In this document: one piece after another, positions 1-64,000 of the stretch
Layout of the letters: each line of letters begins with the position of its first letter
Position numbering within the stretch: position 1 is the first letter of the stretch
IMG/VR virus record: IMGVR_UViG_3300013212_000061
Location: 16,025 to 80,024 of that record
Source: a virus
Lineage: Duplodnaviria > Caudoviricetes
Direction: 5' to 3' (one strand)
DNA: 64,000 nt
Program-made: the position numbers and the translations under genes
The notes under the pieces: model-generated
What the model was told of the DNA's origin: nothing
The model's database searches: none
What the model saw: the letters and a program-made list of their open reading frames with translations, nothing else

Positions 1-13
1 AATTCTTGACTAC

Positions 14-703
14 ATGCAATTGTATGACAAATATGACCGAACGGTAAAAGTTAAAGAATCCAACTCATTAGATTATGTTTCTAGTCAAGTTTTGAATGTT
101 AACAAAATCAAGTTCACTGGTTCACTACAGGACTTATACCGTGATAACTTTGTTAAGTACATATATTATAACGTTGTCGATTCAGTGCTTGTGTATTACA
201 TTGACCAGAAGTTGAAGTCGATGGAGGTACTATTAACACTGGCAAATATTACAAATATGCCCTTATATAAAGCAAGTTCTCCAGTGGCAGTTACTGAATC
301 TATTATGGCCAGAAAATTGGCTGAGCAAGGAATGCGAATTGGAAGTGAAGAGAAATCTGATAGTCAAAAAGATGGCCAATACGCTGGAGCATTCGTAAAA
401 GAACCAATCTTAGGATTCTATGAAGGTGTAAGTGCATTCGATTTTGCTTCACTGTATCCTTCGATCATGAGACAATTCAATATATCTCCAGATGCATACA
501 TCGAAAAGATTTATAAGAGTGAAATTGATGAACGTAGAAAGAACAAAGAGGTTATAGTTTGTGATAATGGTGTAGTTTACAAAACTGAAGATTCAATCTT
601 AAGAAAGATATTAAGTGACCTATATGCACAGCGTAAAGATTATAAAAAAACTTCTTATGAATACTTCACAAAAGCTGACCGGTTGAAAAAACTGCTCCAA
701 TAA
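14..703 (+). CDS. DNA polymerase family B, N-terminal half (T4 gp43A-like); probably begins upstream of the window
   Basis: Exo III-like YNVVD, YAGAFVKEP and motif A FDFASLYPS; stops after the first fingers helix (RKDYKK), no motif B or C. Confidence 0.9.
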   Translation: MQLYDKYDRTVKVKESNSLDYVSSQVLNVNKIKFTGSLQDLYRDNFVKYIYYNVVDSVLVYYIDQKLKSMEVLLTLANITNMPLYKASSPVAVTESIMARKLAEQGMRIGSEEKSDSQKDGQYAGAFVKEPILGFYEGVSAFDFASLYPSIMRQFNISPDAYIEKIYKSEIDERRKNKEVIVCDNGVVYKTEDSILRKILSDLYAQRKDYKKTSYEYFTKADRLKKLLQ

Positions 704-747
704 CATGTATATATATAAACCGCGAAACTTAAAAAAATAATTACTAA

Positions 748-1725
748 ATGAGCAATATCTTTGAAAAAAGGGTAAACATTTTACCCTACGAATACCCATC
801 CCTATTAGCATACAAAGACGCAATCCGCCATTCATACTGGATTCACACAGAATTTAACTTTACAACAGATATTGATGACTTTATGACTAAAGTAACTGAA
901 TCAGAGCGTGAAGTAATTAAAAGATCGATGCTTGCAATCGCACAAATCGAGGTTAACGTTAAAACATTTTGGGCAGATCTTTATAAAAGAATGCCAATCA
1001 CTGAAATTGGAGATGTTGGAATGACATTTGCCGAAAGTGAAGTGCGACACAAAGATGCTTACGCACAATTATTAAGAGTCCTAGGATTAGAAGACGAATT
1101 CCAACATGTAGTAGAAATTCCAGCAATTAAAGATAGAATTGCATACTTAAGTAAGTATTTGGATGGTACAAGAAGTAAGGACAATAAAATGTATACGAAA
1201 TCCGTACTGTTATTTTCATTGTTTATAGAACATGTTAGTCTATTTAGCCAATTCTTTATTATGATGTCCTTTAACAAAGAGAAAAACCTTTTTAAAGGTA
1301 TTTCAAATGTAGTTGAAGCGACAAGTAAAGAGGAGGAAATCCACGGTAACTTCGGATCTGAATTGATTAACATTATTAAGAGAGAGAATCCAGAATGGTT
1401 TGATGAGGAATTCGAACAACTTATAGATTCTGCCTGTAAAAAAGCGTACCTAGCAGAGGTTAAAATTCTTGATTGGATTTTTGAAAAGGGTGAACTTGAT
1501 TTCCTATCAAAGGAGACTATTAAACAATTTATCCAAAACCGTTTTAATAATTCCCTACAAAGAATTGGAATGAAACCTGTATTTGATGTTGATTTTACAG
1601 AAATTGAAAAGTCCCTATGGTTTGACGTTGAGATTCTTTCAACTAAAGAGGGAGACTTTTTTTACAAGAAGCAAATCGATTATTTTAAGAAAGGTAAGTC
1701 AATAACTGAAGACGATTTATTTTAA
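748..1725 (+). CDS. nrdB: Ribonucleotide reductase class Ia beta subunit
   Basis: Ferritin-like motifs ESEVRHKDAY, IEHVSLFSQF, EEEIHG and C-terminal DFF...EDDLF. Confidence 0.95.
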   Translation: MSNIFEKRVNILPYEYPSLLAYKDAIRHSYWIHTEFNFTTDIDDFMTKVTESEREVIKRSMLAIAQIEVNVKTFWADLYKRMPITEIGDVGMTFAESEVRHKDAYAQLLRVLGLEDEFQHVVEIPAIKDRIAYLSKYLDGTRSKDNKMYTKSVLLFSLFIEHVSLFSQFFIMMSFNKEKNLFKGISNVVEATSKEEEIHGNFGSELINIIKRENPEWFDEEFEQLIDSACKKAYLAEVKILDWIFEKGELDFLSKETIKQFIQNRFNNSLQRIGMKPVFDVDFTEIEKSLWFDVEILSTKEGDFFYKKQIDYFKKGKSITEDDLF

Positions 1726-1746
1726 AATTTAAAAACAAAGAACAAA

Positions 1747-3372
1747 ATGGAATATCAAAAGAATTACTGGCTTAATGAAGACAGTAGAACATTTTTATCT
1801 AGAGGTTATATCACAGAATCTCCAGAGCAGCGAATTAAAGATGTAGCAAATACCGCAGAAAGAGACTTAAAAATTGAAGGATTTGCAAAAAAGTTTGAGG
1901 ACTATATGACTAGAGGATTCTATAGTTTATCAACTCCAGTTTGGATTAATTATGGAAAAGACAAGGGACTTCCGGTTAGTTGTTATGGAAGTAACGTAGA
2001 TGATACTTTAGATAGTATCTTAAATGGAAGTAGAGAAGTTGGAATGATGTCAAAATACGGAGGAGGAACTTCGGCATTTTTAGGAAACATCAGGGCAAGA
2101 GGTACTAAAATTTCAACAGGTGGAACTGCAGATGGTCCAGTACATTATGCCAGATTATACGATACAACAGTTGATGTATGCAAACAATCAGAGGCCAGAA
2201 GAGGCGCATGTGCAGTTTGGTTACCAGTAGAACACAATGACATTCTAGAATTTTTAGATATCGGAACCGATGGTAATCCAATTCAAAACCTACAATATGG
2301 TGTTACTGTCACCGACGCTTGGATTGCTGAGATGAAAGCAGGAGACGCAGATAAACGTAAAATCTGGGCTAAAATAATCCAAAGACGTAATGAGTTTGGT
2401 TTTCCTTACATTATGTTTAAGGACAATACCAATAACAATTCGCCATATAAAGAATTGGGACTTGAAATTACCGCAAGTAACCTTTGTAGTGAAATTCAAT
2501 TACCAACAGACAGTTTTAATTCATTTGTTTGTTGTTTAGGTTCTATCAATTTATTACATTGGGAAGAAATTAAAGAGACTGATGCAATCGAAGTTTATGT
2601 TCAGTTCTTAAACGCAGTTATGGACGAATTCGTCAACAAGTCTTATAATATGCCTGGAATGAAAAGAGCATGGAGATTTGCAAATGACCACAGATCGTTA
2701 GGTCTTGGAGTATTGGGTTATCATTCACTATTTCAGGCTAAATTAATTAGCTTTGATTCACTTCAAGCAAAACAATTAAACCATGAAATCTTTTCAACAA
2801 TAAAAGAACGTAGCGAGGCGGCTTCAAGATGGTTGCACGATGAGAAAGGTTACCGTTCAATCCGTCCAGGTTATGCAAACACTACCCTAGTTGCGATTGC
2901 TCCTACAAAAAGTAGTTCATTTATCCTAGGACAGGTAAGTATGGGAATTGAACCAATCAAATCTAATTATTTTATTAAAGATTTGGCCAAGTCAAAAACA
3001 ATTTATAAGAACCCTTTCTTAATTCAAGAGCTGGACAAATATGGTTTAAATACACCAGATGTTTGGGAAGGAATCTTAAAACGTGACGGGAGTGTACAAC
3101 ATTTAGACTTTCCAACTAAAGAGGTTTTTAAATCTTTTGTTGAAATCAGTCCAAAGGAAATAGTACTACAAGCGGCTCAAAGACAACAATTTATTGACCA
3201 ATCACAGTCACTAAATTTAATGATACATCCATCAGTTTCGGCTAAGGACATTAATACACTATACCTTTACGCACATGAGGAAGGGGTTAAAACCCTATAC
3301 TATCAATTTAGTCAAAGTTCAGCCCAGTCTTTTGCAAGAGACATTCTTGAATGCACAAGCTGCGAGGCGTAA
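1747..3372 (+). CDS. nrdA: Ribonucleotide reductase class Ia alpha subunit, short form without ATP cone
   Basis: PVSC, GGGTS, SNLCSEI, APTKSSS, KTLYY and C-terminal CTSC. Confidence 0.95.
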   Translation: MEYQKNYWLNEDSRTFLSRGYITESPEQRIKDVANTAERDLKIEGFAKKFEDYMTRGFYSLSTPVWINYGKDKGLPVSCYGSNVDDTLDSILNGSREVGMMSKYGGGTSAFLGNIRARGTKISTGGTADGPVHYARLYDTTVDVCKQSEARRGACAVWLPVEHNDILEFLDIGTDGNPIQNLQYGVTVTDAWIAEMKAGDADKRKIWAKIIQRRNEFGFPYIMFKDNTNNNSPYKELGLEITASNLCSEIQLPTDSFNSFVCCLGSINLLHWEEIKETDAIEVYVQFLNAVMDEFVNKSYNMPGMKRAWRFANDHRSLGLGVLGYHSLFQAKLISFDSLQAKQLNHEIFSTIKERSEAASRWLHDEKGYRSIRPGYANTTLVAIAPTKSSSFILGQVSMGIEPIKSNYFIKDLAKSKTIYKNPFLIQELDKYGLNTPDVWEGILKRDGSVQHLDFPTKEVFKSFVEISPKEIVLQAAQRQQFIDQSQSLNLMIHPSVSAKDINTLYLYAHEEGVKTLYYQFSQSSAQSFARDILECTSCEA

Positions 3373-3431
3373 GAAACCGGCAATCTGAAACATGATTGCA
3401 TTTTAGGACCGGGACTAGTTCACGGAGGTGT

Positions 3432-3465
3432 AAAGCAGGGAATTCGCTACTCCCTGCTTTTTTAT
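3432..3465 (+). terminator. Intrinsic terminator after nrdA
   Basis: AAAGCAGGGA/TCCCTGCTTT stem followed by a T-run. Confidence 0.8.
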
Positions 3466-3510
3466 GTTTAAAATCTAGGGATATATAAATAAAATAAAAA
3501 TCTTTTGCAA

Positions 3511-4593
3511 ATGATTCCAATCAAGCTTTTCGAAGAATTCTTATACGAAGAAAATCTTAAAAACAAATACGCTAAGAAAGTGGCATGGATTATGAAGTCT
3601 CATGATATTCATGCAACTTCAGGCGATGTTAATGGCCGCGAAAAGAAATACAATATCGCCGCTAAAGGTAACCTATTCTTAAACTATGCAACCAAAGAGG
3701 ACTTTAAAGATGATGCAGTTGTAGTACCTGGAAATGTTCCAATACTTAATTATGGAGGAGCAGTAGACCCGGAGGCTATTGGATTCTTAAAGAATAAAGG
3801 AATCAACAATGATAATCTATACAACAAAAGAGAATTACTTCCACTATCAGGAGACAAGATAAAATTTGCTAAAGCAGCCGCAAAATTTGATTGGCTTCCA
3901 AAAACAGTTTTTACAAAAGAGGATGCCATTAAAGGAGACGTTGGTTTCCCGGTAATTGCAAAAATAAAAGATGGACACAGTGGAGTTGGAATTCAAAGGT
4001 TTGACACCGCCAAAGAATTAGAAGAGAGCAAAGATACATTCGATATCTTTTGTCAATTTATAGATTTTGCAAGAGAATATAGAGTAATGTTTTGTAGAGA
4101 CAAGATATTTGTTATCAACGAAAGAGTACCTAGAATTGAGGACGACCGTTCAATCAAAACTAAAACTGCCGATGAAAAAATCAGTTTTACTTATGTTTAT
4201 CAAGACAGAAAGAAAGTTGACCCTGAATTTATTGAAAATGTGTTATCAATTTGCAAAGACGTTAAAACATTCTTAGACCTAGACTTATGGGCCCTAGATA
4301 TTGTAGTAGATAAAAAGGGTAAAATGTGGATTATGGAAACATCATCTGCTACCGGACTTGGAAGTGTTAAAATGTGCGAAGTTTATAAGGCAATGTATGA
4401 AGATTTTTACGGAGAAGCAATAGATGACGAATTCTTAGAGGACATTTACCTAAAATACGTAGTTCCTGGACATCAAAATTATTACCCAAAATTTAAAAAA
4501 GAAATCGATTCATCACAATGGCCGATGGATTACAAAATATTGACTGATCCGAAAGCAAAAGATGGATATAGATATTTTTTTAATTTAGATTAA
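3511..4593 (+). CDS. RimK-like ATP-grasp ligase with N-terminal capsid-targeting-like peptide
   Basis: GDKIKF, LPKT, FPVIAKIKDGHSGVGI, REYRV, ALDIVVD..MWIMETSSATG; starts MIPIKLFEEFLYE; GATATATAA at 3480. Confidence 0.75.
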   Translation: MIPIKLFEEFLYEENLKNKYAKKVAWIMKSHDIHATSGDVNGREKKYNIAAKGNLFLNYATKEDFKDDAVVVPGNVPILNYGGAVDPEAIGFLKNKGINNDNLYNKRELLPLSGDKIKFAKAAAKFDWLPKTVFTKEDAIKGDVGFPVIAKIKDGHSGVGIQRFDTAKELEESKDTFDIFCQFIDFAREYRVMFCRDKIFVINERVPRIEDDRSIKTKTADEKISFTYVYQDRKKVDPEFIENVLSICKDVKTFLDLDLWALDIVVDKKGKMWIMETSSATGLGSVKMCEVYKAMYEDFYGEAIDDEFLEDIYLKYVVPGHQNYYPKFKKEIDSSQWPMDYKILTDPKAKDGYRYFFNLD

Positions 4594-4594
4594 T

Positions 4595-5653
4595 ATGAAA
4601 ACAGGAATATTTAAAACATCGCTAAAGGAAAACGAAAAACGAATTCCAATCCACCCAGCCCATATTGAAAGGCTATCCGGAGAAATAATTAAAGAACTCT
4701 TATTTGAAGAGGGATATGGAGATGACTATGGCTATTCAGACTCTCAACTCGAACAAATGGGTTGCAAGTTTGCCAGTCGTGCGGATCTTTTTAAAGAGTG
4801 CAACATAATTATATTACCAAAACCACTCGCTGAAGACCTAAAACAAATACAGGATGGTGCAACTCTATGCGGTTGGACCCATGCAGTTCAACAGAGGGAC
4901 ATTACAGACATTGCTATCGAAAAAGGGTTAACACTTATTGCTTGGGAAGAGATGAACAGTGTTTCCAAAAACCAAAAGTTGCATACATTCTATCGGAACA
5001 ATGAACTTGCTGGATACGCTGGCGTTATACATTACCTACAATTAGCAGGTCTTGATGGACACTATGGAGACCGTAAGAAGGTTGTTATTTTTGGATTTGG
5101 TTCTGTAAGTAAAGGAGCAATCTATGCCCTACAGGGTAGAGGTTTTAATAACATTACCGTTTATACTCAAAGACCTACACACTTAGTTGCCGACAAAAAT
5201 CCTGACGTCTGGTACAAAAACTTTAATGACGATGACGTTTGGGAAGACATGTATTCTGCCAATATTATATTTAATGGAGTCTTACAGGATGTAAATAATC
5301 CACTAATGTTTATTAAAGATTTGAATCAATTGGATCAACTACGCAGAAACTGCGCAATTATCGATATCAGTTGTGACAGGGGAATGGGATTCTTTTTTGC
5401 AGAACCTACATCATTTGAAAATCCAATTATAAAATTAAGAAGAGGGATACAGTACTATTCAGTCGATCATACTCCAACATACTTATGGAATGCAGCATCT
5501 AGAGAAATCTCTGCCGCGCTTGTACCTTACTTAGATACTATAATAGAACCTCAAAAATGGAAAGACAATCCAGTTATTAATGCTTCTATCGATATTGCAT
5601 GTGGAACTATTATTAATCAAAACATAAACAAATTTCAAAAAAGGAATATATAA
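4595..5653 (+). CDS. N5-(carboxyethyl)ornithine synthase-like / AlaDH-PNT family NAD(P)-dependent dehydrogenase
   Basis: KENEKRIPIHP, NNELAGYAGV, Rossmann motif GFGSVSKGA, IIDISCD, YSVDHTPT. Confidence 0.8.
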   Translation: MKTGIFKTSLKENEKRIPIHPAHIERLSGEIIKELLFEEGYGDDYGYSDSQLEQMGCKFASRADLFKECNIIILPKPLAEDLKQIQDGATLCGWTHAVQQRDITDIAIEKGLTLIAWEEMNSVSKNQKLHTFYRNNELAGYAGVIHYLQLAGLDGHYGDRKKVVIFGFGSVSKGAIYALQGRGFNNITVYTQRPTHLVADKNPDVWYKNFNDDDVWEDMYSANIIFNGVLQDVNNPLMFIKDLNQLDQLRRNCAIIDISCDRGMGFFFAEPTSFENPIIKLRRGIQYYSVDHTPTYLWNAASREISAALVPYLDTIIEPQKWKDNPVINASIDIACGTIINQNINKFQKRNI

Positions 5654-5676
5654 ATAAAAAAAAATAAAAAACGATA

Positions 5677-6120
5677 ATAAAACACATTAAACTATACGAA
5701 GAATTTGTAAACGAAGACTTAGGAATAATTGACATTGCATTAGGAGCCGCAGTTGGAGTTGCAGGTCTATTGGCATTAGTTCAAGGTTTACCGGTAGTAG
5801 GTAGGGTTCTTGGAGATGCTGCTGAAGCATTAGCAAATAGGACTGAAGCAAAAGCTAAGCAAGCAGCAAAAGGTAAAAGAAAAGAATTAATTGGAGAAAT
5901 CATTAAGAAATTTGAAGGAGATACAAAACTTAAACAAATGTATCAAGACTTGCCTGAGTATGGCGCAATGGGAAGTAGTCAAAAAACACTTAAAGCCAAT
6001 AGTGAAAGAAGAAACCAATTAACAACAATCGGAAATTATATTAAATCTAAACTAACACAAGAGGAAATGGAATACTTTACCGATATTTCTTCTATGCTAA
6101 GAACTGGAGACGTAAGATAA
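5677..6120 (+). CDS. Hypothetical protein with capsid-targeting-like N-terminus; apparent ATA start
   Basis: The 5770 ORF frame extends upstream to ATA AAA CAC ATT AAA CTA TAC GAA GAA TTT (KHIKLYEEFVNE); in-frame stop at 5665, no ATG. Confidence 0.6.
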   Translation: MKHIKLYEEFVNEDLGIIDIALGAAVGVAGLLALVQGLPVVGRVLGDAAEALANRTEAKAKQAAKGKRKELIGEIIKKFEGDTKLKQMYQDLPEYGAMGSSQKTLKANSERRNQLTTIGNYIKSKLTQEEMEYFTDISSMLRTGDVR

Positions 6121-6137
6121 AAATATCATTTAATGTA

Positions 6138-6230
6138 ATGGACCCAGCGCCAAATTGCCTACCCTTCTTTATTGGAATAATTGGTATATTTTTTATAGTC
6201 ATGATACTTAATGAATTTAAAAAAAATTAA
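6138..6230 (+). CDS. 30-aa single-TM peptide
   Basis: MDPAPNCLPFFIGIIGIFFIVMILNEFKKN, read by hand. Confidence 0.4.
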   Translation: MDPAPNCLPFFIGIIGIFFIVMILNEFKKN

Positions 6231-6281
6231 ATAATTAACCTCTCCTCAGGATAGAATCGGAGGACCGACTCATACGAGTTT

Positions 6282-6308
6282 AACCTGTCAGTAATGGCAG
6301 GTTTTTTT
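6282..6308 (+). terminator. Intrinsic terminator
   Basis: AACCTGTCA-GTAA-TGGCAGGTT followed by a T-run. Confidence 0.75.
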
Positions 6309-6312
6309 ATGT

Positions 6313-6340
6313 GAAACAAAACCCCCTTTTTGTCTATAAT
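6313..6340 (+). promoter_or_regulatory. Class II (putative middle) promoter GAAAC-N17-TATAAT
   Basis: Same motif and spacing at 9932, 30625, 61352, 62902; variants at 47578 and 21737. Confidence 0.65.
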
Positions 6341-6364
6341 ACTTAAATAATTTAAACACTAAAT

Positions 6365-7120
6365 ATGAAAATTAAAATTGACAAAGTAGACCAAAACAAT
6401 TTCATCGGTTTTGTGAATAGACTTAAGGTTATAGATACCTTTATCTACTTTAAAATCAAGGATGAAGTGGTACAGGCATCCGCCTATCTTCCACAAAGAG
6501 ATGCTGTTAAACATCACAGAATTCCAGTGTCGCAAGTATTCCAATTAGAAGACGGTGCTATTAACACATCAAAAGAATTAAAAATTGCCTTCTTTGATGC
6601 TGGTCGTTTAACTGACGCATTTAAACAATTTGAATTTGGAAACATCCAAGCTGAAATTGAATTCGTAGAAAATGACGAGGATTTCGTAGCAACTGAGTTC
6701 CGTATTTTCAACAATGAATTGGAAATTAAACTTGCATGTTCTGAGCCTTCATTAGGTTATAAAGACCTTACAGATGCTCAAATTGCAGGAATCTTTAATA
6801 TTGACGCAGCAAACTATGTATTTGACATGGATTATACTGCAACTTCAAAAGTTCGTTCTCTTTTTGGATTGGACAAAGAAGAAACTTTCACTATCTCAAC
6901 TAATGCAGAAGGTGTCCGAATGAAAGGTAAAACTTACAACTACCTTGTAACCGATTCATTCCAAGGAACCAATCCTGGAAATGTAACTCTTTTCAAAAAA
7001 TATTTAAACCTATTAGACAAAGAAGATTATTCAGCAAATGTTATGGATAACCGAGTAGTATTACGCTCAAAAGATTCAGAAACATTACTAACTATCGCTA
7101 CTTGCCAAACAGCTGAATAA
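6365..7120 (+). CDS. Probable sliding clamp (gp45-like)
   Basis: Size, beta-rich acidic composition and position just before the polymerase; no diagnostic motif. Confidence 0.45.
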   Translation: MKIKIDKVDQNNFIGFVNRLKVIDTFIYFKIKDEVVQASAYLPQRDAVKHHRIPVSQVFQLEDGAINTSKELKIAFFDAGRLTDAFKQFEFGNIQAEIEFVENDEDFVATEFRIFNNELEIKLACSEPSLGYKDLTDAQIAGIFNIDAANYVFDMDYTATSKVRSLFGLDKEETFTISTNAEGVRMKGKTYNYLVTDSFQGTNPGNVTLFKKYLNLLDKEDYSANVMDNRVVLRSKDSETLLTIATCQTAE

Positions 7121-7123
7121 TTT

Positions 7124-8320
7124 ATGACAATCGAAGAACTAATACTAAAACCAGAGAGTGATTTATCACAAGATGAAATTAAAACATTGGTTGAGCATTA
7201 TTCTATGTTGTCAGCAAAGTTTGGAGCCTATGAACAAGCAGTAAAAGTAATGCTTAACTCGATCTATGGCGCCTTCGGTAACAAATGGTTTCACTTTTTT
7301 AATATAGACATCGCAGAATCTATTACCCTACAGGGACAGTCTGCGATTCTATATTCTGAGAAGATACTAAATAAGTATTTTCAAGAGTTTTGGACTAAAG
7401 ACAAGGCAGTTCATGAGTTTTTTAACATTCAAGTTAAAAATAAACTTGTGCGACCTTCAGTAGTCTATATTGATACCGATTCTTGTTATGTACAGTTTGA
7501 AGAGATGTATGAATCTATTGAATGGCTTGGAGACAAGATATCGATTGACCAATTCATTATGAAATTGTATAACTTTAGACTTAAAGATTATATTTTTAAG
7601 TGTATGGAGAAATATGCAGAAGCCACTAATACTGAAAACTTCCTCCAGTTTGAATTGGAAACGATTGCCTACTCTGGAATTTGGTTAGCTAAGAAAAAAT
7701 ACCTGCAAAATATTGCTTGGGAAGATAAAATTGGAATTGAAGAACGTTACCCTTCACTTAAGAAGGTTAAAACTATTGGTTTTGATACAATTCAAAGTTC
7801 AACACCAGCTCTTGCAAGAAAGCAGTTGACCGATATTCTTAAATTGATTCTTTCAGAAAAACCTACAGCGTCCCTATTAAAAAGACTAGTAGATTATTTG
7901 AAACAATGTAAAAAAGAATTCCAATTAGCAAGTGTTGATGAGATATGTTTTAATAAAAGAACTAACAATATCGAAAAATATATTGTAGATGATACGGTAG
8001 AATTTCAATATGGTTTAAAATGTCCACCAAACGTTAAAGCTGCAGGATTTTATAATTTCTTAATGAATCAAAATCCAAAGTTCAAGAACAAGTATAAGAT
8101 GATTGGTAATGGTGAAAAGCTAAAACTATATCATTGTAAACATGGGACATGTGAAATATTTGCATACCAACCAGGAGCTCATCCTTATGAAATTGCCCCT
8201 CAAGTTGACTATGAAACACAATTCGAAAAGAGTGTTATAGATCCATTGAACCGGGTTCTTACCGCAGTTGGTTTACATACACTAAATAGAAACTTAATTT
8301 ATTCAACTTCATTATTTTAA
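7124..8320 (+). CDS. DNA polymerase family B, C-terminal half (gp43B-like)
   Basis: Motif B KVMLNSIYG, motif C YIDTDS, KKKY, C-terminal clamp-binding-like STSLF. Confidence 0.92.
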   Translation: MTIEELILKPESDLSQDEIKTLVEHYSMLSAKFGAYEQAVKVMLNSIYGAFGNKWFHFFNIDIAESITLQGQSAILYSEKILNKYFQEFWTKDKAVHEFFNIQVKNKLVRPSVVYIDTDSCYVQFEEMYESIEWLGDKISIDQFIMKLYNFRLKDYIFKCMEKYAEATNTENFLQFELETIAYSGIWLAKKKYLQNIAWEDKIGIEERYPSLKKVKTIGFDTIQSSTPALARKQLTDILKLILSEKPTASLLKRLVDYLKQCKKEFQLASVDEICFNKRTNNIEKYIVDDTVEFQYGLKCPPNVKAAGFYNFLMNQNPKFKNKYKMIGNGEKLKLYHCKHGTCEIFAYQPGAHPYEIAPQVDYETQFEKSVIDPLNRVLTAVGLHTLNRNLIYSTSLF

Positions 8321-8321
8321 T

Positions 8322-8513
8322 ATGGATATAGATATCGATGACTTAACATCAGACCAAAAATACTACGTCAATCAATACAAGAGAATTAATTCTAGACTAG
8401 AATCTCTTATGGCGCAAATGGCAATAATACAAAAGGAAACTAAAGGACTAATAGAGGAACTTGAAGACCTTAGAAAAAAAGAAACAAAACAATACAAAAA
8501 TGGCAAAAAATAG
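8322..8513 (+). CDS. Small coiled-coil hypothetical protein
   Basis: Tightly packed in the operon. Confidence 0.55.
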   Translation: MDIDIDDLTSDQKYYVNQYKRINSRLESLMAQMAIIQKETKGLIEELEDLRKKETKQYKNGKK

Positions 8514-9618
8514 ATTTACATTTGACGATTTAAACGCAGAACTTGCAGGATTAAATCCACTAGGTTCTGTTATGGATAAATCAGACTTTTCGGAAGTTAC
8601 TGAATGGATTCATACTGGAAACTATCATTTAAACGCATGTCTGTCTGGGGATTTATTTGGTGGATGGCCAAATAATAGGTCTTGCTCGATTGCTGGACCA
8701 TCAGGAACAGGTAAAACTTTCTTGACACTGAATTCAGTTCGAGAGGCAATCAACATGGGTTATTACGTAATCTATTATGATTCAGAAGCTGCAGTTGACA
8801 AAGACCAAATGGTAAAATTTGGTATTGATGTAACTAAAGTAAACTACCAACCTGTAAATACAGTACAGGCATTTAGAACTTCGGTAACCTCAATTACCCA
8901 AAAAATGCAAGAGGTTAAAAGAAAAGGTGGAGAGATTCAAAAGATTATGATTATCTTAGATAGTGCCGGTAACCTTGCAACACAAAAAGAAATTGATGAT
9001 GCTGCAACTGGAAGTGAGAAGGCAGATATGACACGTTCTAAAATGTTAAAGTCAATCTTTAGAATTATCATGACGCCATTGGCTGACTTAAAGATCCCGT
9101 TCTTATTTACAAATCACACATACCAAACCCAAGATTTCATCTCACGTCAGGTTGCCGGAGGTGGTACTGGACCAGAGTATGCCGCTTCAATAGTTCTTAT
9201 GTTAAATAAGGCGCAATTGAAAGATGGTGATAAAAAAGTTGGTATCGTTGTAACCGCCAAGCCTGACAAGAATCGTTTCGCAAAACCCCACCCAATTAAA
9301 TTCCACCTCGACTTTACTAAAGGTATGAATCCTTACGTTGGATTAGAACAATATGCTACATGGGATATTTGTGGAATCACAAGAGGTTCTATTGAAAAGG
9401 GTGTTAAAACTCCTAAATCAACTGCAAGAGGATGGATTTGTAAACACCTTGATGAGACTGTTTCTAATGCAGAATTCTTTACTGAAAAGGTATTTACAAG
9501 AGAGGTGCTTGAACAAATTAATGAGTACCTTAAGCCAATTTTTAATTATAATACTTCGGCTGAAACTCTTAATAATGAAATTGGAGACTTATTAAACGAG
9601 GACTTAGATACTGAATAA
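8500..9618 (+). CDS. uvsX: RecA-like recombinase UvsX
   Basis: Walker A GPSGTGKT, YYDSE, ILDS, KADMTR, TNHTY; ATG at 8500 preferred over TTG at 8461. Confidence 0.92.
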   Translation: MAKNRFTFDDLNAELAGLNPLGSVMDKSDFSEVTEWIHTGNYHLNACLSGDLFGGWPNNRSCSIAGPSGTGKTFLTLNSVREAINMGYYVIYYDSEAAVDKDQMVKFGIDVTKVNYQPVNTVQAFRTSVTSITQKMQEVKRKGGEIQKIMIILDSAGNLATQKEIDDAATGSEKADMTRSKMLKSIFRIIMTPLADLKIPFLFTNHTYQTQDFISRQVAGGGTGPEYAASIVLMLNKAQLKDGDKKVGIVVTAKPDKNRFAKPHPIKFHLDFTKGMNPYVGLEQYATWDICGITRGSIEKGVKTPKSTARGWICKHLDETVSNAEFFTEKVFTREVLEQINEYLKPIFNYNTSAETLNNEIGDLLNEDLDTE

Positions 9619-9619
9619 T

Positions 9620-9931
9620 ATGGAAGTGAATCTTAATCGACTAGATGAAGACAAACTACCCATTAAATATATTTTAGGCATCCATGAACAACTAGAAAGT
9701 TTTCCGGATGCCTTTGATATTATACATGTTTATGTTGTCGAAACTATGAAAAAACCAGACCGACCACGAATCAATTTTACAAAACACTCATTGATGACAT
9801 ATCATGCATGCGGTAATATTGAAAATGCGGAGAAAGGTTTAGAACAGGCAATTGGCCTAGGTTTAATTGAGCAAACCCATTTTGAAGATGGAAAAGAAAC
9901 ATACAAAATATTAATGAACCCGTTCCAATAA
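9620..9931 (+). CDS. Hypothetical protein
   Basis: ORF between uvsX and the helicase. Confidence 0.6.
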   Translation: MEVNLNRLDEDKLPIKYILGIHEQLESFPDAFDIIHVYVVETMKKPDRPRINFTKHSLMTYHACGNIENAEKGLEQAIGLGLIEQTHFEDGKETYKILMNPFQ

Positions 9932-9959
9932 GAAACTTTACCCCAAACAGGCTTATAAT
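9932..9959 (+). promoter_or_regulatory. Class II promoter GAAAC-N17-TATAAT
   Basis: Exact motif upstream of the helicase. Confidence 0.65.
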
Positions 9960-9971
9960 CTAAAAAAATAT

Positions 9972-11285
9972 ATGAAATTCGGACAAGATTTTGAAAAAAT
10001 ATTCTTTAAGTTATCTTTGGCAAAACCAAAGTACTTAGAAAAAATACATAAAGGTTTTTATACTTCAGATGAAATAGATACGATGCACTTTTTAGCAACG
10101 AAGTTCTATGAGAAATTCCATGAAGCGCCAAAAGCAGATCAGATGAAAATCCTTTCTCAAAGTCCTAAATTTAAAGGAAAAGTAGATGAGAATATTATTG
10201 AATTGGTTTATAAAACGGACCTTACCCAATATGATGATGAATGGTTAGTTTCTACTGCTGAAGCCTGGATTAAATGGAGAACATTCGATACTACTTTAAT
10301 AGACACTATTGAGTATATTAAAACAACTGAAGTTACTCCAGAGAATGCTGATTCAATCATCTCAAAAGTTAAAAGTTTAATTAATGACCGAAATTCAATT
10401 GTATTTAACTCAGATATTGGATTAGATTTCTTTAATGCAGGAGACCACTATCAAGAGGGTAGAGCTAAATTTTCAACTGGATATAACTTTTTAGACCGAT
10501 TACTTTCCGGAGGTTATGACAAAGATGGTTCATTAATAGTTTATGTTGGAGAACAAAATATCGGTAAGTCTATTTTCTTAGCAAATGATGCCGCAAATTT
10601 TGTTAAAATGGGAGTTAACACTGCATTTGTTTCAGCAGAGATGGCAGCTCATAAAGTTCTTAAAAGAATTGGAGCAAACCTACTTACAATTCCAATGAAT
10701 GAATATGATGCAAAAGCCCAAAATAAAGACTTGATTAAAAGAAAGCTTGAAAATGTAGGTGATGGTTTAACACCACCTGGAAATCTTTTTGTAAAACAAT
10801 TTCCAACATCTCAAGCTACCGTACCAGATATTGAAGCCCATCTAAAACAAATCGAAGAGGAACGTAAAATAAAACTAGGAGCTATTGTTATTGACTATAT
10901 AAATATCCTAGCAAATTATAGAAATCCAAACTCTGAAAATATGTACCTTAAAATCAAGCAAATTGCTGAAGATTTACGTGCAATGGGAGTAAGAAATAAT
11001 TGGTTGATAGTTACTGCAACACAGATTAATCGAAATAATTATAATTCAAGTGATATTGGAATGGGAGATGTTGCAGAATCCGCAGGACTTTCACATACCG
11101 CAGATTTAATGCTTGGAATTATTCAAGATGATATTATGCGAGCATCATTTGAATATTGGCTTAAAGTCTTAAAAATTAGAGATGGTGAAGGTAAGGGTGT
11201 TAAATGCCGATTAGATATTAATTATCAATATATGAGACTTACCGAAACAGATGACGTTACAAATTCAAACATACACAACTTATAA
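9972..11285 (+). CDS. DnaB-like replicative helicase (gp41-like)
   Basis: GEQNIGKS, SAEM, VIDYINI, TATQINR, AESAGLSHTAD, KIRDG. Confidence 0.92.
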   Translation: MKFGQDFEKIFFKLSLAKPKYLEKIHKGFYTSDEIDTMHFLATKFYEKFHEAPKADQMKILSQSPKFKGKVDENIIELVYKTDLTQYDDEWLVSTAEAWIKWRTFDTTLIDTIEYIKTTEVTPENADSIISKVKSLINDRNSIVFNSDIGLDFFNAGDHYQEGRAKFSTGYNFLDRLLSGGYDKDGSLIVYVGEQNIGKSIFLANDAANFVKMGVNTAFVSAEMAAHKVLKRIGANLLTIPMNEYDAKAQNKDLIKRKLENVGDGLTPPGNLFVKQFPTSQATVPDIEAHLKQIEEERKIKLGAIVIDYINILANYRNPNSENMYLKIKQIAEDLRAMGVRNNWLIVTATQINRNNYNSSDIGMGDVAESAGLSHTADLMLGIIQDDIMRASFEYWLKVLKIRDGEGKGVKCRLDINYQYMRLTETDDVTNSNIHNL

Positions 11286-11288
11286 AAA

Positions 11289-11732
11289 ATGAGAACACAA
11301 AGAGACAAAATATTCGACAACACATTTGCTGAGAGTGAATTTGAATTAGACAGTTCATTTTCTTTTGAAATTGCTCCAAGCTACTTAGACAATCGAGATG
11401 AAGAGGACAAAATTGAAACACAAATCATAATCACAAAGATTCATGAGTTAATTGAATCCTCAAGATTCAAACACTTCAATAACATTAATGAATTTAACGA
11501 GACTGTTAAATTAAAAAAGAATGAAATTAACGAAATCTATGAATTTATTTCAGATGAGCTCCGACCAAATCATTCAATCATTGAAGTATTTTCAGAATTG
11601 TGTGATTACTTTAATGTTAATCCAACAAAATTCTACCAGTCACTAGGAAACAAATTTAAAGAGGAACTAATCGAGGTATTAGACAAGAAGACAAACGTAC
11701 TTAAGAAAAAGCATATAAATAGATTATTCTAA
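11289..11732 (+). CDS. Hypothetical protein
   Basis: ORF within the replication operon. Confidence 0.6.
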   Translation: MRTQRDKIFDNTFAESEFELDSSFSFEIAPSYLDNRDEEDKIETQIIITKIHELIESSRFKHFNNINEFNETVKLKKNEINEIYEFISDELRPNHSIIEVFSELCDYFNVNPTKFYQSLGNKFKEELIEVLDKKTNVLKKKHINRLF

Positions 11733-11734
11733 CT

Positions 11735-12847
11735 ATGATTCAACAAGCAAATTTAAACAAGCCAGTTAAAAGAATTTGGATTCTAGGTGATATGCACTTA
11801 GGAGTCCGATCAAGTTCATTGGAATGGTTAGAAATGCAAAAGGATTTTTATGACAATCAATTTATTCCGACTCTATTAGAAAACTATGAAGATGGAGATA
11901 TATTGGTTCAAGTTGGAGACGCTTTCGATAATAGACAAAGTGTAAACATTAGAGTTCTACATTATGCAATCGATCTTTTTGAAAGACTTGGAAATATTCT
12001 ACCAACCCATATAATTTGTGGAAACCATGATATATGGGCAAAGAAAAGCAATGATGTAAGTTCTATTGATGCTCTTAAATGGATTCCAAATGTAAGCATC
12101 TATAAAGAACCTCAAACATTTCATTGGGGTGGAACAGAAGTCCTATTGATGCCATGGAGGAGAGACGTTGAACATGAAGTAGAAACTTTAGATTTGTTTC
12201 CAAACTCTGAAATTGTATTTTGCCATTCAGAAGTGCGAGGTATTAAATTAAATAAGAAGGTTGATAATCACCACGGTACTGATTCAACTACTTATGACCG
12301 ATTTACTGCAGTTTATTCAGGACATATTCATTATAGACAGCGCCGAGGCCAGTTGCGAATGGTTGGTACCCCTTATGAATTGACGCGATCTGATATGGAC
12401 AATACTAAAGGATTTGACCTTGTTAATTTAGAAGACATGCAGGAAACTTTCTTTGAGAATACAATATCACCAAAGTTTGTTAAATTTAATCTAACTAATC
12501 TTTACAATACACCTCTTGGAGAATTTAAAGATGCTATTAGAAATAATTTTGTAGACCTTTATGTCCCATCAAATATTGCAACTACATCTGCTCTTTCCAG
12601 ACTTATTAATAAAGTACAAACAATAAGTAGAAAAATAGACCCTAATATCTACGAGCAAGACACGTTCTTAGACGAGGATTCATACGACATGGACCAAATC
12701 GAAGACCTATACAAAAACTATAATATCTTACATCTTTGTAATATCTATGTAGACAATACAATGCATGCTGAAGATGTTAAAATACAAATCAAAGATCGTT
12801 TGAAGAAACTTCATGATTTTTATGCATATAATAATCAAATGGATTAA
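11735..12847 (+). CDS. Mre11/SbcD-like nuclease (gp47-like)
   Basis: DMHLG, GDAFD, GNHD, CH, SGHIH metallophosphoesterase motifs. Confidence 0.92.
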   Translation: MIQQANLNKPVKRIWILGDMHLGVRSSSLEWLEMQKDFYDNQFIPTLLENYEDGDILVQVGDAFDNRQSVNIRVLHYAIDLFERLGNILPTHIICGNHDIWAKKSNDVSSIDALKWIPNVSIYKEPQTFHWGGTEVLLMPWRRDVEHEVETLDLFPNSEIVFCHSEVRGIKLNKKVDNHHGTDSTTYDRFTAVYSGHIHYRQRRGQLRMVGTPYELTRSDMDNTKGFDLVNLEDMQETFFENTISPKFVKFNLTNLYNTPLGEFKDAIRNNFVDLYVPSNIATTSALSRLINKVQTISRKIDPNIYEQDTFLDEDSYDMDQIEDLYKNYNILHLCNIYVDNTMHAEDVKIQIKDRLKKLHDFYAYNNQMD

Positions 12848-12849
12848 AT

Positions 12850-14523
12850 ATGAAAATACAAAGTATTGAACTAAAAAACTTTGCATCTTACGGTAATCAA
12901 GTTCAAACTATAAAATTTGAAGATGATAAATCTGAGCTATTTTTAACCTTAGGAAAAAATGGTGAAGGCAAAACAACTATTGCTAACGCGATAGTTTTTG
13001 CGCTTTACGGTAAAGTTGAAGGTGTTAAAATGTCCGACCTTCCAAATAGAATTAATAAAGAACTTTGGGTCAGAATAACCTTACAATGTAAAAGTGTTGA
13101 GGTTGTTATTGAGCGTGGTTTGGCTCCTGGAATTTTTAAAGTTCTCCTTAATGGAATTGAATTCGACAAGGCAGGAAAACGTTCAGTACAAGAATACCTT
13201 GAAGAGGAAATCTTTGGTATTCCATACCATGTATTTAAAAACATTATCATTCTCTCTGTTAATGACTTTAAGTCTTTTTTAACAATGAGTAATAGTGACA
13301 AGCGCCAGATTATTGATAAAATGTTTGGATTTTCTATCTTAAATGATATGCAAAATGCACTTAAAGAAGAGAGAAGAACTCTTAAAAGCGATATTGATGC
13401 ATTTGGCAGAGAGTTAGGCCAAATAAATGAGAATATAAAACAAGTTCAAATTAAGCTAGACCAGTTGATGGTTGAAAGCCAAGAAAAGGACAAAAAGAAA
13501 ATTCAACATCTTAAAGATTCTCTTGTTAAATATGACGAGAATAAAAAGAAGTTGGAAGAGGCCCAGGGTAAAATCACTGCAAGCATTAAGGGTTTAAATT
13601 TGGATCTACAATCAAATCAGTCGACCGAAACTGAATTAAAGTTTAAAATAGCAGAACTTAAAAAGAAATTGGAGTTGTATGAAAATAATTCATGTCCAAC
13701 TTGCGAACATGAGCTTACTGGAGAGTTTCACAACTCTAGACGGGATGAACTTGAATCTGAACTAAAAGATATTCCAAATCAACTAGAAGAGGTTACACAA
13801 GAAGTGTCAACTATTAAAACACAAATCAGCGATCTTAGAGATAAAGATAGTGTTGTTCGTGATAGGGTATCTTCATTAAATATAAACATTGCAAACTTTA
13901 AAAAAGAACTCTTAGCAATTTCAGCATCAATTAAAGGTACAACTGATTTTTCTCACATGGAGCAAATTATATCTGACTTTGAAACACAAGAGCTGGAGAA
14001 GGGAAATCTTAAAGATACTAAAACTATTGACTACAATTTCTTAGAAATGGTTGAAGAGGTTCTTGGAGAGGATGGAGTTAAAAATCTTGCAATCAAGACT
14101 ATATTACCCGGGTTGAATGCAAATATCGCAGCTATGACCCAGACAATGCACCTTCACTTCCACCTCCGATTTGATGAGAAATTCAATTGTATTATCAATC
14201 ACTTAGGAGAGGAAATAAATCCAATGACCCTTTCAACAGGTGAACGAAAGAAGGCAGACTTTATAATTATTATTGCAATTATAAAAATTTTAAAATTAAG
14301 ATTCCCACAACTAAACCTGTTATTCTTAGATGAGTTGCTAAGTTCTGTCGATCAAGATGGAATCCACAATATCCTAAAAATCTTAAGTGGAGTAATTAAA
14401 GAGAGCAAAATTAACTGTTTTGTTATCAACCACACCCCCTTACCTCATGAAATCTTTGACAAAAAAATTCAAATCTTCAGAGAAAATGGATTCTCCAAAT
14501 TTAATATTGAGCTAATAGAATAG
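12850..14523 (+). CDS. Rad50/SbcC-like ATPase (gp46-like)
   Basis: GKNGEGKTT, coiled coil with CPTC hook, LSTGE signature, FLDE. Confidence 0.93.
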   Translation: MKIQSIELKNFASYGNQVQTIKFEDDKSELFLTLGKNGEGKTTIANAIVFALYGKVEGVKMSDLPNRINKELWVRITLQCKSVEVVIERGLAPGIFKVLLNGIEFDKAGKRSVQEYLEEEIFGIPYHVFKNIIILSVNDFKSFLTMSNSDKRQIIDKMFGFSILNDMQNALKEERRTLKSDIDAFGRELGQINENIKQVQIKLDQLMVESQEKDKKKIQHLKDSLVKYDENKKKLEEAQGKITASIKGLNLDLQSNQSTETELKFKIAELKKKLELYENNSCPTCEHELTGEFHNSRRDELESELKDIPNQLEEVTQEVSTIKTQISDLRDKDSVVRDRVSSLNINIANFKKELLAISASIKGTTDFSHMEQIISDFETQELEKGNLKDTKTIDYNFLEMVEEVLGEDGVKNLAIKTILPGLNANIAAMTQTMHLHFHLRFDEKFNCIINHLGEEINPMTLSTGERKKADFIIIIAIIKILKLRFPQLNLLFLDELLSSVDQDGIHNILKILSGVIKESKINCFVINHTPLPHEIFDKKIQIFRENGFSKFNIELIE

Positions 14524-14535
14524 GATATATAATCC

Positions 14536-17031
14536 ATGGCAAGTTACAATCAAAAATTTAATTCCGATGATAGTGTAGTTAGACACATCATTATAGGTTT
14601 TTTAGCCGATTTGAATACCAAATTGTATTTTCATCGACAAATAACCAATGACGAAAGAGTAGTAGTGGATGTTCCATTTTATTACTCAATAACAGGGGAT
14701 GACCAATTCCTTAGAGACAATTTTCTATTTTCAACACCATCAGGACCAAATTGTACTCCAGATAAAGCGCATGCGGATGCAAACTATGATGTTGTACCAA
14801 GAGGAATTGTAAACTTTTCAGGACTTGCTATTGATTCTGGAAAATTAGTCAATAAAAGAACTACAGGTCAGTACACTAAAATGAACTCTGAAGGGATCAT
14901 TGAATCTTATGTTGCTGAATTTGACATGATTCCAATAACTATTAGTTTTGATGTTGAAATCCTAGTATCTTCAACACTTGATTCTTTTAAAATCACTGAG
15001 GCAATAATCAAAAGAATGTACAAATCCAACTATTTTAATGTTGAAGTTGGGCATTTAGAGGAGGGTAATTATAGAATCGCATCTTATTATGCACTACCTG
15101 ATGATTACACTCTTGAAAGACCTGTTGGATTTACATATGATGACAAAGACCGATTTAAAATAACTTTTCCTATTGAAGTTAATTCATTTATACCTTCATT
15201 TCATTTAGGTAATGAAGAAGGTTTTGGATCAAATCAACTTTCTACTGAGCGTTTTGCTGGAAACAGAATGTTTACTATAGATGCTATTATAAACTCTACT
15301 GATGTTAATCAAATTACTTCCGGACAATATTTCGGAGATATTGTAGAAGTTCCAGGAACATCGCAACCTGGCGGAAGTTCTCTATTTGGAACCCAAGGTC
15401 CTGTAGGACCTGCAGGGGATAGAGGACCTCAAGGACGTCAAGGAACGCAAGGAGCACAAGGTACTCAAGGTTACCAAGGTACCCAAGGAAACCAAGGAAC
15501 ACAAGGTTACCAAGGAGACCAAGGAACACAAGGTTACCAAGGAGACCAGGGAACTCAAGGTTACCAAGGAGACCAGGGAACTCAAGGTTACCAAGGAGAC
15601 CAGGGAACTCAAGGAACACAAGGTACTCAAGGAGACCAAGGAACACAAGGTTACCAAGGAGACCAGGGAACTCAAGGTTACCAGGGAGACCAAGGAACAC
15701 AAGGTTACCAAGGAGACCAGGGAACTCAAGGTTACCAGGGAGACCAGGGAACTCAAGGTACTCAAGGAGACCAAGGAACCCAGGGATTCCAAGGTGCTCA
15801 AGGATTCCAAGGTGCTCAAGGAGTTCAAGGTGCTCAAGGTGCTCAAGGAGTTCAAGGTGCTCAAGGAGTTCAAGGAGTTCAAGGTGCTCAAGGAGTTCAA
15901 GGTGCTCAAGGTGCTCAAGGAGTTCAAGGTGCCCAAGGAGTTCAAGGCTTACAGGGAATTCAAGGTGCCCAAGGATTTCAAGGTGCTCAAGGAGTTCAAG
16001 GCTTACAGGGAGTTCAAGGTGCTCAAGGACGCCAAGGTTCTCAAGGGTTTCAAGGACAAAAAGGTGAAACTGGATCTTTCGGTGGTGCAACATTTGAGTT
16101 CTATTATGATAATGACACAACAGATCCCGTAAATTTGACACCAGGGCATGTAAGAATTAATGAATTTGGTACGGAAATGTACATTTCATATTTAGACATT
16201 AACTCTATAAGTATTCAATCATTTTTACAAACAATTGATGATTCAACTTCTCAAATTAAAGGTTTATTTAAACTAACATCATATACTGACCCGTTACTTT
16301 ATGCAATATTTAATATAGTAGGTAGCCATACAGAGCATACAGACCATTTCAATGTTCCAGTTGCATTTATTTCCAGTCCTATTGCTGGAACTGTTCCTCC
16401 CGACCAATTAGCATATATTACTTTCCAAAGAACAGGAGACATTGGAGATAGAGGACCTCAAGGTTTTCAAGGTGCCCAAGGAACGCGAGGTTTTCAAGGA
16501 GCCCAAGGTTTTCAAGGAGTACAAGGAGCCCAAGGTTTTCAGGGAATACAAGGAGTACAGGGTGCCCAAGGAACTCAAGGTTTCCAGGGAATACAAGGAA
16601 CTCAAGGAACTCAAGGAGTACAAGGATTCCAAGGTGCTCAAGGAGTACAAGGATTCCAAGGACCTCAAGGTTTTCAAGGAGCCCAAGGTACTCAAGGAAC
16701 TGGAGCCCAAGGGTTTCAAGGTGTTCAAGGACCCCAAAGTTCAGGTGCAGGTGGAAGTATTAAATCAATAAATGTAATAAGTAGCAACACCACCGCCGGA
16801 AGCAATGCAAGTACTGAATATACATATCTTGCTTCAGGAACTATTGATATTACTCTTCCAACTGCCGTAGGAAATACAAATAACTATTACATTAAAAATA
16901 CCGGAACCGGCACAGTAACAATTAAAACAACTTCAACTGAAACAATAGATGGAAGTTTAACAGCCCCATTGCGGGTTCAATACACAGCATTAACATTAGT
17001 AAGCGATGGTACAAACTGGTTTATAATATAA
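14536..17031 (+). CDS. gp15-like tail terminator domain fused to collagen-like fibre domains
   Basis: N-terminal ~230 aa resemble T4 gp15 (VPFYY, VPRG, PITISFDVEI); two (Gly-X-Gln)n tracts; fibre-type C-terminus; late promoter at 14524. Confidence 0.65.
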   Translation: MASYNQKFNSDDSVVRHIIIGFLADLNTKLYFHRQITNDERVVVDVPFYYSITGDDQFLRDNFLFSTPSGPNCTPDKAHADANYDVVPRGIVNFSGLAIDSGKLVNKRTTGQYTKMNSEGIIESYVAEFDMIPITISFDVEILVSSTLDSFKITEAIIKRMYKSNYFNVEVGHLEEGNYRIASYYALPDDYTLERPVGFTYDDKDRFKITFPIEVNSFIPSFHLGNEEGFGSNQLSTERFAGNRMFTIDAIINSTDVNQITSGQYFGDIVEVPGTSQPGGSSLFGTQGPVGPAGDRGPQGRQGTQGAQGTQGYQGTQGNQGTQGYQGDQGTQGYQGDQGTQGYQGDQGTQGYQGDQGTQGTQGTQGDQGTQGYQGDQGTQGYQGDQGTQGYQGDQGTQGYQGDQGTQGTQGDQGTQGFQGAQGFQGAQGVQGAQGAQGVQGAQGVQGVQGAQGVQGAQGAQGVQGAQGVQGLQGIQGAQGFQGAQGVQGLQGVQGAQGRQGSQGFQGQKGETGSFGGATFEFYYDNDTTDPVNLTPGHVRINEFGTEMYISYLDINSISIQSFLQTIDDSTSQIKGLFKLTSYTDPLLYAIFNIVGSHTEHTDHFNVPVAFISSPIAGTVPPDQLAYITFQRTGDIGDRGPQGFQGAQGTRGFQGAQGFQGVQGAQGFQGIQGVQGAQGTQGFQGIQGTQGTQGVQGFQGAQGVQGFQGPQGFQGAQGTQGTGAQGFQGVQGPQSSGAGGSIKSINVISSNTTAGSNASTEYTYLASGTIDITLPTAVGNTNNYYIKNTGTGTVTIKTTSTETIDGSLTAPLRVQYTALTLVSDGTNWFII
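15388..16070 (+). repeat. Collagen-coding 9-bp tandem repeats (GGN NNN CAA), tract 1
   Basis: GTQGYQGDQ and GAQGVQ units. Confidence 0.95.
16444..16737 (+). repeat. Collagen-coding repeats, tract 2
   Basis: GFQGAQGVQ units. Confidence 0.9.
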
Positions 17032-17043
17032 AAACAAAACAAT

Positions 17044-17490
17044 ATGGCATATAATCCTAATAATCCAAACGGACAAGCTACGTCAGCAAATTCAGCTCCT
17101 GTCGTAATTGCATCAGATCAAACCGCAGTTAATACATCCCTACAGGAAGTAGCAACAGGAGGAGCAAGTGTGTTTCACCTGGTATCAACTGCATCAACTA
17201 ATGCAACCAACATTAAGGCATCCGCTGGAAAGGTGACCGGTTGGTACATTTTTAATTCAAACGGATCTGCTAGAAAAGTAGCATTTCATAACACGGCTGG
17301 TACTCCTACCGCAGGTGCTTCCGTTTATTTTTCTATTGTAATCCCTGCGCTATCAGGTGCAAACTGTCCCTTCCCAGCTGGAATAAATTTTAGCACAGGT
17401 ATTGCAATAACAACCGCAACTGGACTTGCAGATAGTGATGCTGTAGCAGTAGCTGCAAATGATTTAATAATTAATATATTTTACAAATAA
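17044..17490 (+). CDS. Ala/Thr-rich virion fibre-associated protein
   Basis: Beta-rich composition; follows the collagen fibre gene. Confidence 0.5.
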   Translation: MAYNPNNPNGQATSANSAPVVIASDQTAVNTSLQEVATGGASVFHLVSTASTNATNIKASAGKVTGWYIFNSNGSARKVAFHNTAGTPTAGASVYFSIVIPALSGANCPFPAGINFSTGIAITTATGLADSDAVAVAANDLIINIFYK

Positions 17491-17491
17491 A

Positions 17492-17815
17492 ATGAAAATT
17501 CAACAAACACAGTCAGTTCAGCTTCCCTTATTAGGAATAGCTGATACCCTAGAGATTAGGGTTAATTCATTCCCTCTATTTCCATCCTCAATTGAAGTGT
17601 TTTGGAAAGTAAGTGGTGATGTAATAAGTAAGGAAGGGACAATTGTTCTTCCTCAAGAAATAGTACAAAACTGGGGAACAGACGATACCATAGTAAAAGA
17701 GTATATACTTCAACAATTGGGTCTCGTAGAGGACACAACGCCAGATCCTGTGGTAACCTCGCCATTACAGGGTCCTGTAGATGACACTGCTCTAACAGAA
17801 GAAACTCCACAATAA
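17492..17815 (+). CDS. Hypothetical protein (possible fibre chaperone)
   Basis: Position within the fibre cluster. Confidence 0.45.
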   Translation: MKIQQTQSVQLPLLGIADTLEIRVNSFPLFPSSIEVFWKVSGDVISKEGTIVLPQEIVQNWGTDDTIVKEYILQQLGLVEDTTPDPVVTSPLQGPVDDTALTEETPQ

Positions 17816-17826
17816 AAAGTTATTAA

Positions 17827-20517
17827 ATGGCAGCTAAGTATTGGTATGTAGCAGGTAATGGAAGTGCAGATTGGAGTGTCGCAGCTAATTGGTATTTAGG
17901 ATCTGGGGGTACTGGAGGCGCTGCAGGTTTACCAACAGCATCCGATACAGTGTACTTAAGCCAGGCATCTGGTAGCGGTACATTAACAATTGGAAGTGGT
18001 ACTACTGCATCGTGCAACGGTTTAATATGTACGGGTTTTATAGGAACACTAGCTGGAGCAACTTCATTGACTATAACCGATACAACATCACCTGTAACAC
18101 AACTACTTGAGTTTTCTCCTACTATGGGTATAACTTATAGCGGAACCTTTACAATTAATGGATCAGGAAATGGGAGTAATATTATTTTTAACGGACAAAC
18201 TTTTCCTGGTAATATTACATTAGCCAAAAGTTCAACTACAGGTACTACACAGGTTACTTTTGTTGACACAGCAAGAATTACTGGTCTTTTAACAATATCA
18301 AGTGGGTTTATATTTTTAACATCTCAGTTATTTACAGGAAGGTTTTCTATGTCCGGCACAGGTTCATCAACCAATAGAGATATATTCGGTGGAACTATAT
18401 ATTTAACAGGATCTGGCGCAGTATTAACAGTATCAACAACTGGAACATATAGCAATAACCTTTCATATGAACTTACTGATACTACAAGTAATACAAAGAC
18501 CGTAGTATCTACTGTTACTACGGCATCTGGGTTTGAACCCTTTATAAATATAACAGGTGGAGGTACTGGTAGTTATTCATTAACAGGAAATTTTGCTAAT
18601 ATATCTGTTAATAATTCAGGAGGTGCTACTTTTAGTTTTGGCGCATCTAATATATGGGCACTATTCTTTAATAATTCAAATGTAAATTGGAATAATGCTG
18701 TTGTAGCCCTTGCAATTCGTGATGCTTTATACCTTAGTTCTAATATGACGGTAACTGCCACACCGACAATTACTTTTAATGGTCAAAGCAGAGTACGATG
18801 TAATACTAAAAGATTAACAGGTGCAGTATCTGTAACTTTAGGAAATATTTTAACAGCAGAAGATGATTTTCGTTTAGCTAATACATTAACTTTAACTAAT
18901 GGTTCATTTGCTGGTGGAGATGCGTACATAAATTCTATATCATCATCAAGTAGTAATTTTAGAGATATTACGATAACTAACTTATATCTTACCGGTACTG
19001 GTACTTTAGCTACTACTACTACTGCAACAAATTTAACCGTTACGATAGTTGCGATATACATACAAGATACATCTAACACGGGTCAAACTAAAACGCTAAC
19101 ATTTGGTTCTGTATTTGGGTCACCTATTGTTTATATAGCAGGAACCGGCACCGGTCTAATTACTTTAGCGCCGGCTAATACGCTCGTACCGTATGTATAT
19201 GTAACTAATATAGGAGGAAGCGTATCTTTTGCATCTGGTACTATTGGTAATTTGGTATTTGTTGATGGGACTACATGCACATGGTCAAACGCAATTACTC
19301 AAACACTAAATATAGTTAATGATTTAACTTTTGCGGTTGGTCAGCCATTAAGCACCGTAACGCCAGCATTAGTATTTAATCAAGGAGTTTCAATTATAAC
19401 AATGAATGGTAACCGTTTAGTTGCAGGAGCACTTACAGCCGGTTATACTAGTGGCGCAACAGTATTTACTGACAACTTTACCACTAATGCAGCCGTAACA
19501 ATTACCGACACATATACCGATTCAGCAGCCGCAGGTAATTTTACTTGTTCTACTCTTACTCTAACTGGTTCAGGAGTTTTCACATTTAAAAAAAATCTAA
19601 CTGCAACTGTAACTGCCATTAGTGGAAACGCTGGAGTATCTATAGCAGGACTTATTTCACCCGGGGTTTACTTTCAATCAGTTGTTAATATAACTACGCT
19701 TACCGTTAGTTCTGCTAATTCAGACCCTCTTACTATAAATGGTGGAACTTTTACATGCACATCGATATCTAATTCAAGTACATATCCTATCGCAATCAAT
19801 AGTGGCTCCACTTTAAATTGCTCATCTATTTCTTTAACGGCTGGCTCAAGTTTAAATGCATCCGGAAATAGCATTATCAGATGTAATGGTGCATTTCTTA
19901 GTACCGCTGGTAATGTTAATTTTACAAATTCTACTGCTACTTTTTTAACTTTTGGTTTAAGTGGAGTCACTAGCAATTATAATGTGAACAATAGTAAAAT
20001 TTATATAACTGGTGCCACAACTACTGCCTTTTCATTAGCTGCTACTATAGCATCTTACACATCAAGTCAAACATCAATAGAATTTACTAATAACACAAAT
20101 GCAAATACTACGTTTGCAGGAGGAGGATTTACATACTATGAATTGATATTCAATAGAGGAGCAGTCACCGGTTTTAATAATGTTATAACCGGAAGTAATA
20201 CATTTACCAATCTCAGAGACTTTGGCACAGCGGCTCATTTTTTGCTATTTCCTTCAGGTGGAACAACCAATATAGGACATCTAGATGTTCATGGAGCTCC
20301 GGGTGCTGTAATAACCATCGGAAGAACTTCAACAACTGCTACCCTATTAACTAAATCTCCAGCGGGTCTTGTTATTTGTGATTATGTTGCAGTAGTTAAT
20401 GTTCCTGTTAGTGAAACTAACACATTTTATGCTGGACCAAATAGTACAGTGACTACTTCTGCTAACTGGATAAATTCTGGTAAGGTAAGAAATCAAGGTG
20501 CCCTAGGTGTAGGATAA
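17827..20517 (+). CDS. Large Thr/Ser/Gly-rich beta-solenoid protein, probable receptor-binding or fibre protein
   Basis: W..AANW..G..G..G.PTASDTV start, repeated beta-helix rungs, almost no charged residues. Confidence 0.6.
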   Translation: MAAKYWYVAGNGSADWSVAANWYLGSGGTGGAAGLPTASDTVYLSQASGSGTLTIGSGTTASCNGLICTGFIGTLAGATSLTITDTTSPVTQLLEFSPTMGITYSGTFTINGSGNGSNIIFNGQTFPGNITLAKSSTTGTTQVTFVDTARITGLLTISSGFIFLTSQLFTGRFSMSGTGSSTNRDIFGGTIYLTGSGAVLTVSTTGTYSNNLSYELTDTTSNTKTVVSTVTTASGFEPFINITGGGTGSYSLTGNFANISVNNSGGATFSFGASNIWALFFNNSNVNWNNAVVALAIRDALYLSSNMTVTATPTITFNGQSRVRCNTKRLTGAVSVTLGNILTAEDDFRLANTLTLTNGSFAGGDAYINSISSSSSNFRDITITNLYLTGTGTLATTTTATNLTVTIVAIYIQDTSNTGQTKTLTFGSVFGSPIVYIAGTGTGLITLAPANTLVPYVYVTNIGGSVSFASGTIGNLVFVDGTTCTWSNAITQTLNIVNDLTFAVGQPLSTVTPALVFNQGVSIITMNGNRLVAGALTAGYTSGATVFTDNFTTNAAVTITDTYTDSAAAGNFTCSTLTLTGSGVFTFKKNLTATVTAISGNAGVSIAGLISPGVYFQSVVNITTLTVSSANSDPLTINGGTFTCTSISNSSTYPIAINSGSTLNCSSISLTAGSSLNASGNSIIRCNGAFLSTAGNVNFTNSTATFLTFGLSGVTSNYNVNNSKIYITGATTTAFSLAATIASYTSSQTSIEFTNNTNANTTFAGGGFTYYELIFNRGAVTGFNNVITGSNTFTNLRDFGTAAHFLLFPSGGTTNIGHLDVHGAPGAVITIGRTSTTATLLTKSPAGLVICDYVAVVNVPVSETNTFYAGPNSTVTTSANWINSGKVRNQGALGVG

Positions 20518-20577
20518 CTAATAGACAAAAACTATTTTAATAAAGAGATATATAAATAAAATAAAATAATAAACAAT

Positions 20578-21657
20578 ATGACAACTAATATTCTTGCACC
20601 ATTTGTTAAATTAGATGAATCTTTCCAATTTTATGTAAGCGGAAGACTTTTCGAAATGAATGAAACTGAAATTAAAGAAGTTGAAGGAACAGACAACTCA
20701 ACCTTAATTAATGCAATTAATGCATTTGAATCTTTTCAATTTACTGAAGATTCTGTTAGATGGTTCCATGGGCCAAGTAAATTCATCTACAATTTAGCTG
20801 AAGGTATTTTTCAACACAACAATTCAGAAATTATTGGAAGCACATTTTCAAATCATATCATGGCCGCCGGTCATATCAGATATGCTGAAAAACCGATTGC
20901 TGAATTATTTGAATCACTTCCTACCCTATTAGAAAATTTTGTAACTCTTGATTTTGCTGCAACATTTGAAGGAAACAACACAACTGTAAATCTTTTTGTA
21001 TTAAACGAAAATGTTTACGTTGCACGTAATAACCACTCAAATAAAATTGCAAAATTCTTTAAAGCAAACAGTGCTAATGAAGCTGCTGAATATGTTACTA
21101 AGGAGACTGGAGAATCTGCCCTTTCTTTCTTAAAAGAGATGGTTGAAGGAGAATCTGCTGAACTTGCAATTAAAGAGGAAAAACTCCAAACTTACGAATC
21201 AATTATTTCTTTCTTAAAAGACCAAAAGGGTTTATTGGCAAACGCTGATAGAAACGATGAGGCTATTAAAGAAGCTGAATCTTTAATCAATGGAGAAATT
21301 AAAGCATGGAAGGACAAGATTACCCAATTAGATGAAGCCGTTAAGTTTATTGATTTTCGTTTTAATTCACATCTAGACCATAACCCATCATGTGATATTT
21401 TAGAAGGACACTTGGACAAAGATACCTTTATAACTTATGGAATCTATGTTAAAGACGCTGGCTCTAGAAAAGTTGGAGATGAATTTATGGAATATTACAC
21501 AGGTGGTAATTACGTGCCTACTTCATTAAAGACAAGCCGATCGATGTTTTACACTGTTGATAAAATACCAGCAAAGTATAAAGCTGCTTGGGAAGAATTG
21601 CGCACTACTTACCAAAATGAATATAAAGGTTCAGGAGTATCGACAAGAAATAGATAA
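20578..21657 (+). CDS. Late hypothetical (probable virion) protein
   Basis: GATATATAA at 20547; followed by a hairpin terminator. Confidence 0.55.
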   Translation: MTTNILAPFVKLDESFQFYVSGRLFEMNETEIKEVEGTDNSTLINAINAFESFQFTEDSVRWFHGPSKFIYNLAEGIFQHNNSEIIGSTFSNHIMAAGHIRYAEKPIAELFESLPTLLENFVTLDFAATFEGNNTTVNLFVLNENVYVARNNHSNKIAKFFKANSANEAAEYVTKETGESALSFLKEMVEGESAELAIKEEKLQTYESIISFLKDQKGLLANADRNDEAIKEAESLINGEIKAWKDKITQLDEAVKFIDFRFNSHLDHNPSCDILEGHLDKDTFITYGIYVKDAGSRKVGDEFMEYYTGGNYVPTSLKTSRSMFYTVDKIPAKYKAAWEELRTTYQNEYKGSGVSTRNR

Positions 21658-21693
21658 TATAAATAAGATAGTAGTATAAATATATTAAATTTT

Positions 21694-21718
21694 AAAGGGG
21701 TCGCCAAGCGTCCCCTTT
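21694..21718 (+). terminator. Hairpin terminator
   Basis: AAAGGGG..CGC-CAA-GCG..CCCCTTT. Confidence 0.6.
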
Positions 21719-21785
21719 GGTGTCTAAACTGGAATTGAAACAGAATCAACACTTCGTTATATAAGATTAAACTAAAAGAATTAAA

Positions 21786-22157
21786 ATGGCTAAAACTAAA
21801 AACTATTTAAACAATAAGGACCTTCATGATGCAATGAGTGAATCCAAAAATCTGGATAAACTAACTCCAACTGCAGAGAAAATGTTAATCCTATTAGCAG
21901 AACGTGCAATTAATAGAATGTCCTATGTTAATAAAGACGACCGAGATGATTGTCTTCAGTTTGCAATGTTAGACCTCTTAAAATACTGGAGAGGATTTAA
22001 CCCAGTATATCCAAACGCATTTGCCTATTTTACAGAAATTGCAAAGAGAGGATATGCAAAAGGTTGGAATAAAATTCACCCACAAAAATACAAAGGTACC
22101 ATCTCTATGAGCAGAACATCAGGTGATGATGATAGCGGCGGGATTTATTCTATTTAA
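21786..22157 (+). CDS. Late-transcription sigma factor (gp55-like)
   Basis: NYLNNKDL, F.P..PNAFAYFTEIA pattern of the gp55 family. Confidence 0.8.
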   Translation: MAKTKNYLNNKDLHDAMSESKNLDKLTPTAEKMLILLAERAINRMSYVNKDDRDDCLQFAMLDLLKYWRGFNPVYPNAFAYFTEIAKRGYAKGWNKIHPQKYKGTISMSRTSGDDDSGGIYSI

Positions 22158-22645
22158 TGTCGATTAAGAATTTAAAACCAACCAAAAAGTCCGGATTTAA
22201 TCAAGGATATTTTAATCCCAAGAACCTTGAAAAATATATAGGTCCATCACCTATTATTTACAGGAGCTCTTGGGAATATAAGTTTATGATATGGTGTGAC
22301 ATCAATGACAAAGTCCTTTGTTGGTCGAGTGAACCAGTTGAAATTAAATATTGGTCACGCCAGGGAAATAAGCAGCGAACATACCACCCAGACTTTTACT
22401 TTAAAATCTTAAAACAGGATGGCTCAAACGAAGAGTTTCTTGCCGAAATCAAGCCAAAAAATCAAATACAAAAGCCAAAACCTCCGACAAATCCAACTAA
22501 AAAAAGTGTTGCATCTTATAAGTTTCTTACAGAACAATACATAAAAAATATGGATAAATATAATGCTGCTAAAGAATACGCAGCAAGTCGTTGTTGGCGA
22601 TTTATTGTCCTAACAGAAGATACTATTAAAAATGGGTTACATTAA
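22157..22645 (+). CDS. Head completion nuclease (gp4-like, TnsA fold)
   Basis: QGYFNPKN.EKY.G, YRSSWE, WSSE, YHPDF, EIKP. Confidence 0.88.
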   Translation: MSIKNLKPTKKSGFNQGYFNPKNLEKYIGPSPIIYRSSWEYKFMIWCDINDKVLCWSSEPVEIKYWSRQGNKQRTYHPDFYFKILKQDGSNEEFLAEIKPKNQIQKPKPPTNPTKKSVASYKFLTEQYIKNMDKYNAAKEYAASRCWRFIVLTEDTIKNGLH

Positions 22646-23267
22646 GAAGAGAATAGCCGAGTTAAGCAAAGAATTTGGAGGTAAAATAAGAGCCTCTCGA
22701 GCATGTATGGATTGGTATGAGGCTGGAATTAAATCTAAAAGTGTAGCTGAGGCTAAACTAACCCGATCGCGCTTTCAACCTGGAAAGATTTATGTTTTTA
22801 AATACGATCCAAAATATGCAAAAAAACTTCCATGGTTTGATGCAAATCCAGTAGTATTAGCCATTGAACAAGTTAATAATAATGACCTTGGAATTAATTT
22901 AAACCTGCTACCAGTTCCTTATAAAGAGAAATTGTTGGATGAGTTATTTACCCGTATGAATATAAAAGTAGATGTACAAGAAACAAACATAATTTCAGAA
23001 ATTCTTGGAATTGAAACACCGAGTGGAATTGATGCACTTAAAGAAAAACCTCTCCGGATAACTTATGCAGGAATTAAAGCATACCTTGAAAAAGATGGAT
23101 ATGATTTTGCCATAAGACAATATATACCTTCAAGAAAGAGTAACCAAGCAGTTGTTAGTTATTCAAAATGGCCAGAAATAGCACTATGTGATTTTATGGA
23201 TTTTAACAAAACAAATGTAATGAAGGTCAGATTAATGTTTAATGACTATTTAAAAAAGAATATATAA
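22632..23267 (+). CDS. DNA end protector (gp2-like)
   Basis: PGKIYVFKYDPK...LPWFD..P, GINLNLLP. Confidence 0.75.
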   Translation: MGYIKKRIAELSKEFGGKIRASRACMDWYEAGIKSKSVAEAKLTRSRFQPGKIYVFKYDPKYAKKLPWFDANPVVLAIEQVNNNDLGINLNLLPVPYKEKLLDELFTRMNIKVDVQETNIISEILGIETPSGIDALKEKPLRITYAGIKAYLEKDGYDFAIRQYIPSRKSNQAVVSYSKWPEIALCDFMDFNKTNVMKVRLMFNDYLKKNI

Positions 23268-23289
23268 CTTAAATTAATATAATAATATA

Positions 23290-24888
23290 ATGGCAGGATT
23301 TGTACAAAGAAATGGTCCATTGACTAAACAACCATTCAACTTAAGTAGCACCCTTAAGAAGTTATCTTCTTTCGGTATGTACTATGATGATTTGGTGCTT
23401 AGACAATCTCAAGCAATCGGACCGGTAGAAGATGCAATTGGTTACGGTCAAATGAACCCAACAGGTCTCGATAGCGATGATATGTATGGAGCATTTGCAG
23501 CCCTTTCGATGGCTGATACTACAATGCGTAAAAATATTCCATTTTTTGACCAAGCATATCGTGGTAAAAGAGATGAACTTAGAGCATTTGCACAGCATGA
23601 CGAAATTGAAGACATCTTAGATATACTCTGTGATGAGTCAATTGTATATGATAGCAAAAACTTCATGGCCAATCCAGAGATTATCGGTATGGAAGTTTCT
23701 GAAGATGTGCAGAAATATCTTAATAAAGCATATAGAGACCTCTATCAATATTTTGGATTCAATCTAGACCAATCAGCTTGGTACTTCTATAGAAAATGGT
23801 TAATTGATGGTTACCTATCGTTTGAGATTATTTATAATCCTGAAATGTCGGAAGTTATTGGATTTAAAGAAATTGATCCAATCACATTGGTCCCAGGATA
23901 TAACCATGAAGATGGTAAAAAAGTTTGGATTCAGTTTAAAGACGATCCAGTTAAACAGAGAAAATTGTATGATTCACAGATTGTGTACATATCATACTCT
24001 TCAATTACTACAGCATCAAGGGTTTCTTACCTTGAGCGACTTGTAAGAGCATTCAACTTAATGAGAATTATGGAACATACCAGAGTTATTTGGGCTGTGA
24101 CAAATTCATCTTATAGAATGAAATTTATTATACCAGTTGGTGGTAAATCTAAAACCAGAGCAAAACAATCCCTTGCTCAATTAATGAATAACTATAAAGA
24201 AGTTGTAGATTTTGATTGGGACAGTGCATCTCTTACAACTAATGGTAAACCAATGTTACAATTTAACAAAGAATATTGGTTACCTAGCAAGGACGGAGAA
24301 CAACCTGAAATTGAAACCTTAGGTGGAGAAGGTCCAGAATTAAGCGACACTGAATCATTAAAATACTTCTCAGATAAACTTAAAGCAGTTTCAAAAATTC
24401 CTTACAATAGATTCATGTATGAAGATGGTGGAGGAGATTTCAATCTAGCTGCCGATGGTATGATTAGAGATGAGATTAAATTCAGCAAATTTATTAATCG
24501 TTTACGTAGTTCATTCCAAGAGATATTGATTAAACCCTTATGGATTCAAATGTGTCTTAAATTTCCAGAATTTAAGGAGGATGCAGGATTTAGAACCCAA
24601 ATTGCACTCCGATTTAATGAGGATAATATGTTCTCTGAATTAAAGACAATGGAAATCATGCAAAAGAGACTTGATTTTATTACTACAATGAAAGATTCAC
24701 TGGTTAAAACAGATCCAATGACAATGGAAGAAACTCCATATTTTGACATGGACTTCTTAGTTGATAGATACCTTAAATTAAGTCCAGATGATAAAGCAGC
24801 TAATGATGCATATAAAGCCCGAACTGCTGCTGCCAAAGCTGCCGAACCAGAAGTAGAGGATCCAATGGGCTTAGGAATGGGAATGTAA
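23290..24888 (+). CDS. Portal protein (gp20-like)
   Basis: YRKWLIDG, SYLERL, EYWLP, LKYF..KL, RDEIKFSKFI.RLR. Confidence 0.93.
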   Translation: MAGFVQRNGPLTKQPFNLSSTLKKLSSFGMYYDDLVLRQSQAIGPVEDAIGYGQMNPTGLDSDDMYGAFAALSMADTTMRKNIPFFDQAYRGKRDELRAFAQHDEIEDILDILCDESIVYDSKNFMANPEIIGMEVSEDVQKYLNKAYRDLYQYFGFNLDQSAWYFYRKWLIDGYLSFEIIYNPEMSEVIGFKEIDPITLVPGYNHEDGKKVWIQFKDDPVKQRKLYDSQIVYISYSSITTASRVSYLERLVRAFNLMRIMEHTRVIWAVTNSSYRMKFIIPVGGKSKTRAKQSLAQLMNNYKEVVDFDWDSASLTTNGKPMLQFNKEYWLPSKDGEQPEIETLGGEGPELSDTESLKYFSDKLKAVSKIPYNRFMYEDGGGDFNLAADGMIRDEIKFSKFINRLRSSFQEILIKPLWIQMCLKFPEFKEDAGFRTQIALRFNEDNMFSELKTMEIMQKRLDFITTMKDSLVKTDPMTMEETPYFDMDFLVDRYLKLSPDDKAANDAYKARTAAAKAAEPEVEDPMGLGMGM

Positions 24889-24909
24889 TTAAATAAAAAT
24901 ATAAATAAA

Positions 24910-25251
24910 ATGAAAATAATTAAAACATTTGAGGAATTTACAAGTTCACTTCAAGAAGATGCAATTGATGCAGGAGAAGATTCAAAAGTAGTAATTGATG
25001 ATGTCACACTTGACTCAGGAAAAGAAATTAAATCTACTGAAATTTTAGGGACTATTCTGTCTTCAAAAAGTGAAAAAGAATTTAAAGAATATTTCTACAG
25101 TGAATATGGAAATACTGCATTTACCGAAGAGGATATGTTTACTCTAGTTAAATTTTATAGCGATTATCAAGAAGAAACTGCTCAAAAAGAAAAGGATGCT
25201 GAAAAAGATGCAGAAGGTGGCGAAGAAAAAGATCCACTAGCCGATCTATAA
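24910..25251 (+). CDS. Small acidic prohead core protein (gp67/68 position) with capsid-targeting-like N-terminus
   Basis: MKIIKTFEEFTSSLQE; lies between portal and protease. Confidence 0.6.
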   Translation: MKIIKTFEEFTSSLQEDAIDAGEDSKVVIDDVTLDSGKEIKSTEILGTILSSKSEKEFKEYFYSEYGNTAFTEEDMFTLVKFYSDYQEETAQKEKDAEKDAEGGEEKDPLADL

Positions 25252-25321
25252 AAATTTAAAATTTTTAAAAATCTTCAAAAATTAACTGGATATATAATAG
25301 AAATATAATAAAATAATACTT

Positions 25322-27241
25322 ATGACTAATAACTTACTGATCTTAGAAAGATCGTCAACGGAATTAGAGTTTAAACAAGATGGTGGAACCTATGTTCTAG
25401 AGGGTATCTTTGGAGAAATCGATAAGAAAAATCGTAATAACCGAATCTATACTGAATCTGAATACTTACCACAGATTGAAGCTCTACAGGCAAAAATTAA
25501 ATCATCAAAGTTACTAGGTGAATTAGATCACCCACAAACATTTGATGTTTCCTTAAAAAATGTGTCACACATTATTGAAGAGCTTACTTATGATACCAAT
25601 ACAAAGCAAGTTAAAGGACGTATTAGACTATTAGATACTGATGCTGGAAGACAGGCAAAAGCCCTTGTAGACGCTGGTGTTCCCCTACAAATTTCAAGTA
25701 GAGCAGCTGGTGCAGTTGAATCTAATGGAACTGTAAAAATCAAACAATTGTTTACTTATGATTTAGTTGCAGACCCTGGGTTTGAAAATGCTGAATTGAA
25801 AAGAGTTAATGAATCTTATGGATTTGTTAATGAAGGAAACGACCTATTTATTTACGAGATAAATAATACAAATGAAAAACAATCAATCGAAAATATAAAC
25901 GAAACAAAAATGGCAGAGTCTAAATTTATTACGACTGAGGATTTTAATAAGTACTCTAAATATCTTTCTGAAGAAATCAAATCTATTAAAGAAAGTATGA
26001 ATTCTTTAACAGAATCAGAGTCTACTAGTTCTCAATTAGAAACACTTAAAGAATACACTGATTATTTAGCTAAGAAATTAGATGAATCAATCGCATATTC
26101 AGAACACATTGCTGAAAAAGCAGACCAAGGTATTCAATACTCAGAAAATCTTGCAGAGAAAGTTGACCAAGGTATTCAATATTCTGAGCATATCGCTGAA
26201 AGCGTTGATGCTATTAAAAACTACACTAACTATTTAGCTGAATCTTATAATGAAGGTTCTACTTCTTACGATAACTTAATTAAATATACTGAATATTTAA
26301 GAGAAAACTTAGAGAAAGTAACTGAATATGCAGAATACGTTGCAGAAACTGTTAACACTAACCTATTATTAGAAGACGAAGCAGGTTTACCAGCTGAAGA
26401 CCTTAAAGATGAAACAGAAGATGTTTCTCCAGATGTAGTAGATGCTGATGGTAACGTAATCACTGGAAAACCAGAAGATGTAGAAGGTGAATTAGACCTT
26501 AAAGGAGTAGACGGTGCCGGTAAAGAAGTTACTGAAGCAAATGATGGAACTGAAGCAGGTTTACCAGCTGAAGACATTAAAAAAGCTACTAAAGATGTTA
26601 CAGTAGATGTAGTTGATGCTGATGGTAATGTAATCACTGGAAAACCAGAAGATGTAGAAAAAGACTTAGAACTTGCTGGTAAAGGAGACGCTGCTGGTAA
26701 ACAAGTTGACCAGATGGAGGCTTACAAAAATTCAATCACTTCTAAATTAGAAGCTATTGTTGAAAAAGTAAATGCTAAAAAATCAGAAAATCCAGCATTC
26801 TTTAAATTTATCTCTGAAGAGAAAGTAAATGAATTTAATGCATTATCTACTGAAGAAAAATCTAAAGTTGTAACTGCTGTTGAAGGTCGCGGTTACCTTA
26901 CTGAAGGACAAATATTAGCCCTATGGAACACTTCATTATCAGGAGTTGTAGAAACTAATAATGCTCCTACAGTTATTAAATTAATGCCAACTGAATACCA
27001 TGATACTTGGGCTAAATGTTCTGAAGGTAAGAAAAATCAAATCATAGCACAATCTAAATATCACAAACTAGAAACACCTTACCAAGTTGCAAACTTCTGG
27101 CAAACTAGAGACCTTAGAGAGGTTGCTCCAGTAATGGAAAAAATTGCTATGGTAAATGAATCTACTGTTGAAGAAGTTAAAACTTTAGGTTATGATGCAT
27201 CTGAATTAGGAGCTGAAATTGCAAAAAGATTTAGAAAATAA
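25322..27241 (+). CDS. Prohead protease (gp21-like) fused to scaffold (gp22-like)
   Basis: NRNNRIY, LGELDHP, VSH, ISSRAAG, YDLVADPGF, then acidic coiled coil with many (I/L)xE sites. Confidence 0.88.
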   Translation: MTNNLLILERSSTELEFKQDGGTYVLEGIFGEIDKKNRNNRIYTESEYLPQIEALQAKIKSSKLLGELDHPQTFDVSLKNVSHIIEELTYDTNTKQVKGRIRLLDTDAGRQAKALVDAGVPLQISSRAAGAVESNGTVKIKQLFTYDLVADPGFENAELKRVNESYGFVNEGNDLFIYEINNTNEKQSIENINETKMAESKFITTEDFNKYSKYLSEEIKSIKESMNSLTESESTSSQLETLKEYTDYLAKKLDESIAYSEHIAEKADQGIQYSENLAEKVDQGIQYSEHIAESVDAIKNYTNYLAESYNEGSTSYDNLIKYTEYLRENLEKVTEYAEYVAETVNTNLLLEDEAGLPAEDLKDETEDVSPDVVDADGNVITGKPEDVEGELDLKGVDGAGKEVTEANDGTEAGLPAEDIKKATKDVTVDVVDADGNVITGKPEDVEKDLELAGKGDAAGKQVDQMEAYKNSITSKLEAIVEKVNAKKSENPAFFKFISEEKVNEFNALSTEEKSKVVTAVEGRGYLTEGQILALWNTSLSGVVETNNAPTVIKLMPTEYHDTWAKCSEGKKNQIIAQSKYHKLETPYQVANFWQTRDLREVAPVMEKIAMVNESTVEEVKTLGYDASELGAEIAKRFRK

Positions 27242-27282
27242 TCTTATTTTTGGGTTTTTTTAAAAAAATCAAAAAAAACGTA

Positions 27283-27291
27283 GATATATAA
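27283..27291 (+). promoter_or_regulatory. Late promoter GATATATAA (T4 TATAAATA analogue)
   Basis: Also at 3480, 14524, 20547, 25289, 28975, 37320, 42922, 45042, 57776, 58341; mostly before structural or tagged genes. Confidence 0.75.
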
Positions 27292-27402
27292 TACTTATTA
27301 AAACATATTCGATGCTCAGTTAAGAAGCAAAAAACTGAAATTATATCGAAAACTCGTAATATACGAAAAACATAAAACCATTAAAAAAAAATAAATTTAC
27401 AA

Positions 27403-28905
27403 ATGGCAAATTTAATTAATGAAGCAGAAATCAGAGCAACGTGGGCTCCGATTATCGAATCTGCGACAGGTATCAACGATGCAAGCAAATTAGCTTGGAT
27501 GTCAGAATACTGTCACAACCACAAATTATACGAAGATGCTTCTCAAATGAGCTTAGGTACTGCTGGTAACATCTTTGGTATGGGTGCTACAACTTTACCT
27601 GGTAATACATTCTCAAATGGTATGTCTACTACTAAAGGTTCTGGTGATAAAGCTCCTTCTTTACTTCCTTTAGCAATGCAAGTTGCTGCTCAAACTATCG
27701 GTCTTGACTTAGTACCAGTAGTTCCTATGGCTGGTCCAATGGGATTATTGTCTTACTTAGACTTCGTTTACGAAGGTGGTAAATTAGGTGGAACTGTTGC
27801 TCCAACTTACATTAAAGCTAACCCAGTTGCTGGTGTTATTGATATCGCTGCTGCTACTTCTGGTACTCCAGCTGTTGCAATCTCAGCTGCATATACTTTC
27901 ATTGGAAAATCTCGTATCGATGGTTATTCAATCTTCAAAGTAGTTGGTGCACCTGTTGCTGCTAACGTTGCTGCGGATTTATTAATCGCAGTAAATGCTG
28001 TATTATCTCCTGATACTACTGCTACAATCTTAGATGTACAATTAGTAAAAGCTTTAGAGGATCACGTTAAAGGATTCGCTGCTTCTACTGCTACTGGTAC
28101 TCCATTCTCAAGAGAAGCTGGAGAACAAACTCCAGATAAAATCATGGGATTATCTTTATTCTCTAAAAGCGTTACAGCTGAAACTTTCCAAGTTGCTGCT
28201 GCCGTTACAAGAGAACAAGTTCAAGATTTAAAACAATTCGGAGTTGATGCTGTTGCTCAAGTTGAAGCTGTTTTAACTAATGAATTAACTCAAGGTATTA
28301 ACCAATACATCTTAGGAAGAATCAGAACATTAGGTGCTCTTAACGTTACTAGAGCGTTCAGTTCTAATGCATTTGACTTAAGCTTACCTACTGCTGCATC
28401 TTTATCAGGTGGAGAAACTTTACCTTCTGTTCACAGAAGAATTCTTTCTCAAATCTTAGCTTCTGCTAACTTGATCGCTAACAGAGGTAGAAGAGGTGCT
28501 GGTAACTTCGCAGTATGTGGACCACAAACTGCTACAGTTTTACAATCAATTGCTGGTTTCGTTGCAAACCCAATGGCAAATACTTTCGCACAAGCTGCTG
28601 GAGCTATCTACCCATTAGGATCTGTTGCTGGAATTAACATTTATACTGACCCTACAATGGACTGGTTTGATTATTCAATCGCAGTTGGTAGAAAAGGAGA
28701 CGGAAACGGACCTGGTATCGTATTCATGCCTTACTTAATGGCTGAATCAGTTCAAGCAATTGCTGAAGGAACTATGGCTCCTAAAGTAGCTGTTAAATCT
28801 AGATTCGCTCTAGTTGATGCAGGATTCCACCCTGAAACTCAATACGTTGAGTTTAACGTAACTGTTGCAGGTAGTGCTACAGCTAACTTATTAACATTAG
28901 CTTAA
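27403..28905 (+). CDS. Major capsid protein (gp23-like)
   Basis: DLVPVVPMAGPMG, REQVQDLK, RGRRGAGNF, FMPY, SRFAL; strong codon bias. Confidence 0.95.
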   Translation: MANLINEAEIRATWAPIIESATGINDASKLAWMSEYCHNHKLYEDASQMSLGTAGNIFGMGATTLPGNTFSNGMSTTKGSGDKAPSLLPLAMQVAAQTIGLDLVPVVPMAGPMGLLSYLDFVYEGGKLGGTVAPTYIKANPVAGVIDIAAATSGTPAVAISAAYTFIGKSRIDGYSIFKVVGAPVAANVAADLLIAVNAVLSPDTTATILDVQLVKALEDHVKGFAASTATGTPFSREAGEQTPDKIMGLSLFSKSVTAETFQVAAAVTREQVQDLKQFGVDAVAQVEAVLTNELTQGINQYILGRIRTLGALNVTRAFSSNAFDLSLPTAASLSGGETLPSVHRRILSQILASANLIANRGRRGAGNFAVCGPQTATVLQSIAGFVANPMANTFAQAAGAIYPLGSVAGINIYTDPTMDWFDYSIAVGRKGDGNGPGIVFMPYLMAESVQAIAEGTMAPKVAVKSRFALVDAGFHPETQYVEFNVTVAGSATANLLTLA

Positions 28906-28940
28906 TATTTTAAATTAGAACTAACATTCTAATTATATTT

Positions 28941-28972
28941 AAAGGGAACTGAGAAATCAGTTCCCTTTTTTT
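28941..28972 (+). terminator. Intrinsic terminator after the major capsid gene
   Basis: AAAGGGAACTGA-GAAA-TCAGTTCCCTTTTTTT. Confidence 0.9.
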
Positions 28973-29006
28973 GTGATATATAATCTATAACAAAATAAAT
29001 TAAAAT

Positions 29007-30116
29007 ATGGACGCATTTGAAAATTGGTATACTAATATACTTGAAGAGGTTGCAACAGCACCTGCTAAAACACTAGCAGGAGATGTCGATACTATTATAA
29101 ATTCTTTAGATACTCTTGTTAAAGAATTGACTGAAGAACTTGATTCTCCAGAATTTAATGAATTAAATGAAGCTGGTGAAGAAGGTCCAAGTAAAGTTTG
29201 GCAATGGATTTGGTGGATGCCAAAAGCCAGAAAGGCACAGCAAAAGGTTAATAAAATAAAATTGAATGTTGCTGATATGGAATCCGCGGCTGAAGATGCT
29301 AAAGATGCAGAACAAAAGGCAAAAATTAATGCAAAAGCAACAATGACAAAGGATCAGGCAAATGAACTTCAAAGATTAGTTGATGACAAATACAGTGCAA
29401 AAGGAGAACTTGTTGCAAAGGCACTTCATACTGAAAAAATCCTAGGGCAAATTGCATCAATTAAAAGAGTTTCAGGATTAGAAGACGATCCGGAAAAAAA
29501 GGCTAGTTATAAAGAAAAAATGGCCGAACTTCAGCAAAAATGGAAAGAGGATCAGATTGCAATTAAAGAACTTGAACCTTCCGAGGAGGATAAAGCTGCT
29601 GAAATTGAAAAAAAGAAAGAAGAGCAAAGACTAGCAAAAGAAAAACAAGATAAATTAGATGCTGATGCCGAATCGGCTAAAAAAGAAAAAGAGGAAGAGC
29701 CTAAAGAAGAACCAAAGGAAGAGCCAGAATCTACTGAAAAAGACCCAAAGGTAAAAGCGTTAGAGGATGAAATTACTAAATTAGAACAACAATTAGCAGA
29801 TTCTGAAAAATCTCCAGATAAGAATAAAGAAGGAATTGAAACACTTAAAGGTGCAATTGTAGGTAAAAAGAATGCATTACAAAAATTAAAAGATAAAACA
29901 GAACCAAAAGAATCTTTAGTTAATAGAGCCACTGCCTCCGGTTTAGATGAATTAGCATCTGAAATCGCTTCTAAACTTGATTGGCAATTAGATGAAGGAA
30001 CTGTCTTATATCAAAAATATGACAATATCATTAAAAAGACTGAATACTCAAAATCTTTAAATGAGTCAAAGTACCAAAATCTAAGTGTTAAAGATAGATT
30101 CTCTAGATTACTATAA
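29007..30116 (+). CDS. Charged coiled-coil late protein (possible internal head protein)
   Basis: Late promoter at 28975; E/K-rich; ILEE and LNE sites. Confidence 0.55.
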   Translation: MDAFENWYTNILEEVATAPAKTLAGDVDTIINSLDTLVKELTEELDSPEFNELNEAGEEGPSKVWQWIWWMPKARKAQQKVNKIKLNVADMESAAEDAKDAEQKAKINAKATMTKDQANELQRLVDDKYSAKGELVAKALHTEKILGQIASIKRVSGLEDDPEKKASYKEKMAELQQKWKEDQIAIKELEPSEEDKAAEIEKKKEEQRLAKEKQDKLDADAESAKKEKEEEPKEEPKEEPESTEKDPKVKALEDEITKLEQQLADSEKSPDKNKEGIETLKGAIVGKKNALQKLKDKTEPKESLVNRATASGLDELASEIASKLDWQLDEGTVLYQKYDNIIKKTEYSKSLNESKYQNLSVKDRFSRLL

Positions 30117-30611
30117 TTTAGAATTCTTTCTAGCAATATTTAAAAACTCCTTTTGTTGATTCAATAGGAGTTTTTTTACGTGTTGTTGGAAGGCAACCGA
30201 AGATTTTAGGATTCTACCATCCACCATCTTACCACCAAGAGTATCGTGATAGTCAGGATGGACAAAGTTTTCCGCTCCAAAGTTATTTATATTAGACCTG
30301 ATAGGTTCTCCAGAAAGGGCACAAGTCCAATCAATTGTATCGTAACTATCCGAAAGCTCTTCGCTCTTCATTAGTTCCCCAGTAGACCAATCATAATAAT
30401 ACCTGTCCCGTTTTGAATCGTTTTTATGCTTACACATTTCAAAGATAATATGTAGGAACTTGTCAGATTGGGCCCTTTCTTTTATTAGTGGATTCTCTAG
30501 TAGTAATCGACGCTGTTGCCGTGAGAGTCCTTCATAACATACACCATATCTATTCCTTGGATAGGGTCCTCCAGTTCGACGAATCTTTGGGTATTTGTTA
30601 TTAAAAGCCAT
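30111..30611 (-). CDS. Hypothetical protein
   Basis: Fills the gap on the minus strand; GATAAATA immediately upstream. Confidence 0.6.
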   Translation of the reverse strand: MAFNNKYPKIRRTGGPYPRNRYGVCYEGLSRQQRRLLLENPLIKERAQSDKFLHIIFEMCKHKNDSKRDRYYYDWSTGELMKSEELSDSYDTIDWTCALSGEPIRSNINNFGAENFVHPDYHDTLGGKMVDGRILKSSVAFQQHVKKLLLNQQKEFLNIARKNSKL

Positions 30612-30675
30612 AAGATATTTATCTGAAACTTATTGGTTCTGTCTTATATAATACCTATAAACTTAAACCTAAAAA

Positions 30676-31626
30676 ATGATTCAAGCACTTTTTACAGAAA
30701 AATATAGACCAAAAAATCTAGAAGATTTAATCCTTCCAGAACGTGTAATGTCAAAATTTGAAAATGGATTAACACAGAACATGCTATTAGCAGGTAGTCC
30801 TGGAACTGGTAAAACTTCAACTGCAAAAGCTATTGTTAACCAATTTGGATTACCATACCTTTATATTAATGCATCTACTGATACTTCAGTTGATGTAATT
30901 AGAACCCGGATCACTGATTTCTGTTCAACGATGTCAATCCTAGATGACCAAGGAAAATTTAAGGTTGTAATATTAGATGAGGTTGATGGTGTATCTGACC
31001 AATTCTTTAAAGCGCTTCGTGCAACCATGGAGCAGTTTGCAAGTAACTCCCGTTTTATTGCAACTTGCAATTATGTTAATAAAATCCCAGATCCAATTCT
31101 TTCCAGGTTTGAAGTTATTAATTTTGACTTTGATAAATCCGAAGAGAATGAATTGACCAAGAAATATATTAGAAGGGTTTATGATATTTGTGGAAAGGAA
31201 GGAATGACAATTGAAAAACCTGCATTGGTAGAATTTGTTAAAAGAAACTTTCCGGACCTAAGAAGTACTCTTAATAAATTACAAGGTTATAAAACGCAAG
31301 GTACTCAAAACATTACAGTTGATGATGTTAAAAAGTTTAATTCAGTCTATAAAGACATGTTTGACCTTATTTTTAATCAAATGGACCCTGTAGTTAACTA
31401 TAAGTATATTGTAGGAGAATATTCAAATAGGGTAGATGATGTGTTGCAAACGCTTGGTCAAGAATTTATTGAGTACATACAAACAGAAAAACCTCAAAAT
31501 GCTCGACACATTCCACAAATTGCAATTTGCGTTGCAGAACATCAAGCACAGAGAACATTAGTAATCGATCCGGTTATTACATTGCTTTCATGTGTTTATA
31601 AAATTCAAACAATAGTTAACGGTTAA
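30676..31626 (+). CDS. Clamp loader large subunit (gp44-like, RFC AAA+)
   Basis: EKYRP, GSPGTGKTS, INAS, ILDEVD, SRF, FPDLR; class II promoter at 30625. Confidence 0.93.
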   Translation: MIQALFTEKYRPKNLEDLILPERVMSKFENGLTQNMLLAGSPGTGKTSTAKAIVNQFGLPYLYINASTDTSVDVIRTRITDFCSTMSILDDQGKFKVVILDEVDGVSDQFFKALRATMEQFASNSRFIATCNYVNKIPDPILSRFEVINFDFDKSEENELTKKYIRRVYDICGKEGMTIEKPALVEFVKRNFPDLRSTLNKLQGYKTQGTQNITVDDVKKFNSVYKDMFDLIFNQMDPVVNYKYIVGEYSNRVDDVLQTLGQEFIEYIQTEKPQNARHIPQIAICVAEHQAQRTLVIDPVITLLSCVYKIQTIVNG

Positions 31627-31627
31627 G

Positions 31628-32416
31628 ATGGAAAAAGTAGCAATAATTTGCCCAATCAAAGATGAAAATACATTTATTCATAAATTCTTTGAGTATTACA
31701 AGCAACATTTAGATAGTAAGGATATTTATATTCTAGATTTTGGTTCGTCTGAAGAGTATATAAAAGATGTAATTAGTCCCAATGCAAATGTAATCCATAC
31801 CAATGCTGATATTCTAGATGCACCTGGAGTTTTTAATGAAATAAAAAGGCAAATGGTATTGTTAAAATCTAATGGATATGATTTTGTGATTCCATTAGAT
31901 GTTGATGAGATATTATGCTATCATGAAGAGGGAGGACTAAAAGGATTCTTACAAGGTTTAACAAAATCTGACAATATAGCTACATGTAGAGGTTATGAAG
32001 TAATCCACATTCCAACCCTACAAGAAGACCTAAAAAAGGATGAACCATGGGCACCTCAAATTAAATACTGGTACCCTGACCAACAGTGGTATGGAAAAAC
32101 TTTAATTTCAAGAGATCAATTAGATTGGGGAATAGGTTTCCATAAGTATAAAATAAATAATGTTTGGCAACCTGATACAATGGTTGATAATAGATTATTT
32201 TTAATTCACATGCATAAAAGTGATTTTAAAACAACAATTGAACGTCACCAAAAATGGTCTTCAATGACTTGGTCCGATGAAACTATCGAAAATGGTTACA
32301 ACTACCATTATAGAATGACCGAAAAGCAAAAAATAATAGATTGGTATTTTGAACCAATCTTAAACAATCCAATATACGAAATTCCAGAGATAATAAAAAA
32401 TAACATAAAAATATAA
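31628..32416 (+). CDS. GT-A fold glycosyltransferase (family 2-like)
   Basis: IKDE, ILDFGS, LDVDE (DxD). Confidence 0.7.
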   Translation: MEKVAIICPIKDENTFIHKFFEYYKQHLDSKDIYILDFGSSEEYIKDVISPNANVIHTNADILDAPGVFNEIKRQMVLLKSNGYDFVIPLDVDEILCYHEEGGLKGFLQGLTKSDNIATCRGYEVIHIPTLQEDLKKDEPWAPQIKYWYPDQQWYGKTLISRDQLDWGIGFHKYKINNVWQPDTMVDNRLFLIHMHKSDFKTTIERHQKWSSMTWSDETIENGYNYHYRMTEKQKIIDWYFEPILNNPIYEIPEIIKNNIKI

Positions 32417-32426
32417 CACAAAATAT

Positions 32427-32460
32427 TTTACCGTGTCAGATTTTTTTATTATATTTACAT
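32427..32460 (+). promoter_or_regulatory. Class I (host-sigma, early) promoter TTTA-N19-TATATTTA
   Basis: Geometry matches the Bacteroidota TTTG-N19..21-TAnnTTTG promoter. Confidence 0.7.
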
Positions 32461-32477
32461 AAATAAATTATAGAACT

Positions 32478-33710
32478 ATGAAACTAGGAAAACACACACT
32501 TATTATCGACGGAAATTACTTCGTGCATAGCAGACTTTTTGTACTTCCACGCCCTAAAAAAGAACAATTATTAGGAGACAGAGATGGACAAGAACAATTC
32601 ATGCGAAAACTATGTATTGACTTTGCATCAGAGGTCCGAAAAATGACTCCATTTGTCGACCAAATTGTGGTTGCAGTCGATTCAAAATCATGGCGTAAAG
32701 ACCTGTTTCCAACAGCAGAATATAAAGGTACCCGAGTTGCTGATAGTTCAGTTAACTGGGAAAATGTATTTAATGTTTACACAGAATTCCAAGACATTCT
32801 TGCAAAGCAAGGTGTTATTATACATAAAGTTCCTGGTGCAGAAGCTGATGATATTCTATTCGGTTGGTCGACCCAATTAAACAATGAAGGTAAAAACTGT
32901 ATCGTTTGGACTGGTGACCGTGACCTTATTCAATTAGTTAATTATAATGAAGCTACAGATGCATATACCCTATGGTATTACAATTCTAAACGTAGATTGT
33001 TAGCATTTGAAGGTTTCGAAAACCTTATTAATAAACCTAATGAGGTAGAAATTTCAAATGATGACCTATTATTTAACATGGGTTCTGCTGATGTACTTAA
33101 TAACCAACTTAAAGGTGATTTTATTAGTTGGATAGCTAAAAATGGTGTTGAGATTGAAGAGATTAATTGTGATGATTTTATCTTCTCTAAAATCTTACAG
33201 GGAGATAAAAGTGATAACATCCAATCTGTAGTTTCATGGACTAAAAGAACTAGTACTGGTTCTATCCGAAACTATTCAATCACTGAAAAGCAGGCAATTC
33301 AAATCCTAGAAAAATATCGTGAAATTGAAGGTAACTTCCACATTGACCATTTTTTCTCTGAGGAACAGGTTAAAACAATAGTTGATATGATTCATGATGT
33401 TGTTGGTAAATCTACAATTGATGAAATACGTCTACGATTTAACCAAAATCTTGACTTAATGCTCCTGCATTATAACACAATACCTGGTGGAATTCAAAAA
33501 GCAATATATAATGAAATTGAGAAAGATTTTACAGTTGAAACTCGATTGGCCGGACTAACTCAGATGGAAAAGATATTGGAAGGATCTCAGTGGAATTCTA
33601 AAGGTTCAGCCGGAAGTGGAGCTCCAAAAAGTTTTGACCCATTTGCAACGTTGCAATTAGACAAAGTCTCTCAACTACCTGAAACTAAAAAAATAAATAC
33701 ACTATTTTAA
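32478..33710 (+). CDS. rnh: 5'-3' exonuclease / T4 RNase H-like flap endonuclease
   Basis: IIDGN, SWRK..F...YKGTR, EADD, GDRDLIQL, GDKSDNI. Confidence 0.88.
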   Translation: MKLGKHTLIIDGNYFVHSRLFVLPRPKKEQLLGDRDGQEQFMRKLCIDFASEVRKMTPFVDQIVVAVDSKSWRKDLFPTAEYKGTRVADSSVNWENVFNVYTEFQDILAKQGVIIHKVPGAEADDILFGWSTQLNNEGKNCIVWTGDRDLIQLVNYNEATDAYTLWYYNSKRRLLAFEGFENLINKPNEVEISNDDLLFNMGSADVLNNQLKGDFISWIAKNGVEIEEINCDDFIFSKILQGDKSDNIQSVVSWTKRTSTGSIRNYSITEKQAIQILEKYREIEGNFHIDHFFSEEQVKTIVDMIHDVVGKSTIDEIRLRFNQNLDLMLLHYNTIPGGIQKAIYNEIEKDFTVETRLAGLTQMEKILEGSQWNSKGSAGSGAPKSFDPFATLQLDKVSQLPETKKINTLF

Positions 33711-33711
33711 A

Positions 33712-33882
33712 ATGACTAGCGAGGATATTTTAACAGAAATCTTAATTGAAGCTCATAAAGACGGTGACTTTGACAAAGTTATTGCAGAGGTAAACAAATT
33801 AAAAAAAACCGATATAAAAAGTACACAACTTGAACTTTTTGAAAAAGCAATAAAAAATGTTAGACGAAACAAAACTGTTTGA
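33712..33882 (+). CDS. 56-aa hypothetical protein
   Basis: MTSEDILTEILIEAHK..., read by hand; fills the gap. Confidence 0.5.
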   Translation: MTSEDILTEILIEAHKDGDFDKVIAEVNKLKKTDIKSTQLELFEKAIKNVRRNKTV

Positions 33883-34285
33883 TTTTATAAAAATCTTATT
33901 TACCAAGCCTGCTGAATACAAAAAAATAAGTAACCATAATAAGAAGCGACATCATTTCATGATTAATCGCTTCTTTTCGATTCAATACCCTACAAATGCC
34001 CAATTATTTAATAAAAATGGGATTAATCCACTTGCAGTAATTGATAGTTGGTCTCTTGTTGCAGCCAGATTTAAGAGTGTGCCCGCTTGGATTTATACCA
34101 AGACCAAAAAGTCCGAAAAAGAAGTGACTTCAAAAAGCAAATATATACCATCAGAAGAGGCCATCTCATTCTTTATGCAAAGAAATGAAATTGGCAAAAG
34201 AGAATTTAAAGAACTTGAAAAATTTGCTAAAGAAGAACTTTATATCTCTTTACAGAGGATAGAGAATTCGATGCAGGTATATTAA
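33857..34285 (+). CDS. Clamp loader small subunit (gp62-like)
   Basis: LFDFIK..., FMINRFFS pattern. Confidence 0.6.
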   Translation: MLDETKLFDFIKILFTKPAEYKKISNHNKKRHHFMINRFFSIQYPTNAQLFNKNGINPLAVIDSWSLVAARFKSVPAWIYTKTKKSEKEVTSKSKYIPSEEAISFFMQRNEIGKREFKELEKFAKEELYISLQRIENSMQVY

Positions 34286-34294
34286 TATCCGACT

Positions 34295-34939
34295 ATGCAA
34301 CAATTTGAATTTAGTTCGATGCCAACGGCGATCGACGTTACACTATACAAATATAATTACATTGATAATAAATTATGGGCACAAATCCAAAACGATACTG
34401 ATTTTATCGAACTTGGGAATGACTCTATAATGATATCGTCAACTCAATTAAAATTTGTACTAGATAAATATTATCAAAGTTCTATCAATAAAATTAAATC
34501 AGTTGGTTCTGATTTTATCCATAAGGAAATCAATACAGTGTTTTTTCTTTTTCAAATTCTACTAGAAATGGAGAATTTGCAATATATTAAATTAACGCTT
34601 AACAAGGATAAAAAGTACTCTAGAATAATTGAAACTGATGGTGTAAAAATGATTCAATTCAGTTTTAAGTTACTAACAGCGACTCTAAGACTTTATGATT
34701 TATATGAAGATGATGAACTTCCACTGGTTAATAAAATTCTAGAAGAACTTGAAGTATTTGAAGAGGGAATTCCATATGTCAGACTTAATGCAAAAGAACT
34801 TTATGATAGTATACTTTTCTATCTTGAAGAAAAAGACCCAGAAGATCTGGAGGCTGGAATAGTTACTGACATTTTAGATATACTTGAGTCTAAAATTGAG
34901 AAAGAGGACCCATTAATCCTATTAATTACTGACTACTAA
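34295..34939 (+). CDS. Hypothetical protein
   Basis: Long ORF in the operon. Confidence 0.6.
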   Translation: MQQFEFSSMPTAIDVTLYKYNYIDNKLWAQIQNDTDFIELGNDSIMISSTQLKFVLDKYYQSSINKIKSVGSDFIHKEINTVFFLFQILLEMENLQYIKLTLNKDKKYSRIIETDGVKMIQFSFKLLTATLRLYDLYEDDELPLVNKILEELEVFEEGIPYVRLNAKELYDSILFYLEEKDPEDLEAGIVTDILDILESKIEKEDPLILLITDY

Positions 34940-34973
34940 TATTTCGTGAATATATAAAAGAAAAACATTTGAT

Positions 34974-35378
34974 ATGAATTTCTTTAGTAATTTTGGTAAA
35001 AGAGAAGCATTAATCTATATTATAGTCGCTCTTTGGGTAGGGATGGGACTTTTTGGAGCCTTTAAAGAGGCAAGCTTTACAGACCTTTCGATATATTTTG
35101 GATCCCTAACCGCATACGCTGCAACTTATATATGGGCTGAATCTAAAAAACCAAGTTCAAAATCATCAATTCTTAAAAAGGGACCAAATTCCAGAAAAGA
35201 GGTAATGATCTATGTTATTGTTATTCTTTGGGCTATCGCAGGATGCGGAGCCATTTACTTTAAAGCAAACTTAGGAGAACTTGCACTTTATTTTGTATCA
35301 TTAACTGGATTTGTAGCATCTTGGCTAGCTGGAGAGGTTTATGCTCCACAAGACACGATAAATAAAAATAAAGACTAA
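34974..35378 (+). CDS. Late 4-TM membrane protein with internal duplication (holin candidate)
   Basis: Two copies of (K/R)E..IY.IV.LW...G..GA....L.LYF.SLT; AATATATAA upstream. Confidence 0.5.
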   Translation: MNFFSNFGKREALIYIIVALWVGMGLFGAFKEASFTDLSIYFGSLTAYAATYIWAESKKPSSKSSILKKGPNSRKEVMIYVIVILWAIAGCGAIYFKANLGELALYFVSLTGFVASWLAGEVYAPQDTINKNKD

Positions 35379-35380
35379 TA

Positions 35381-37315
35381 ATGGTAACTAAATATACAGC
35401 AAATGAATATGGTGATTTTTTTGTCGCATCTATTCAACAACCATATCTTAATGTAATTCGCGTACTTGATTGGAACATCGTTGCGGGTGTTAAAAAAAGA
35501 AACATGACTGGTAATGTAACCGGATCAAGCGCATCAACTCATGTCTATGGATATGAAACTCAATTTGATACATCATTTGCTGGTGGAGATTCTATAATTA
35601 TTGGTAATATAACATATCAAATAGATGTTGTTATTAGCAATACTGAATTGACTGTTACTGAACCTTTACAATATAATTTTACAAATGCTCAATACTATAC
35701 AACACCAGATACTGTAACTTTTTTTGAGTATGAATTTAGATGGTCCACAACCGGCAAATCTTTTTCTGAGTTTGTTCCATTAAATCATGAAATAGGACCT
35801 GGAGACATACAAGGAATTACATTTGACCACCTAAAACCTCTTTACATTGATGTTAAGTCTGAAGTTGCTGGATTAGCTACTGGAAATACTATAACATTCC
35901 TTTCAATAGAATTTACAATTGAAACTGAGGCCGGAATAATTGAATCATGTCCTAATTTTTGTACTGATTGTACCGACCCTTTTGCAATGAATGGTTGTGC
36001 AAATATTCAAGTTACATGCAATACATTAAATCAATTCAATCCTTATGCTCTTACCAAATCGGTTAAAATGTATAAGCAACTTGTCAATATTGTTAATGGC
36101 ATCTTTGGACATCAAGTTACTTATTTTAAGACAGAACCCGATGCAAGAACAACGGATGTTATTTTAATGGAATATTCATTGCATAACGTAACCGACAAGC
36201 AAACAATAAAGATAATGGTTCCAGATAATGAATTTCCAACTGAATCACATACTTATGATATATTTGGAATTGAATTAGAGGATTTTGAAATTCATATAAC
36301 TGCTGAAGAATTTGAAACACATTTTGGAGCAGGAAAATATCCAAGAAACAAGGACTATATGTTTATTCCGATCATTAATAAAATGTACGAAATAAATTCT
36401 GTTTCCCTAGCAGATGAATTTAATAGAAGCCACTCATATTGGAAAGTTAAACTTGTTAAATATCAAGACCGCGGGGATGTTATCAAAGGACAATTTGATG
36501 ATGACACTGACGTGCTAATAACTGGAATTGAAGAAATATTTGGAGAGAGAATTCAAGACGAATATAAAAAGAATCTTAAGCCGGAAATATTCCAAACAGT
36601 TATTGATAAACATCACGATGGAATCCGAACTTTTGTTGATAGAAAACTTAGAATAGTTGATTATGAATTAAAAAATAGATGGACTATTGTCAGCAAAAAT
36701 CATTACAATTTTTTAAATATGACAACAGGAGATTCTGCTGTAATTTATGAAGCACAATCCGAAGTTAAGTCTGGAAATAGTATTGCATTCTCTTCATGGT
36801 TTGCCCCTCGATTTGCAACAAATTCAACTTTAAATTACAGATTAATTGGAGATACTGCAGATAAGTTTGAAATAACAATAAGTAATACTGAATTAGTTGT
36901 TACAACTCCACAAGGTACACAATACTTTATGCATGGAATAACGTTTAACCCTGCAAAATGGTATGGCTATGTTGTTAATATCAATAATGAATTTCTTCAA
37001 ATGTCTGCATCAATATACAGTCTTGATACTTCAAACAATATGATGCTTCCTCAAAGTGCTGAAAATAATTTAACTAATGAATTTACTCAGATAGTACCTC
37101 AACTTGAAGAGCAAATCTGGACTTCTCAAGCAAAATTTGAATTAGTTGCAAATCAAATGTTAATGACAAACATTAGAGTATTTAGTACTCCTATTGAATT
37201 TGAACAGCATTCAAATATTTTAAATCAATATGTTGTGCGAGATAATCAACTTGCAATTATTGTTGATAATGCAATTCCAAGCATAGGATTCCAAAAATAT
37301 GCCAACCCTCGTTAA
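35381..37315 (+). CDS. Neck/head-closure protein (gp14-like core) with extra beta domains
   Basis: FGIELEDFEIHI, PR..DYMFIP..NKMYEI.SV core; located before terminase. Confidence 0.55.
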   Translation: MVTKYTANEYGDFFVASIQQPYLNVIRVLDWNIVAGVKKRNMTGNVTGSSASTHVYGYETQFDTSFAGGDSIIIGNITYQIDVVISNTELTVTEPLQYNFTNAQYYTTPDTVTFFEYEFRWSTTGKSFSEFVPLNHEIGPGDIQGITFDHLKPLYIDVKSEVAGLATGNTITFLSIEFTIETEAGIIESCPNFCTDCTDPFAMNGCANIQVTCNTLNQFNPYALTKSVKMYKQLVNIVNGIFGHQVTYFKTEPDARTTDVILMEYSLHNVTDKQTIKIMVPDNEFPTESHTYDIFGIELEDFEIHITAEEFETHFGAGKYPRNKDYMFIPIINKMYEINSVSLADEFNRSHSYWKVKLVKYQDRGDVIKGQFDDDTDVLITGIEEIFGERIQDEYKKNLKPEIFQTVIDKHHDGIRTFVDRKLRIVDYELKNRWTIVSKNHYNFLNMTTGDSAVIYEAQSEVKSGNSIAFSSWFAPRFATNSTLNYRLIGDTADKFEITISNTELVVTTPQGTQYFMHGITFNPAKWYGYVVNINNEFLQMSASIYSLDTSNNMMLPQSAENNLTNEFTQIVPQLEEQIWTSQAKFELVANQMLMTNIRVFSTPIEFEQHSNILNQYVVRDNQLAIIVDNAIPSIGFQKYANPR

Positions 37316-37347
37316 TTTCGATATATAATTTAATAAAACAAATTTAT

Positions 37348-37992
37348 ATGTCAGAAAATAAAAGTATAAAAGACCAGGCAGAGGATATCCGAAAGGACCT
37401 AGATGAGTTAATTGGAGCCAGCGCCGGAGAAATATCTCAAGTAATCGAAACTGATGTAGAACTTCCAGCAAGAAGACCTCAAAATCATGTCAGTTTTGCT
37501 GAACTTAAAGAGAGCTCTACCAGAAAGGCTAAGAAAACTATTACCGCCTTAATGAAGTTCTACTTAGACGCAGATATTATAGAGCAAGACGAGTATATTC
37601 AAGCTAAAAAGAAGATGGACGAAATGACAATGAGTTCATTAGTCTATCAACTTCAAGCCGGAGAGCGGGCTCTTACAACCCTATTGGATGCTATTGAAGA
37701 TGGAGAAGTTGCACCAAGAATGTTTGAAGTACTGGCAACACTACAAAAATCAATGCTCGATATAATCAAATCTCAAACAATGTATTTAATGGCAACTGAA
37801 GAAAGTGCCAAAAGAATTGCAAGAGATATTGAGATATACAGAAAACGAGATAACATCAGAGAAATAGAAGTTTCAGGTGGAGACCCAGGCTCAGGAAATG
37901 TTCAAAGAGGTACTAAAGACCTAATGAGAATGATTCGCGAAGGAATTGATTCTGCCGAAACTGACGTTCAAGATGTTGAAATAACCGAATAA
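37348..37992 (+). CDS. Terminase small subunit (gp16-like)
   Basis: PRMFEVLATL.K, GTKDLMR; directly precedes the large subunit. Confidence 0.65.
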   Translation: MSENKSIKDQAEDIRKDLDELIGASAGEISQVIETDVELPARRPQNHVSFAELKESSTRKAKKTITALMKFYLDADIIEQDEYIQAKKKMDEMTMSSLVYQLQAGERALTTLLDAIEDGEVAPRMFEVLATLQKSMLDIIKSQTMYLMATEESAKRIARDIEIYRKRDNIREIEVSGGDPGSGNVQRGTKDLMRMIREGIDSAETDVQDVEITE

Positions 37993-37993
37993 T

Positions 37994-39829
37994 ATGTCAA
38001 ATGAAAACTATATAGGTGATAATAAATGGATCCCTAGTGGAGATTCAGAAAAGGATGCACAAAAACTAGTATGGTCAACTAAGATTATTAATGACTTAAT
38101 GGTTGCCTTGGATAAAGGTTATAGACCCCAAGTCAGTATGCCTTTCTACGAAGGAAAACAATTCTTACGTAGAGGTAATATTGTATTTGAGTATACTGAA
38201 GCAGAACTTAAAGAAATTACAAAGTGCGCAAATGATATTGTTTACTTTGCAGAGAAATATGCAGTTGTAATGACTGATAATGGTATTCAACAAGTAAAAC
38301 TTAGAGAATACCAAAAAGACCTATTAAGGGACTTTCAACACAACCGATTTAATATTGTCCTAGCATCCAGACAGATGGGTAAAACTGTAACTGCCAGTAT
38401 TTTTAATGCATGGTACCTTACATTTAACTATGACAAAACAACCTTACTACTTGCAAATAAATCTGAATCAACAAAAGAGATTATTGACAAGGCTAAAGTT
38501 GTAATTGAGAACCTTCCATTCTTTATGAAGCCGGGAATTATCAAATATGATGTAATGAACGTAAGGGCTGATAATGGTTGTAGACTTGTTGGTCAGTCAA
38601 CTACAGCTAAGTCAGGTATTGGTTTTACTATTCACAATTTATATCTTGATGAGTTTGCTCACGTTCATCCAACGATTGTAAACTCATTCTATGAAAACGT
38701 TTACCCTACACTTTCTGCCTCAAAGATTTCTAGAATCAATATTACCAGTACACCAAATGGATTTAATAAGTTCTATGAAATTTATTCCGATGCTGAAAAA
38801 GGTAATAATGAGTACAAAGCAACCCGAATAGATTGGTGGCAACATCCTGATAGGGACGATGCTTGGTATAAAAGAGAACTTGGAAACTTAGGTTCTGAGG
38901 ATGCTTTTAATAGACAATATGGTAATGAGTTTACCAGCTCATCTAGTTTATTGCTAAGTCCTGGTACGATGAAAAATATCAGAAAGAATGCTAAGAAATT
39001 TGTTTGGCATGATATTGAAGAGTTTGAAAATGCCCATATTGATACTCAAGGATTCCTTTCATTTAACCCTGGCTTTGATATTGAAGAGGCCGCAAACGAA
39101 GAAAAATATTACCTATTTACAGTTGATATTGCAGAAGGGAATGGAGGAGACTATTCGGTTATAAATATGTTTGAAGTTGAACCACTTCCGGATAAAGACA
39201 TAGAAAATTATATTAATCCAGGAGCGATGTATGATTTTTTTAGAATTAATCAAGTTGGAATATTCCGAAGCAATGAGCATCCAATCGAAGACTTTGCAAA
39301 AATCTTATACATATTGGCCCTTGATGTATTTAATGCTGAAAATGTTAAATTGATTATTGAATATAATACTTATGGAAGTATCTTATTACAGTACCTTTCA
39401 ACAGTTTTCCCAGGGAGAAATGAATTTGAAGATGAATTGGTCCTAAGATTTAAACATCGACATGATGCAAAAGCACCAAAACCTGGAATTAGATTAAAGT
39501 CTGATAATAAATCAGTTTTCTGTCAAAACTTTAAAAAGTTTATAGAAATTAATCGCGTTAAGATAAATGATATACAAACAGTCCAAGAGGCCAGTCTTTT
39601 TGGAATCGTTAAAAATGGAAGCTATGGAGCCCAGATGGGAAATGATGATTCAATCATGACATGCATTACAGCAACTGAATTTTTTACAACGGTAGATTAT
39701 GCAGATTATGTTGAAGAGCTATTGGATATTATAGAACCTGAAAAGCACTCACTTATGGAAAAAATATTATATAAAAATAATGATTTTCAAGGAGATTTAC
39801 AATTTGATATTTATTCATTACTAGACTAA
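37994..39829 (+). CDS. Terminase large subunit (gp17-like)
   Basis: LREYQ, SRQMGKT, YLDEFAH, STPNG, VDIAEG.GGDYS, NDD. Confidence 0.95.
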   Translation: MSNENYIGDNKWIPSGDSEKDAQKLVWSTKIINDLMVALDKGYRPQVSMPFYEGKQFLRRGNIVFEYTEAELKEITKCANDIVYFAEKYAVVMTDNGIQQVKLREYQKDLLRDFQHNRFNIVLASRQMGKTVTASIFNAWYLTFNYDKTTLLLANKSESTKEIIDKAKVVIENLPFFMKPGIIKYDVMNVRADNGCRLVGQSTTAKSGIGFTIHNLYLDEFAHVHPTIVNSFYENVYPTLSASKISRINITSTPNGFNKFYEIYSDAEKGNNEYKATRIDWWQHPDRDDAWYKRELGNLGSEDAFNRQYGNEFTSSSSLLLSPGTMKNIRKNAKKFVWHDIEEFENAHIDTQGFLSFNPGFDIEEAANEEKYYLFTVDIAEGNGGDYSVINMFEVEPLPDKDIENYINPGAMYDFFRINQVGIFRSNEHPIEDFAKILYILALDVFNAENVKLIIEYNTYGSILLQYLSTVFPGRNEFEDELVLRFKHRHDAKAPKPGIRLKSDNKSVFCQNFKKFIEINRVKINDIQTVQEASLFGIVKNGSYGAQMGNDDSIMTCITATEFFTTVDYADYVEELLDIIEPEKHSLMEKILYKNNDFQGDLQFDIYSLLD

Positions 39830-40586
39830 TAAAGGTCTCTGATACTACGTTATATTTGGTCGTTCTTTGTTTCATAAGTATACCTCCAGAGACCTTTTTA
39901 ATTTCAATAAGGAAATAAAGATATATAGAATAACGACTAAATATAATTATTAACTTATGATAAAATATCACTATGTGTATAGAATAACTAACACAAAACT
40001 CAACAAACACTATTATGGTTCAAGAACATCTCAAATAGAACCTGCAAAAGATTTGGGACATAAGTACTTTTCAAGTTCTTTTGATAAAGAATTTATCAAA
40101 GACCAAAAGAACAATCCACAGGATTATAAATACGTGATAGTTTCTAAATTTAATTCACGAAAAGAGGCTCTAGAATTAGAAGTTAAACTACACACAAAAT
40201 TTAACGTAGGAGTTAACAATAATTTTTATAATAAAGCTAGAGCAACTTCTTCAAAATTCACAATGGAAGGAACCAAAATATCGGAAGAAACTAGACTAAA
40301 GCATATTGGCGAAAATAATGGAATGTATGCTAAAAATCATACAATTGAATCTAGAATTAAAATGAGTCAATCTAGTAAAAATCCATCCGAAGCTACTCGA
40401 AAAAAAATGTCTGAAAATCATGCGGACGTTTCAGGAGATAAAAATCCAATGTATAATAAAAATCATACAATTGAATCTAGAATTAAAATGTCAAAGCCAA
40501 AGACCGAAGAACATCGTCGCAAAATGTCCGAAGCGGCAAAAAGAAGATACTCTAAATAAAAAGACATATACGATTTATTGGTATAA
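39800..40586 (+). mobile_element. Endonuclease cassette inserted into the terminase 3' end
   Basis: Terminase ends DIYSLLD*; an orphan DIYDLLV* lies at 40563-40586; left boundary approximate. Confidence 0.65.
39957..40559 (+). CDS. GIY-YIG homing endonuclease with NUMOD3 repeats
   Basis: YVYRITN..YYG.R..Y..SS, E, YN; two N.MY.KNHT.ESR.KMS repeats. Confidence 0.85.
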   Translation: MIKYHYVYRITNTKLNKHYYGSRTSQIEPAKDLGHKYFSSSFDKEFIKDQKNNPQDYKYVIVSKFNSRKEALELEVKLHTKFNVGVNNNFYNKARATSSKFTMEGTKISEETRLKHIGENNGMYAKNHTIESRIKMSQSSKNPSEATRKKMSENHADVSGDKNPMYNKNHTIESRIKMSKPKTEEHRRKMSEAAKRRYSK

Positions 40587-40637
40587 AATCCATTTTAATT
40601 TAGATATCTAATAAAAGAAAAAAATATAATTAAAATT

Positions 40638-42917
40638 ATGGCACTAAGTCCGCAATTATTAAATTTTAAGAGCTCAGGAGTTTATAGACTTGAGTTTGAT
40701 AAATCTCAAACAGCAAATATAAATGTTGAGACTCTTAGATTAATGGTAGGTCACTCTAAAAAAGGTCCTTACAACACACCAGTTTTGATTGATTCAGTTG
40801 AGACACTTACTAATGTGTTTGGAAACATTGATAAAAGTTTAGAAAAAAAAGGAATGTTTTTCCACAGATCGTGTATCGAAGCTCTTTCAAGAGGTCCTAT
40901 ATTGGCCTTAAATCTTGAACAATTCACAAACTTAGATATTACATCTTACCAAAGTCCAGTAACTTGTGGAGGCGCTGGAGCAGTTAACATTACATCAGAC
41001 AGTGGTACTGATGAATATAGCAAGTTTTTTGATAATGATAAATTCATGGTTCCTTCAGATACTGCTACACTAGCAACTATTAACCCTGATAACGATCACA
41101 TTTTAAACTTTGTAAATATTAAACAAGATTCAATTACAATTATTGTAAGACAAGCACAAGACGTTAAAGAATTTGACTTAACTGCAAGAGAATGGTATGG
41201 TGTTGGAAATGTCCCAGAATACTTAAATGATTTTGACAAAATGTCAGATTTTATGATTGACGTATTCGTATTCAAAGGAGAATTTGATGCTGCAACAATG
41301 GCAAATGACCCGATTTATTCTGCTTACTTTACAGCAGACGGTTTAGATAAAACAAAACTTGCACAATTTGCAAACTTAAGACAAGTTAGTTTAATTGCAC
41401 AATACACCGGTTCTATCTTACCAGGATTTAAAGACCTTGAAGGTAGAAACTTATACATTGAATCAACTATTAATGCAGAGGCCAGAAGAACTGGTTTATT
41501 CTGTGCAGTTAATGAAGATGCAGTTATGGACGAACAAGGAACTCAAGTTGATTTTGTTGGACATGTACATAATAGTGCTAATAGTTACGAACTACTATCT
41601 CACTATGTTCCTGTAGGTGATAGAGAAACTACTGAAACTTTTGTTGATGGTACTATTGGAACTAATACTTCTTTAGGTTTTTCAAATTTCACTGTAACTT
41701 ATGCAACAGGAGATGAACCTACAACATTCCCAATTACAGTTGGACAATATGTTGATGCCGCTACTACTGATAGACTTGCAAGAGTTAATAGAGTTGCAAA
41801 AGCAATCGATGGTGGAGATACTATTTTTACAGTTTATACTGATGTAGAACCTGCTTATAATGATAGAATTATTGAATCTTATGAAGCTGCTTCTCTAGTT
41901 TATAAAACTTTTGTATTGACAAAAGCATCTATAACTGGAAAAGAAATAAGCGACTATTTATCAGTTCTTTCTGGTGGTAATGGAATCTATGATGCCTTAG
42001 TTGACAAAGACATTATCGATTTTAGATATGTCGTAGATACTTTTACATCTTTTGATGAGAATGGATTAAATAACAAACGTAATCTTTCTCAATTAGCAAA
42101 AGACAGACAAAATGCTGCTGCAATCTTAAATGCACCAACAATTGAAGATTTCAAAAAATCTACAGACCCATCTTTCACCGATGAGAATTTAGCATTTGAT
42201 ACAGCTTATATCGCATCAGGTGGTAATCAAGATAAAAACCCAACCAAAATATATGCCCTACCAAGTATTAATGAAGGTGCAAATTATGCATTCTACTACG
42301 GACCTGGTTTAATCGTAAGTGACAATGGAAAAGACATTATTGTTCCTCCAGCTGCTTATGTTGCTAACAACTATATCGACAAATACACGAATGCTCTTCC
42401 ATGGTCAATCGTTGCTGGTCCAAGAAGAGGAGTTGTTGCAGGTACTAATGTTAAAGGAGTTGAGTATTCATTTGATAAAGGTGATAGAGATATTCTAGAG
42501 CCATTCGGAATTAACCCAATTGTATTCCAAAGAGGAACAGGTTTAACTATCTTAGGTAATAAAACTGCTCAACAATCTATTAAATCTGCGCTTTCTTCTG
42601 CTCACGTAAGAGAGGTACTTATTTATATCCAAGACGGTATGGCAAATATTCTTAAAGATTACATATTTGAATTTAATACTGCACAAACAAGACTTGAAAT
42701 CAAGACCCTTGCAGATGCGTTCTTACAAGGTGTTAAACAAGATAATGGTGTTTATGAGTTTAAAAATGTAATGGACTCAACAAACAATACAAATGAGGTT
42801 ATTGATAATAATATTGGTATAATTGATACTTACGTAGAACCTGTTAAAGGTTTAGAAATTGTAGTTCACAGAACAACAGTTTTAAATACTGGAGAAATTC
42901 AATCAGGTAACCTATAA
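40638..42917 (+). CDS. Tail sheath protein (gp18-like)
   Basis: SSGVY..EFD, KGPYN.PV, PW..VAGPRRG, INPI, LGNKT, VREVL. Confidence 0.93.
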   Translation: MALSPQLLNFKSSGVYRLEFDKSQTANINVETLRLMVGHSKKGPYNTPVLIDSVETLTNVFGNIDKSLEKKGMFFHRSCIEALSRGPILALNLEQFTNLDITSYQSPVTCGGAGAVNITSDSGTDEYSKFFDNDKFMVPSDTATLATINPDNDHILNFVNIKQDSITIIVRQAQDVKEFDLTAREWYGVGNVPEYLNDFDKMSDFMIDVFVFKGEFDAATMANDPIYSAYFTADGLDKTKLAQFANLRQVSLIAQYTGSILPGFKDLEGRNLYIESTINAEARRTGLFCAVNEDAVMDEQGTQVDFVGHVHNSANSYELLSHYVPVGDRETTETFVDGTIGTNTSLGFSNFTVTYATGDEPTTFPITVGQYVDAATTDRLARVNRVAKAIDGGDTIFTVYTDVEPAYNDRIIESYEAASLVYKTFVLTKASITGKEISDYLSVLSGGNGIYDALVDKDIIDFRYVVDTFTSFDENGLNNKRNLSQLAKDRQNAAAILNAPTIEDFKKSTDPSFTDENLAFDTAYIASGGNQDKNPTKIYALPSINEGANYAFYYGPGLIVSDNGKDIIVPPAAYVANNYIDKYTNALPWSIVAGPRRGVVAGTNVKGVEYSFDKGDRDILEPFGINPIVFQRGTGLTILGNKTAQQSIKSALSSAHVREVLIYIQDGMANILKDYIFEFNTAQTRLEIKTLADAFLQGVKQDNGVYEFKNVMDSTNNTNEVIDNNIGIIDTYVEPVKGLEIVVHRTTVLNTGEIQSGNL

Positions 42918-42951
42918 TCGTGATATATAAAAAAATAAAAATTAATTAAAC

Positions 42952-43506
42952 ATGGGATTACCACACTATAATCAAGACCAAACGTCTAGAAAAGGTAGAA
43001 ATTTTGAACCAATCCAGCCTAACCTGTTTGAAGTTACCGTACTTCCACCAGCTGGTGTTGCAGATGCTCCACTACTTTTACAGCACGTTAATTCAATCTC
43101 AGGATTAGAATTATATAAAGAAATTGCTGCAGTAGAACAAAAATACAAATGGGTTACTAGATCTTTTGCTGGTATGCCTGACGAAACTGCAGTTGATGTA
43201 ACTATTAACTTCTCATTAAACTTAAATGAAGCAAATCAGGCTTATTTATACAAGTCAATGAGACAATGGTATAACTTAAGATATGACCCTCAAACAGGTA
43301 CAATGGGACTTAAAAAAGATTACGTAGGTACTATTGTTATTGTACAGTTCAACAGAGCTGGAGATATTTATAGAACAGTAACTTTAGAAGATTGCCAAAT
43401 TTCTTCAGCTTTAGGTTTTACTACTGAATTAAACTACGAAACTAAAGATGCAGCTGCGTTAGAAGTAACATGGAGATGTGATGCTTGGAAAGAAATACTA
43501 GCATAA
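42952..43506 (+). CDS. Tail tube protein (gp19-like)
   Basis: NLFEV, RQWYN, KDY, L.Y...VTWRCD.W; follows the sheath gene. Confidence 0.85.
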   Translation: MGLPHYNQDQTSRKGRNFEPIQPNLFEVTVLPPAGVADAPLLLQHVNSISGLELYKEIAAVEQKYKWVTRSFAGMPDETAVDVTINFSLNLNEANQAYLYKSMRQWYNLRYDPQTGTMGLKKDYVGTIVIVQFNRAGDIYRTVTLEDCQISSALGFTTELNYETKDAAALEVTWRCDAWKEILA

Positions 43507-43520
43507 TTATTTAACAAAGT

Positions 43521-43554
43521 ATAGGGAATGATTGATTTGTTCCCTATATTTTTT
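43521..43554 (+). terminator. Intrinsic terminator
   Basis: ATAGGGAA/TTCCCTAT followed by a T-run. Confidence 0.7.
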
Positions 43555-43592
43555 GAAACAAAAACATAATATAATGATAATATAATATATTG

Positions 43593-43808
43593 ATGGATAA
43601 ACTAACCAAGAAGTTACAGGTCCTATTATCAGAAGATGAAGTAGCTTTAATTAATCGAATAATACTCACTGAAGCTATCGAAAACGGACAGCGACCAATT
43701 TCAATTTCAGCATTTATTAGAGATGTTATAAGGACCGAAATAGACAAAAGATCAGAAACAATCACAAAATTTAATAAAATCGACATTAAAAAACTTAAAA
43801 ACAAATAA
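43593..43808 (+). CDS. Small ribbon-helix-helix-like DNA-binding protein
   Basis: KKLQVLLSEDE...SISAFIRDVI. Confidence 0.5.
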   Translation: MDKLTKKLQVLLSEDEVALINRIILTEAIENGQRPISISAFIRDVIRTEIDKRSETITKFNKIDIKKLKNK

Positions 43809-43811
43809 TTT

Positions 43812-44789
43812 ATGAGTACAGAAACCGATTCAAATCTAGAAGAACAATATAAAAATATGGTTCAATCTGTCGAAAACCAAGAAGTTCCACAAAATGCAGT
43901 TCCGGAACCAGTACAAGAAGCACCTTTAAATTTAGGAAAGGTTAACATGGAAAGATTTACTGGTGAAAAGGCCGAAGATGCAGATTTCCACCTAGGTTAT
44001 CATACAATTCCATTACTTTCACTACCTTCAGGAGGTATGTTTTACCCAGAAGGAACTCAACTTTCAATTAGATCTGCAAAAGTTGCAGAAGTTAGACATT
44101 TTTCAACTATCGATGAGACAAATGTTTTAGATATTGATGAGAAATTAAATACAATTGTAGATTCTTGTACAAGAATTACATGTACATCAAAAAGATTATC
44201 TTATAAAGACCTTTTAGAAGAGGACCGTTTTTATGTTATTCTTTCTATTAGAGACCTAACTTTTCCAGAGCCAGAATCAAGTTTAAAAATTGAGCACACT
44301 AGCAAAAAAGGAGAGAAACACGACATTGAAATTAAAAAAGACTATTTTCAATACTTTAAAATTCCAACAGAACTTGACAAGTATTATGATTCTGAGTCAA
44401 AATCTTTCTTAGTTGAAACTCGATCATTTGGTACTATTGAAATGAAACCGCCTGCTATCGGAGTTATGCAAAAAATTACTGCATATATTAAAGAGAAACA
44501 GCAAAAAGGACTTAAAGTTGACCAGTCAGTACTTCAAATTATTCCATACTTGCACAAGGATTGGAGAACTTTTAGTGATAAAACAATTTTTGAATTTGAA
44601 ATTGAATTAAACGGATGGACTAATAAAAAATACAATTTGGTTTATACATTGGCTGAAAAAATGAAAGTTGGAATTCAACCAAATATGCTAGTACAATTAG
44701 GGGACGAGGAGGAAGAGGTTCCCATCAGTTTTCGCGACGGAATCAAATCTCTTTTCATTGTTCAAGATATCGCTGGAGAACTTCTTTAA
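43812..44789 (+). CDS. Baseplate hub / tail assembly chaperone (gp26-like)
   Basis: LPSGG.FYP, DR.YVILSIR; precedes the tape measure gene. Confidence 0.6.
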   Translation: MSTETDSNLEEQYKNMVQSVENQEVPQNAVPEPVQEAPLNLGKVNMERFTGEKAEDADFHLGYHTIPLLSLPSGGMFYPEGTQLSIRSAKVAEVRHFSTIDETNVLDIDEKLNTIVDSCTRITCTSKRLSYKDLLEEDRFYVILSIRDLTFPEPESSLKIEHTSKKGEKHDIEIKKDYFQYFKIPTELDKYYDSESKSFLVETRSFGTIEMKPPAIGVMQKITAYIKEKQQKGLKVDQSVLQIIPYLHKDWRTFSDKTIFEFEIELNGWTNKKYNLVYTLAEKMKVGIQPNMLVQLGDEEEEVPISFRDGIKSLFIVQDIAGELL

Positions 44790-45006
44790 AACGAAGTTTC
44801 AAATATATCTTAAACTACATATGCAACCATCGGAGCTTGAGAGATTGGAATACTATGAATTCCATTATCTTGTTAAAGACTTGATAGAGCATATCAAAGA
44901 GGAGAATAAACAGAACCAAGGTCAAAATGATGCAACATCTGGCATGATGGGTAACATGAAAATGCCAAACATGAAAATGCCAAACATCAGTATGCCGAAA
45001 ATGTAA
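44758..45006 (+). CDS. Baseplate hub assembly protein (gp51-like)
   Basis: LENFFK.KF..., PSELERLEYYE; start uncertain. Confidence 0.5.
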   Translation: MFKISLENFFKTKFQIYLKLHMQPSELERLEYYEFHYLVKDLIEHIKEENKQNQGQNDATSGMMGNMKMPNMKMPNISMPKM

Positions 45007-45009
45007 AAT

Positions 45010-45040
45010 AAAGGGTCCCTAATCGGGCCCTTTTTTATTT
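45010..45040 (+). terminator. Intrinsic terminator
   Basis: AAAGGGTCC/GGGCCCTTT followed by a T-run. Confidence 0.7.
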
Positions 45041-45087
45041 GGATATATAACAAAGATAAAGATTTATCTTAAAAAAATCGACAATAG

Positions 45088-47580
45088 GTGACTCAAAACG
45101 TTAAACAACTTTCGCTACTAACAAGCCCTTTAAATAAAATTCAAGACGCTACCGAAGCAACTGCAGTTATTCTTAATAGAATTGCTGAAGTTATTCTTAA
45201 TGGAGCAAGTAGTAAATCAGGAGAAACCACTTCAGATGAGCTTAAAAAACAAACAACAATACTTACCGATATTCGAAGCATCTTAAGGGAGCAGAATAAA
45301 GTATTAGCAAGAGGAACTGGAGCTAAAGGCGGAGCCAGTGGTGGAATGTTTTCCCCGATGTCAGCCAAAGATACTGGATTAACTGCATTGATGATAGTTG
45401 GAGTTGCTGGAGCAATTGTTGGAGCAGCTGCATTATTTACATTAGTTCCGGTTATTTCAATAGGACAGTTGCTTACTATACTTGCAGTTGCAGGAATTTT
45501 TGCACTTATTGCACCTACGTTTGTTAGAATAGCAGAAATACTCAGTGGACAAACCGATCTTGCTGGAAATGGAAAAGTAGGAGATTTAAGTAAGCCAAAA
45601 TCTATGTTTGCACTTGCCGGTGCAACAACGCTTGCAATGGTAGGAATTGCAATATCTATAGTATTAAGTGGAGCAATTTTTACACTAATGCCAGTTATTA
45701 CAGGTGGTCAGTTTTTAACAGCATTGGCAGTTGCACTTATATTGATTCCAGCTGCGTTTGCATATTCATTAATTCTTAAAGCAACCAAAGGCCTTAAAAA
45801 AGAACAATTATTATTTGCAGCAGTTGCAATTCCATTAATAGCACTTGGTATTGTTGCAGCGGCTTATATATTCATGGCTCTTCCAGAAGGAGACAATTTA
45901 ATGGCGCCAGACCCTTTATGGACTCTTAAATCTGCTTTTGCAATTGGACTATTTGCAGTTGGTTTTTATTATATTATGAAAGCAATTAAAGGTTCTAAAC
46001 CGGAAGAAATTGCATTTGGAGCTTTTGCAATTCCATTAATTGCAATTAGTATTCTTCTAGTATCTTATATTTTTATGGCTCTTCCACAAGGAGACAATGT
46101 GATGGCACCAGACCCTCTATGGGTTCTTAAAGCTGGTTTTGCCATGCTTATTTTTGCAATTCCTTTTTATATAGTTTCAAAAGCCATTAAAGGAATGGGA
46201 ATTAAAGAGATGTTATTTATGGCATTTGCAATTCCAATAATTGCATTTGGAATTCTTGCAACCGCATGGATTTTCCAAGGACTTGCTGGAATTGCATTCC
46301 AAGCACCTGACCCTATTTGGAGTCTTAAAGCAGCGCTTACTGTTATATTATTTGGCGCTGTGATGTATCTTTCAAGTAAAACTATTGGAAAATTAAGCAT
46401 GCCTGACATGCTTAAATCCCTATTAGGAGTCGTTGTAACATCATTTGCAATACTTGCAACTGCATGGCTATTTCAACTTTTACCAAGCACATTCACTGCC
46501 CCACCCATGGATTGGACATTAGCAGCTGCTCTTTCAATTGGAGCTTTTGCAGTTGTTATCAAAGAAGTTGGTATAGCTATACAAGCATTGACTCCTGCAA
46601 CACTTCTTTTAGGAGCATTGGGTATTATAGTAATTGCAATAACTATTGTGGCAGTCGGTTGGATTCTTTCCCTATTAGAACCGGCGATGCCAGCACTTAA
46701 AGGAGTTGCAAGTGGATTTGTAGATATTGTAATGATGCCAGTACATGCTATTATTAGTGCATTTGCCCGATTTAAAGATGAAATTGGAATTGAAAATATG
46801 ATTCCTCTTGCTATTGGTGTTGCCGCTTTAGGTGGTGCATGGTTAATATTTTCTGCAGCAGTAGCAGGTGGGGATGTTGCAGGATTACTTGGTTCCGCCG
46901 CTGGAGCAATTGGAGCAATTTTTAATGGAATTGGTTCTCTTTTTGGAGGAGACCAACCATCACCTTTAGATATATTAAAAGAACTTGCAGTGCTTGGACC
47001 TCAAATACAAACACTTGCAAAACCACTGGTTGCAGTTGGAACTGGATTTGCTCTTATTAATAAATCAGCAAACGGAGTTTCTAAAGCATTTACAAGTGTT
47101 ACCAAATTTGTTGGAGATACCGATACCGATGATTTAACAGCAAATGCAAAATCATTAAGTAGCATCGCAAATTCTTATGTTAAAATTTCAAATGCAAGTA
47201 GAACATTAAATGTAAAAGCAATTGAATCTACTACAAACATGTTTAAAGCCCTTACAGATCTTGCCAAAAATAATGGACAATCTGCAATGGGAATCTTGGC
47301 CGATAAATTACTAGTTGCTGTTAAAGAACTTACCGGAGCCGCTAAAAATCTTGAAGACAGCGTTTCAAAACAAGGTGATAATACTAGTGCTGCCGCAGAT
47401 GTGTTGTCCGGAACGTTTAACAATATTAAAGAAACTGTTACTGGAGTTAAGAAAGATGTTAGTAAAATGACAGCAGATGCAAAAGGAGTCTTAGACATTC
47501 AACCACTTATTGATGCAATAACATCATTAGAAGAACGTTTCGACACATTTATTACTGTTAAAATTAAACCGGAAGAATAA
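45088..47580 (+). CDS. Tape-measure-like protein with repeated hydrophobic segments
   Basis: Repeated APDP.W.LK units; position after tube and chaperones; late promoter at 45042. Confidence 0.6.
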   Translation: MTQNVKQLSLLTSPLNKIQDATEATAVILNRIAEVILNGASSKSGETTSDELKKQTTILTDIRSILREQNKVLARGTGAKGGASGGMFSPMSAKDTGLTALMIVGVAGAIVGAAALFTLVPVISIGQLLTILAVAGIFALIAPTFVRIAEILSGQTDLAGNGKVGDLSKPKSMFALAGATTLAMVGIAISIVLSGAIFTLMPVITGGQFLTALAVALILIPAAFAYSLILKATKGLKKEQLLFAAVAIPLIALGIVAAAYIFMALPEGDNLMAPDPLWTLKSAFAIGLFAVGFYYIMKAIKGSKPEEIAFGAFAIPLIAISILLVSYIFMALPQGDNVMAPDPLWVLKAGFAMLIFAIPFYIVSKAIKGMGIKEMLFMAFAIPIIAFGILATAWIFQGLAGIAFQAPDPIWSLKAALTVILFGAVMYLSSKTIGKLSMPDMLKSLLGVVVTSFAILATAWLFQLLPSTFTAPPMDWTLAAALSIGAFAVVIKEVGIAIQALTPATLLLGALGIIVIAITIVAVGWILSLLEPAMPALKGVASGFVDIVMMPVHAIISAFARFKDEIGIENMIPLAIGVAALGGAWLIFSAAVAGGDVAGLLGSAAGAIGAIFNGIGSLFGGDQPSPLDILKELAVLGPQIQTLAKPLVAVGTGFALINKSANGVSKAFTSVTKFVGDTDTDDLTANAKSLSSIANSYVKISNASRTLNVKAIESTTNMFKALTDLAKNNGQSAMGILADKLLVAVKELTGAAKNLEDSVSKQGDNTSAAADVLSGTFNNIKETVTGVKKDVSKMTADAKGVLDIQPLIDAITSLEERFDTFITVKIKPEE

Positions 47581-47622
47581 ACAAATTCAGCGTTTTTTAT
47601 ATAATATAAAAATATAAAATCT

Positions 47623-47877
47623 ATGAAATATCTCTATTTTAGTGCACCTTGGTGCGGACCTTGTAAACAATTAGCGCCAAAAATGGAATTGGTTGCAGAA
47701 CAAATTGCTGTTGAAAAAATCTTAGTAGATTCAGATGCAGAAACAACACAAAAGTATGGAATCCGAAATATTCCAACAGTAGTATTAATTGATGAGAATG
47801 GAGTTGAACTTGAAAGATTCGTAGGAGTTAATCCAGTTGAGTTCTATCTTGAAAAATGGGAGAATCATGTTAACTAA
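47623..47877 (+). CDS. trxA: Thioredoxin
   Basis: WCGPCK, YGIRNIPT. Confidence 0.92.
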   Translation: MKYLYFSAPWCGPCKQLAPKMELVAEQIAVEKILVDSDAETTQKYGIRNIPTVVLIDENGVELERFVGVNPVEFYLEKWENHVN

Positions 47878-48196
47878 AGCATCTATTGTTCAAAGATTAT
47901 TGGACGAGAAACTAATAACTACCGAAGAGGCAGTGGTCCTGTTAAAAGGAGAAGATTTTAATGGAATAAAATACGTTCCAGTTCCTTCAACATTACCATG
48001 GGTTGGTCCAGGACCTACTCAACCATATCAACCGTATACAACTCCAAGTACGCCATATAATCCAATGTACCCACATTGTGATTGGACTTATAGACCGGAA
48101 AACCAACCAATGTATGGAGGTACCTCATCTCATACTGGAACTGCAAACCCTAATTCATTTGCGCATACAACAAACGAAAACTTTTGTGCTAAATAA
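47867..48196 (+). CDS. Hypothetical protein with Pro-rich tail
   Basis: ATG at 47867 overlapping the thioredoxin end. Confidence 0.55.
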   Translation: MLTKASIVQRLLDEKLITTEEAVVLLKGEDFNGIKYVPVPSTLPWVGPGPTQPYQPYTTPSTPYNPMYPHCDWTYRPENQPMYGGTSSHTGTANPNSFAHTTNENFCAK

Positions 48197-48225
48197 AAAA
48201 GCCAAGGTTATTTACCTTGGCCTTT
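48195..48225. terminator. Bidirectional terminator between convergent genes
   Basis: GCCAAGGT/ACCTTGGC stem with A- and T-rich flanks. Confidence 0.65.
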
Positions 48226-48345
48226 ATATGCTTTTTTGTATTTTTGGGCTCCTTTATTCTTAGTGCTTTTAGTTTTTGCATGAACCCCTTTTCTTTTCTT
48301 TTTTGGAGTTGCGTTAAATGCTCCTCCTGTAGTGCCTTTTGCCAT
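48208..48345 (-). CDS. 45-aa very basic protein
   Basis: MAKGTTGGAFNATPKKKRKGVHAKTKSTKNKGAQKYKKAYKGQGK; GATAAATA upstream; absent from the ORF track. Confidence 0.65.
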   Translation of the reverse strand: MAKGTTGGAFNATPKKKRKGVHAKTKSTKNKGAQKYKKAYKGQGK

Positions 48346-48410
48346 GATATATGGATATTTTTAGATTAGATTATTTATCTAAACTTTTCCAAAAAAACAT
48401 TGAAAAATGT

Positions 48411-48444
48411 TTTACCGCGTCCCATTTTTTGTTTATATTTACAC
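48411..48444 (+). promoter_or_regulatory. Class I promoter TTTA-N19-TATATTTA
   Basis: Exact spacing. Confidence 0.65.
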
Positions 48445-48465
48445 TATAATTAAAATATATAGAAT

Positions 48466-49056
48466 ATGAAGAAAATTAAACTATATGAACAATTTATAGA
48501 AGAGAGAAGCGGAGAGCTTTTTAATCCTAAGAAAAACAAACCAGTCATATTAAAACCGACTAAAGATACAGAATTAGAAAAGGAATTCTTTAATCTTATT
48601 AGTACAGCGTACTCTGAGATTGGAGGACATATCAAGGTCCAATCACCTAGTGATGTATTTAAAGACCCTGATTGGAACTATTGGGAAGGAATAGATATTC
48701 ACGGTAGTAATGATTTTGATGTTATCATGTTTGGTGAAAAAACCCGATTTGGACTTAAATTCTCAGGAGTTGGTCATGATGGAACCAAAGATGCTAAGAG
48801 AGACTATATGGATAGAAGAGGAAAGGAATTAAAACAACTTGGATATTACATAGAAGTTTCTGGTAAAATTGCAGAAATCTTAATCAATAAGTATCAAGTA
48901 CCTATTGTAACTGACCAAGAAACGGTAGAAAAGGTACTGGGTAAAAAAGTTGATTGGATTGGAAATCTAGATGGTGGAACTGGAGGAGGTTGGTATAGCC
49001 GAACTATTGGTGGAGGAGCTCATGAAAAGATAATGTTAGGTAAACCAAAGGTATAA
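48466..49056 (+). CDS. Hypothetical protein with capsid-targeting-like N-terminus
   Basis: MKKIKLYEQFIEE. Confidence 0.65.
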   Translation: MKKIKLYEQFIEERSGELFNPKKNKPVILKPTKDTELEKEFFNLISTAYSEIGGHIKVQSPSDVFKDPDWNYWEGIDIHGSNDFDVIMFGEKTRFGLKFSGVGHDGTKDAKRDYMDRRGKELKQLGYYIEVSGKIAEILINKYQVPIVTDQETVEKVLGKKVDWIGNLDGGTGGGWYSRTIGGGAHEKIMLGKPKV

Positions 49057-49057
49057 T

Positions 49058-49573
49058 ATGAAAGCACTATTTTTACACGGTCTTGAAAGTAAACCCAAAA
49101 ACCAAAAGTCAGAGTTTTTAGCAAAGTTTGATGCCCAATGTCCCGCGATGGACTATAAAAATCCTGGTCTATTTAATGAAATCTTGACAAAGATTCAGAA
49201 TGACAGACCAGAAGTTTTAATTGGAAGTTCTATGGGAGGATGGTTTGCATATTGTCTTTCAACAATCACTGGAATACCAACAATTCTTTTTAATCCAGCA
49301 GTTCATAGTCGTTCAATAGAACCCGTTGTTCAAATTGGAAGTATGCAAGCAAATCATACTGTCATTCTCGGTAGAAAAGACGACTTAATTAACCCTGAAG
49401 AGACACTTGAATGGATTAAAAAAAATCCAGGACATTTCAAAGTCAACTTTGAAAACAATGGACATCAAACTCCAATAAACATATTTAAAAAATATGTCTT
49501 AAATTCTGGTTATCTTAACGAAATGCAAAGAATTAAAATGTTTGAGGAATTTAATAATTTAGATTTAACATAA
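49058..49573 (+). CDS. Alpha/beta hydrolase (YqiA/UPF0227-like esterase)
   Basis: FLHGLES, GSSMGG, FNPA, DD, GH; C-terminal LNE-MQRIKMFEEF. Confidence 0.85.
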   Translation: MKALFLHGLESKPKNQKSEFLAKFDAQCPAMDYKNPGLFNEILTKIQNDRPEVLIGSSMGGWFAYCLSTITGIPTILFNPAVHSRSIEPVVQIGSMQANHTVILGRKDDLINPEETLEWIKKNPGHFKVNFENNGHQTPINIFKKYVLNSGYLNEMQRIKMFEEFNNLDLT

Positions 49574-49632
49574 TTTTAACACTCCAAATTTTACCATCTG
49601 GGGTTTTTTGTTTATATTTACATATCTAATTA
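49565..49632 (+). promoter_or_regulatory. Repeated early-promoter cassette
   Basis: TTAACA-N5-TTAACA plus TTTA-N19-TATATTTACATATCTAAT. Confidence 0.7.
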
Positions 49633-49639
49633 AAACACC

Positions 49640-49777
49640 ATGGAAAAGAAAAAACTTACAAAAATAAACTTCACATTAGAGGAATGGTTTGATGCCTTAA
49701 AGGTACCGACTCCTCATCGTAATAAAAAGAAGTATTTCAAGAAAACAAAGCACAAAGGTAAATCCGAGGATTGTTAA
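49640..49777 (+). CDS. 45-aa basic protein with ArfA-like C-terminal motif
   Basis: ...PTPHRNKKKYFKKTKHKG. Confidence 0.5.
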   Translation: MEKKKLTKINFTLEEWFDALKVPTPHRNKKKYFKKTKHKGKSEDC

Positions 49778-49850
49778 TAACTTTAACAAAACTTTAACAC
49801 TCCAGATTTTCCAGATTCAAAACTATTGATTATATTTACATATCTAATTA
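49772..49850 (+). promoter_or_regulatory. Repeated early-promoter cassette
   Basis: TGTTAATAAC-TTTAACA-N5-TTAACA...TTTC-N19-TATATTTACATATCTAAT. Confidence 0.7.
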
Positions 49851-49862
49851 AACAAAGGAATT

Positions 49863-49988
49863 ATGATTATAGCGACCGAATTAGCAGAAAAATTAATAGC
49901 CACCGGAAAACTTATTTTTGGAGACTATTTTATTAACCTAGAAGGTGAATATTATATTACTCGTAAAAATCTTAATAAAATTAAATAG
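49863..49988 (+). CDS. 41-aa hypothetical protein
   Basis: Directly after a promoter cassette; read by hand. Confidence 0.45.
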   Translation: MIIATELAEKLIATGKLIFGDYFINLEGEYYITRKNLNKIK

Positions 49989-49990
49989 TT

Positions 49991-50089
49991 ATGAAACAAA
50001 ATGTAAAAGACAATCTCCAGTTTGCAATATTCTGTATTATTGTTGCTATAGCCACGGCTTTAGTTGTTCATTTTTCACCTACATCGTAG
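49991..50089 (+). CDS. 32-aa TM peptide
   Basis: MKQNVKDNLQFAIFCIIVAIATALVVHFSPTS. Confidence 0.4.
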   Translation: MKQNVKDNLQFAIFCIIVAIATALVVHFSPTS

Positions 50090-50090
50090 T

Positions 50091-50237
50091 ATGAAAAATT
50101 CTATTTTATTTGCAAGATGCAAAAACAGTATCTTGATAGCCATACTATGCATTAAACTGAGTTGGAATCCCAAACCACACGGTGCAGCCAGAGCCCTTGA
50201 TAAAAAATATAAGGCTAGTACTTCAGCAATATGTTAA
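50091..50237 (+). CDS. 48-aa hypothetical protein
   Basis: Tightly packed ORF read by hand. Confidence 0.35.
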   Translation: MKNSILFARCKNSILIAILCIKLSWNPKPHGAARALDKKYKASTSAIC

Positions 50238-50310
50238 TAACTTTAACAAAATTTTAACACTCTAGATTTTCACGATTCAAGCATATTGATTATATTTACA
50301 TATCTAATTA
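50232..50310 (+). promoter_or_regulatory. Repeated early-promoter cassette
   Basis: Near-identical to the 49772 copy. Confidence 0.7.
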
Positions 50311-50323
50311 AAACAAAGAAATC

Positions 50324-50521
50324 ATGACAACAATTACAAACATTCTTAATGCAGCTAAAAGTCTTAACGCTCAAAACTTTGCAAGTTTTCTAGACAACAA
50401 CAAAATTTCATTCACAATTTTAGATTGTAACATTATGGACTACAATGATGATTATTTTAACATAATTATCGACAAGTTTGACGAAAACATTTTATTTTTT
50501 GACGGTAAATTTCAATCATAA
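50324..50521 (+). CDS. Hypothetical early protein
   Basis: Leader ATTAAAACAAAGAAATCATGAC shared with the next gene. Confidence 0.6.
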   Translation: MTTITNILNAAKSLNAQNFASFLDNNKISFTILDCNIMDYNDDYFNIIIDKFDENILFFDGKFQS

Positions 50522-50542
50522 TATAATTAAAACAAAGAAATC

Positions 50543-50872
50543 ATGACAGCACAAGTACAAATGGAAAGATTAAATGTTAATGATAATAGATTTAACTATT
50601 GGGTAGAAGCAGAAGAGTTTAACAAAATTAAGCAAGGATATCTACCTAGAAAAATCGAGGCTGGCGGCGCTGGAGCAATATTACAAGGTAAAGAACAGTA
50701 CTATAATGATGTAACTAGATTTTCTTTTACTCCTACATATGAATTAAAAGAAGAATATAGAGACACTATTTTTGAAGGGTTAACTCATGAATTTATATTA
50801 GAAAGTATTTTTAATGAGGATGGTATGAATAAGGGGTTTGGTAATTTAATTAACAACTTAAAACAAAACTAA
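50543..50872 (+). CDS. Hypothetical early protein
   Basis: Same leader as the 50324 gene. Confidence 0.6.
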   Translation: MTAQVQMERLNVNDNRFNYWVEAEEFNKIKQGYLPRKIEAGGAGAILQGKEQYYNDVTRFSFTPTYELKEEYRDTIFEGLTHEFILESIFNEDGMNKGFGNLINNLKQN

Positions 50873-51030
50873 TGAAAGTAATTTACATGAAACACACGTT
50901 AAACCTGATGGCTGCTGGAGGTTTAGAAATCTTAGCAGCGGTTAAAGAAATTGTAGCATCTGGAACAATAAAACAAACAGAAGTTGGAACTTATTTAGTA
51001 ATTGAAACAAAACCCGAAGAACAAATATAA
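50872..51030 (+). CDS. 52-aa hypothetical protein
   Basis: TAATG coupling with the upstream gene. Confidence 0.5.
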   Translation: MKVIYMKHTLNLMAAGGLEILAAVKEIVASGTIKQTEVGTYLVIETKPEEQI

Positions 51031-51035
51031 TTATT

Positions 51036-51254
51036 ATGGAAAAATTAACTACAGGAATCGGATTAATCTTTGCTGGGATAGCATTGTTAGTCGTGGCTGC
51101 AATCTTATTTGCATGGCCAGTACAATTATTATGGAATGGATGTTTAATTAGTGCAGTTGATGGAGTTCACCCAATTACATTTTGGCAAGCTCTTGGATTG
51201 AACTTCTTATTTTCAATCCTATTCAAAGGAACTTCAACTTCAAGTAAAAAATAA
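51036..51254 (+). CDS. Small membrane protein
   Basis: Two hydrophobic segments, LLWN..ITFWQALGL. Confidence 0.6.
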   Translation: MEKLTTGIGLIFAGIALLVVAAILFAWPVQLLWNGCLISAVDGVHPITFWQALGLNFLFSILFKGTSTSSKK

Positions 51255-51449
51255 ATGTTACACGACATTACTTTATATTTATTTTTTGGTACATCTTATT
51301 CGTTTGGGATGTACCAGCTTAATAAAATGTTGAATAATGCTAATCTATCAGTACGTTTAAAACCATACGGTACTATTGAACTTATATTACTGGCCATATT
51401 TTGGCCTTATTTTGTTTTGATATTTATTATTTCATTTTTTAAATCTTAA
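51255..51449 (+). CDS. Small membrane protein
   Basis: Two hydrophobic segments, FWP. Confidence 0.5.
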   Translation: MLHDITLYLFFGTSYSFGMYQLNKMLNNANLSVRLKPYGTIELILLAIFWPYFVLIFIISFFKS

Positions 51450-51450
51450 T

Positions 51451-52227
51451 ATGCCAGAATTAGCAGAACTAAAACTTACGGCAGCCTATATTAATACAGT
51501 ATCCGAGGGACTCACCTTTAACGGGATTGAAAAGAATCCGGTACACAAAGGGCTTGATGTTACTTCACCCTACCCAGAATTTAAAATCAAGGCAAAGAGT
51601 CGAGGAAAAGAATTGTTAGTCTATTTAACTGATTCAGCAAGTTTCATTTCTATTCGAATGAATATGGGAATGGCTGGACATTTTCAAATAAGTCCAACGG
51701 GTAAAGAATCAAAGCATGCACACCTTAAGTTCTATTCAACTTGTGGAAAGACCCTAAGTTTTGTAGATGTTCGAAGATTTGGAAAGTGGAAAGTAGAAAG
51801 CGACTGGTCAGCGGACAGAGGACCAGACCCCACACAGGAATTTCAAGGATTTGTTAAAAACATAATGGATAATATTGACAAAAAAGAATTTGATAAACCA
51901 GTTCACTTGGTAATGATGAACCAGAAGTATTTTAATGGAATTGGAAACTACCTCCGAGCTGAGATTTTATATAGAGTTCCAATGGCAAATCCATTCCTTC
52001 CGGCTAGAGAGATTATTCAACAATACCCTGAAGTCCTAACCTTTTGTCGAGAATTACCAATACTTGCATATGTTATGGGAGGTGGAAGCATTAAAGACTG
52101 GAAAAACCCCTTTGGTTTGGATGCCGCACCAGAACATTTCTTTGAATGTTACTCAAATCCAACTATGGCAAATATGGTTGATGCAAACGGTCGAAGATTT
52201 TGGTACGATCAGAAATGGAACAAATAA
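51451..52227 (+). CDS. nei: Fpg/Nei DNA glycosylase, NEIL1-like with zincless finger
   Basis: MPEL, RGKE, GMAG, FVDVRRFG, NGIGNYLRAEILY, DANGRRFWY; no Cys4 finger. Confidence 0.88.
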   Translation: MPELAELKLTAAYINTVSEGLTFNGIEKNPVHKGLDVTSPYPEFKIKAKSRGKELLVYLTDSASFISIRMNMGMAGHFQISPTGKESKHAHLKFYSTCGKTLSFVDVRRFGKWKVESDWSADRGPDPTQEFQGFVKNIMDNIDKKEFDKPVHLVMMNQKYFNGIGNYLRAEILYRVPMANPFLPAREIIQQYPEVLTFCRELPILAYVMGGGSIKDWKNPFGLDAAPEHFFECYSNPTMANMVDANGRRFWYDQKWNK

Positions 52228-52239
52228 AATATAATTAAA

Positions 52240-52719
52240 ATGACTGGAAAAATTGCAATTGTCGGAGCTGCGGCTACCGGTAAAGATTACTTAAGAAAAC
52301 GAATGATGGATAGGGGATTTGAATATGGAGTTTCATGTACAACCCGTCTACCTAGAGAGGGAGAGGTTCATGGAAAGGACTATTATTATATAACAGTTGA
52401 GGAATTCGACACTAAAATAGAAAGTGGAGAATTTGCAGAATGGCAAGAATTTAATGGTTGGAAATATGGTTTGACCAAAGATGAATTTGAGAGATGTGAC
52501 GTAATGATTCTAAACGCAGAGGCTGTCACCTTACTTGAACAGGATTATAGAGACCGTGTCTTTGTTATATACTTAGACATCCCAGAATCAATTCGCAGAG
52601 AGCGTCTAGGTGTTCGTGATGATAAAAATGATTCAACTGACAGAAGAATCAATGCAGATAATGAACAATTTAGAAACTTTTTTGATTTTGATTGTAAAAT
52701 AACTAACGAAAACTTTTGA
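52240..52719 (+). CDS. gmk: Guanylate kinase-like nucleotide kinase
   Basis: GAAATGKD, TTRLPREGEVHGKDYYY, YG. Confidence 0.85.
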   Translation: MTGKIAIVGAAATGKDYLRKRMMDRGFEYGVSCTTRLPREGEVHGKDYYYITVEEFDTKIESGEFAEWQEFNGWKYGLTKDEFERCDVMILNAEAVTLLEQDYRDRVFVIYLDIPESIRRERLGVRDDKNDSTDRRINADNEQFRNFFDFDCKITNENF

Positions 52720-52747
52720 TAATATATAATACCTAAAACAATTTAAA

Positions 52748-53266
52748 ATGGCGAAAGCAAAACAAAAATCTACAGCAGAATTAAAAGACCTACGCGCTCA
52801 ATTAGAAATTGAAGTTAACGAGGCACAAAAAGACCTAGCAGAAAAGAAATATTCTGTAAATCTTGAAAGTATTCAAAATATTAACTCTATCTTAAAGCAA
52901 ATCGACAAAAATTATGAGTGGAGCATCAAAAATGCTGCTTTTGTAATTAACCTTTATGATGCCCTAGCAGACCAAAAGAAACAATTCCAAATTGCAGACA
53001 AGGGAGAATCTACAGTTCAACTTAATGGAGTTCAATTAAATCAATTGTACACTATCATCACAAACATTACCGGTACTGGTATTGATGGTGCTAAAATCTT
53101 TACTAGATTACTAACAAATGTAGGAGCTCAAATTTCAGCAGCCCTAACTGAAATGGCTGAAGCTAATAAAGTAATCCAAGAAAAACATGTTGCTCTAGCA
53201 GAACTTGATGGTGCTATTGATGAAGCAGAAAAACCTGAGGTTGCAGTAGAAGAAATCACACAATAA
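52748..53266 (+). CDS. Coiled-coil hypothetical protein
   Basis: Long ORF with an A-rich leader. Confidence 0.6.
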   Translation: MAKAKQKSTAELKDLRAQLEIEVNEAQKDLAEKKYSVNLESIQNINSILKQIDKNYEWSIKNAAFVINLYDALADQKKQFQIADKGESTVQLNGVQLNQLYTIITNITGTGIDGAKIFTRLLTNVGAQISAALTEMAEANKVIQEKHVALAELDGAIDEAEKPEVAVEEITQ

Positions 53267-53268
53267 TT

Positions 53269-53805
53269 ATGAAATTAGCAAGTAAATCTAAAAAACGTTT
53301 AGATTTGCTAGAAGCTATCCAAGACGGCATTACAACTCGTGATGTTTTTGAAACAATTGGCTATAAGAATCAAAGTGAGGATAAAATAATTCAATTTATT
53401 TATCCTCACCTTCTTACTCAGTTGACAGAGTATGTCATGGAAAAGAAGGGCTTTAGCAGATCTCTTGCCAAAGAAAAGGCAAGAACAATGATTAAATGGG
53501 AGGGTAATGTAAATACTACCGTGAAACAAATTCAATTCATGGGTACTCAAAACCGTCCAGATATGACAATTCAAAGCGAAGGGGTTACTATTGCCATCGA
53601 ATTTAAGAAAGGGGACAGAGGTTCATCCCTACGAGAAGGATTTGGACAATCAATAGTATATTCAACAGCATACGATTTTGTGATGTACATGTTTATTGAT
53701 GTAAGCGAGGACGGTAGAATCGTCAATGGATCCACTGCAGTAAATGAACAAAAATTCTTACAGAACTTGTGGGATAACTTTAACGTAAAATTTGCAATAG
53801 TTTAA
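53269..53805 (+). CDS. PD-(D/E)XK nuclease-like protein
   Basis: RPDM...IAIEFKK...GQ..Y. Confidence 0.55.
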   Translation: MKLASKSKKRLDLLEAIQDGITTRDVFETIGYKNQSEDKIIQFIYPHLLTQLTEYVMEKKGFSRSLAKEKARTMIKWEGNVNTTVKQIQFMGTQNRPDMTIQSEGVTIAIEFKKGDRGSSLREGFGQSIVYSTAYDFVMYMFIDVSEDGRIVNGSTAVNEQKFLQNLWDNFNVKFAIV

Positions 53806-54323
53806 TGAAAACATTCGTAACATCAAATCAGCAATTTGGCCGACCAGGTGCCATAAAATCATATAAAAGACCCTTTGAGGACGTCCAAGAAATGAATCAA
53901 GAACTTTTTGAATCATGGAATTCAGTGGTCTCTCCGGAAGATACTGTATATGTACTTGGTAACTTTGCATGGGACCCAGAAACTGCAGAATATTTCTTAA
54001 GAAACCTGAATGGGACTATTATTAATATAGAAGGAGAATTTGATAGTGCCATTGAAGAACTTGAAGAGACCGCAACTGCCCTAGATATTGACTTTTTTAA
54101 TGGACTATTAGAGGTCTTTTCAGAAGAGAATGCAGTTCTTTCATATTGGCCGCTTCTAGAATGGCCACGCAAATCAAAAGGTGCCTATTCAATCATAGGA
54201 TTTCCGAATAAAAAATACGGTAGCAACCACAAAACCAAAACAGTTAATTGCTGTTGTGACTTTTGGGAATACAAACCCGTAGAATTATCACGTATAATTG
54301 AGCTCTTCAATGAAGTAGAATAA
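53805..54323 (+). CDS. Calcineurin-like phosphoesterase fold, apparently inactive
   Basis: Scaffold ..WNSVV.P.DTVYVLG.F kept, but metal ligands replaced (SNQQ, GNF, GEFD, IIGF). Confidence 0.7.
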   Translation: MKTFVTSNQQFGRPGAIKSYKRPFEDVQEMNQELFESWNSVVSPEDTVYVLGNFAWDPETAEYFLRNLNGTIINIEGEFDSAIEELEETATALDIDFFNGLLEVFSEENAVLSYWPLLEWPRKSKGAYSIIGFPNKKYGSNHKTKTVNCCCDFWEYKPVELSRIIELFNEVE

Positions 54324-54400
54324 TGTTAATAACTTTAACAAAATTTTAACACTTTAGTGTTTCCCCATTCAAATAATTGTATTATATTTACATATCTAAT
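54324..54400 (+). promoter_or_regulatory. Repeated early-promoter cassette driving the sigma gene
   Basis: TTAACA-N5-TTAACA, TTTC-N19-TATATTTACATATCTAAT. Confidence 0.7.
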
Positions 54401-54416
54401 AAAAACAAAAACTTAT

Positions 54417-55031
54417 ATGGCATCTAAATCTTACAGAGAATTAACAGAGAATTTTTTAGCAACCCGTTCTGAAGCGGACTTTACTGCACTTTTTTACAAA
54501 TTAAAACCAGGACTTACGACCTACATTAACAAAATAGTAAAAGATCGCGAAATGGCTGAAGATATTGCCGTAAACACTTTAACAAAATTGTGGACTAAAA
54601 TTGATCAATATGACCCACAATACCAGATCACTACATGGTTGTACCGTATAGCATTTAATGATGCATTGGGACATATCAATAATAGAAATAAACAATCCTC
54701 CTTGGATGCCCTATCTGATTACGGTGTTGAAGTAAGCGAGAATGGAGAATTTGTTAGTGGTACCCGCGGATTAAATGGTGCTATTGAAGATTATGTAATG
54801 AAAACCGAACAGGATTTCCTTGAGGAAGATGATGAACTTATGTCAAAATATGGTCGTGCACTTACTGAAATAGAAAATCTTAAAGAAATGTACAAGGAAA
54901 TAGTAATTGATCGTTTGATTAATGAAATGAAGTACGAAGAAATCGCAGAAAAACATGACCTACCCTTACAAACTATTAAAAACCGTATTCGTAGAGGTAA
55001 AGCAATCATCGAAGAAAATATGATGTCGTAA
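54417..55031 (+). CDS. ECF-type sigma-70 factor
   Basis: AEDI...W.KIDQYD..TTWLYRIA.N and HTH YEEIAE....LQTIKNRIRRG; ATG at 54417 lies after the promoter. Confidence 0.9.
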   Translation: MASKSYRELTENFLATRSEADFTALFYKLKPGLTTYINKIVKDREMAEDIAVNTLTKLWTKIDQYDPQYQITTWLYRIAFNDALGHINNRNKQSSLDALSDYGVEVSENGEFVSGTRGLNGAIEDYVMKTEQDFLEEDDELMSKYGRALTEIENLKEMYKEIVIDRLINEMKYEEIAEKHDLPLQTIKNRIRRGKAIIEENMMS

Positions 55032-55243
55032 TGGTTGTTGTTGTCTATAGAAAATCTAACAGTTCAAAAACAAAATACATGACAGTTTTTGAAAATGAAC
55101 CCAATCCGGATAAAATCATAAACCTGAACGCCAGGAAACCAATGATTCCAAATAATTATATTATTGAAGACATTGGAGTTGGCGACAGTTTTATAGAGAG
55201 CTATAAAAAACAACATAAAATTAAAAAACATGAAGTTTGTTAA
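55031..55243 (+). CDS. Hypothetical protein
   Basis: TAATG coupling. Confidence 0.55.
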   Translation: MVVVVYRKSNSSKTKYMTVFENEPNPDKIINLNARKPMIPNNYIIEDIGVGDSFIESYKKQHKIKKHEVC

Positions 55244-55245
55244 AT

Positions 55246-55321
55246 TGTTAATAACTTTTTGAAAATAATTAACCTGACATTTTACCGTGTCAGGTTTTTT
55301 GATTATATTTACATATCTAAT
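55246..55321 (+). promoter_or_regulatory. Early-promoter cassette overlapping a terminator hairpin
   Basis: AACCTGACA/TGTCAGGTT + T-run overlaps TTTA-N19-TATATTTA. Confidence 0.7.
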
Positions 55322-55338
55322 TTTAACAAAGAAACATT

Positions 55339-55647
55339 ATGAAAAATTTTAAAGTACTTTCAAACAAAGAAACAGCAAGCAGCGGAACATCTCTACAAGG
55401 TTACATTAATGCGACTTATAGTCAATTACTAGAGGCACTAGGAGAACCTACTTACAATGAACCATCAGGAGATGACAAAGTTCAAGTCGAATGGGTTGTA
55501 GAATTCAATGATAATTTTTTTACAATATATGATTGGAAAACTGGTTCAAGAGAATACACTGAAAACGAATTGACAATGTTTAATGTAGGAGGAACCATAC
55601 CTGCATATGATTTTATTAATGCACTGCAATCTCAAATTAACAAATAA
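55339..55647 (+). CDS. Hypothetical early protein
   Basis: GTSLQGYI.ATY..L...LGEP..KVQVEW..TIYDWK. Confidence 0.65.
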   Translation: MKNFKVLSNKETASSGTSLQGYINATYSQLLEALGEPTYNEPSGDDKVQVEWVVEFNDNFFTIYDWKTGSREYTENELTMFNVGGTIPAYDFINALQSQINK

Positions 55648-55648
55648 G

Positions 55649-55798
55649 ATGACAGACAAGGACACAAATATGGTAATTTTGATAATTGCATTTATGGCCT
55701 TCCTATTTGGATTCTTGGTTGCAGAGGCAATATACAATAAAAGGCCAATGACTGAAGAGGAATATTATGAACTACAAAAATCACAATGGTATGAGTAA
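55649..55798 (+). CDS. Small single-TM protein
   Basis: MTDKDTNMVILIIAFMAFLFGFLVAE. Confidence 0.5.
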   Translation: MTDKDTNMVILIIAFMAFLFGFLVAEAIYNKRPMTEEEYYELQKSQWYE

Positions 55799-56189
55799 AG
55801 AACTATTTTTATTAAGAGGACTACCAGGAGCTGGAAAATCTACGTTGGCAAAAATCCTTGTTGGTGATAGAGATTATTGCCACAAAGAGGCCGATATGTT
55901 TCATGTTAATGCAAATGGTGAATATAAATGGAAGCCTGAAAATGTAAAAGAAGCCCATGCATGGTGCCAATCAGAAGTCGAATTCCTTATGAAATACGAG
56001 CATACTGTAGTAGTATCAAACACATTCACCCAGGAATGGGAAATGCAAGCCTACTATGATTTGGCCAAAAAATACGGATACAAAGTCAATTCTATAATCG
56101 TAGAAAACCGACATGGAGGGGTAAATGAGCACAATGTTCCGGAAGAAACATTAGAAAAAATGAAACAACGTTTTGAAACTAAATTATAA
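55791..56189 (+). CDS. P-loop kinase (AAA_33 / polynucleotide kinase-like)
   Basis: RGLPGAGKST, EAD, VVSNTF, HNVP. Confidence 0.82.
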   Translation: MSKELFLLRGLPGAGKSTLAKILVGDRDYCHKEADMFHVNANGEYKWKPENVKEAHAWCQSEVEFLMKYEHTVVVSNTFTQEWEMQAYYDLAKKYGYKVNSIIVENRHGGVNEHNVPEETLEKMKQRFETKL

Positions 56190-56194
56190 AGAAA

Positions 56195-57319
56195 ATGGAA
56201 AACAATAACTCAGTTTGCTACATAGCAAAGATTAACGAAGTAAGAGCAATCGAAGGAGCAGATAACATCGAATTAGTTATCGCAGGTGGATGGAATGCCA
56301 TCACAAAGAAAGGTGAATTTAGAGAAGGTTCCCTAACAGTAATTGCAACAACAGATGCGGTAATACCTGAAGCCCTTTCTGAAAAAATGGGAGTTGCAAA
56401 CTACCTAAGAAAAGGTACAAGAGTCCGAACTGTAAAATTACGTGGAGTCTATTCAGAATGTTTAATCATTCCAGTTACATACATTAGAGCAAAATCTATC
56501 GTAGAAGGAAAAGATTTAATGGAAGAGTTAGGTATCACTAAATACGAGCCACCAGTTAAACAAATCCAATTAGCGTCTGGTAGAAAAATCAAATGGAGAG
56601 ATAACCAAAACTTCCATATCTACTACAAATTTCCAAACTTGAAAAATGTGGCTGGATTATTTACTGAAGAGGATGAGGTTCAAATCACCAGAAAAATCCA
56701 CGGTACTAATGCACGTTATGGTATTGTAAGGAAATCTAAATTGACCTTTTGGGACAGAGTAAGAAAATTCTTAAGAATTGCTGACGAATGGGTTAACTAT
56801 GAGTACATCTACGGTTCTCATAATTGTGAGAAGGGTTCAGATACTCAAGGATTCTATTCAACTGACGTTTGGAGAACTATCGCGGAGGAATATGGTATTA
56901 AAAAAAGACTTTGGAACCAGGCCAAAAAATACAGCCCTGAAGATTTGGGTTCTGGATTGGTTCTTTACGGAGAGATTTACGGAGCTGGAATTCAAAAGAA
57001 CTACGAATATGGTTTAACCGACATTAAGTTTGTTGGATTCGATATTACTGTAGATGGAAAATATCTAACACCAGAAACTACTCACTTAGTTACTTCTTGT
57101 GACTTAGAACTTACTCACGTTGAAGTACTTTACAATGGACCATGGTCTCAAGAGGTACAAGACCGTTATGTATTTAATAACTTCATTGAGGGTACTAAAG
57201 TTCCGCATGAAGGAATTGTAATCAAGCACGTCTCTGGTGAAAGAAATAAAGTTGCGAAAGTAATTAACCCAGACTACTTGATTTATGGTGAAAAGAATAA
57301 CGTAGGAGATTCTCATTAA
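56195..57319 (+). CDS. RNA ligase, DRB0094 family
   Basis: N-terminal IEGAD.IEL OB domain, KLRGVYSE, KIHGTN, YGEIYG, FDI, EGIV, K.INPDYL. Confidence 0.88.
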   Translation: MENNNSVCYIAKINEVRAIEGADNIELVIAGGWNAITKKGEFREGSLTVIATTDAVIPEALSEKMGVANYLRKGTRVRTVKLRGVYSECLIIPVTYIRAKSIVEGKDLMEELGITKYEPPVKQIQLASGRKIKWRDNQNFHIYYKFPNLKNVAGLFTEEDEVQITRKIHGTNARYGIVRKSKLTFWDRVRKFLRIADEWVNYEYIYGSHNCEKGSDTQGFYSTDVWRTIAEEYGIKKRLWNQAKKYSPEDLGSGLVLYGEIYGAGIQKNYEYGLTDIKFVGFDITVDGKYLTPETTHLVTSCDLELTHVEVLYNGPWSQEVQDRYVFNNFIEGTKVPHEGIVIKHVSGERNKVAKVINPDYLIYGEKNNVGDSH

Positions 57320-57320
57320 T

Positions 57321-57776
57321 ATGGCATTAGACTACAAAAGAGTACTCTTAGGAATGCTAGGAGAAAAGATAGTTGCAAAACACTTTAGGGATTCCGGACA
57401 TCAGGTCGAGGAATCCCTAAATGTTTTTGATTCGGATAAAGATATGATAATTGATGGGAATAATGTTGAAGTAAAAACAAATGCACCCTTAATTTATTAC
57501 GATTCGTTTTCATTTGCAAAGGGTCAATACAATAAGATTATGAATTCTCATCGAGTTTATTGGGTTTCTGTTCCATTACAAACTCAAGAGGACCAGTTCG
57601 CTGGATGTGTTTTTGAAATGGACCCTAAGGTTGCAAAACTACATACGATTAAATTTAATTCAGGAACAACTGCAATAGGACTTCGGAGACAACAGGAGGG
57701 AATGAAGGTTATCCATAAGATTGAAGACCCTGCCCTACTAAAACAACTTAAAGAATTATCGTCTTCGTATTTATAG
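57321..57776 (+). CDS. PD-(D/E)XK-like hypothetical nuclease
   Basis: LGEKIV, DM....VEVK. Confidence 0.45.
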   Translation: MALDYKRVLLGMLGEKIVAKHFRDSGHQVEESLNVFDSDKDMIIDGNNVEVKTNAPLIYYDSFSFAKGQYNKIMNSHRVYWVSVPLQTQEDQFAGCVFEMDPKVAKLHTIKFNSGTTAIGLRRQQEGMKVIHKIEDPALLKQLKELSSSYL

Positions 57777-57805
57777 ATATATAATACATAAAAATATATA
57801 TAGGT

Positions 57806-58258
57806 ATGAAACATATTAAACTATTTGAAGAATTTACCGCAAATCAAATTAAATGTGATAAATGCGGTTGGAAATGGAGACTTGAAGACGGAGGTAACGA
57901 CGTTTTTTTATGCAAATGCGGACATGATAACACTCCAGAATTTGTACAAGAGGCAGAGAAAAAAGAGATGGACAAAGGTCCACTAGATAACGCCGGAATT
58001 AATAAGGCGCTTGATAAAAAAGCAAAAGCATCTGGAGTTCCAATAGGAATTATTAGAGCAGTGATGCGAAGAGGAATGGGAGCTTGGAACAGCAGTCACA
58101 GGGCTGGAGTTCCACAAGAGGCTTGGGGATATGCCCGGGTTGGAGCTTTTTTAGAAAAAGGTGAAGGAACATGGCAAAAAGCAGATGCTGATTTGGCAAA
58201 AGAAGTTCGAGATGGAGGACATGACAAAAAACTACCATGGAAACCTAAAGAAGACTAA
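57806..58258 (+). CDS. Tagged protein with Zn ribbon and DUF5824-like domain
   Basis: MKHIKLFEEF; CDKC..CKC; RRGMGAW..SHR.G...AWGYARV.AF. Confidence 0.65.
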   Translation: MKHIKLFEEFTANQIKCDKCGWKWRLEDGGNDVFLCKCGHDNTPEFVQEAEKKEMDKGPLDNAGINKALDKKAKASGVPIGIIRAVMRRGMGAWNSSHRAGVPQEAWGYARVGAFLEKGEGTWQKADADLAKEVRDGGHDKKLPWKPKED

Positions 58259-58381
58259 AGCAATATAGAGACTTACTTAATGTTTCATAAGATTTGTCGT
58301 TACTTCTTTAAAATAAAGGTAAGTCTCTTATTTTTATTTAGATATATAATATAACGACAAATCTAAATAAATTTTAATCTT

Positions 58382-58909
58382 ATGAAACACAAGCACCACA
58401 TCATACCAAAGCATATGGGAGGTACTAATGACCCTGAAAATATTATTGAATTAACTATTGAAGAGCACGCCAAAGCGCATCAATTACTATGGGAAGAACA
58501 TGGTAAGAGAGAAGATTGGCTAGCATATCACGGATTATCTAAGTTAATTGGTAAAGAAGAACTTTTAAAAGAAGTACTTTCAATGGCCGGAAAAAAAGGA
58601 GGAAGCAATGGTAAAGGAGTTACTGGCAATAGAAAAAACGGAGCAATCGCAAATTGGGAAAAAAATAAAGATTTAATTCTTAAAACACTTTATGAAAATG
58701 GTAAAATGTATGGACATTTAGGTGGAGCGCCTAAAGACAAATGGATATGGATAAATAATAATAAAGAAGCTAAAAAAGTGTTAAAATCTGATGCAATACC
58801 ATTTGGCTGGAAAAGAGGAAGACTACCATTATCCAATGAAACCAAAGAAAAATTAAAAGAAAGTTGTAAAGGTATTAATACAGGTACTAAAAGAACTAAT
58901 AAAGATTAA
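58382..58909 (+). CDS. HNH homing endonuclease (Mob-like)
   Basis: HKHHIIPKHMGG..D..N.I.LT.EEH..AH.LL; C-terminal WINN..GWKRGR. Confidence 0.85.
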   Translation: MKHKHHIIPKHMGGTNDPENIIELTIEEHAKAHQLLWEEHGKREDWLAYHGLSKLIGKEELLKEVLSMAGKKGGSNGKGVTGNRKNGAIANWEKNKDLILKTLYENGKMYGHLGGAPKDKWIWINNNKEAKKVLKSDAIPFGWKRGRLPLSNETKEKLKESCKGINTGTKRTNKD

Positions 58910-58910
58910 C

Positions 58911-59294
58911 ATGAAACATATAAAACTTTTTGAGGAATTCTTGAACGAAGCTGAAGAGACCTATAATGACTATCCAGCAGCCGCAAAGGAGAATGCAAAG
59001 AAGGCACTGGATTGGAGAGACCAATACGGTCGAGATATTGTAACTGCAGGTACTCCAGTTGGATGGCAGCGGGCTAATCAATTGGCAAAAGGTGAAAAAC
59101 TTTCTGCTGATGTTGTTTCCCGAATGGCACAATTTAATCGACACCGAAAAAACTCAAAGATATCTCCAGAACACAAATCAGAACCATGGAAAGACAATGG
59201 ATATTTAAGTTTTTTGTTATGGGGCGGTAAAGAAGGCGTTGATTGGGCTATAGAAAAAATGAAGGAAATACGAAAAAAAGAAGGTGATAGATAG
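58911..59294 (+). CDS. Tagged hypothetical protein
   Basis: MKHIKLFEEFLNE; YNDYP, GTPVGWQRANQLA, LLWGG. Confidence 0.65.
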   Translation: MKHIKLFEEFLNEAEETYNDYPAAAKENAKKALDWRDQYGRDIVTAGTPVGWQRANQLAKGEKLSADVVSRMAQFNRHRKNSKISPEHKSEPWKDNGYLSFLLWGGKEGVDWAIEKMKEIRKKEGDR

Positions 59295-59334
59295 ATTTTG
59301 AATATATTACTTGGATTCTTTAGATATATACTAT

Positions 59335-60189
59335 ATGGCAAAATGTAAAATATGTAAAGAAGAAGACCAAAGTAAATCAAAGTCTTTTAGATGTGAAAAA
59401 TGTACTGAAGCATCTTTAAAATGTGAAGGTTGTGGAAACAAGAAATCGAAATCAACTTATCGTTTTTGTAGAAATTGTATAGGATCTGATTTAACATATA
59501 GGAATAATTTAAGTGCATCTTTGAAAGGAAAGACTTCTTGGGCTAAAGGATTAACTAAAGAAACAAATAATTCTATTAAAAGAAGTTCTGAATCTAAAAA
59601 AGGTGTATTATTATCAGATTCTCATAAAGCAAAAATATCTAGTAGTATGACTGGAAAACATGCAGGTGCTAAAAATCCTTTTTATGGAAAAACACACACT
59701 GATGAATTAAAAGTCAAATGGTCTGCTGAAAGATCCGGAAAATCAATTCATACCGACGAGACAAAAGAAAGAATGAGAAATAAAATGCTAGAAAGATATG
59801 AAAATGGTGAAATTCAAAAATCACCAAAATCTAACTGGTATGAATTTCAAGGACTTAAGTGTCAAGGAAGAACTGAATTAAAATGGGTAGAAAGAAACTT
59901 TGATAGAATAATTAATAGTCGAATTTACATAAGTACACCACATGGAACCTATATTGGAGATTTTGAAACTAATGATTCATTAATAGAAGTTAAATCATTT
60001 TACACATTTAGCGTAATTAGTCAAAATCAACTTGATAAAATAATGTGGATAGACAAAAATATTAAAAAGATTATTTTTGCAGTTAAAAAAGATAATAAAT
60101 TCTATGAATTTAGTTATAACAACGAAGGAGTTGATTGGGCTATGAAAAAAATGGACGAAATAAAAAAAGAAAATAATGAAAAAATTTAA
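59335..60189 (+). CDS. Putative homing endonuclease: Zn finger + NUMOD3 + PD-(D/E)XK domain
   Basis: Four CxxC pairs, NPFYGKTHT, YIGDF...IEVKS; ATG at 59335 after GATATATA. Confidence 0.7.
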   Translation: MAKCKICKEEDQSKSKSFRCEKCTEASLKCEGCGNKKSKSTYRFCRNCIGSDLTYRNNLSASLKGKTSWAKGLTKETNNSIKRSSESKKGVLLSDSHKAKISSSMTGKHAGAKNPFYGKTHTDELKVKWSAERSGKSIHTDETKERMRNKMLERYENGEIQKSPKSNWYEFQGLKCQGRTELKWVERNFDRIINSRIYISTPHGTYIGDFETNDSLIEVKSFYTFSVISQNQLDKIMWIDKNIKKIIFAVKKDNKFYEFSYNNEGVDWAMKKMDEIKKENNEKI

Positions 60190-60622
60190 ACTATTTGAAG
60201 AATTTAAAAATTCTACAGCTTGTCCAGTTCCAACTAGAGACCTTGAAGTTAATACTAAAAACAGAGACCGTGCAATTAAGGCAGATCACATTGAATATGG
60301 TCCCTTAAATGTTGATGAACCTGCTGGATTTTGGGAACATATTGCAGACCACTGGAATACCAGTGTAGAAGCTGCAAAGAAATCATTATGTGCAAACTGT
60401 GCTGCATTTGATGTTTCACCAAGAATGAAAGAATGTATGCCCGGAGAATTAAGCGACCCGGACGGTGAATTAGGATATTGTTGGATGCACCAGTTTAAAT
60501 GTCATTCTGCAAGAACATGTTATACATGGGCAAAAGGTGGACCAATATCAACTGACAAAATCTCATATGATTGGCAAGATAAAAATCAAGATGCCGCGAT
60601 GAATAAAAATCCTATAAAATAA
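60176..60622 (+). CDS. Tagged Cys-rich protein
   Basis: MKKFKLFEEF; CANC..C..GYC..KC...TC..W. Confidence 0.65.
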   Translation: MKKFKLFEEFKNSTACPVPTRDLEVNTKNRDRAIKADHIEYGPLNVDEPAGFWEHIADHWNTSVEAAKKSLCANCAAFDVSPRMKECMPGELSDPDGELGYCWMHQFKCHSARTCYTWAKGGPISTDKISYDWQDKNQDAAMNKNPIK

Positions 60623-60623
60623 T

Positions 60624-61166
60624 ATGAAAAGAATTAAATTATTTGAAGAGTTCTTGAATGAAAAGGAGAATGTAACGCATGATTTTAATTGTGCAATGTT
60701 ATACTTTGACTTTCCAGCAATGGCAACCTTACATCAATCAATAAGACCTGAAGATATTTTCACAGTAGAAGCTGATGAAAGTTACGGTCTTGAAGACGAA
60801 CCACACTGTACCCTCCTATACGGACTTCATCCAGAAGTAACCGTTGATCAGGTTGCAGATAAACTAAAAGGGATCCAATTTGGAGAATGTAAAGCCTACA
60901 ACCTTTCTCTTTTTGAAAATGATAAATATGATGTCTTGAAATTTGACATGGAAGGTGATAATCTTCATAATGCAAATAAGGCACTTAGCGAACTTCCATA
61001 TACTACGGACTATCCGGATTATATGCCCCACATGACTGTTGCGTATTTAAAACCTGGCAAAGGTTCTGAGTATTTGAAAATATTAAATTCGCAAGAGCAT
61101 TCACTAAAACCACTGCATATTACTTACAGTATGACAGATGGCTCTAAACAAAAAATAGATTTATAA
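60624..61166 (+). CDS. 2H phosphoesterase resembling T4 gp57B/Acb1 anti-CBASS nuclease, tagged
   Basis: Two HxT motifs (PHCTLLYG and DYPDYMPHMTVAY); starts MKRIKLFEEFLNE. Confidence 0.75.
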   Translation: MKRIKLFEEFLNEKENVTHDFNCAMLYFDFPAMATLHQSIRPEDIFTVEADESYGLEDEPHCTLLYGLHPEVTVDQVADKLKGIQFGECKAYNLSLFENDKYDVLKFDMEGDNLHNANKALSELPYTTDYPDYMPHMTVAYLKPGKGSEYLKILNSQEHSLKPLHITYSMTDGSKQKIDL

Positions 61167-61168
61167 TT

Positions 61169-61348
61169 ATGAAACAAGAATCGTTAGACAAAACATTAGG
61201 ACTTGTTAGACACATTTTAACATTCGTAGGTGGTTACTTAGTAACTTCAGGAGTACTAACAGAAGTAACGCTTAGCACTGGAATTGGTGCAATTGTAACA
61301 CTTATTGGAGTGGTATGGTCAGTTATTGATAAAAATAAAGCAGCATAA
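61169..61348 (+). CDS. 59-aa two-TM holin-like protein
   Basis: LGLVRHILTFVGG...GVVWSVIDK; absent from the ORF track. Confidence 0.55.
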   Translation: MKQESLDKTLGLVRHILTFVGGYLVTSGVLTEVTLSTGIGAIVTLIGVVWSVIDKNKAA

Positions 61349-61410
61349 TTTGAAACAAATAGGTTTCGGATTGTATAACTTTAAAATTAAATAACATTAA
61401 ACAAACCAAA

Positions 61411-61584
61411 ATGAAAAAAGTATTATTCGCAATAGCATTTACTATTGTAACATTAGTAGCTACATCTTGTAAGCGAGCAGAAACTACAACAACCGATGCA
61501 ACTGACACTATAGCAGTTCAAGTTGATTCAGTTCAAGTAGACACGGTAGCAGTCGACACTATTGCAGTAGACACAGTAAAGTAA
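61411..61584 (+). CDS. 57-aa Bacteroidota-type lipoprotein
   Basis: Signal MKKVLFAIAFTIVTLVATS-CK; repeated D(S/T)(I/V); class II promoter at 61352. Confidence 0.7.
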   Translation: MKKVLFAIAFTIVTLVATSCKRAETTTTDATDTIAVQVDSVQVDTVAVDTIAVDTVK

Positions 61585-61591
61585 TTAAACT

Positions 61592-61650
61592 TTAACAAAA
61601 TTTTAACACTCCAGACTTTCGGGTCTGGAGTTTTTTGTTTATATTTACAT
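61592..61650 (+). promoter_or_regulatory. Early-promoter cassette overlapping a terminator hairpin
   Basis: TTAACA pair; ACTCCAGAC/GTCTGGAGT + T-run; TTTC-N19-TATATTTA. Confidence 0.7.
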
Positions 61651-61669
61651 TATAATTAAAACAAACAAT

Positions 61670-61894
61670 ATGATACGAAGTAAACAAGAAAAAACTGGAC
61701 CGATTATTATAGACCTTACAGGTCCTGATGGAAATGCATACGCTCTTATGGCCTATGCTAGACGTTTTGCAACCCAATTAGGTTGGTTGGACTGTGGTTC
61801 TGCACTTATTCAAGAAATGATGTCCGGAGACTACGAGCACTTACTACAAGTATTTGATAATGCATTCGGCGAATACGTAATCCTAGAGAGATAA
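61670..61894 (+). CDS. Hypothetical protein
   Basis: IDLTGPDGNA..LM...MMSGDYEHL. Confidence 0.65.
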   Translation: MIRSKQEKTGPIIIDLTGPDGNAYALMAYARRFATQLGWLDCGSALIQEMMSGDYEHLLQVFDNAFGEYVILER

Positions 61895-62268
61895 TGGCTA
61901 AGTACAAAATACCTAGAGATAGGGTCTTTAAAGACTTTGGAATTATGAGAACCTCGTTTGGTACCTATATATGTCCGGGATGGATTCCTGTAGATGAGGG
62001 AACAACTAGAAATGATGTAGAGTTCGATGATAGTATAATTATTGAGAAACTAATAGTTCCAACCCAATTGAAGGCTGAACCACCTGTGGAACTAGAATTT
62101 AGGGTACCATCATCAAACGGGAAGTCAGAATATCTGGTCAAATACCGGAGAGAGGTTAACCAGAAAGGTGTTTGGAGTTGTAACTGTCCCGCATCAAATT
62201 TTAGAAGAGGAGATTGTAAGCATATCAAAGCCCTTTCAATTGAAAACCAACCATTTGAAAATAAATAA
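61894..62268 (+). CDS. SWIM zinc-finger protein
   Basis: WSCNCP....R..CKHI. Confidence 0.75.
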   Translation: MAKYKIPRDRVFKDFGIMRTSFGTYICPGWIPVDEGTTRNDVEFDDSIIIEKLIVPTQLKAEPPVELEFRVPSSNGKSEYLVKYRREVNQKGVWSCNCPASNFRRGDCKHIKALSIENQPFENK

Positions 62269-62871
62269 TGTTTAATCTATTAGACCTAATAGGAACACTG
62301 GCTTTTGCCATATCCGGAGCTTTAGTTTCCATAGATAAAAAAATGGATTTATTCGGAGTGCTTATAATTACATTTGTAACTGCAGTTGGTGGTGGAACAC
62401 TGAGAGATGTAATGATTGGAAGAACACCAGTAGGATGGATGCTTAACATAGATTATATCTTTGTAATAACAACAGGGTTTATAGTAACATTACTATTCAA
62501 ACAATTGATAGAAAGATTTAAAATATATCTTTTTATATTTGATACAATCGGTTTAGGTGTATTCACATTGATTGGATTAGAAAAAGGAATAAACATTGGT
62601 CTACATCCTATTATATGTATCGCATTAGGTACGATGACCGCTTGTTTTGGTGGTGTGATTAGAGATATTTTATGTGCTGAAATACCGGTCATCTTTAAAA
62701 AAGAAATATATGCAACCGTTTGTATATTAGGTGGAATATTATTTTTTATACTTAAGAAATTTAACTTAAACTCAGATGTGTTGTATCTAATTACTTCATT
62801 GGTTATCATATCGGTTAGAGTAATGTCAGTGAGATTTAAGTGGTATTTACCAACCATTTGAAAATAAATAA
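62246..62871 (+). repeat. 23-bp direct repeats flanking the TRIC gene
   Basis: ACCAACCATTTGAAAATAAATAA at 62246-62268 and 62849-62871. Confidence 0.9.
62268..62861 (+). CDS. TRIC / UPF0126 (YicG-like) membrane protein
   Basis: AFAISGA, TAVGGGTLRD, TACFGGVIRD, EIYAT. Confidence 0.88.
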   Translation: MFNLLDLIGTLAFAISGALVSIDKKMDLFGVLIITFVTAVGGGTLRDVMIGRTPVGWMLNIDYIFVITTGFIVTLLFKQLIERFKIYLFIFDTIGLGVFTLIGLEKGINIGLHPIICIALGTMTACFGGVIRDILCAEIPVIFKKEIYATVCILGGILFFILKKFNLNSDVLYLITSLVIISVRVMSVRFKWYLPTI

Positions 62872-62980
62872 AAAATAAATGGAATTTACATTGAATTTCA
62901 TGAAACAAAAAGATATATAATACTATAATATACATAAGAAAAAAATCTTATATATATTTAGAACAAATAAAACAAGCAAA

Positions 62981-63121
62981 ATGCAAGCAATTCAAAGACA
63001 TATCATTTTTATGGAACAACCAGTCCCTACGACAGGTAGCCCGATATGTGCCTCTTATAGAAATAATGGGGATTGGAAGCATAGTGGTTCTTTTGAAACA
63101 AAACAGGTTAATATGAGTTAA
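62981..63121 (+). CDS. 46-aa ORF, possible leader peptide of the tRNA cluster
   Basis: A-rich leader; followed by a terminator and then tRNA-Cys. Confidence 0.45.
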   Translation: MQAIQRHIIFMEQPVPTTGSPICASYRNNGDWKHSGSFETKQVNMS

Positions 63122-63144
63122 ACTCTATTAACATACAAATATTC

Positions 63145-63178
63145 AAAAGGACCTTTCAGAAATGATTGGTCCTTTTTT
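63145..63178 (+). terminator. Terminator/attenuator hairpin
   Basis: AAAAGGACC/GGTCCTTTTTT. Confidence 0.7.
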
Positions 63179-63188
63179 GATTTTACAT

Positions 63189-63258
63189 GTTTCTGATGGT
63201 TATGGCGACCGGTAGGATTGCAAACTCTACAGATAGAGTTCGATTCTCTACAGAAACT
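63189..63258 (+). tRNA. tRNA-Cys(GCA)
   Basis: Acceptor GTTTCTG/CAGAAAC, loop TTGCAAA, T-arm TAGAG-TTCGATT-CTCTA; short D-arm, imperfect anticodon stem. Confidence 0.75.
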
Positions 63259-63270
63259 CAAATTAAAACT

Positions 63271-63329
63271 TTAACATAATTTTAACACTTAAAGTTTTAC
63301 CGATTGAAAGAATTGTTATATATTTACAT
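63271..63329 (+). promoter_or_regulatory. Early-promoter cassette within the tRNA cluster
   Basis: TTAACA-N5-TTAACA; TTTA-N19-TATATTTA. Confidence 0.65.
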
Positions 63330-63373
63330 AACAAATTAGAACAAAGGTTCTTTGACATACTGATAACCAAACT

Positions 63374-63445
63374 GCAGATATCGTATAATGGCCATTACTT
63401 TAGACTTCCAATCTAAAGATGGGAGTTCGATTCTCCCTATCTGCT
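63374..63445 (+). tRNA. tRNA-Gly(TCC)
   Basis: GCAGATA/TATCTGC, TTAGA-CTTCCAA-TCTAA, GGGAG-TTCGATT-CTCCC. Confidence 0.92.
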
Positions 63446-63451
63446 CAATGC

Positions 63452-63686
63452 ATTGATTACCGGCCACAAGCCTCGCACCTTTACCCTAAATCGTAGGGAT
63501 ATACTCAAAATGGTGAGACCGGGACGCTTTCGTAACCGCATCCAAGTGGGCAGTAGGGGATGACGAAAAGAAATAAATTGTATAATGGCGAAAATATGGA
63601 ATCGGCCGATAAACATAGAAGTAGCATGAAACGAATATCCAAAGGAGAATATTCTCCGGAGAATAACGAAGCTCAGCGGTATCAAT
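63452..63686 (+). ncRNA. Unassigned structured RNA, ~235 nt
   Basis: Ends pair (ATTGATTACCG/CGGTATCAAT); several internal helices; GC-richer than the flanks. Confidence 0.6.
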
Positions 63687-63709
63687 CAAACACCTCCTCG
63701 TGGTGATAC

Positions 63710-63805
63710 TGGAAATTTAATTAGGCAGTTCATTCAATAAGCTTTAAGAATGTTCCGTTACTTTGAAAATACAAGTGATGCGCTCCGAAACCTAATTAAA
63801 AACCA
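63710..63805 (+). ncRNA. Unassigned structured RNA, ~96 nt
   Basis: Closing stem TTTAATTAGG/CCTAATTAAA extended by TGG/CCA. Confidence 0.45.
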
Positions 63806-63817
63806 AGTTTGAAATAA

Positions 63818-63888
63818 TGCCTGTTCGTATAAAGGTGGTACAATGCTCTTTGACAGCATCGGAGGAGGATCGTTACCTCCACAGGCAA
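63818..63888 (+). tRNA. tRNA-Gln(TTG)
   Basis: TGCCTGT/ACAGGCA, ATGCT-CTTTGAC-AGCAT, atypical T-loop ATCGTTA. Confidence 0.85.
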
Positions 63889-64000
63889 CAAAAATTAACG
63901 AGTGGTATAAGAATCTCGTTTTAAAATAAAGACAATTTTATGTATTACATAATTTATAAAATAACAAATATAATCAATAATAAAATTTATATTGGATATC

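Follow-up and report, generated by a model that had tools for sequence, protein, structure and literature searches.

Proteins carried in phage heads

In phage T4, the internal proteins IPI, IPII and IPIII have a capsid targeting sequence, described by Mullaney and Black in 1996 (as cited in PMC9026906). Residues 4 and 7 of this tag serve for targeting and residues 8 and 10 for processing, and proteins fused to the tag reach the host cell (PMC9026906). In the T4 record (NC_000866), ipII and ipIII start with MKTYQEFIAE, ipI with MKTFKEFTST, followed further on by ITE, and gp61.1 with MKTFKEFIKE. The giant phages of the phiKZ-like and SPN3US-like types similarly have many head-internal proteins, the propeptides of which a diverged gp21 homologue removes by cleavage behind a glutamate (PMC9026906). 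In the polyvalent or MuF-type head proteins, effector domains are carried in the head and enter the cell along with the DNA; it has been proposed that some of them are signal-degrading enzymes (PMC7824862).

A peptide shared by unrelated proteins

The window analysed here is a stretch of 64,000 nt from the DNA of a large, uncultured phage. Eight of its ORFs, otherwise unrelated and all on the + strand, open with a 13-residue peptide of the type M-K-x-[IV]-K-L-F-E-[EQ]-F, and each lies where the sequence-only reading had placed it. The bodies behind the tags belong to different Pfam families, or to none. In a six-frame scan of the window, the - strand and the other frames were free of tag copies. 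The DNA pattern AARNNNTWYGARSARTTY has 9 matches, whereas 100 shuffles gave 0.11 on average and never more than 1; the ninth, which the sequence-only reading did not include, is IKMFEEF at position 49532, near the C-terminus of ORF 49058-49573. The codons of the tag are free to vary synonymously (TTA, CTA or CTT for leucine, TTT and TTC about equally for phenylalanine), therefore the conservation is at the protein level. A mini-ORF of 23 codons which consists of the tag only is also present in the contig.

One of the eight, ORF 5677, has the tag but shows ATA at the position where the other seven have ATG. There is no in-frame ATG, GTG or TTG upstream of this ATA, which is either the start codon or a damaged start. 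Searches with tblastn found no orthologue of this ORF in the relatives G009 and G003.

Comparison with the T4 tag

The T4 capsid targeting sequence probably has its counterpart, in this phage lineage, in the peptide M-K-x-[IV]-K-L-F-E-[EQ]-F-[LIV]-x-E, which would be a further variant of it. As in T4, a short N-terminal peptide is common to unrelated proteins, an aromatic-x-acidic-F arrangement occupies the targeting positions and is followed by [LIV]-x-E, the gp21 cut site, and the genome encodes a gp21-family protease, a scaffold, a gp20 portal and a gp23 capsid protein, with variable gene arrays. In 146 tags, the positions aligned to T4 residues 4, 7, 8 and 10 are F or Y in 144, F, Y or W in all 146, I, V or L in 107 and E in 108, respectively; the four residues which are important in T4 mutagenesis are thus the best conserved positions of the tag.

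The motif [LIVM]xE formed part of no search pattern. It stands immediately behind the tag in 104 of 146 tagged ORFs, whereas among 485 untagged ORFs 21 have it at these residues (Fisher p 3e-62). The conservation of the tag ends at the glutamate of [LIVM]-x-E and is gone beyond it. In the window, five of the eight tags end at residue 13 in [LIVM]xE and one at residue 16. Two observations count against the T4-type reading: the adjacent motif is absent in 42 of the 146 tags, and the window tags of ORFs 57806 and 60176 have no [LIVM]xE within 30 residues. In AlphaFold2 models the tag lies outside the folded bodies, with pLDDT below 50 for residues 1-18 of the phosphodiesterase described below and about 51 for residues 1-10 of the ORF 58911 product. 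The sequence-level tests that were run all agree with a T4-type capsid targeting sequence, and the reading of the tag as such, put forward earlier, is supported by comparison only (T4 residues, cut motif, gp21-type protease and scaffold, the tagged protein at the core position, tagless homologues beginning at the predicted mature end, cut sites on the cargo side in C-terminal and internal copies, restriction to viruses, and other versions in further phages with T4-type heads).

The system also differs from that of T4, and is known from sequence alone. With M-K-x-[IV] in front of K-L-F-E-E-F, the tag exceeds that of T4 by three residues, and its wording is lineage-specific; the protease and the scaffold form a single protein of 639 residues; about 5-9% of the genes are tagged, against three or four genes in T4; the cargo includes sizeable enzymes, whereas that of T4 consists of small basic inhibitors; and C-terminal and internal copies occur. 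Compared to the phiKZ-like and SPN3US-like phages, one peptide marks the set, whereas the account available in PMC9026906 describes no shared address peptide for them, and another cut motif. The cargo of polyvalent or MuF-type proteins is covalently fused to a head protein, while here it is a free protein with a tag that would be removed. The cargo-loading peptides of encapsulins likewise are short terminal peptides which bring unrelated cargo into an HK97-fold shell, but most of them are C-terminal, no protease removes them and they operate in bacterial compartments, which involve neither DNA nor delivery.

Head genes and promoters

The window encodes a gp55-like late sigma factor (21786..22157, + strand; PHROG 234, E 1.3e-8) and, on the same strand, a T4 gp20-type portal protein (23290..24888), a gp21-type prohead protease of family S77 fused to a repeat-rich scaffold (25322..27241, 639 aa; PF03420 E 1e-11, PHROG 207 E 2.5e-44), and a T4 gp23-type major capsid protein (27403..28905), the N-terminal region of which has the [LI]xE sites INE, IIE and LYE. 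The catalytic-type blocks of the protease, GELDHP and SSRAAG, are invariant in 10 homologues. The fusion contains 33 [LIVM]xE sites compared to 11.5 expected, and a conserved RVNE-S junction at the end of the protease domain, the E of which is invariant.

The scaffold has repeats of the type Y-S-E-H-I-A-E. A 7-residue pattern, drawn after both tags and repeats had been inspected, occurs in the tags and in the scaffold repeats, with one other match in the relative G009. With an unbiased 10-residue profile, the best scaffold window ranks 12th in the contig and is outside the top 12 in two relatives. The complex prediction for the protease-scaffold fusion (alignment of 10 rows) and the tagged phosphodiesterase (11 rows) returned "no answer", with a score of 0.00 in both runs, and says nothing about binding either way.

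A promoter-like GATATATAA is located at 3480..3488 (+ strand), upstream of the tagged ORF 3511, and the motif recurs at 5645 and 57776 and at 23259 (portal), 25289 (protease), 27283 (capsid) and 42922 (tail tube). The form [GA]ATATATA[AGT] is found 25-32 nt upstream of the tagged ORFs 3511, 5677 and 57806, and a weak copy 12 nt upstream of ORF 48466; ORF 24910 is preceded only by TATAAATA, at 10 nt, and ORFs 58911, 60176 and 60624 have no promoter-like motif of their own. The earlier claim that most tagged ORFs lie behind late promoters is thus only partly correct: it holds directly for three of the eight (four with the weak site), and this low number counts against the proposal. In three genomes, the promoter-like motif occurs within 60 nt upstream of 14/42 tagged and 83/625 untagged genes (p 0.0012).

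The tagged proteins

The first tagged ORF (3511..4593, 360 aa; tag 3511-3549, MIPIKLFEEFLYE, which ends in L-Y-E) is ATP-grasp-like: the Pfam matches behind the earlier label exist, but they are under the curated cut-offs (23.2 bits compared to 26.2). ORF 5677..6120 (147 aa; tag 5677-5715, (I)KHIKLYEEFVNE) has a hydrophobic stretch behind the tag. ORF 24910..25251 encodes a small acidic protein of 113 aa and pI 4.2, with the tag MKIIKTFEEFTSSLQE and a first [LIVM]xE that ends at residue 16; it is located between the portal and the prohead protease, which is the place of gp67 and gp68 in T4. ORF 48466..49056 (196 aa, tag MKKIKLYEQFIEE) and the Cys-rich ORF 60176..60622 (148 aa, 7 Cys, tag MKKFKLFEEFKNS, beginning MKKFKLFEEF) belong to no family, and a protein atlas search with the latter gave unnamed viral clusters only. 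For ORFs 48466, 60176, 5677 and 24910, Pfam searches extended to an E value of 1 yielded no credible match. ORF 57806..58258 (150 aa, tag MKHIKLFEEFTAN, beginning MKHIKLFEEF) combines a Cys4 ribbon with DUF5824. Compared to phage records by blastn, the region 57000-62000 gave four short matches only.

ORF 58911..59294 (127 aa, tag MKHIKLFEEFLNE) has a helical body. The canonical tag stands at the start of 57 of 120 homologues of this body; the tagless ones begin at the body, and one of them, P0030, starts with M-AEETYNDYP, which corresponds to the predicted mature end. The body is also homologous to segments in head-morphogenesis ORFs of other viruses, and is found inside portal-MuF and prohead-protease ORFs of haloarchaeal viruses. 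Its AlphaFold2 model (pLDDT 90.7) has no match in the PDB at E 0.001 or better with Foldseek, and a wide VIA-align search reached a Z of 5.0 at best, with helical bundles; neither search gave anything usable.

The last tagged ORF (60624..61166, 180 aa, tag MKRIKLFEEFLNE) matches the Pfam family Acb1 (PF23474) with 31.2 bits for a cut-off of 27, and its H-x-T motifs, HCTLLYG and HMTVAY, are invariant in 11 sequences. Its AlphaFold2 model (pLDDT 82.7) matches Usb1, the phosphodiesterase of phage BCSR5 and Acb1 of phage FBB1 (7T27) with E values of 1.5e-5 to 7e-5, and several 2H subfamilies rank alike in the fold search. A profile search with the alignment against PDB sequences gave 0 matches at E 0.01. 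The model and the family match indicate that the protein is an Acb1-like 2H phosphodiesterase, which may be, more specifically, an Acb1 that acts on CBASS signals. The Acb1 of T4 itself is an ordinary early protein and is not known to be packaged, so that an injected phosphodiesterase has no known precedent; this counts against the proposal.

A copy of the tag is also found at the C-terminus of the UPF0227-type hydrolase encoded by ORF 49058-49573, at 49514..49570 (+ strand), where ...YLNE is followed by MQRIKMFEEFNNLDLT, so that the cut motif stands between the cargo and the tag. This arrangement, YL[NT]E then MQRIKMFEEF, recurs in 11 distinct relatives at 74-90% identity; more distant homologues do not have it. 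In the internal copies too, which are located at domain joints, the cut site is on the cargo side.

Relatives

The tag is present in at least 105 distinct proteins of viral contigs, and its pattern has at least 130 matches in viral contigs, whereas prokaryote genomes amounting to 596 Gb gave 2, each of them from a MAG contig. A scan of 16 genomes, of the kind which the sequence-only reading had suggested as a check, gave 90 strict matches, compared to 1 in the reversed control. The tagged share of genes is about 5-9% (8/91, 19/278 and 15/298). In G003, 12 of the 15-16 N-terminal copies counted lie within 187-200 kb. The cargo of the relatives includes Tad3-like proteins (in four relatives), GNATs, ATP-grasp proteins and a kinase.

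A homologue of the protease-scaffold fusion is encoded by 16 of the 21 tag-bearing contigs of at least 100 kb, and the two near-complete genomes without this homologue have one strict match each. A small tagged ORF lies between the portal and the protease in the window and in eight relatives (G009, G003, G016, G004, G014, G020, G017 and G006). No ORF at all lies at this place in LR756500.1, the closest huge-phage relative by capsid protein, nor in five more distant relatives, and this counts against the proposal.

Possible role of the tag

Core binding, cleavage, packaging, ejection and a role in host takeover or anti-defence are what we infer by analogy with T4. Tagged proteins would be synthesised together with the head proteins, and the two aromatic residues of the tag, with the flanking acidic ones, would bind the assembling prohead core, which would here be built from the protease-scaffold fusion; the cargo may therefore be enclosed while the shell forms. 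The gp21-type protease would then cut behind the glutamate of [LIV]-x-E, which would strip the tag and release the mature protein inside the head, and the mature cargo would exit with the DNA at infection.

It is less probable that the tag directs proteins to the prohead core but that the cargo is not delivered in the form of active effectors. The cargo might have its function within the head, such as in assembly, size control or DNA condensation, or might share the fate of scaffold fragments, which are degraded and expelled. An acidic tagged protein, conserved between portal and protease, occupies the place of the T4 core proteins gp67 and gp68, the core proteins of T4 are fragmented and mostly leave the head (PMC9026906), and the scaffold protein of phage PAU itself bears the PAU tag, all of which would fit such a role. 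However, numerous cargo proteins (2H phosphodiesterase, GNATs, ATP-grasp proteins, kinase) are enzymes that keep their catalytic motifs intact and have no evident part in assembly, four relatives have Tad3-like proteins, and T4 tag fusions are delivered into the host (PMC9026906), which makes this explanation unlikely.

We consider it more unlikely still that the peptide has nothing to do with the capsid and is a leader for translation start or stability, an address to another compartment or partner, or a recombination handle which shuffles accessory genes. Tagged genes do occur in arrays, as in G003, hot spots of this kind are known at the ip loci of T-even phages (PMC12373910), a mini-ORF of the tag exists, and core binding is itself inferred. 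But the variable synonymous codons leave little DNA identity for recombination and point to selection on the protein, the C-terminal and internal copies rule out an effect of start-codon context, and the cut-type motif, the protein at the core position, the link to the protease-scaffold fusion and the match to the T4 residues would all be coincidences. As for chance, or the recent duplication of the 5' end of one gene, A+T-rich genomes often have lysine-rich N-termini; this origin is nevertheless refuted by the shuffles and the reversed control, and given the unrelated bodies and the number of distinct tagged proteins, its probability is negligible.

A broader version of the capsid targeting proposal is possible, although rather doubtful. 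The tag may be a position-independent "load and cut" module which reproduces a single unit of the phage's scaffold repeat, [FY]-x-E-[FYH]-[LIV]-x-E, and stands at either terminus or between domains with its cut site always on the cargo side, its wording co-evolving with the scaffold. Jumbo phages of Bacteroidetes-type hosts might in this way carry dozens of enzymes ready-made in the head, among them proteins that degrade or sequester CBASS and Thoeris signals, and disarm signalling immunity before any phage transcription.

Should the tag act in the T4 manner, sequence alone would suffice to list the proteins packaged by a whole branch of uncultured jumbo and huge phages. This set, about 5-9% of the genes and mostly of unknown function, holds kinds of enzymes that defeat signalling immunity (Acb1-like 2H phosphodiesterase, Tad3-like proteins), plus GNATs, ATP-grasp proteins and a kinase. 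Their ready-made delivery, if true, would be a timing strategy unlike that of the anti-defence proteins investigated to date, which are products of early genes. A further use of the tag could be the loading of foreign proteins into large capsids.

Versions in other phages

Huge uncultured phages and the cultured phage PAU, which also have T4-type heads, have their own versions of the tag. In PAU, 16 ORFs start with MKT[LI]xx[LIM][YF]E, compared to 0 in the control, and this version is present on its annotated scaffold and on its "internal capsid protein". Since PAU is cultured, the idea is open to bench testing. Salicola phage SCTP-2 has no match to the general motif, and its homologue of ORF 58911 is without this tag; PTm1 has 2 matches. 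In three phages of 462-642 kb, 17 of the 19 matches to the general motif are N-terminal.

The shared peptide and its limits

Eight ORFs of the window (3511, 5677, 24910, 48466, 57806, 58911, 60176 and 60624) begin with the same peptide, M-K-x-[IV]-K-L-F-E-[EQ]-F, and all eight N-termini match the spelling of the sequence-only reading, which took this peptide for an address tag. The codon at the start position is ATA in ORF 5677 and ATG in the other tagged ORFs. The pattern AARNNNTWYGARSARTTY has nine matches on the plus strand and none on the minus strand (100 shuffles give a mean of 0.11 and a largest value of 1); the ninth, additional to those eight, is located C-terminally in ORF 49058-49573. 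Synonymous codons vary freely inside the tag, thus it is the protein that is conserved.

A motif scan of the rest of the contig, suggested by the same reading, reveals more copies beyond the window: one tagged ORF of 171 residues, an ORF of 203 residues with an internal copy, and a 23-codon ORF that consists of the tag only, at about position 2170 of L232 (the whole contig). The latter is just upstream of an ORF with a cytidylyltransferase domain (L232 2249-4120), whose 623-residue product has a tag-like C-terminal tail (..TNE/IMTFKQYINKDI). The ORF directly after it (L232 4144-5685) opens with a short form of T4 length, MNFNEFLNE.

The end of the tag was defined from 146 tagged proteins, of which 8 are encoded in the window, 35 in two nearly complete relatives and 103 in the viral contigs listed. 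The DNA pattern that gathered these 103 ended at the second F. The three residues past this F are [LIVM]-x-E in 104 of the 146 proteins, though absent from the search patterns, compared to 21 of 485 untagged ORFs of these two relatives at the same residues (Fisher p 3e-62). Beyond that E, the commonest residue at any position is found in at most 28 of the 146. The conserved unit is therefore 13 residues long and ends with a glutamate, like the T4 tag.

Comparison with the T4 capsid targeting sequence

The window, which covers bases 16025-80024 of a viral contig (80,024 bases, completeness rated 28%), has a G+C content of about 33% and carries nearly all its genes on the plus strand. When 73 ORFs were scanned with Pfam and PHROG, this phage proved to have T4-type head and replication genes: a gp20 portal (23290-24888), a fusion protein of 639 residues whose N-terminal part is an S77 (gp21-type) protease and whose remainder is a long repeat-rich region (25322-27241), a gp23 capsid protein (27403-28905), a large terminase, a tail sheath and a tail tube, a gp55-like late sigma factor (21786-22157), and UvsX, a helicase, a clamp loader and a ribonucleotide reductase. 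The nearest match of the capsid protein among phage records is in a 462-kb uncultured phage (52.5% identity), and the next-nearest are in Prevotella Lak megaphages, phage PAU and Tenacibaculum phage PTm1. The host of PAU has since been reassigned to Sphingobacterium, within the Bacteroidetes (PMC3738902).

In the T4 record NC_000866, ipII and ipIII begin with MKTYQEFIAE, ipI with MKTFKEFTSTTTPVSTITE and gp61.1 with MKTFKEFIKE. The first ten residues of IPIII are enough for packaging; residues 4 and 7 of the T4 tag are the main determinants of targeting and residues 8 and 10 those of processing, gp21 cleaving after L/I-x-E (PMC9026906). When aligned at the cut site, K-L-F-E-E-F-L-N-E and K-T-Y-Q-E-F-I-A-E agree at precisely these four functional positions of T4. 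The likeness to the T4 tag, the cut-type motif at the end of the peptide and the T4-type head genes all agree with the proposal of T4-type capsid targeting, and the shared peptide is probably such a sequence. We infer that the tagged proteins would be packaged, cleaved and injected, and might have anti-defence roles.

Earlier work established the T4 tag, used it to find ip genes in T-even phages and assigned anti-restriction roles to Ip1-3 (PMC3012670, PMC9026906, PMC12373910); the peptide described here would be a variant wording of the T4 sequence. In the open texts searched, 'KLFEEF' was not found, nor was anything related that joins 'capsid targeting sequence' and 'metagenom'. A review comparing 224 jumbo phages contains none of the terms 'internal protein', 'propeptide' and 'N-terminal signal' (PMC7824862). 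The same review proposes injected signal-degrading enzymes within polyvalent proteins.

Modularity of the tag

Among 120 proteins homologous to the body of ORF 58911, 57 open with the canonical tag and others with looser versions. The tagless homologues start right at the body: one of them, P0030, has the N-terminus M-AEETYNDYP, the exact end expected from the cut MKHIKLFEEFLNE/AEETYNDYP. An internal MKHVKLFESFVNE lies between two domains, also in P0030. In 11 distinct relatives (74-90% identity), the C-terminal copy has the sequence ...YL[NT]E then MQRIKMFEEF...; homologues at 41-54% identity lack it. In N-terminal, internal and C-terminal copies, the cut-type motif sits between cargo and tag. 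A removable address would require a cut motif at this place, which a translation-start signal would not. In AlphaFold2 models of ORF 58911 and of ORF 60624, the tag is outside the folded body.

Link to the head machinery

The fusion protein contains 33 [LIVM]-x-E sites, against 11.5 expected, and the glutamate of R-V-N-E-S at the end of its protease domain, residues 1-165, is invariant among ten homologues. Among tag-bearing contigs of at least 100 kb, 16 of 21 have a homologue of this protein, and the strict tag pattern has 90 matches in these 16 (1 in the reversed control). The two near-complete genomes without the homologue have one strict match apiece.

A tagged acidic protein of 113-125 residues (ORF 24910 in the window) is encoded between portal and protease in this phage and in eight relatives (contigs G009, G003, G016, G004, G014, G020, G017 and G006), at the core position, an interval which in T4 is occupied by the core proteins gp67 and gp68. 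It is absent at that place from five more distant relatives and from LR756500.1.

The fusion protein has repeats of the Y-S-E-H-I-A-E type. ORF-300 of PTm1 is annotated as the same protease-scaffold fusion; the two are separate genes in PAU. A seven-residue pattern drawn up post hoc, after inspection of the tag and scaffold sequences ([FY]-x-E-[FYH]-[LIVM]-x-E), is common to tags and scaffold repeats, with 4 + 4 matches in this contig, 7 + 4 in G009 (plus two tags with mis-called starts and one other match) and 7 + 3 in G003, compared to 0.2-1.3 in shuffles. With an unbiased 10-residue profile, the best scaffold window ranks 12th in this contig and outside the top 12 in two relatives. Since the pattern is post hoc and the rank is low, the idea that the tag may mimic a scaffold unit is kept only as a hypothesis.

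The tagged proteins

ORF 60624 is a predicted 2H phosphodiesterase, Acb1-like by Pfam model (31.2 bits for a cut-off of 27); its predicted fold resembles Usb1, a phage phosphodiesterase and Acb1 (7T27) alike, and both H-x-T motifs are kept. ORF 3511, described earlier as an ATP-grasp protein, is ATP-grasp-like, but its Pfam matches are below the cut-offs. ORF 5677 has a hydrophobic stretch, ORF 57806 is a Cys4-ribbon/DUF5824 protein, ORF 58911 a helical protein and ORF 60176 a Cys-rich protein; ORF 48466 has no family. Of 138 tagged proteins checked, 96 have no Pfam family; the families found include Acb1/2H (10), DUF5824 (7), ATP-grasp-like (6), GNAT (5), Tad3 (4, E 3e-15 to 5e-22) and DUF5661 (2), with one zeta/AAA_33 kinase and one ankyrin protein.

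The body of ORF 58911 is also part of ORFs with prohead protease, portal-MuF fusion, capsid protein or maturation protease annotations, which come from haloarchaeal viruses, Roseobacter phages and one actinophage. This recurrence is an independent hint that the body may belong to the head interior. Fold searches of its model gave no recognisable fold.

Promoter motif and timing

The motif [GA]ATATATA[AGT] has 25 copies on the plus strand and 7 on the minus strand. It lies about 12-45 nt ahead of structural genes, among them those for portal, protease, tube and fibre (120 nt for the capsid gene), and ahead of tagged ORFs 3511, 5677 and 57806. Based on the genes it precedes and on the gp55 homologue, it would define a late promoter class. 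Most tagged ORFs had been placed behind late promoters; of the eight, 3511, 5677 and 57806 have their own site of this kind, and 48466 has a weak one. Many tagged genes are in arrays behind one site. In three genomes, 14 of 42 tagged genes have the motif upstream, against 83 of 625 untagged ones (p 0.0012).

Distribution and other versions of the tag

The full pattern has at least 130 matches, in at least 105 distinct proteins, in viral contigs. Prokaryote genomes (596 Gb) have two matches, each on a MAG contig. One is on CAIWBA010000291.1, a 254-kb contig in a Bacteroidetes MAG; its length points to a jumbo phage of this lineage that ended up in a Bacteroidetes bin, and the binning is a weak hint of a Bacteroidetes host. 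Tagged genes amount to 8 of 91 in the window contig, 19 of 278 in G009 (87% complete, with a protease 92% identical), and 15 of 298 in the complete 256-kb genome G003, where 12 copies are grouped at 187-200 kb.

A more general form, K-x-[FY]-x-[EQ]-F-[LIVMF]-x-E (0-1 in reversed controls), has three sites in T4 (ipII, ipIII and gp61.1) and six, six and seven in three uncultured phages of 462-642 kb; 17 of these 19 huge-phage sites are N-terminal (e.g., M-I-KKYLQFIKE and MKYI-KEYEEFILE). It has no match in Salicola phage SCTP-2. Genes 458 and 460 of SCTP-2, neighbours of its 58911 homologue, share a different N-terminal peptide (..RKYMSLLENAE / ..KNYLKLLENTE), which may be the tag of another lineage. 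In PAU (JQ362498.1), MKT[LI]xx[LIM][YF]E starts 16 ORFs (0 in the reversed control), including gp152, annotated as scaffold protein, and gp154, annotated as 'internal capsid protein'. PAU is a cultured phage where the tag idea is testable.

Other genes of the contig

The family-B DNA polymerase is encoded in two pieces, ORFs 14-703 and 7124-8320 (PHROG 262 positions 263-495 and 491-843). The roughly 6.4 kb that separate them contain, among others, the tagged ATP-grasp-like gene, the genes of the ribonucleotide reductase and an alanine-dehydrogenase-like gene. Three genes of homing-endonuclease type (GIY-YIG/NUMOD3, HNH), at 39957-40559, 58382-58909 and 59311-60189, are situated between the terminase and sheath genes and within the group of tagged genes, two of them behind the late-type motif. 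The protein encoded at 14536-17031 (831 residues) resembles T4 gp15 at its N-terminus, below cut-off, and also has long collagen-triple-helix repeats (PF01391, 169.5 bits). The membrane protein encoded at 62268-62861, which has two glycine-transporter domains (PF03458, 158.6 bits), is unusual for a phage; the plus-strand gene array ends past 62.9 kb of the window. Beyond the window, L232 11972-13159 encodes a myo-inositol-1-phosphate synthase domain and L232 13633-14817 a 5-hmdU DNA kinase helical domain (PF18723, E 1e-7), which suggests a hypermodified thymidine in the phage DNA.

Follow-up and report, generated by a model that had tools for sequence, protein, structure and literature searches.

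The expression of homing endonuclease genes (HEGs) in the T4 family (I-TevI, I-TevII, I-TevIII, segB and Aeh1 mobE) was reviewed by Edgell, Gibb and Belfort (2010; PMC2988022). According to the available text of that review, an RNA structure that hides the start forms only on transcripts coming from an upstream promoter, and a late promoter situated between the two halves of the structure gives rise to an RNA that can be translated. For T4 and E. coli, the same text gives intrinsic terminators a loop of about 4 nt. The PeSL, as presented in the accessible part of Comeau, Arbiol and Krisch (2014; PMC4122927), are composite terminator/early-promoter cassettes of T4-like phages. The cassette described here precedes a nuclease gene in another group of phages, and its comparison with these systems suggests that it is best understood as a modified form of the control that acts on I-TevI, segB and mobE in the T4 family.

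The stretch of DNA that was analysed, called here the window, has 64,000 nt and comprises bases 16025-80024 of an 80,024-bp IMG/VR viral contig, which has an estimated completeness of 28% and 34% G+C. The source phage is read as a member of an uncultured marine jumbo phage clade; its nearest named kin are distant and consist of Tenacibaculum phage pT24 and large uncultured phages. Shine-Dalgarno cores were depleted before the starts of its genes, being found at 6 of 76 ORFs versus 18% of random 17-mers, and the leaders of the contig ORFs contained 54% A. Both properties fit a host that may not rely on Shine-Dalgarno pairing.

Three cassettes will be considered: cassette 1 at position 39831, cassette 2 at 58.3 kb and cassette 3, which lies outside the window. 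A preliminary description of the window had placed at cassette 1 a stem, two antisense blocks and the word GATATATA at 39920, and we found all these elements at their positions (Table 1). The stem of cassette 1 has 11 bp (39831-41 with 39887-97), and TTATATTTGGTCGTT in the loop (39850-64) complements 39932-46 with one G-U pair. In the cassette 1 family both antisense blocks stand in crossing order, so the two cannot pair in one simple hairpin. The nuclease encoded behind cassette 1 matched NUMOD3 above the cut-off (42.6 bits) and GIY-YIG with 16 bits, under the cut-off of 22.6; across these nuclease genes the GIY-YIG scores were 16-19 bits against the same cut-off.

Table 1. Features of cassettes 1 and 2 and of the surroundings of cassette 1 (positions in the window)
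Feature	Position	Strand	Remark
T4-type large terminase gene	37994-39829		upstream neighbour of cassette 1
Recoded terminase 3' tail (..NDFQGDLQFDIYSLLD, stop)	39784-39830	+	left end of 779-nt insertion
Cassette 1, hairpin 5' arm AAAGGTCTCTG	39831-39841	+	5/11 stem pairs with compensatory changes in 9 relatives
Cassette 1, 45-nt loop holding both antisense blocks	39842-39886	+	
Cassette 1, block A, anti-leader GTTATATTTGGTCGTT	39849-39864	+	pairs with 39932-39947, 16 pairs
Cassette 1, block B, anti-start TCATAAGT	39872-39879	+	pairs with 39953-39960 across ATG at 39957
Cassette 1, hairpin 3' arm CAGAGACCTTT (39887-97) into T-run	39887-39902	+	
Cassette 1, putative promoter word GATATATA	39920-39927	+	
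Cassette 1, A/T-rich leader starting ..ATAACGAC	39928-39956	+	without Shine-Dalgarno sequence
Homing endonuclease gene, 200 aa, GIY-YIG-like N-terminus and NUMOD3	39957-40559	+	
Vestigial original terminase end GACATATACGATTTATTGGTATAA	40563-40586	+	aligns with true terminase end of G001
Putative sheath-gene promoter word, mutated to GATATCTA	40603-40610	+	GATATATA in G001
Tail sheath gene	40638-42917		beyond cassette 1 nuclease gene
Cassette 2, hairpin	58267-58328	+	arms 58267-78 and 58317-28, 38-nt loop
Cassette 2, antisense block TGTTTCATAAGATTTGTCGTTA	58281-58302	+	pairs with 58352-64 and 58377-89
Cassette 2, putative promoter word GATATATA	58341-58348	+	
HNH homing endonuclease gene, 175 aa	58382-58909	+	behind cassette 2

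The HNH assignment of the nuclease behind cassette 2 rests on 19.6 bits in hmmscan and 22.3 bits in a six-frame search, the cut-off being 21.4. A third nuclease gene with a cassette, the second of the GIY-YIG/NUMOD3 kind, was found at contig position 9947. The features that the preliminary description held to be common to cassettes 1 and 2 are genuine: TGTTTCATAAG stands exactly at 39868 and 58281, with its complement at 58379, and GATATATA..ATAACGAC was found at 39920 and 58341 only. The order of the antisense blocks in cassette 1 is, as had also been pointed out, opposite to that in cassette 2. The presence of TGTTTCATAAG in both looks like common descent, because in the relative L273 the gene start cttATGAAA pairs with the whole word and because L013 has mutated that part of it which does not pair with its own gene.

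The word GATATATA occurs in the whole contig 16 times on the gene (+) strand and 0 times on the other strand, with about 3 occurrences expected from shuffles. In three related contigs the strand bias was 36:1, 15:1 and 8:1; the reversed word, used as a control in the same contigs, gave 7:8, 5:2 and 6:1. Mostly the word stands 4-40 nt before an ATG, often right after a small hairpin with a T-run, and the genes behind it encode the tail tube, major head protein, prohead protease and tail fibre, as well as the sheath in the related contig G001. Since it is strand-biased and precedes structural genes, we infer that GATATATA is the late-type promoter word of this clade. In the cassettes an exact copy lies 29-33 nt ahead of the nuclease ATG and would be the gene's own promoter; the genes upstream of cassettes 1 and 2 likewise carry GATATATA. 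A separate dispersed promoter-like repeat, unlike GATATATA, is present elsewhere.

To quantify the complementarity, we determined, at the 15 GATATATA sites of the contig that have a downstream ORF, the most stable RNA duplex that the upstream 95 nt can form with the leader up to ATG+12. The duplex of cassette 1 reached -19.8 kcal/mol (z -4.2), with none of 200 shuffles as good; cassette 2 gave -23.6 kcal/mol (z -6.1) and cassette 3 -23.0 kcal/mol (z -4.2). At the remaining 12 promoters z ranged from -1.5 to +1.7, and the three outliers among the 15 sites are exactly the three recognisable homing-endonuclease genes of the contig. The census was then taken over four related contigs (this one and three related records), with 75 GATATATA sites and 67 distinct downstream ORFs. 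A z of -4 or lower was found at 7 of 9 HEG-like genes versus 1 of 58 others (Fisher p 3.2e-7). The two HEG-like genes of the census without the design encode a NUMOD3-only protein with a 4-nt leader (window 59335-60189) and a protein whose gene has a 109-nt leader (G002:74089). The sole non-nuclease gene with the design is G001:206867. Comparison with shuffles and enrichment before endonuclease genes had both been named as tests in the preliminary description, and both set the cassettes apart from the background.

The complementarity is maintained by compensatory changes. In an alignment of nine sequences of the cassette 1 family (A1), 98.3% of the cells pair, and sliding the partners lowers this to 33-50%; both members have changed in 6 pairs, and none of 500 shuffles attained the covariation score. 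The stem accounts for 5 compensatory pairs, and the 16-bp helix of loop and leader, paired in 100% of its cells, includes one AU/UA swap and one GU/GC change. Block B follows the start of the gene behind it: it reads TCATAAGT for ACTTATGA in cassette 1, TGTTCAT for ATGAACA in type A and L312, and TTTCATAAGT for ACTTATGAAA in L273. The loop-leader helix of a second family (11 sequences) contains 5 compensatory pairs; its alignment (A2) is imperfect, with some stems out of register, so that the stem percentages understate pairing there. A GTCGTT/AACGAC core is common to three nuclease families. Beyond this core, cognate loops and leaders pair over 10, 12, 6, 10, 4 and 8 consecutive positions, versus 0-8 in non-cognate combinations (0-7 between different families).

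In their close relatives (L013, L014, L030 and L031) the two window cassettes are retained. Public viral collections were scanned with the pattern GATATATANNATAACGAC, which gave 36 loci; 17 of these had a cassette ahead of a GIY-YIG or HNH gene. A scan of metagenome contigs with the same pattern gave 117 loci, 111 of them evaluable, and 10 of the 111 had a z of -3.5 or lower; nine of these ten were cassettes before GIY-YIG-like genes. The two sets of loci overlap, as some contigs occur in both collections. We rejected GATATATANNATAACGAC as a specific marker, since 19 of the 36 viral and about 101 of the 111 metagenome matches were cassette-free and arose by chance. Altogether there are at least 12 sequence types, at least 9 of them from public contigs beyond cassettes 1-3. 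In 20 of the 22 tabulated cassettes a stem of 9-16 bp encloses a loop of 29-49 nt and is followed by a T-rich tail, which means that the stem and U-tract of an intrinsic terminator are present and its short loop is absent. At other sites with a hairpin and T-run in these contigs the loop had at most 12 nt in 32 of 43 cases; the strict terminator scan used for this overlooks interrupted T-runs or G-U pairs in stems and served for the loop-size background only. The two exceptions among the 22 are genes with a plain layout, with the putative promoter inside the loop of a start-covering hairpin. One is G002:43319, with a 19-nt perfect repeat and no terminator, and the other G001:206867, where the anti-leader is formed by the terminator's own 3' arm and T-run. 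The more distant nuclease homologues (L016, L032-33, L037-L043) had no cassette, which shows that the association does not extend to these protein families as a whole. The proposal of a conserved RNA-level module tied to mobile nucleases is supported.

The borders of the insertion are visible at cassette 1. In G001 and in a contig from a marine RNA-library run, the junction of the terminase and sheath genes has neither cassette nor nuclease; these nuclease-free alleles have 22 nt where the window has 39784-40562 (779 nt). In the contigs of four RNA runs no transcript starts or ends were seen. Downstream of the insertion, the relic at 40563-86 corresponds to the original last seven codons and stop of the terminase gene. 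Presence/absence alleles thus support the mobility of the nuclease gene. When cassette 1 with its gene was compared with type A, which occupies another site in G001, BLAST similarity was 76% and began no more than 3 nt from the first base of the hairpin; the similarity of cassette 3 to type D likewise begins within 3 nt of this base. The alignments indicate that cassette and nuclease gene move as one unit, in agreement with the earlier suggestion that the module travels with the nuclease.

We then folded the RNAs that would arise by read-through from upstream and those that would start at the cassette's own promoter. For the first 15 nt of the leader, the probability of being unpaired was 0.07 in the read-through RNA versus 0.88 in the own-promoter RNA of cassette 1, 0.37 versus 0.91 in cassette 2, and 0.03 versus 0.85 in type B. 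In the minimum free energy fold of cassette 2, leader and start are bound by the antisense (z -4.5). In nested folding of five of the eight cassette types (cassette 3, A, C, D and E) the terminator stem was kept and the leader remained largely free; such folding is ambiguous here, as the terminator stem competes with the loop-leader helix and pseudoknots are outside the model. Since the stem is kept in those five types, translation could be blocked there only if a pseudoknot formed between loop and tail or if the stem melted.

The analysis shows the complementarity with its HEG specificity and covariation, the hairpin, and the joint movement of cassette and gene, and these can be combined in a model whose promoter activity, start site, termination and translational block are predicted from the sequence. 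The cartridge consists, in this order, of a terminator-like hairpin with a T-run and the antisense in its loop, GATATATA, a short A/T-rich leader and the HEG. Transcription from upstream would mostly be stopped at the hairpin. An RNA that reads through would hold both antisense and leader, and the two would pair over 15-25 bp, hiding the start codon and the unstructured leader presumably required by ribosomes in a Shine-Dalgarno-poor system. An RNA begun at the cassette's own promoter would lack the antisense and should be translatable. This promoter would then be the only productive source of the HEG regardless of the site of insertion, and possibly it also feeds the downstream gene. We consider it somewhat probable that the cassette is such a fail-safe, in which a terminator-like hairpin is combined with translational silencing of read-through RNA. 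In T4 the rationale is that early read-through is blocked; this does not obviously carry over to cassettes 1 and 2, as GATATATA also stands at the genes upstream of them. These genes appear to be late too, so the purpose of the cassette looks like insulation rather than timing. Against this reading stand the 29-49-nt loop, which is atypical for an efficient intrinsic terminator, the crossing order of the two blocks in the cassette 1 family, the nested folds of five types with a largely free leader, the two HEG-like genes without the design and the one non-HEG gene with it.

Natural antisense RNAs typically present their pairing region in a loop, and the cassettes do the same. An action in trans is the strongest alternative: an upstream RNA ending at the cassette would show the anti-leader in its loop, and its 3' end, either as such or as a processed piece, would bind the HEG mRNA made from the cassette's own promoter and throttle the nuclease in proportion to the expression of the upstream gene. 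The idea is attractive because the position in the loop is so constant; the antisense lies inside a terminator-like hairpin loop in at least 12 sequence types, where terminated RNA would expose it, and in the centroid fold of cassette 1 the loop is unpaired. Regulatory roles have been reported for the terminator loops of small RNAs, according to the accessible part of the source 'likely without base-pairing' (PMC11979758). The plain layouts speak against an action in trans, since in G001:206867 the anti-leader would be concealed in the terminated RNA and G002:43319 has no terminator at all. Furthermore, no promoter for a small RNA is visible in the cassettes, and there seems to be no room for one in types B, C and L262, where an ordinary terminator lies less than 10 nt upstream of the cassette hairpin. 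We regard it as rather unlikely that the hairpin is mainly a display scaffold and that each upstream mRNA ending there is a 3'-end-embedded antisense regulator of the nuclease mRNA. If this were true, nuclease output would depend on how strongly the host gene is transcribed relative to the nuclease gene; scaffold, programmable loop, promoter and leader would make up a riboregulator portable across sites and nuclease families, carried by selfish genes in phages whose hosts translate without Shine-Dalgarno pairing.

Processing or decay of the RNA was also considered. Here the loop-leader duplex of 15-21 bp in read-through RNA would be cut by a double-strand-specific RNase, which would destroy the HEG part and separate the upstream mRNA from the HEG mRNA. 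Types B, D and L265 have helices of up to 18-21 bp, which is roughly the size required by RNase III-type enzymes. RNase E processing of the segB, segG and Aeh1 mobE transcripts, mentioned in the available text of PMC2988022, also counts in favour of this possibility. In several cassettes, however, the helices are interrupted or shorter (8-15 bp), and processing is compatible with the fail-safe reading rather than exclusive of it. As the explanation in its own right it appears improbable.

The repeats do flank the promoter, and they could in principle act as DNA, either as operator half-sites, for example for autorepression through the DNA-binding domain of the nuclease, or as a recombination signal; for I-TevI, the available account describes binding to an operator that overlaps the late promoter of its gene (PMC2988022). 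The sequences of the repeats vary within one nuclease family and yet remain complementary, the block order is swapped in one family, and a protein would have to re-evolve its specificity for each cassette. The kinds of change also fit RNA of the plus strand. A G-U pair in cassette 1 and type A is G-C in L312, an A-to-G change in L031 yields G-U, L262 and L250 have G-U where L314 has G-C, and the helix of L265 contains a central G-U; in all, G-U/G-C alternations were seen in four independent places. The plus-strand duplex was the more stable one in 15 of 23 cassettes (Wilcoxon p 0.036, the cassettes not being independent of each other). Alternation and strand preference point to pairing of plus-strand RNA and not to a DNA repeat, and we consider a DNA element very improbable. 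A loose local-alignment count of 25 G-U pairs versus 16 A-C mismatches was discarded, as it reached into unpaired flanks, and the duplex-based comparison was used instead.

The preliminary description also proposed that one cassette's loop could repress the leader of the other nuclease in trans, and TGTTTCATAAG in the loop of cassette 1 indeed matches 11 nt across the HNH start versus 8 nt on its own gene. The energies of the cognate loop-leader pairs were -18.6, -23.6 and -22.8 and those of non-cognate pairs -8.1 to -16.4. Set against 11 unrelated leaders, these loops gave minima of -11.5 to -15.2; the non-cognate values lie roughly within that background, which the cassette 3 loop slightly exceeded on the leader of cassette 2 (-16.4). 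The extra TGTT of the match is not kept in L013, and the proposal of cross-regulation has hardly any likelihood left. That the complementarity is due to chance, or is a neutral by-product of how the insertions arose with no function, is scarcely credible: AT-rich DNA (34% GC) makes short complementarity common, but the shuffles, the controls with real promoters, the compensatory changes across 20 sequences and the occurrence in at least 12 sequence types all contradict it.

The module had been called possibly undescribed. In Rfam, the covariance models gave no match at the gathering score except a tRNA, and the best E in two of the cassettes was 0.22-0.73, with scores far under the gathering level. 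Neither the architecture nor the word GATATATA was found described in the openly accessible literature that was searched. The suggestion therefore holds for the architecture, which is new to Rfam and to the literature searched, and fails for the principle, which is already known from the T4 family (PMC2988022, available text). If the fail-safe reading is right, restraint of a selfish nuclease by pairing of its start has arisen beyond the T-even phages of enterobacteria, in a clade of marine jumbo phages with a different late promoter word, translation without Shine-Dalgarno sequences and a compact cartridge that moves with the nuclease. The cassettes would offer at least 12 naturally reprogrammed loop/leader pairs on one scaffold, a test set for leader accessibility in SD-poor initiation, and could serve as a design template for insulated expression units. 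A further yield is an RNA family that could be proposed to Rfam, together with a working definition of the clade's late promoter word.

Several known systems share single elements with the cassette. The T4 genes soc, e, 39, 25 and 26, for which the available text of the review gives sequestration of the ribosome-binding site (PMC2988022), have the plain layout of G001:206867 and G002:43319, whereas most cassettes here are of the terminator-loop variant and nuclease-specific. Like PeSL, the cassette combines a small stem-loop with a promoter, here a putative one, and such a composite sits beside accessory genes and travels with them. Work by Arbiol from 2010 is said to deal with the PeSL cassettes of T4-like phages as well. 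PeSL contain an early promoter and were proposed to be recombination points, and the accessible part of that paper does not mention antisense-to-leader content (PMC4122927); the cassettes here carry the putative promoter word of structural genes and do contain such an antisense. As the hairpin here would, a terminator in T4 mobE and segF limits transcription into a free-standing nuclease gene; as far as the available text goes, those terminators are situated in the 5' part of the coding sequence, with ordinary small loops and no antisense function (PMC2988022). As in the autorepression of I-TevI, there would be an additional layer of control at the late promoter of the nuclease gene itself. 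In the case of I-TevI it consists in protein-DNA recognition of a look-alike of the homing site (PMC2988022, same limits), whereas here it would be the conserved complementarity of plus-strand RNA.

The closest likeness is to the T4-family HEGs, as far as the consulted account of them reaches. In both, a complement of the initiation region lies upstream of a late-type promoter, a putative one in the cassettes, so that only read-through RNA has the two together, and in both the arrangement sits before GIY-YIG and HNH homing endonucleases. The word of the T4 late promoter is TATAAATA, and the cassettes have GATATATA instead. In the T4 examples a Shine-Dalgarno sequence is sequestered in a simple local hairpin, whereas the genes here have no such sequence, and the pairing would involve the start codon together with the first part of the leader. 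The cassettes further differ from what is presented for the T4 family in that a GTCGTT/AACGAC core runs through nuclease families and in that the antisense is carried in the large loop of a separate hairpin with its own T-run.

The insertion of the third nuclease cassette is flanked on both sides by an 80-bp piece of the target, comprising the promoter region and the first 15 codons. Upstream, the target duplication left a 15-codon stub ORF (MNILDEASGIVNNRS, then stop), and the working gene (MKNILEEANDIVNNRSEE..) lies downstream. When the flanks were compared with the related phage record G001, the upstream one was 99% identical and the downstream one 90%, the pattern that co-conversion from a diverged donor would be expected to leave. 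The GIY-YIG gene of this cassette ends early, coding for just 159 aa, while one more NUMOD3 match runs on in another frame (contig positions 10384-10449, in L002); a frameshift or decay of the gene is the probable cause.

At cassette 1, the promoter word of the sheath gene behind the nuclease gene was found to be altered to GATATCTA, and the sheath gene may now be dependent on the promoter of the nuclease cassette. The family of cassette 1 also carries an extra short word with complementarity to the start region, located between the T-run and the promoter (window 39898-39919, and the corresponding spacer in relatives). It reads TTCAATAAG in cassette 1, TTCATAA in type A (a cassette at another genomic site, in the relative G001) and TTTTCAT in L273, a relative with a differing gene start. 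The word varies together with the start context.

Features by location; contig positions count on the whole 80,024-bp viral record
Feature	Location	Remarks
Third nuclease cassette	contig 9783-10650; L002:1337-2200	outside the window, ~6 kb upstream of its base 1
Relic of the original terminase end and altered sheath promoter word	window 40563-40610	behind the nuclease gene
284-aa protein	window 59335-60189	cysteine-rich N-terminus and NUMOD3 motif
tRNA gene	window 63374-63445	Rfam RF00005, 65.6 bits
GIY-YIG/NUMOD3 gene without cassette	L241:14090-14200	G002 (related phage record) positions 74089-74194

Many otherwise unrelated ORFs open with M-x-x-I-K-L-F-E-E/Q-F, among them those at window positions 57806 and 58911 and elsewhere in the window, for instance at 3511, and those at 21720, 95975, 147408 and 202867 in G001; when the motif is defined loosely, 12 of the 298 ORFs of G001 and 5 of 99 in the record G000 match it. 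Both neighbours of the HNH insertion begin in this way. A second dispersed repeat with a promoter-like look, 39 nt long (ATTATATTTACATATCTAATT..) and ending at an ATG, is present at window 50289-50327, at contig position 9468 and at ~20 sites in G001; it may represent a further promoter class, of early or middle type.

No recognised nuclease domain was detected in the 284-aa protein, and the antisense cassette is absent before its gene, where GATATATA stands just 4 nt ahead of the ATG. The 109-nt leader of the cassette-less GIY-YIG/NUMOD3 gene holds a tRNA-like fragment (..GGGTTCGAAACC..), and a local 9-bp hairpin (AATTAGTCT/AGACTAATT) lies directly ahead of the ATG. In another phage, an HNH homologue (60% identical; L034:1440-1500) has TATAAATA within a small hairpin, TAAGTTT/AAACTTA, adjoining the ATG, and this arrangement is the classic T4-like layout.

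What the first reader, a model, noticed from the sequence alone, without database searches (positions are those of the whole stretch)
58267..58389. Hairpin-enclosed antisense copy of the HNH gene's own leader and start codon
Seen: the inverted repeat AGAGACTTAC (58267-76)/GTAAGTCTCT (58319-28) encloses TGTTTCATAAGATT, a perfect complement of 58376-89 spanning the ATG. It also encloses AGATTTGTCGTTA, a perfect complement of 58352-64. The two halves overlap at AGATT, so the loop is a joined antisense copy of the 5' UTR. The late promoter GATATATAA (58341) lies between the antisense and its target. Known: T4 I-TevI is silenced on read-through transcripts by an RBS-sequestering hairpin. Inference: a more elaborate bipartite switch, or a terminated small antisense RNA acting like an antitoxin.
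Basis: partly seen in the sequence, partly recalled or inferred. Interest (0 to 1): 0.82.

Follow-up and report, generated by a model that had tools for sequence, protein, structure and literature searches.

The report
Anti-leader hairpin guarding homing endonuclease genes
A selfish DNA-cutting-enzyme gene in a large uncultured phage sits behind a stop-signal hairpin that carries a mirror copy of the gene's own start region; this is an elaborated form of a trick known from phage T4 and most likely lets the enzyme be made only from its own late promoter.

Summary
Segment 58281-58302 is perfectly complementary to leader box 58352-64 and start-codon box 58381-89 (or 58376-89) of the HNH gene. It lies inside a hairpin (58267-76/58319-28) followed by a T-run, and the motif GATATATAA (58341) lies between the two arms.

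- The motif occurs 13 times on the + strand and 0 times on the - strand of the 80-kb record. It precedes head, tail-tube and tail-fibre genes.
- Among 13 promoter-proximal genes, only three homing-endonuclease genes pair with their upstream region (-19 to -24 kcal/mol, 0 of 300 shuffles).
- The same cassette heads 17 of 17 pattern matches in other uncultured phage contigs. All are endonuclease-type genes.
- Covariation is strong (C-G, A-U and U-A at one pair), outer stems are wholly replaced, and cognate arms fit better than non-cognate ones.
- Wobble pairs and fold energies place the hairpin on the gene's strand.

Best reading: a T4 I-TevI-type mask. Read-through RNA is terminated or folds over the start region, and RNA from the cassette's own late promoter lacks the antisense arm. 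The new features are the arm housed in a terminator-like hairpin, genes without Shine-Dalgarno sites, and portability between HNH and GIY-YIG-like genes.

A discrete antisense RNA is not supported at this locus. This scan noted related cassettes on other DNA before. No RNA data exist.

The parts
57776..57784 (+). GATATATAA promoter motif of the upstream gene. It is the source of transcripts that run into the cassette.
57806..58258 (+). Upstream gene (DUF5824 domain, N-terminus MKHIKLFEEF).
58262..58332 (+). Terminator-like long hairpin. The outer stem is 58267-76/58319-28 and the weakly paired apical part holds the antisense arm.
   Evidence: -18.0 kcal/mol, z -3.29. The stem is replaced by other sequence in L083 but still folds (-21.1). 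Across the cassette family, the hairpin folds better on the + strand in 13 of 14 distinct cassettes (-18.0 vs -15.5 for this one).
58281..58289 (+). Anti-start arm TGTTTCATA. It pairs with 58381-89; by sliding it can extend to 58294 and pair with 58376-89.
   Evidence: The A to G change in L002 gives G-U opposite the U of AUG.
58290..58302 (+). Anti-leader arm AGATTTGTCGTTA. It pairs with 58352-64.
   Evidence: Compensatory C-G to A-U change in L083. Covariation across 17 cassettes.
58329..58339 (+). T-rich tract after the hairpin (TATTTTTATTT).
58341..58349 (+). GATATATAA motif: the cassette's own promoter, of the type found before structural genes.
   Evidence: 13 on +, 0 on -..
58352..58364 (+). 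Leader box TAACGACAAATCT, target of the anti-leader arm.
58365..58380 (+). A/T-rich stretch bulged out of the bipartite helix. It contains the second AATCT.
58381..58389 (+). Start-codon box TATGAAACA (ATG 58382-84), target of the anti-start arm.
58382..58909 (+). HNH homing-endonuclease gene, 175 aa, N-terminus MKHKHHIIPKHMGG.
   Evidence: Pfam HNH 19.6 bits, below cut-off; 22.3 bits, above cut-off; PHROG homing endonuclease 7.7e-14.
39831..39897 (+). Second cassette: terminator-like hairpin AAAGGTCTCTG/CAGAGACCTTT with a 45-nt loop.
39850..39864 (+). Second cassette: anti-leader arm. It pairs with 39932-46 (15 bp, one G-U).
39872..39879 (+). Second cassette: anti-start arm TCATAAGT. It pairs with 39953-60 and lies 3' of the anti-leader arm, a crossing order.
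   Evidence: The same order, with covariation, occurs in L274a, L276 and L278.
39920..39928 (+). Second cassette: GATATATAG promoter motif.
39957..40559 (+). GIY-YIG-like / NUMOD3 endonuclease gene (MIKYHYVYRITN...).
   Evidence: (GIY-YIG 16 bits, below cut-off), (NUMOD3 42.6 bits).

Best explanation
This is a self-contained, insulated expression cassette that travels with free-standing homing-endonuclease genes. It is a variant of the T4 late-promoter-bypass translational mask.

Proposed mechanism:
1. Transcripts coming from upstream meet a long hairpin followed by a U-run, which acts as an intrinsic terminator (inferred).
2. Any RNA that reads through carries, in the apical part of that hairpin, a 22-nt segment. 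This segment refolds with the downstream leader box and the start codon into a bipartite helix of about 22 bp. That occludes the A/U-rich, Shine-Dalgarno-less initiation region, so the nuclease is not translated. The pairing and its conservation are shown; the effect on translation is inferred.
3. The GATATATAA promoter lies between the two arms. Its transcripts lack the antisense arm, have an almost unstructured leader, and are translated. They also restore transcription of the gene downstream of the insertion (inferred).

Net effect: the nuclease is made only from its own late promoter, whatever the element has landed behind.
For: Anatomy:
- Perfect 13-nt and 14-nt complements, with the promoter motif between them.
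- The long-range helix is in the MFE and the centroid structure.
- RNA starting after the motif is unstructured: -1.8 kcal/mol.

Promoter:
- GATATATAA occurs 13 times on + and 0 times on -, 3-45 nt before ATGs and often just after GC-rich terminators.
- It precedes the tail fibre, head protease, major head and tail tube genes.

Specificity:
- Of 13 promoter-proximal genes tested, the three endonuclease genes give -23.0, -19.3 and -23.6 kcal/mol, with 0 of 300 shuffles as stable.
- The other ten give -2.9 to -10.1 kcal/mol.

Conservation and covariation:
- L083 has C to A in the arm and G to T in the leader, and an outer stem of wholly different sequence that still folds.
- L002 has G-U opposite the U of AUG.
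- Across 17 cassettes, the pair at the variable core position is CG 8, AU 6, UA 2.
- The covariation score is 0.244, against 0.091 +/- 0.019 in shuffles (0 of 500 reach it) and 0.047-0.086 for slid partners.
- Cognate arm-leader duplexes average -22.5 kcal/mol, against -12.9 +/- 3.6 for non-cognate pairs.

Association:
- All 17 matches of the promoter-plus-leader pattern in viral contigs are followed by endonuclease-type ORFs.
- All 17 aligned cassettes (the 14 distinct pattern matches in other contigs, L083 and the three in this genome) have an outer stem of 9-16 bp, a 28-47-nt loop and a T-rich tail.

Strand:
- The hairpin is more stable on + in 13 of 14 distinct cassettes, p 0.0014.
- Outer stems hold 4 G-U and 0 A-C.

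Mobility:
- Metagenome contigs of relatives join 58238 to 58930 or 58944. Hairpin, promoter and gene are therefore absent together.

Precedent:
- PMC2988022 section 12 and PMC3014915 section 29 (passages read).
Against: - There are no RNA data. The transcription start, termination at the hairpin and translational repression are all unverified.
- The sequencing runs found held at most 0.18 of the sampled words and were available as contigs only.
- The upstream gene has the same class of promoter (57776). The T4 logic of silent early, active late is therefore not evident here, and it is unclear what read-through is being guarded against.
- In five relatives the cassette follows a tRNA gene, and in four of them a canonical terminator lies between the two. 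Read-through may be rare there, which makes a purely cis lock look redundant.
- The hairpin is not a canonical terminator. Its loop is 38-47 nt and the simple terminator scan does not call it.
- Partition-function accessibility of the AUG falls from 0.63 to 0.01 for the HNH gene. Several control genes fall too, for example 0.39 to 0.00, so that measure does not discriminate.
- The whole-region fold of the second cassette is not unusual: z -1.01.
- In three relatives (L272, L273, L283) the pairing stops at -3 and leaves the AUG free.
- In the second cassette type the two arms are in crossing order.
- The long-range duplex itself is strand-neutral: 7 of 14.
Confidence: 0.62

Rival explanations
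1. The hairpin works as a trans-acting antisense brake. It ends the upstream mRNA, or is a discrete small RNA where a promoter abuts it. It then persists as a stable 3' fragment whose apical region pairs in trans with the nuclease mRNA made from the cassette's own promoter. This damps translation or triggers cleavage. Each endonuclease gene would have its private antisense. This can coexist with the cis lock.
For: - The antisense arm sits in the weakly paired apical part of a stable hairpin followed by a T-run, the usual build of antisense RNAs.
- Arms are cognate-specific.
- Five relatives have the cassette behind a tRNA gene, four of them with a canonical terminator in between. A cis read-through lock seems to have little to do there.
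- L275/L284 have an exact GATATATAA 4 nt before the hairpin, and L276/L278 have AATATATAA there.
- Earlier notes of this scan on other genomes proposed antisense RNAs for related cassettes (unchecked).
Against: - None of the three cassettes of this genome has a GATATATA motif before the hairpin.
- A hairpin on the same strand as the gene needs no separate promoter to act in cis.
- There is no motif on the - strand anywhere in the genome.
- No RNA evidence exists.
Confidence: 0.22
2. The long helix is an RNase III-type processing site. Its role would be to cut read-through RNA between the upstream gene and the nuclease gene, inactivating or separating the nuclease message, rather than simply to mask the start codon.
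For: The helix is about 22 bp of nearly perfect duplex with an internal bulge. That it is long enough for RNase III is recalled from general knowledge and was not tested. PMC2988022 section 11 (passage read) reports RNase E processing of the segB, segG and mobE transcripts in T-even phages.
Against: Nothing in the sequence distinguishes this from simple masking. No cleavage data exist. The host and its RNases are unknown.
Confidence: 0.1
3. The feature acts at the DNA level. The inverted repeats flanking the promoter would be a protein operator, as with the I-TevI autorepressor site, or a cruciform or recombination scar. The RNA pairing would then be incidental.
For: I-TevI binds an operator that overlaps its late promoter (PMC2988022, passage read). 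Watson-Crick covariation preserves a DNA inverted repeat equally well.
Against: - Non-Watson-Crick positions are G-U on the + strand, never A-C: 4 against 0 in outer stems. G-U also occurs in the long-range arms of L002 and of the second and third cassettes.
- The T-run lies on one side only.
- The arms are 49 nt apart and bipartite.
- The arm sequences differ between cassettes, so no common protein site is conserved beyond the core.
Confidence: 0.04
4. Chance complementarity in AT-rich intergenic DNA.
For: The genome has 33.8% G+C. Predicted pairing of AUGs is common in control genes too.
Against: 0 of 300 shuffles reach the observed duplex. The HNH start ranks 1 of 93 genes. The pairing covaries and recurs in 17 cassettes.
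Confidence: 0.01

Closest known systems
Late-promoter-bypass, RBS-sequestering hairpins of T-even and Aeh1 homing-endonuclease genes: I-TevI, I-TevII, I-TevIII, segB, mobE (PMC2988022, section 12; passages read)
   Same: - An upstream arm pairs with the initiation region of an endonuclease gene.
- A late promoter lies so that its transcripts lack that arm.
- The gene is co-oriented with upstream transcription.
- The function is to restrain a selfish nuclease.
   Different: - The 5' arm here is housed in the apical part of a separate terminator-like hairpin with a U-run.
- The helix is bipartite (leader box plus start codon) with a 16-nt bulge, and in one subtype the arms are in crossing order.
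- There is no Shine-Dalgarno sequence to sequester: 4 of 93 genes have one.
- The promoter motif is GATATATAA, not TATAAATA.
- The same cassette is shared by HNH and GIY-YIG-like genes in uncultured phages. The major head protein of this one is nearest to an uncultured 462-kb phage and the Lak megaphages.
T4 genes e, soc and 49: inhibitory structures on early read-through transcripts that are relieved on late transcripts (PMC3014915, section 29; passages read)
   Same: The logic of two transcript classes with different 5' ends and different start-site accessibility.
   Different: Those are ordinary phage genes with compact hairpins. Here the element is portable and tied to mobile nuclease genes.
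IS10/Tn10 fold-back inhibition of externally initiated transcripts, and RNA-OUT/RNA-IN antisense control
   Same: A mobile element shields its own gene from transcription coming in from outside by pairing over the start region. The antisense is specific to each element.
   Different: The element type and host are different. RNA-OUT is made from the opposite strand, whereas here the evidence places the structured RNA on the gene's strand.
Intrinsic (rho-independent) terminators
   Same: A stem followed by a T-run. Several 5' arms begin with AAA, as in bidirectional terminators. The + strand is preferred.
   Different: The loop is 28-47 nt against the usual 3-8, and the stem is only moderately G+C-rich. 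The element is not called by the consensus scan. The genome's ordinary terminators are compact and GC-rich.

Membership tests
T4-type late-promoter-bypass translational mask of homing endonuclease genes | An upstream RNA segment complementary to the translation initiation region of the endonuclease gene | tested here: met
   A 22-nt arm at 58281-58302 pairs with 58352-64 and 58381-89. The duplex is -23.6 kcal/mol with 0 of 300 shuffles as stable.
T4-type late-promoter-bypass translational mask of homing endonuclease genes | A dedicated late promoter between the arms, so that its transcripts lack the 5' arm | tested here: inconclusive
   The motif GATATATAA lies at 58341-49 between the arms. 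It occurs 13 times on + and 0 times on -, and precedes structural genes. The transcription start site is not mapped.
T4-type late-promoter-bypass translational mask of homing endonuclease genes | The helix is maintained by selection (covariation among homologues) | tested here: met
   compensatory C-G to A-U and to U-A changes; covariation score 0.244 against 0.091 in shuffles (0 of 500 reach it).
T4-type late-promoter-bypass translational mask of homing endonuclease genes | Sequestration of a Shine-Dalgarno sequence | tested here: not met
   The leader has no Shine-Dalgarno motif, and only 4 of 93 genes of the record have one. The start codon and the A-rich leader are the paired parts.
T4-type late-promoter-bypass translational mask of homing endonuclease genes | Translation repressed on long transcripts and allowed on late transcripts | not testable with these tools
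   This needs reporters or ribosome binding assays. Predicted accessibility falls from 0.63 to 0.01, but controls fall too.
Intrinsic terminator | A stable stem directly followed by a U-run on the transcribed strand | tested here: met
   The stems are 9-16 bp. The 12 nt after the stem hold 4-9 T. The + strand is more stable in 13 of 14 distinct cassettes.
Intrinsic terminator | A compact G+C-rich hairpin with a small loop | tested here: not met
   The loop is 38-47 nt in the window's cassettes. The element is not called by the scan.
Cis-encoded antisense small RNA (IS10 RNA-OUT type, or a type I antitoxin) | Its own promoter giving a discrete RNA complementary to the target's start region | tested here: not met
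   No GATATATA motif lies before the hairpin in any of the three cassettes of this genome, and none lies on the - strand. Some relatives have one: L275/L284 and L276/L278.
HNH homing endonuclease (the gene controlled) | HNH catalytic motif, and presence or absence polymorphism between related genomes | tested here: met
   Pfam HNH 22.3 bits, above the cut-off. PHROG homing endonuclease 7.7e-14. Contigs of relatives lack 58239-58929/58943. Cleavage activity was not tested.

The most novel reading that the evidence does not exclude
Each endonuclease gene carries a private antisense RNA. The terminator-like hairpin would be released as a stable RNA of about 75 nt, either as the 3' end of the upstream message or from an abutting promoter as in L275 and L276. 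Its apical 22 nt would pair in trans with the nuclease's own late mRNA and set a threshold on nuclease synthesis. That would be a same-strand, terminator-embedded, cognate antisense system that moves with the selfish gene and works on top of the cis lock.
Probability: 0.2. Interest if true: 0.72.

Novelty: new variant of a known kind. Interest (0 to 1): 0.5.

Why it matters
Free-standing homing endonucleases must be expressed without harming the genome they invade. How they achieve this has been worked out experimentally only for a few T-even phage genes.

Here the same logic appears as a compact, portable module with four parts: a stop signal, an anti-leader arm, a late promoter and a leader. 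The module is shared by HNH and GIY-YIG-like genes. It occurs in a lineage of uncultured phages whose major head protein is nearest to an uncultured 462-kb phage and the Lak megaphages, and whose genes lack Shine-Dalgarno sites.

This suggests two things:
- Insulation from host-phage transcription is a general requirement for these elements.
- Start-site masking also works where initiation depends on an unstructured A-rich leader.

The cassette is a ready-made, covariation-supported RNA family. It can be used to annotate endonuclease insertions and late promoters in metagenomic phage genomes. Its two-arm design is simple enough to test with reporters.

Tried and rejected
- **Cultured relatives.** A megablast of 57300-60700 against GenBank phages found nothing. 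A protein search with the HNH found only distant cyanophage and Klebsiella phage homologues. No cultured relative of the cassette was found.
- **Narrow DNA pattern.** The first pattern found only the two contigs already in hand.
- **More orthologues.** The search for homologous proteins listed closer HNH relatives, P0001 at 93% and P0004 at 75%.
- **The third cassette's gene.** It has no close orthologue in viral contigs; the best is 59%.
- **Sequencing runs.** No run held more than 0.18 of the sampled words, and all were kept as contigs. Read laying could therefore show presence or absence variants but no transcript ends. Cover over 58338-58838 was very thin in all four runs, including the one RNA run, and I draw nothing from that.
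- **Rfam.** No family matched 57700-58600 at E up to 1.
- **Literature.** A search for the promoter motif returned only unrelated papers. A second search on endonuclease translational control added nothing beyond the Edgell review. The primary mobE paper, PMC1913452, is not held, so the mobE details rest on the review.
- **Partition-function accessibility.** It does not separate the endonuclease genes from controls. I do not use it as support.
- **Survey of a distant GIY-YIG family.** z <= -3 occurred in 8 of 35 starts against 0 of 35 internal decoys. The medians did not differ (Mann-Whitney p 0.10). 45 of the 80 loci were skipped because they had no ATG at the expected place, too little flank, or were duplicates.
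- **Survey of the HNH family.** z <= -3 occurred in 13 of 108 distinct upstream regions against 1 of 108 decoys. Start-site masking is therefore enriched but far from universal.
- **Antisense RNA from the opposite strand.** Earlier notes of this scan proposed this for other cassettes. I considered it and rejected it for this cassette, because of the + strand preference of the hairpin and the absence of - strand motifs.
- **Covariance model.** None was built.
- **Supplementary files.** None were consulted.

Full report
**What is there**

The window is part of an 80,024-bp virus record with 33.8% G+C. All genes lie on the + strand. CheckV rates the record 28% complete. Its major head protein is T4-like. 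The nearest records are an uncultured 462-kb phage (52% identity) and the Prevotella Lak megaphages (34-38%). Only 4 of 93 gene starts have a Shine-Dalgarno-like motif, and the leaders are A-rich.

- The upstream DUF5824 gene stops at 58256-58.
- A hairpin follows, with outer stem 58267-76/58319-28, and then TATTTTTATTT.
- The motif GATATATAA lies at 58341-49.
- A 32-nt leader follows, and then ATG 58382 of a 175-aa HNH endonuclease gene.

Inside the hairpin, 58281-58302 is complementary to 58352-64 (13 nt, perfect) and to 58376-89 (14 nt, perfect, across the ATG). The two targets share AATCT, so the junction can slide.

**Is it more than chance?**

- The fold of 58255-58420 has the long-range helix in both the MFE and the centroid structure: -30.5 kcal/mol, z -3.66, 0 of 200 shuffles.
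- RNA starting after the motif is essentially unstructured: -1.8 kcal/mol.
- I scored every one of 93 gene starts for pairing between -20..+12 and the 140 nt upstream. The HNH gene ranks first: z -5.56.
- The runner-up, gene 7125, is a different kind of thing that lies inside the upstream ORF.

**The motif is a promoter of the structural-gene class**

GATATATAA occurs 13 times on + and never on -. The shorter GATATATA occurs 16 times on + and 0 times on -. It sits 3-45 nt before ATGs, often directly after compact GC-rich terminators. It precedes the tail-fibre, head-protease, major-head and tail-tube genes. The transcription start is not mapped. The upstream DUF5824 gene has the same motif at 57776.

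**The design is specific to the endonuclease genes**

The record has four endonuclease-like genes:
- a GIY-YIG-like/NUMOD3 gene at genome position 9947, which is before the window;
- a second one at window 39957;
- the HNH gene at 58382;
- a NUMOD3 gene at 59335.

Three of the four carry the same architecture. The fourth has the motif only 3 nt before its ATG.

I took leader plus start as target and the 100 nt before the motif as partner. The three cassette genes give -23.0, -19.3 and -23.6 kcal/mol (z -6.4, -4.5, -6.2; 0 of 300 shuffles each). The ten other promoter-proximal genes give -2.9 to -10.1 kcal/mol. Two further motifs were skipped because the next ORF is more than 60 nt away.

**Relatives and covariation**

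- Close HNH orthologues L001 (90% aa) and L002 (88%) keep the cassette. In L002 an A to G change in the arm leaves G-U opposite the U of AUG.
- L083 (79%) has C to A in the arm and G to T in the leader, a compensatory change. Its outer stem has entirely different sequence but still folds, at -21.1 kcal/mol.
- A degenerate promoter-plus-leader pattern found 17 matches in 16 stretches of viral contigs, 14 of them distinct.
- Every match is followed by an ORF starting MYIY... (12), MKNYKYYYVYRITN (3) or MKHKHH (2). These are GIY-YIG-like/NUMOD3 or HNH genes. Some are cut by the locus end and one is disrupted.
- All 17 aligned cassettes have an outer stem of 9-16 bp of varied sequence, a loop of 28-47 nt, a T-rich tail, and the promoter 5-23 nt further on.
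- The anti-leader core TTTGTNGTTA/TAACNACAAA has the N pair as CG 8, AU 6, UA 2. Flanking pairs vary likewise.
- The covariation score is 0.244, against 0.091 +/- 0.019 in shuffles (0 of 500 reach it) and 0.047-0.086 for slid partners. 79.9% of cells are paired although two rows are misaligned.
- Each arm fits its own leader: mean -22.5 kcal/mol, against -12.9 +/- 3.6 for non-cognate pairs. For 13 of 17 leaders no foreign arm does as well.

How far the start codon itself is covered varies:
- It is fully paired in the HNH type, the third cassette and L271.
- Pairing reaches only -3 in L272, L273 and L283.
- The MKNY/MIKY type has an extra arm 3' of the anti-leader arm, in crossing order. That arm covaries: TCATG/CATGA against TTATG/CATAA.

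**Which strand?**

Earlier notes of this scan on other genomes favoured an RNA from the opposite strand. For this cassette the hairpin folds better on the + strand in 13 of 14 distinct cases (mean 3.8 kcal/mol, p 0.0014). The long-range duplex is strand-neutral, 7 of 14. In an unbiased count the outer stems hold 4 G-U and 0 A-C. No promoter motif lies on the - strand.

**Mobility**

Metagenome contigs of relatives in two runs join 58238 to 58944 or 58930, with 20 or 6 other letters between. Hairpin, promoter and HNH gene are therefore absent together. The same contigs lack the NUMOD3 gene, joining 59204 to 60124 or 60122.

With the insertion present, the next gene (58911) has no motif of its own. 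It would depend on the cassette's promoter.

**Wider family**

Among 108 distinct upstream regions of MKHKHH-type HNH genes, 13 show strong pairing of the start region (z <= -3), against 1 of 108 internal decoys. These include classic T4-style hairpins with the Shine-Dalgarno sequence in the 3' arm and TATAAATA in the loop, as in L006.

**Mechanism and comparison**

The best reading is the T4 paradigm described for I-TevI, I-TevII, I-TevIII, segB and Aeh1 mobE, and for T4 genes e, soc and 49 (PMC2988022 section 12 and PMC3014915 section 29; passages read). Long transcripts fold over the start site. Transcripts from a late promoter placed between the arms do not.

What is added here:
- the 5' arm lives in the top of a terminator-like hairpin, giving two locks in one element;
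- the helix is bipartite or tripartite;
- the target is an initiation region without a Shine-Dalgarno sequence;
- the module is portable between nuclease families.

What is shown is the anatomy, the conservation, the covariation, the strand preference of the hairpin and the association with endonuclease genes. What is inferred is termination, the transcription start and the effect on translation.

**Points against a purely cis role**

- The upstream promoter is of the same class.
- In five relatives the cassette sits behind a tRNA gene, and in four of them a canonical terminator lies between the two.
- A few relatives have a promoter-like motif abutting the hairpin.

These points keep a trans-acting role for the hairpin RNA alive, at about 0.2. 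Rfam holds no matching family.

**Verdict**

This is a new variant of a known kind of control. Interest is moderate.

Noticed in passing
genome positions 9836-9952 (window -6189 to -6073, before the window start); locus L180:1390-1506: A third copy of the cassette, in front of a GIY-YIG-like/NUMOD3 gene (MYIYKITN...). The outer stem is AAAGGTCCCTT/AAGGGACCTTT. The loop holds TACATAGATAT (anti-start) and TTTATTTAGTTTGGTC (anti-leader). GATATATAG lies at genome position 9910. The duplex is -23.0 kcal/mol with 0 of 300 shuffles as stable.
   Followed up: yes
window 7024-7035 and 7113-7124: A perfect 12-nt inverted repeat, AGATTATTCAGC/GCTGAATAATTT. It lies inside the end of one ORF and runs up to the ATG (7125) of the next. 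It is the second strongest start-site pairing in the record (z -4.8), and no promoter motif lies between the arms. It may be a translational-coupling structure.
   Followed up: partly
window 57300-61200: This is a hypervariable island. Contigs of relatives join 57322 to 60176, 57775 to 60624 and 60168 to 60624, and one goes back from 60662 to 57984. Genes that share the N-terminus MKHIKLFEEF seem to be shuffled at their conserved 5' ends and promoters.
   Followed up: no
window 59323-59337; also 14524-14538 and L003:2985-3003: The promoter motif lies only 3 nt before the ATG of the NUMOD3 endonuclease gene (59335), of the tail-fibre gene (14536), and of the HNH gene in L003/L004. This suggests leaderless or near-leaderless late mRNAs. 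None of these has an anti-leader hairpin.
   Followed up: partly
window 58382-58414: The public gene call for the HNH protein (P0002, 164 aa) starts at the internal Met12. All homologues start MKHKHH, and the first histidines belong to the HNH motif, so 58382 is the likelier start.
   Followed up: partly
L275:9320-9343 (- strand); L276:1300-1320; L278:1265-1285: In these relatives a promoter-like motif directly abuts the 5' side of the cassette hairpin and overlaps the stop of the upstream gene. It is GATATATAA in L275/L284 and AATATATAA in L276/L278. It could give a discrete RNA of about 75 nt ending at the T-run.
   Followed up: partly
L271:3216-3445, L272:3596-3830, L280:3439-3674, L273:878-1130, L283:6567-6767: In five relatives the cassette and its GIY-YIG-like gene sit directly behind a tRNA gene: tRNA-Ala in four and tRNA-Thr in one. 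This recalls T4 segB in the tRNA cluster. In four of them a compact terminator lies between the tRNA and the cassette hairpin.
   Followed up: partly
L117:267-428, L134:116-277, L162:1351-1512, L061:2252-2413: A different conserved leader design in more distant MKHKHH HNH genes. TTGTTTCAT ... TATTTAT ... GTCGAATCT, a 16-nt loop, then AGATTCGAC ATAAATA ... ATGAAACA. The inner stem shows compensatory changes (GAATCT/AGATTC against GATCCT/AGGATC). A conserved ATTTATACTAC lies in the 5' arm.
   Followed up: no
window 58333-58343 and 58361-58371: A further perfect 11-nt inverted repeat, TTTATTTAGAT/ATCTAAATAAA. It links the T-run and promoter edge with the bulged part of the leader. It is an alternative pairing on read-through RNA, is not chosen in the MFE structure, and is invariant in the four orthologues.
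   Followed up: no
window 40563-40586 and 39800-39829: The GIY-YIG-like gene at 39957 follows directly on the ORF that ends at 39829. L166, a 47% relative, has the promoter motif straight after the corresponding gene end and no hairpin. I did not test that.
   Followed up: no
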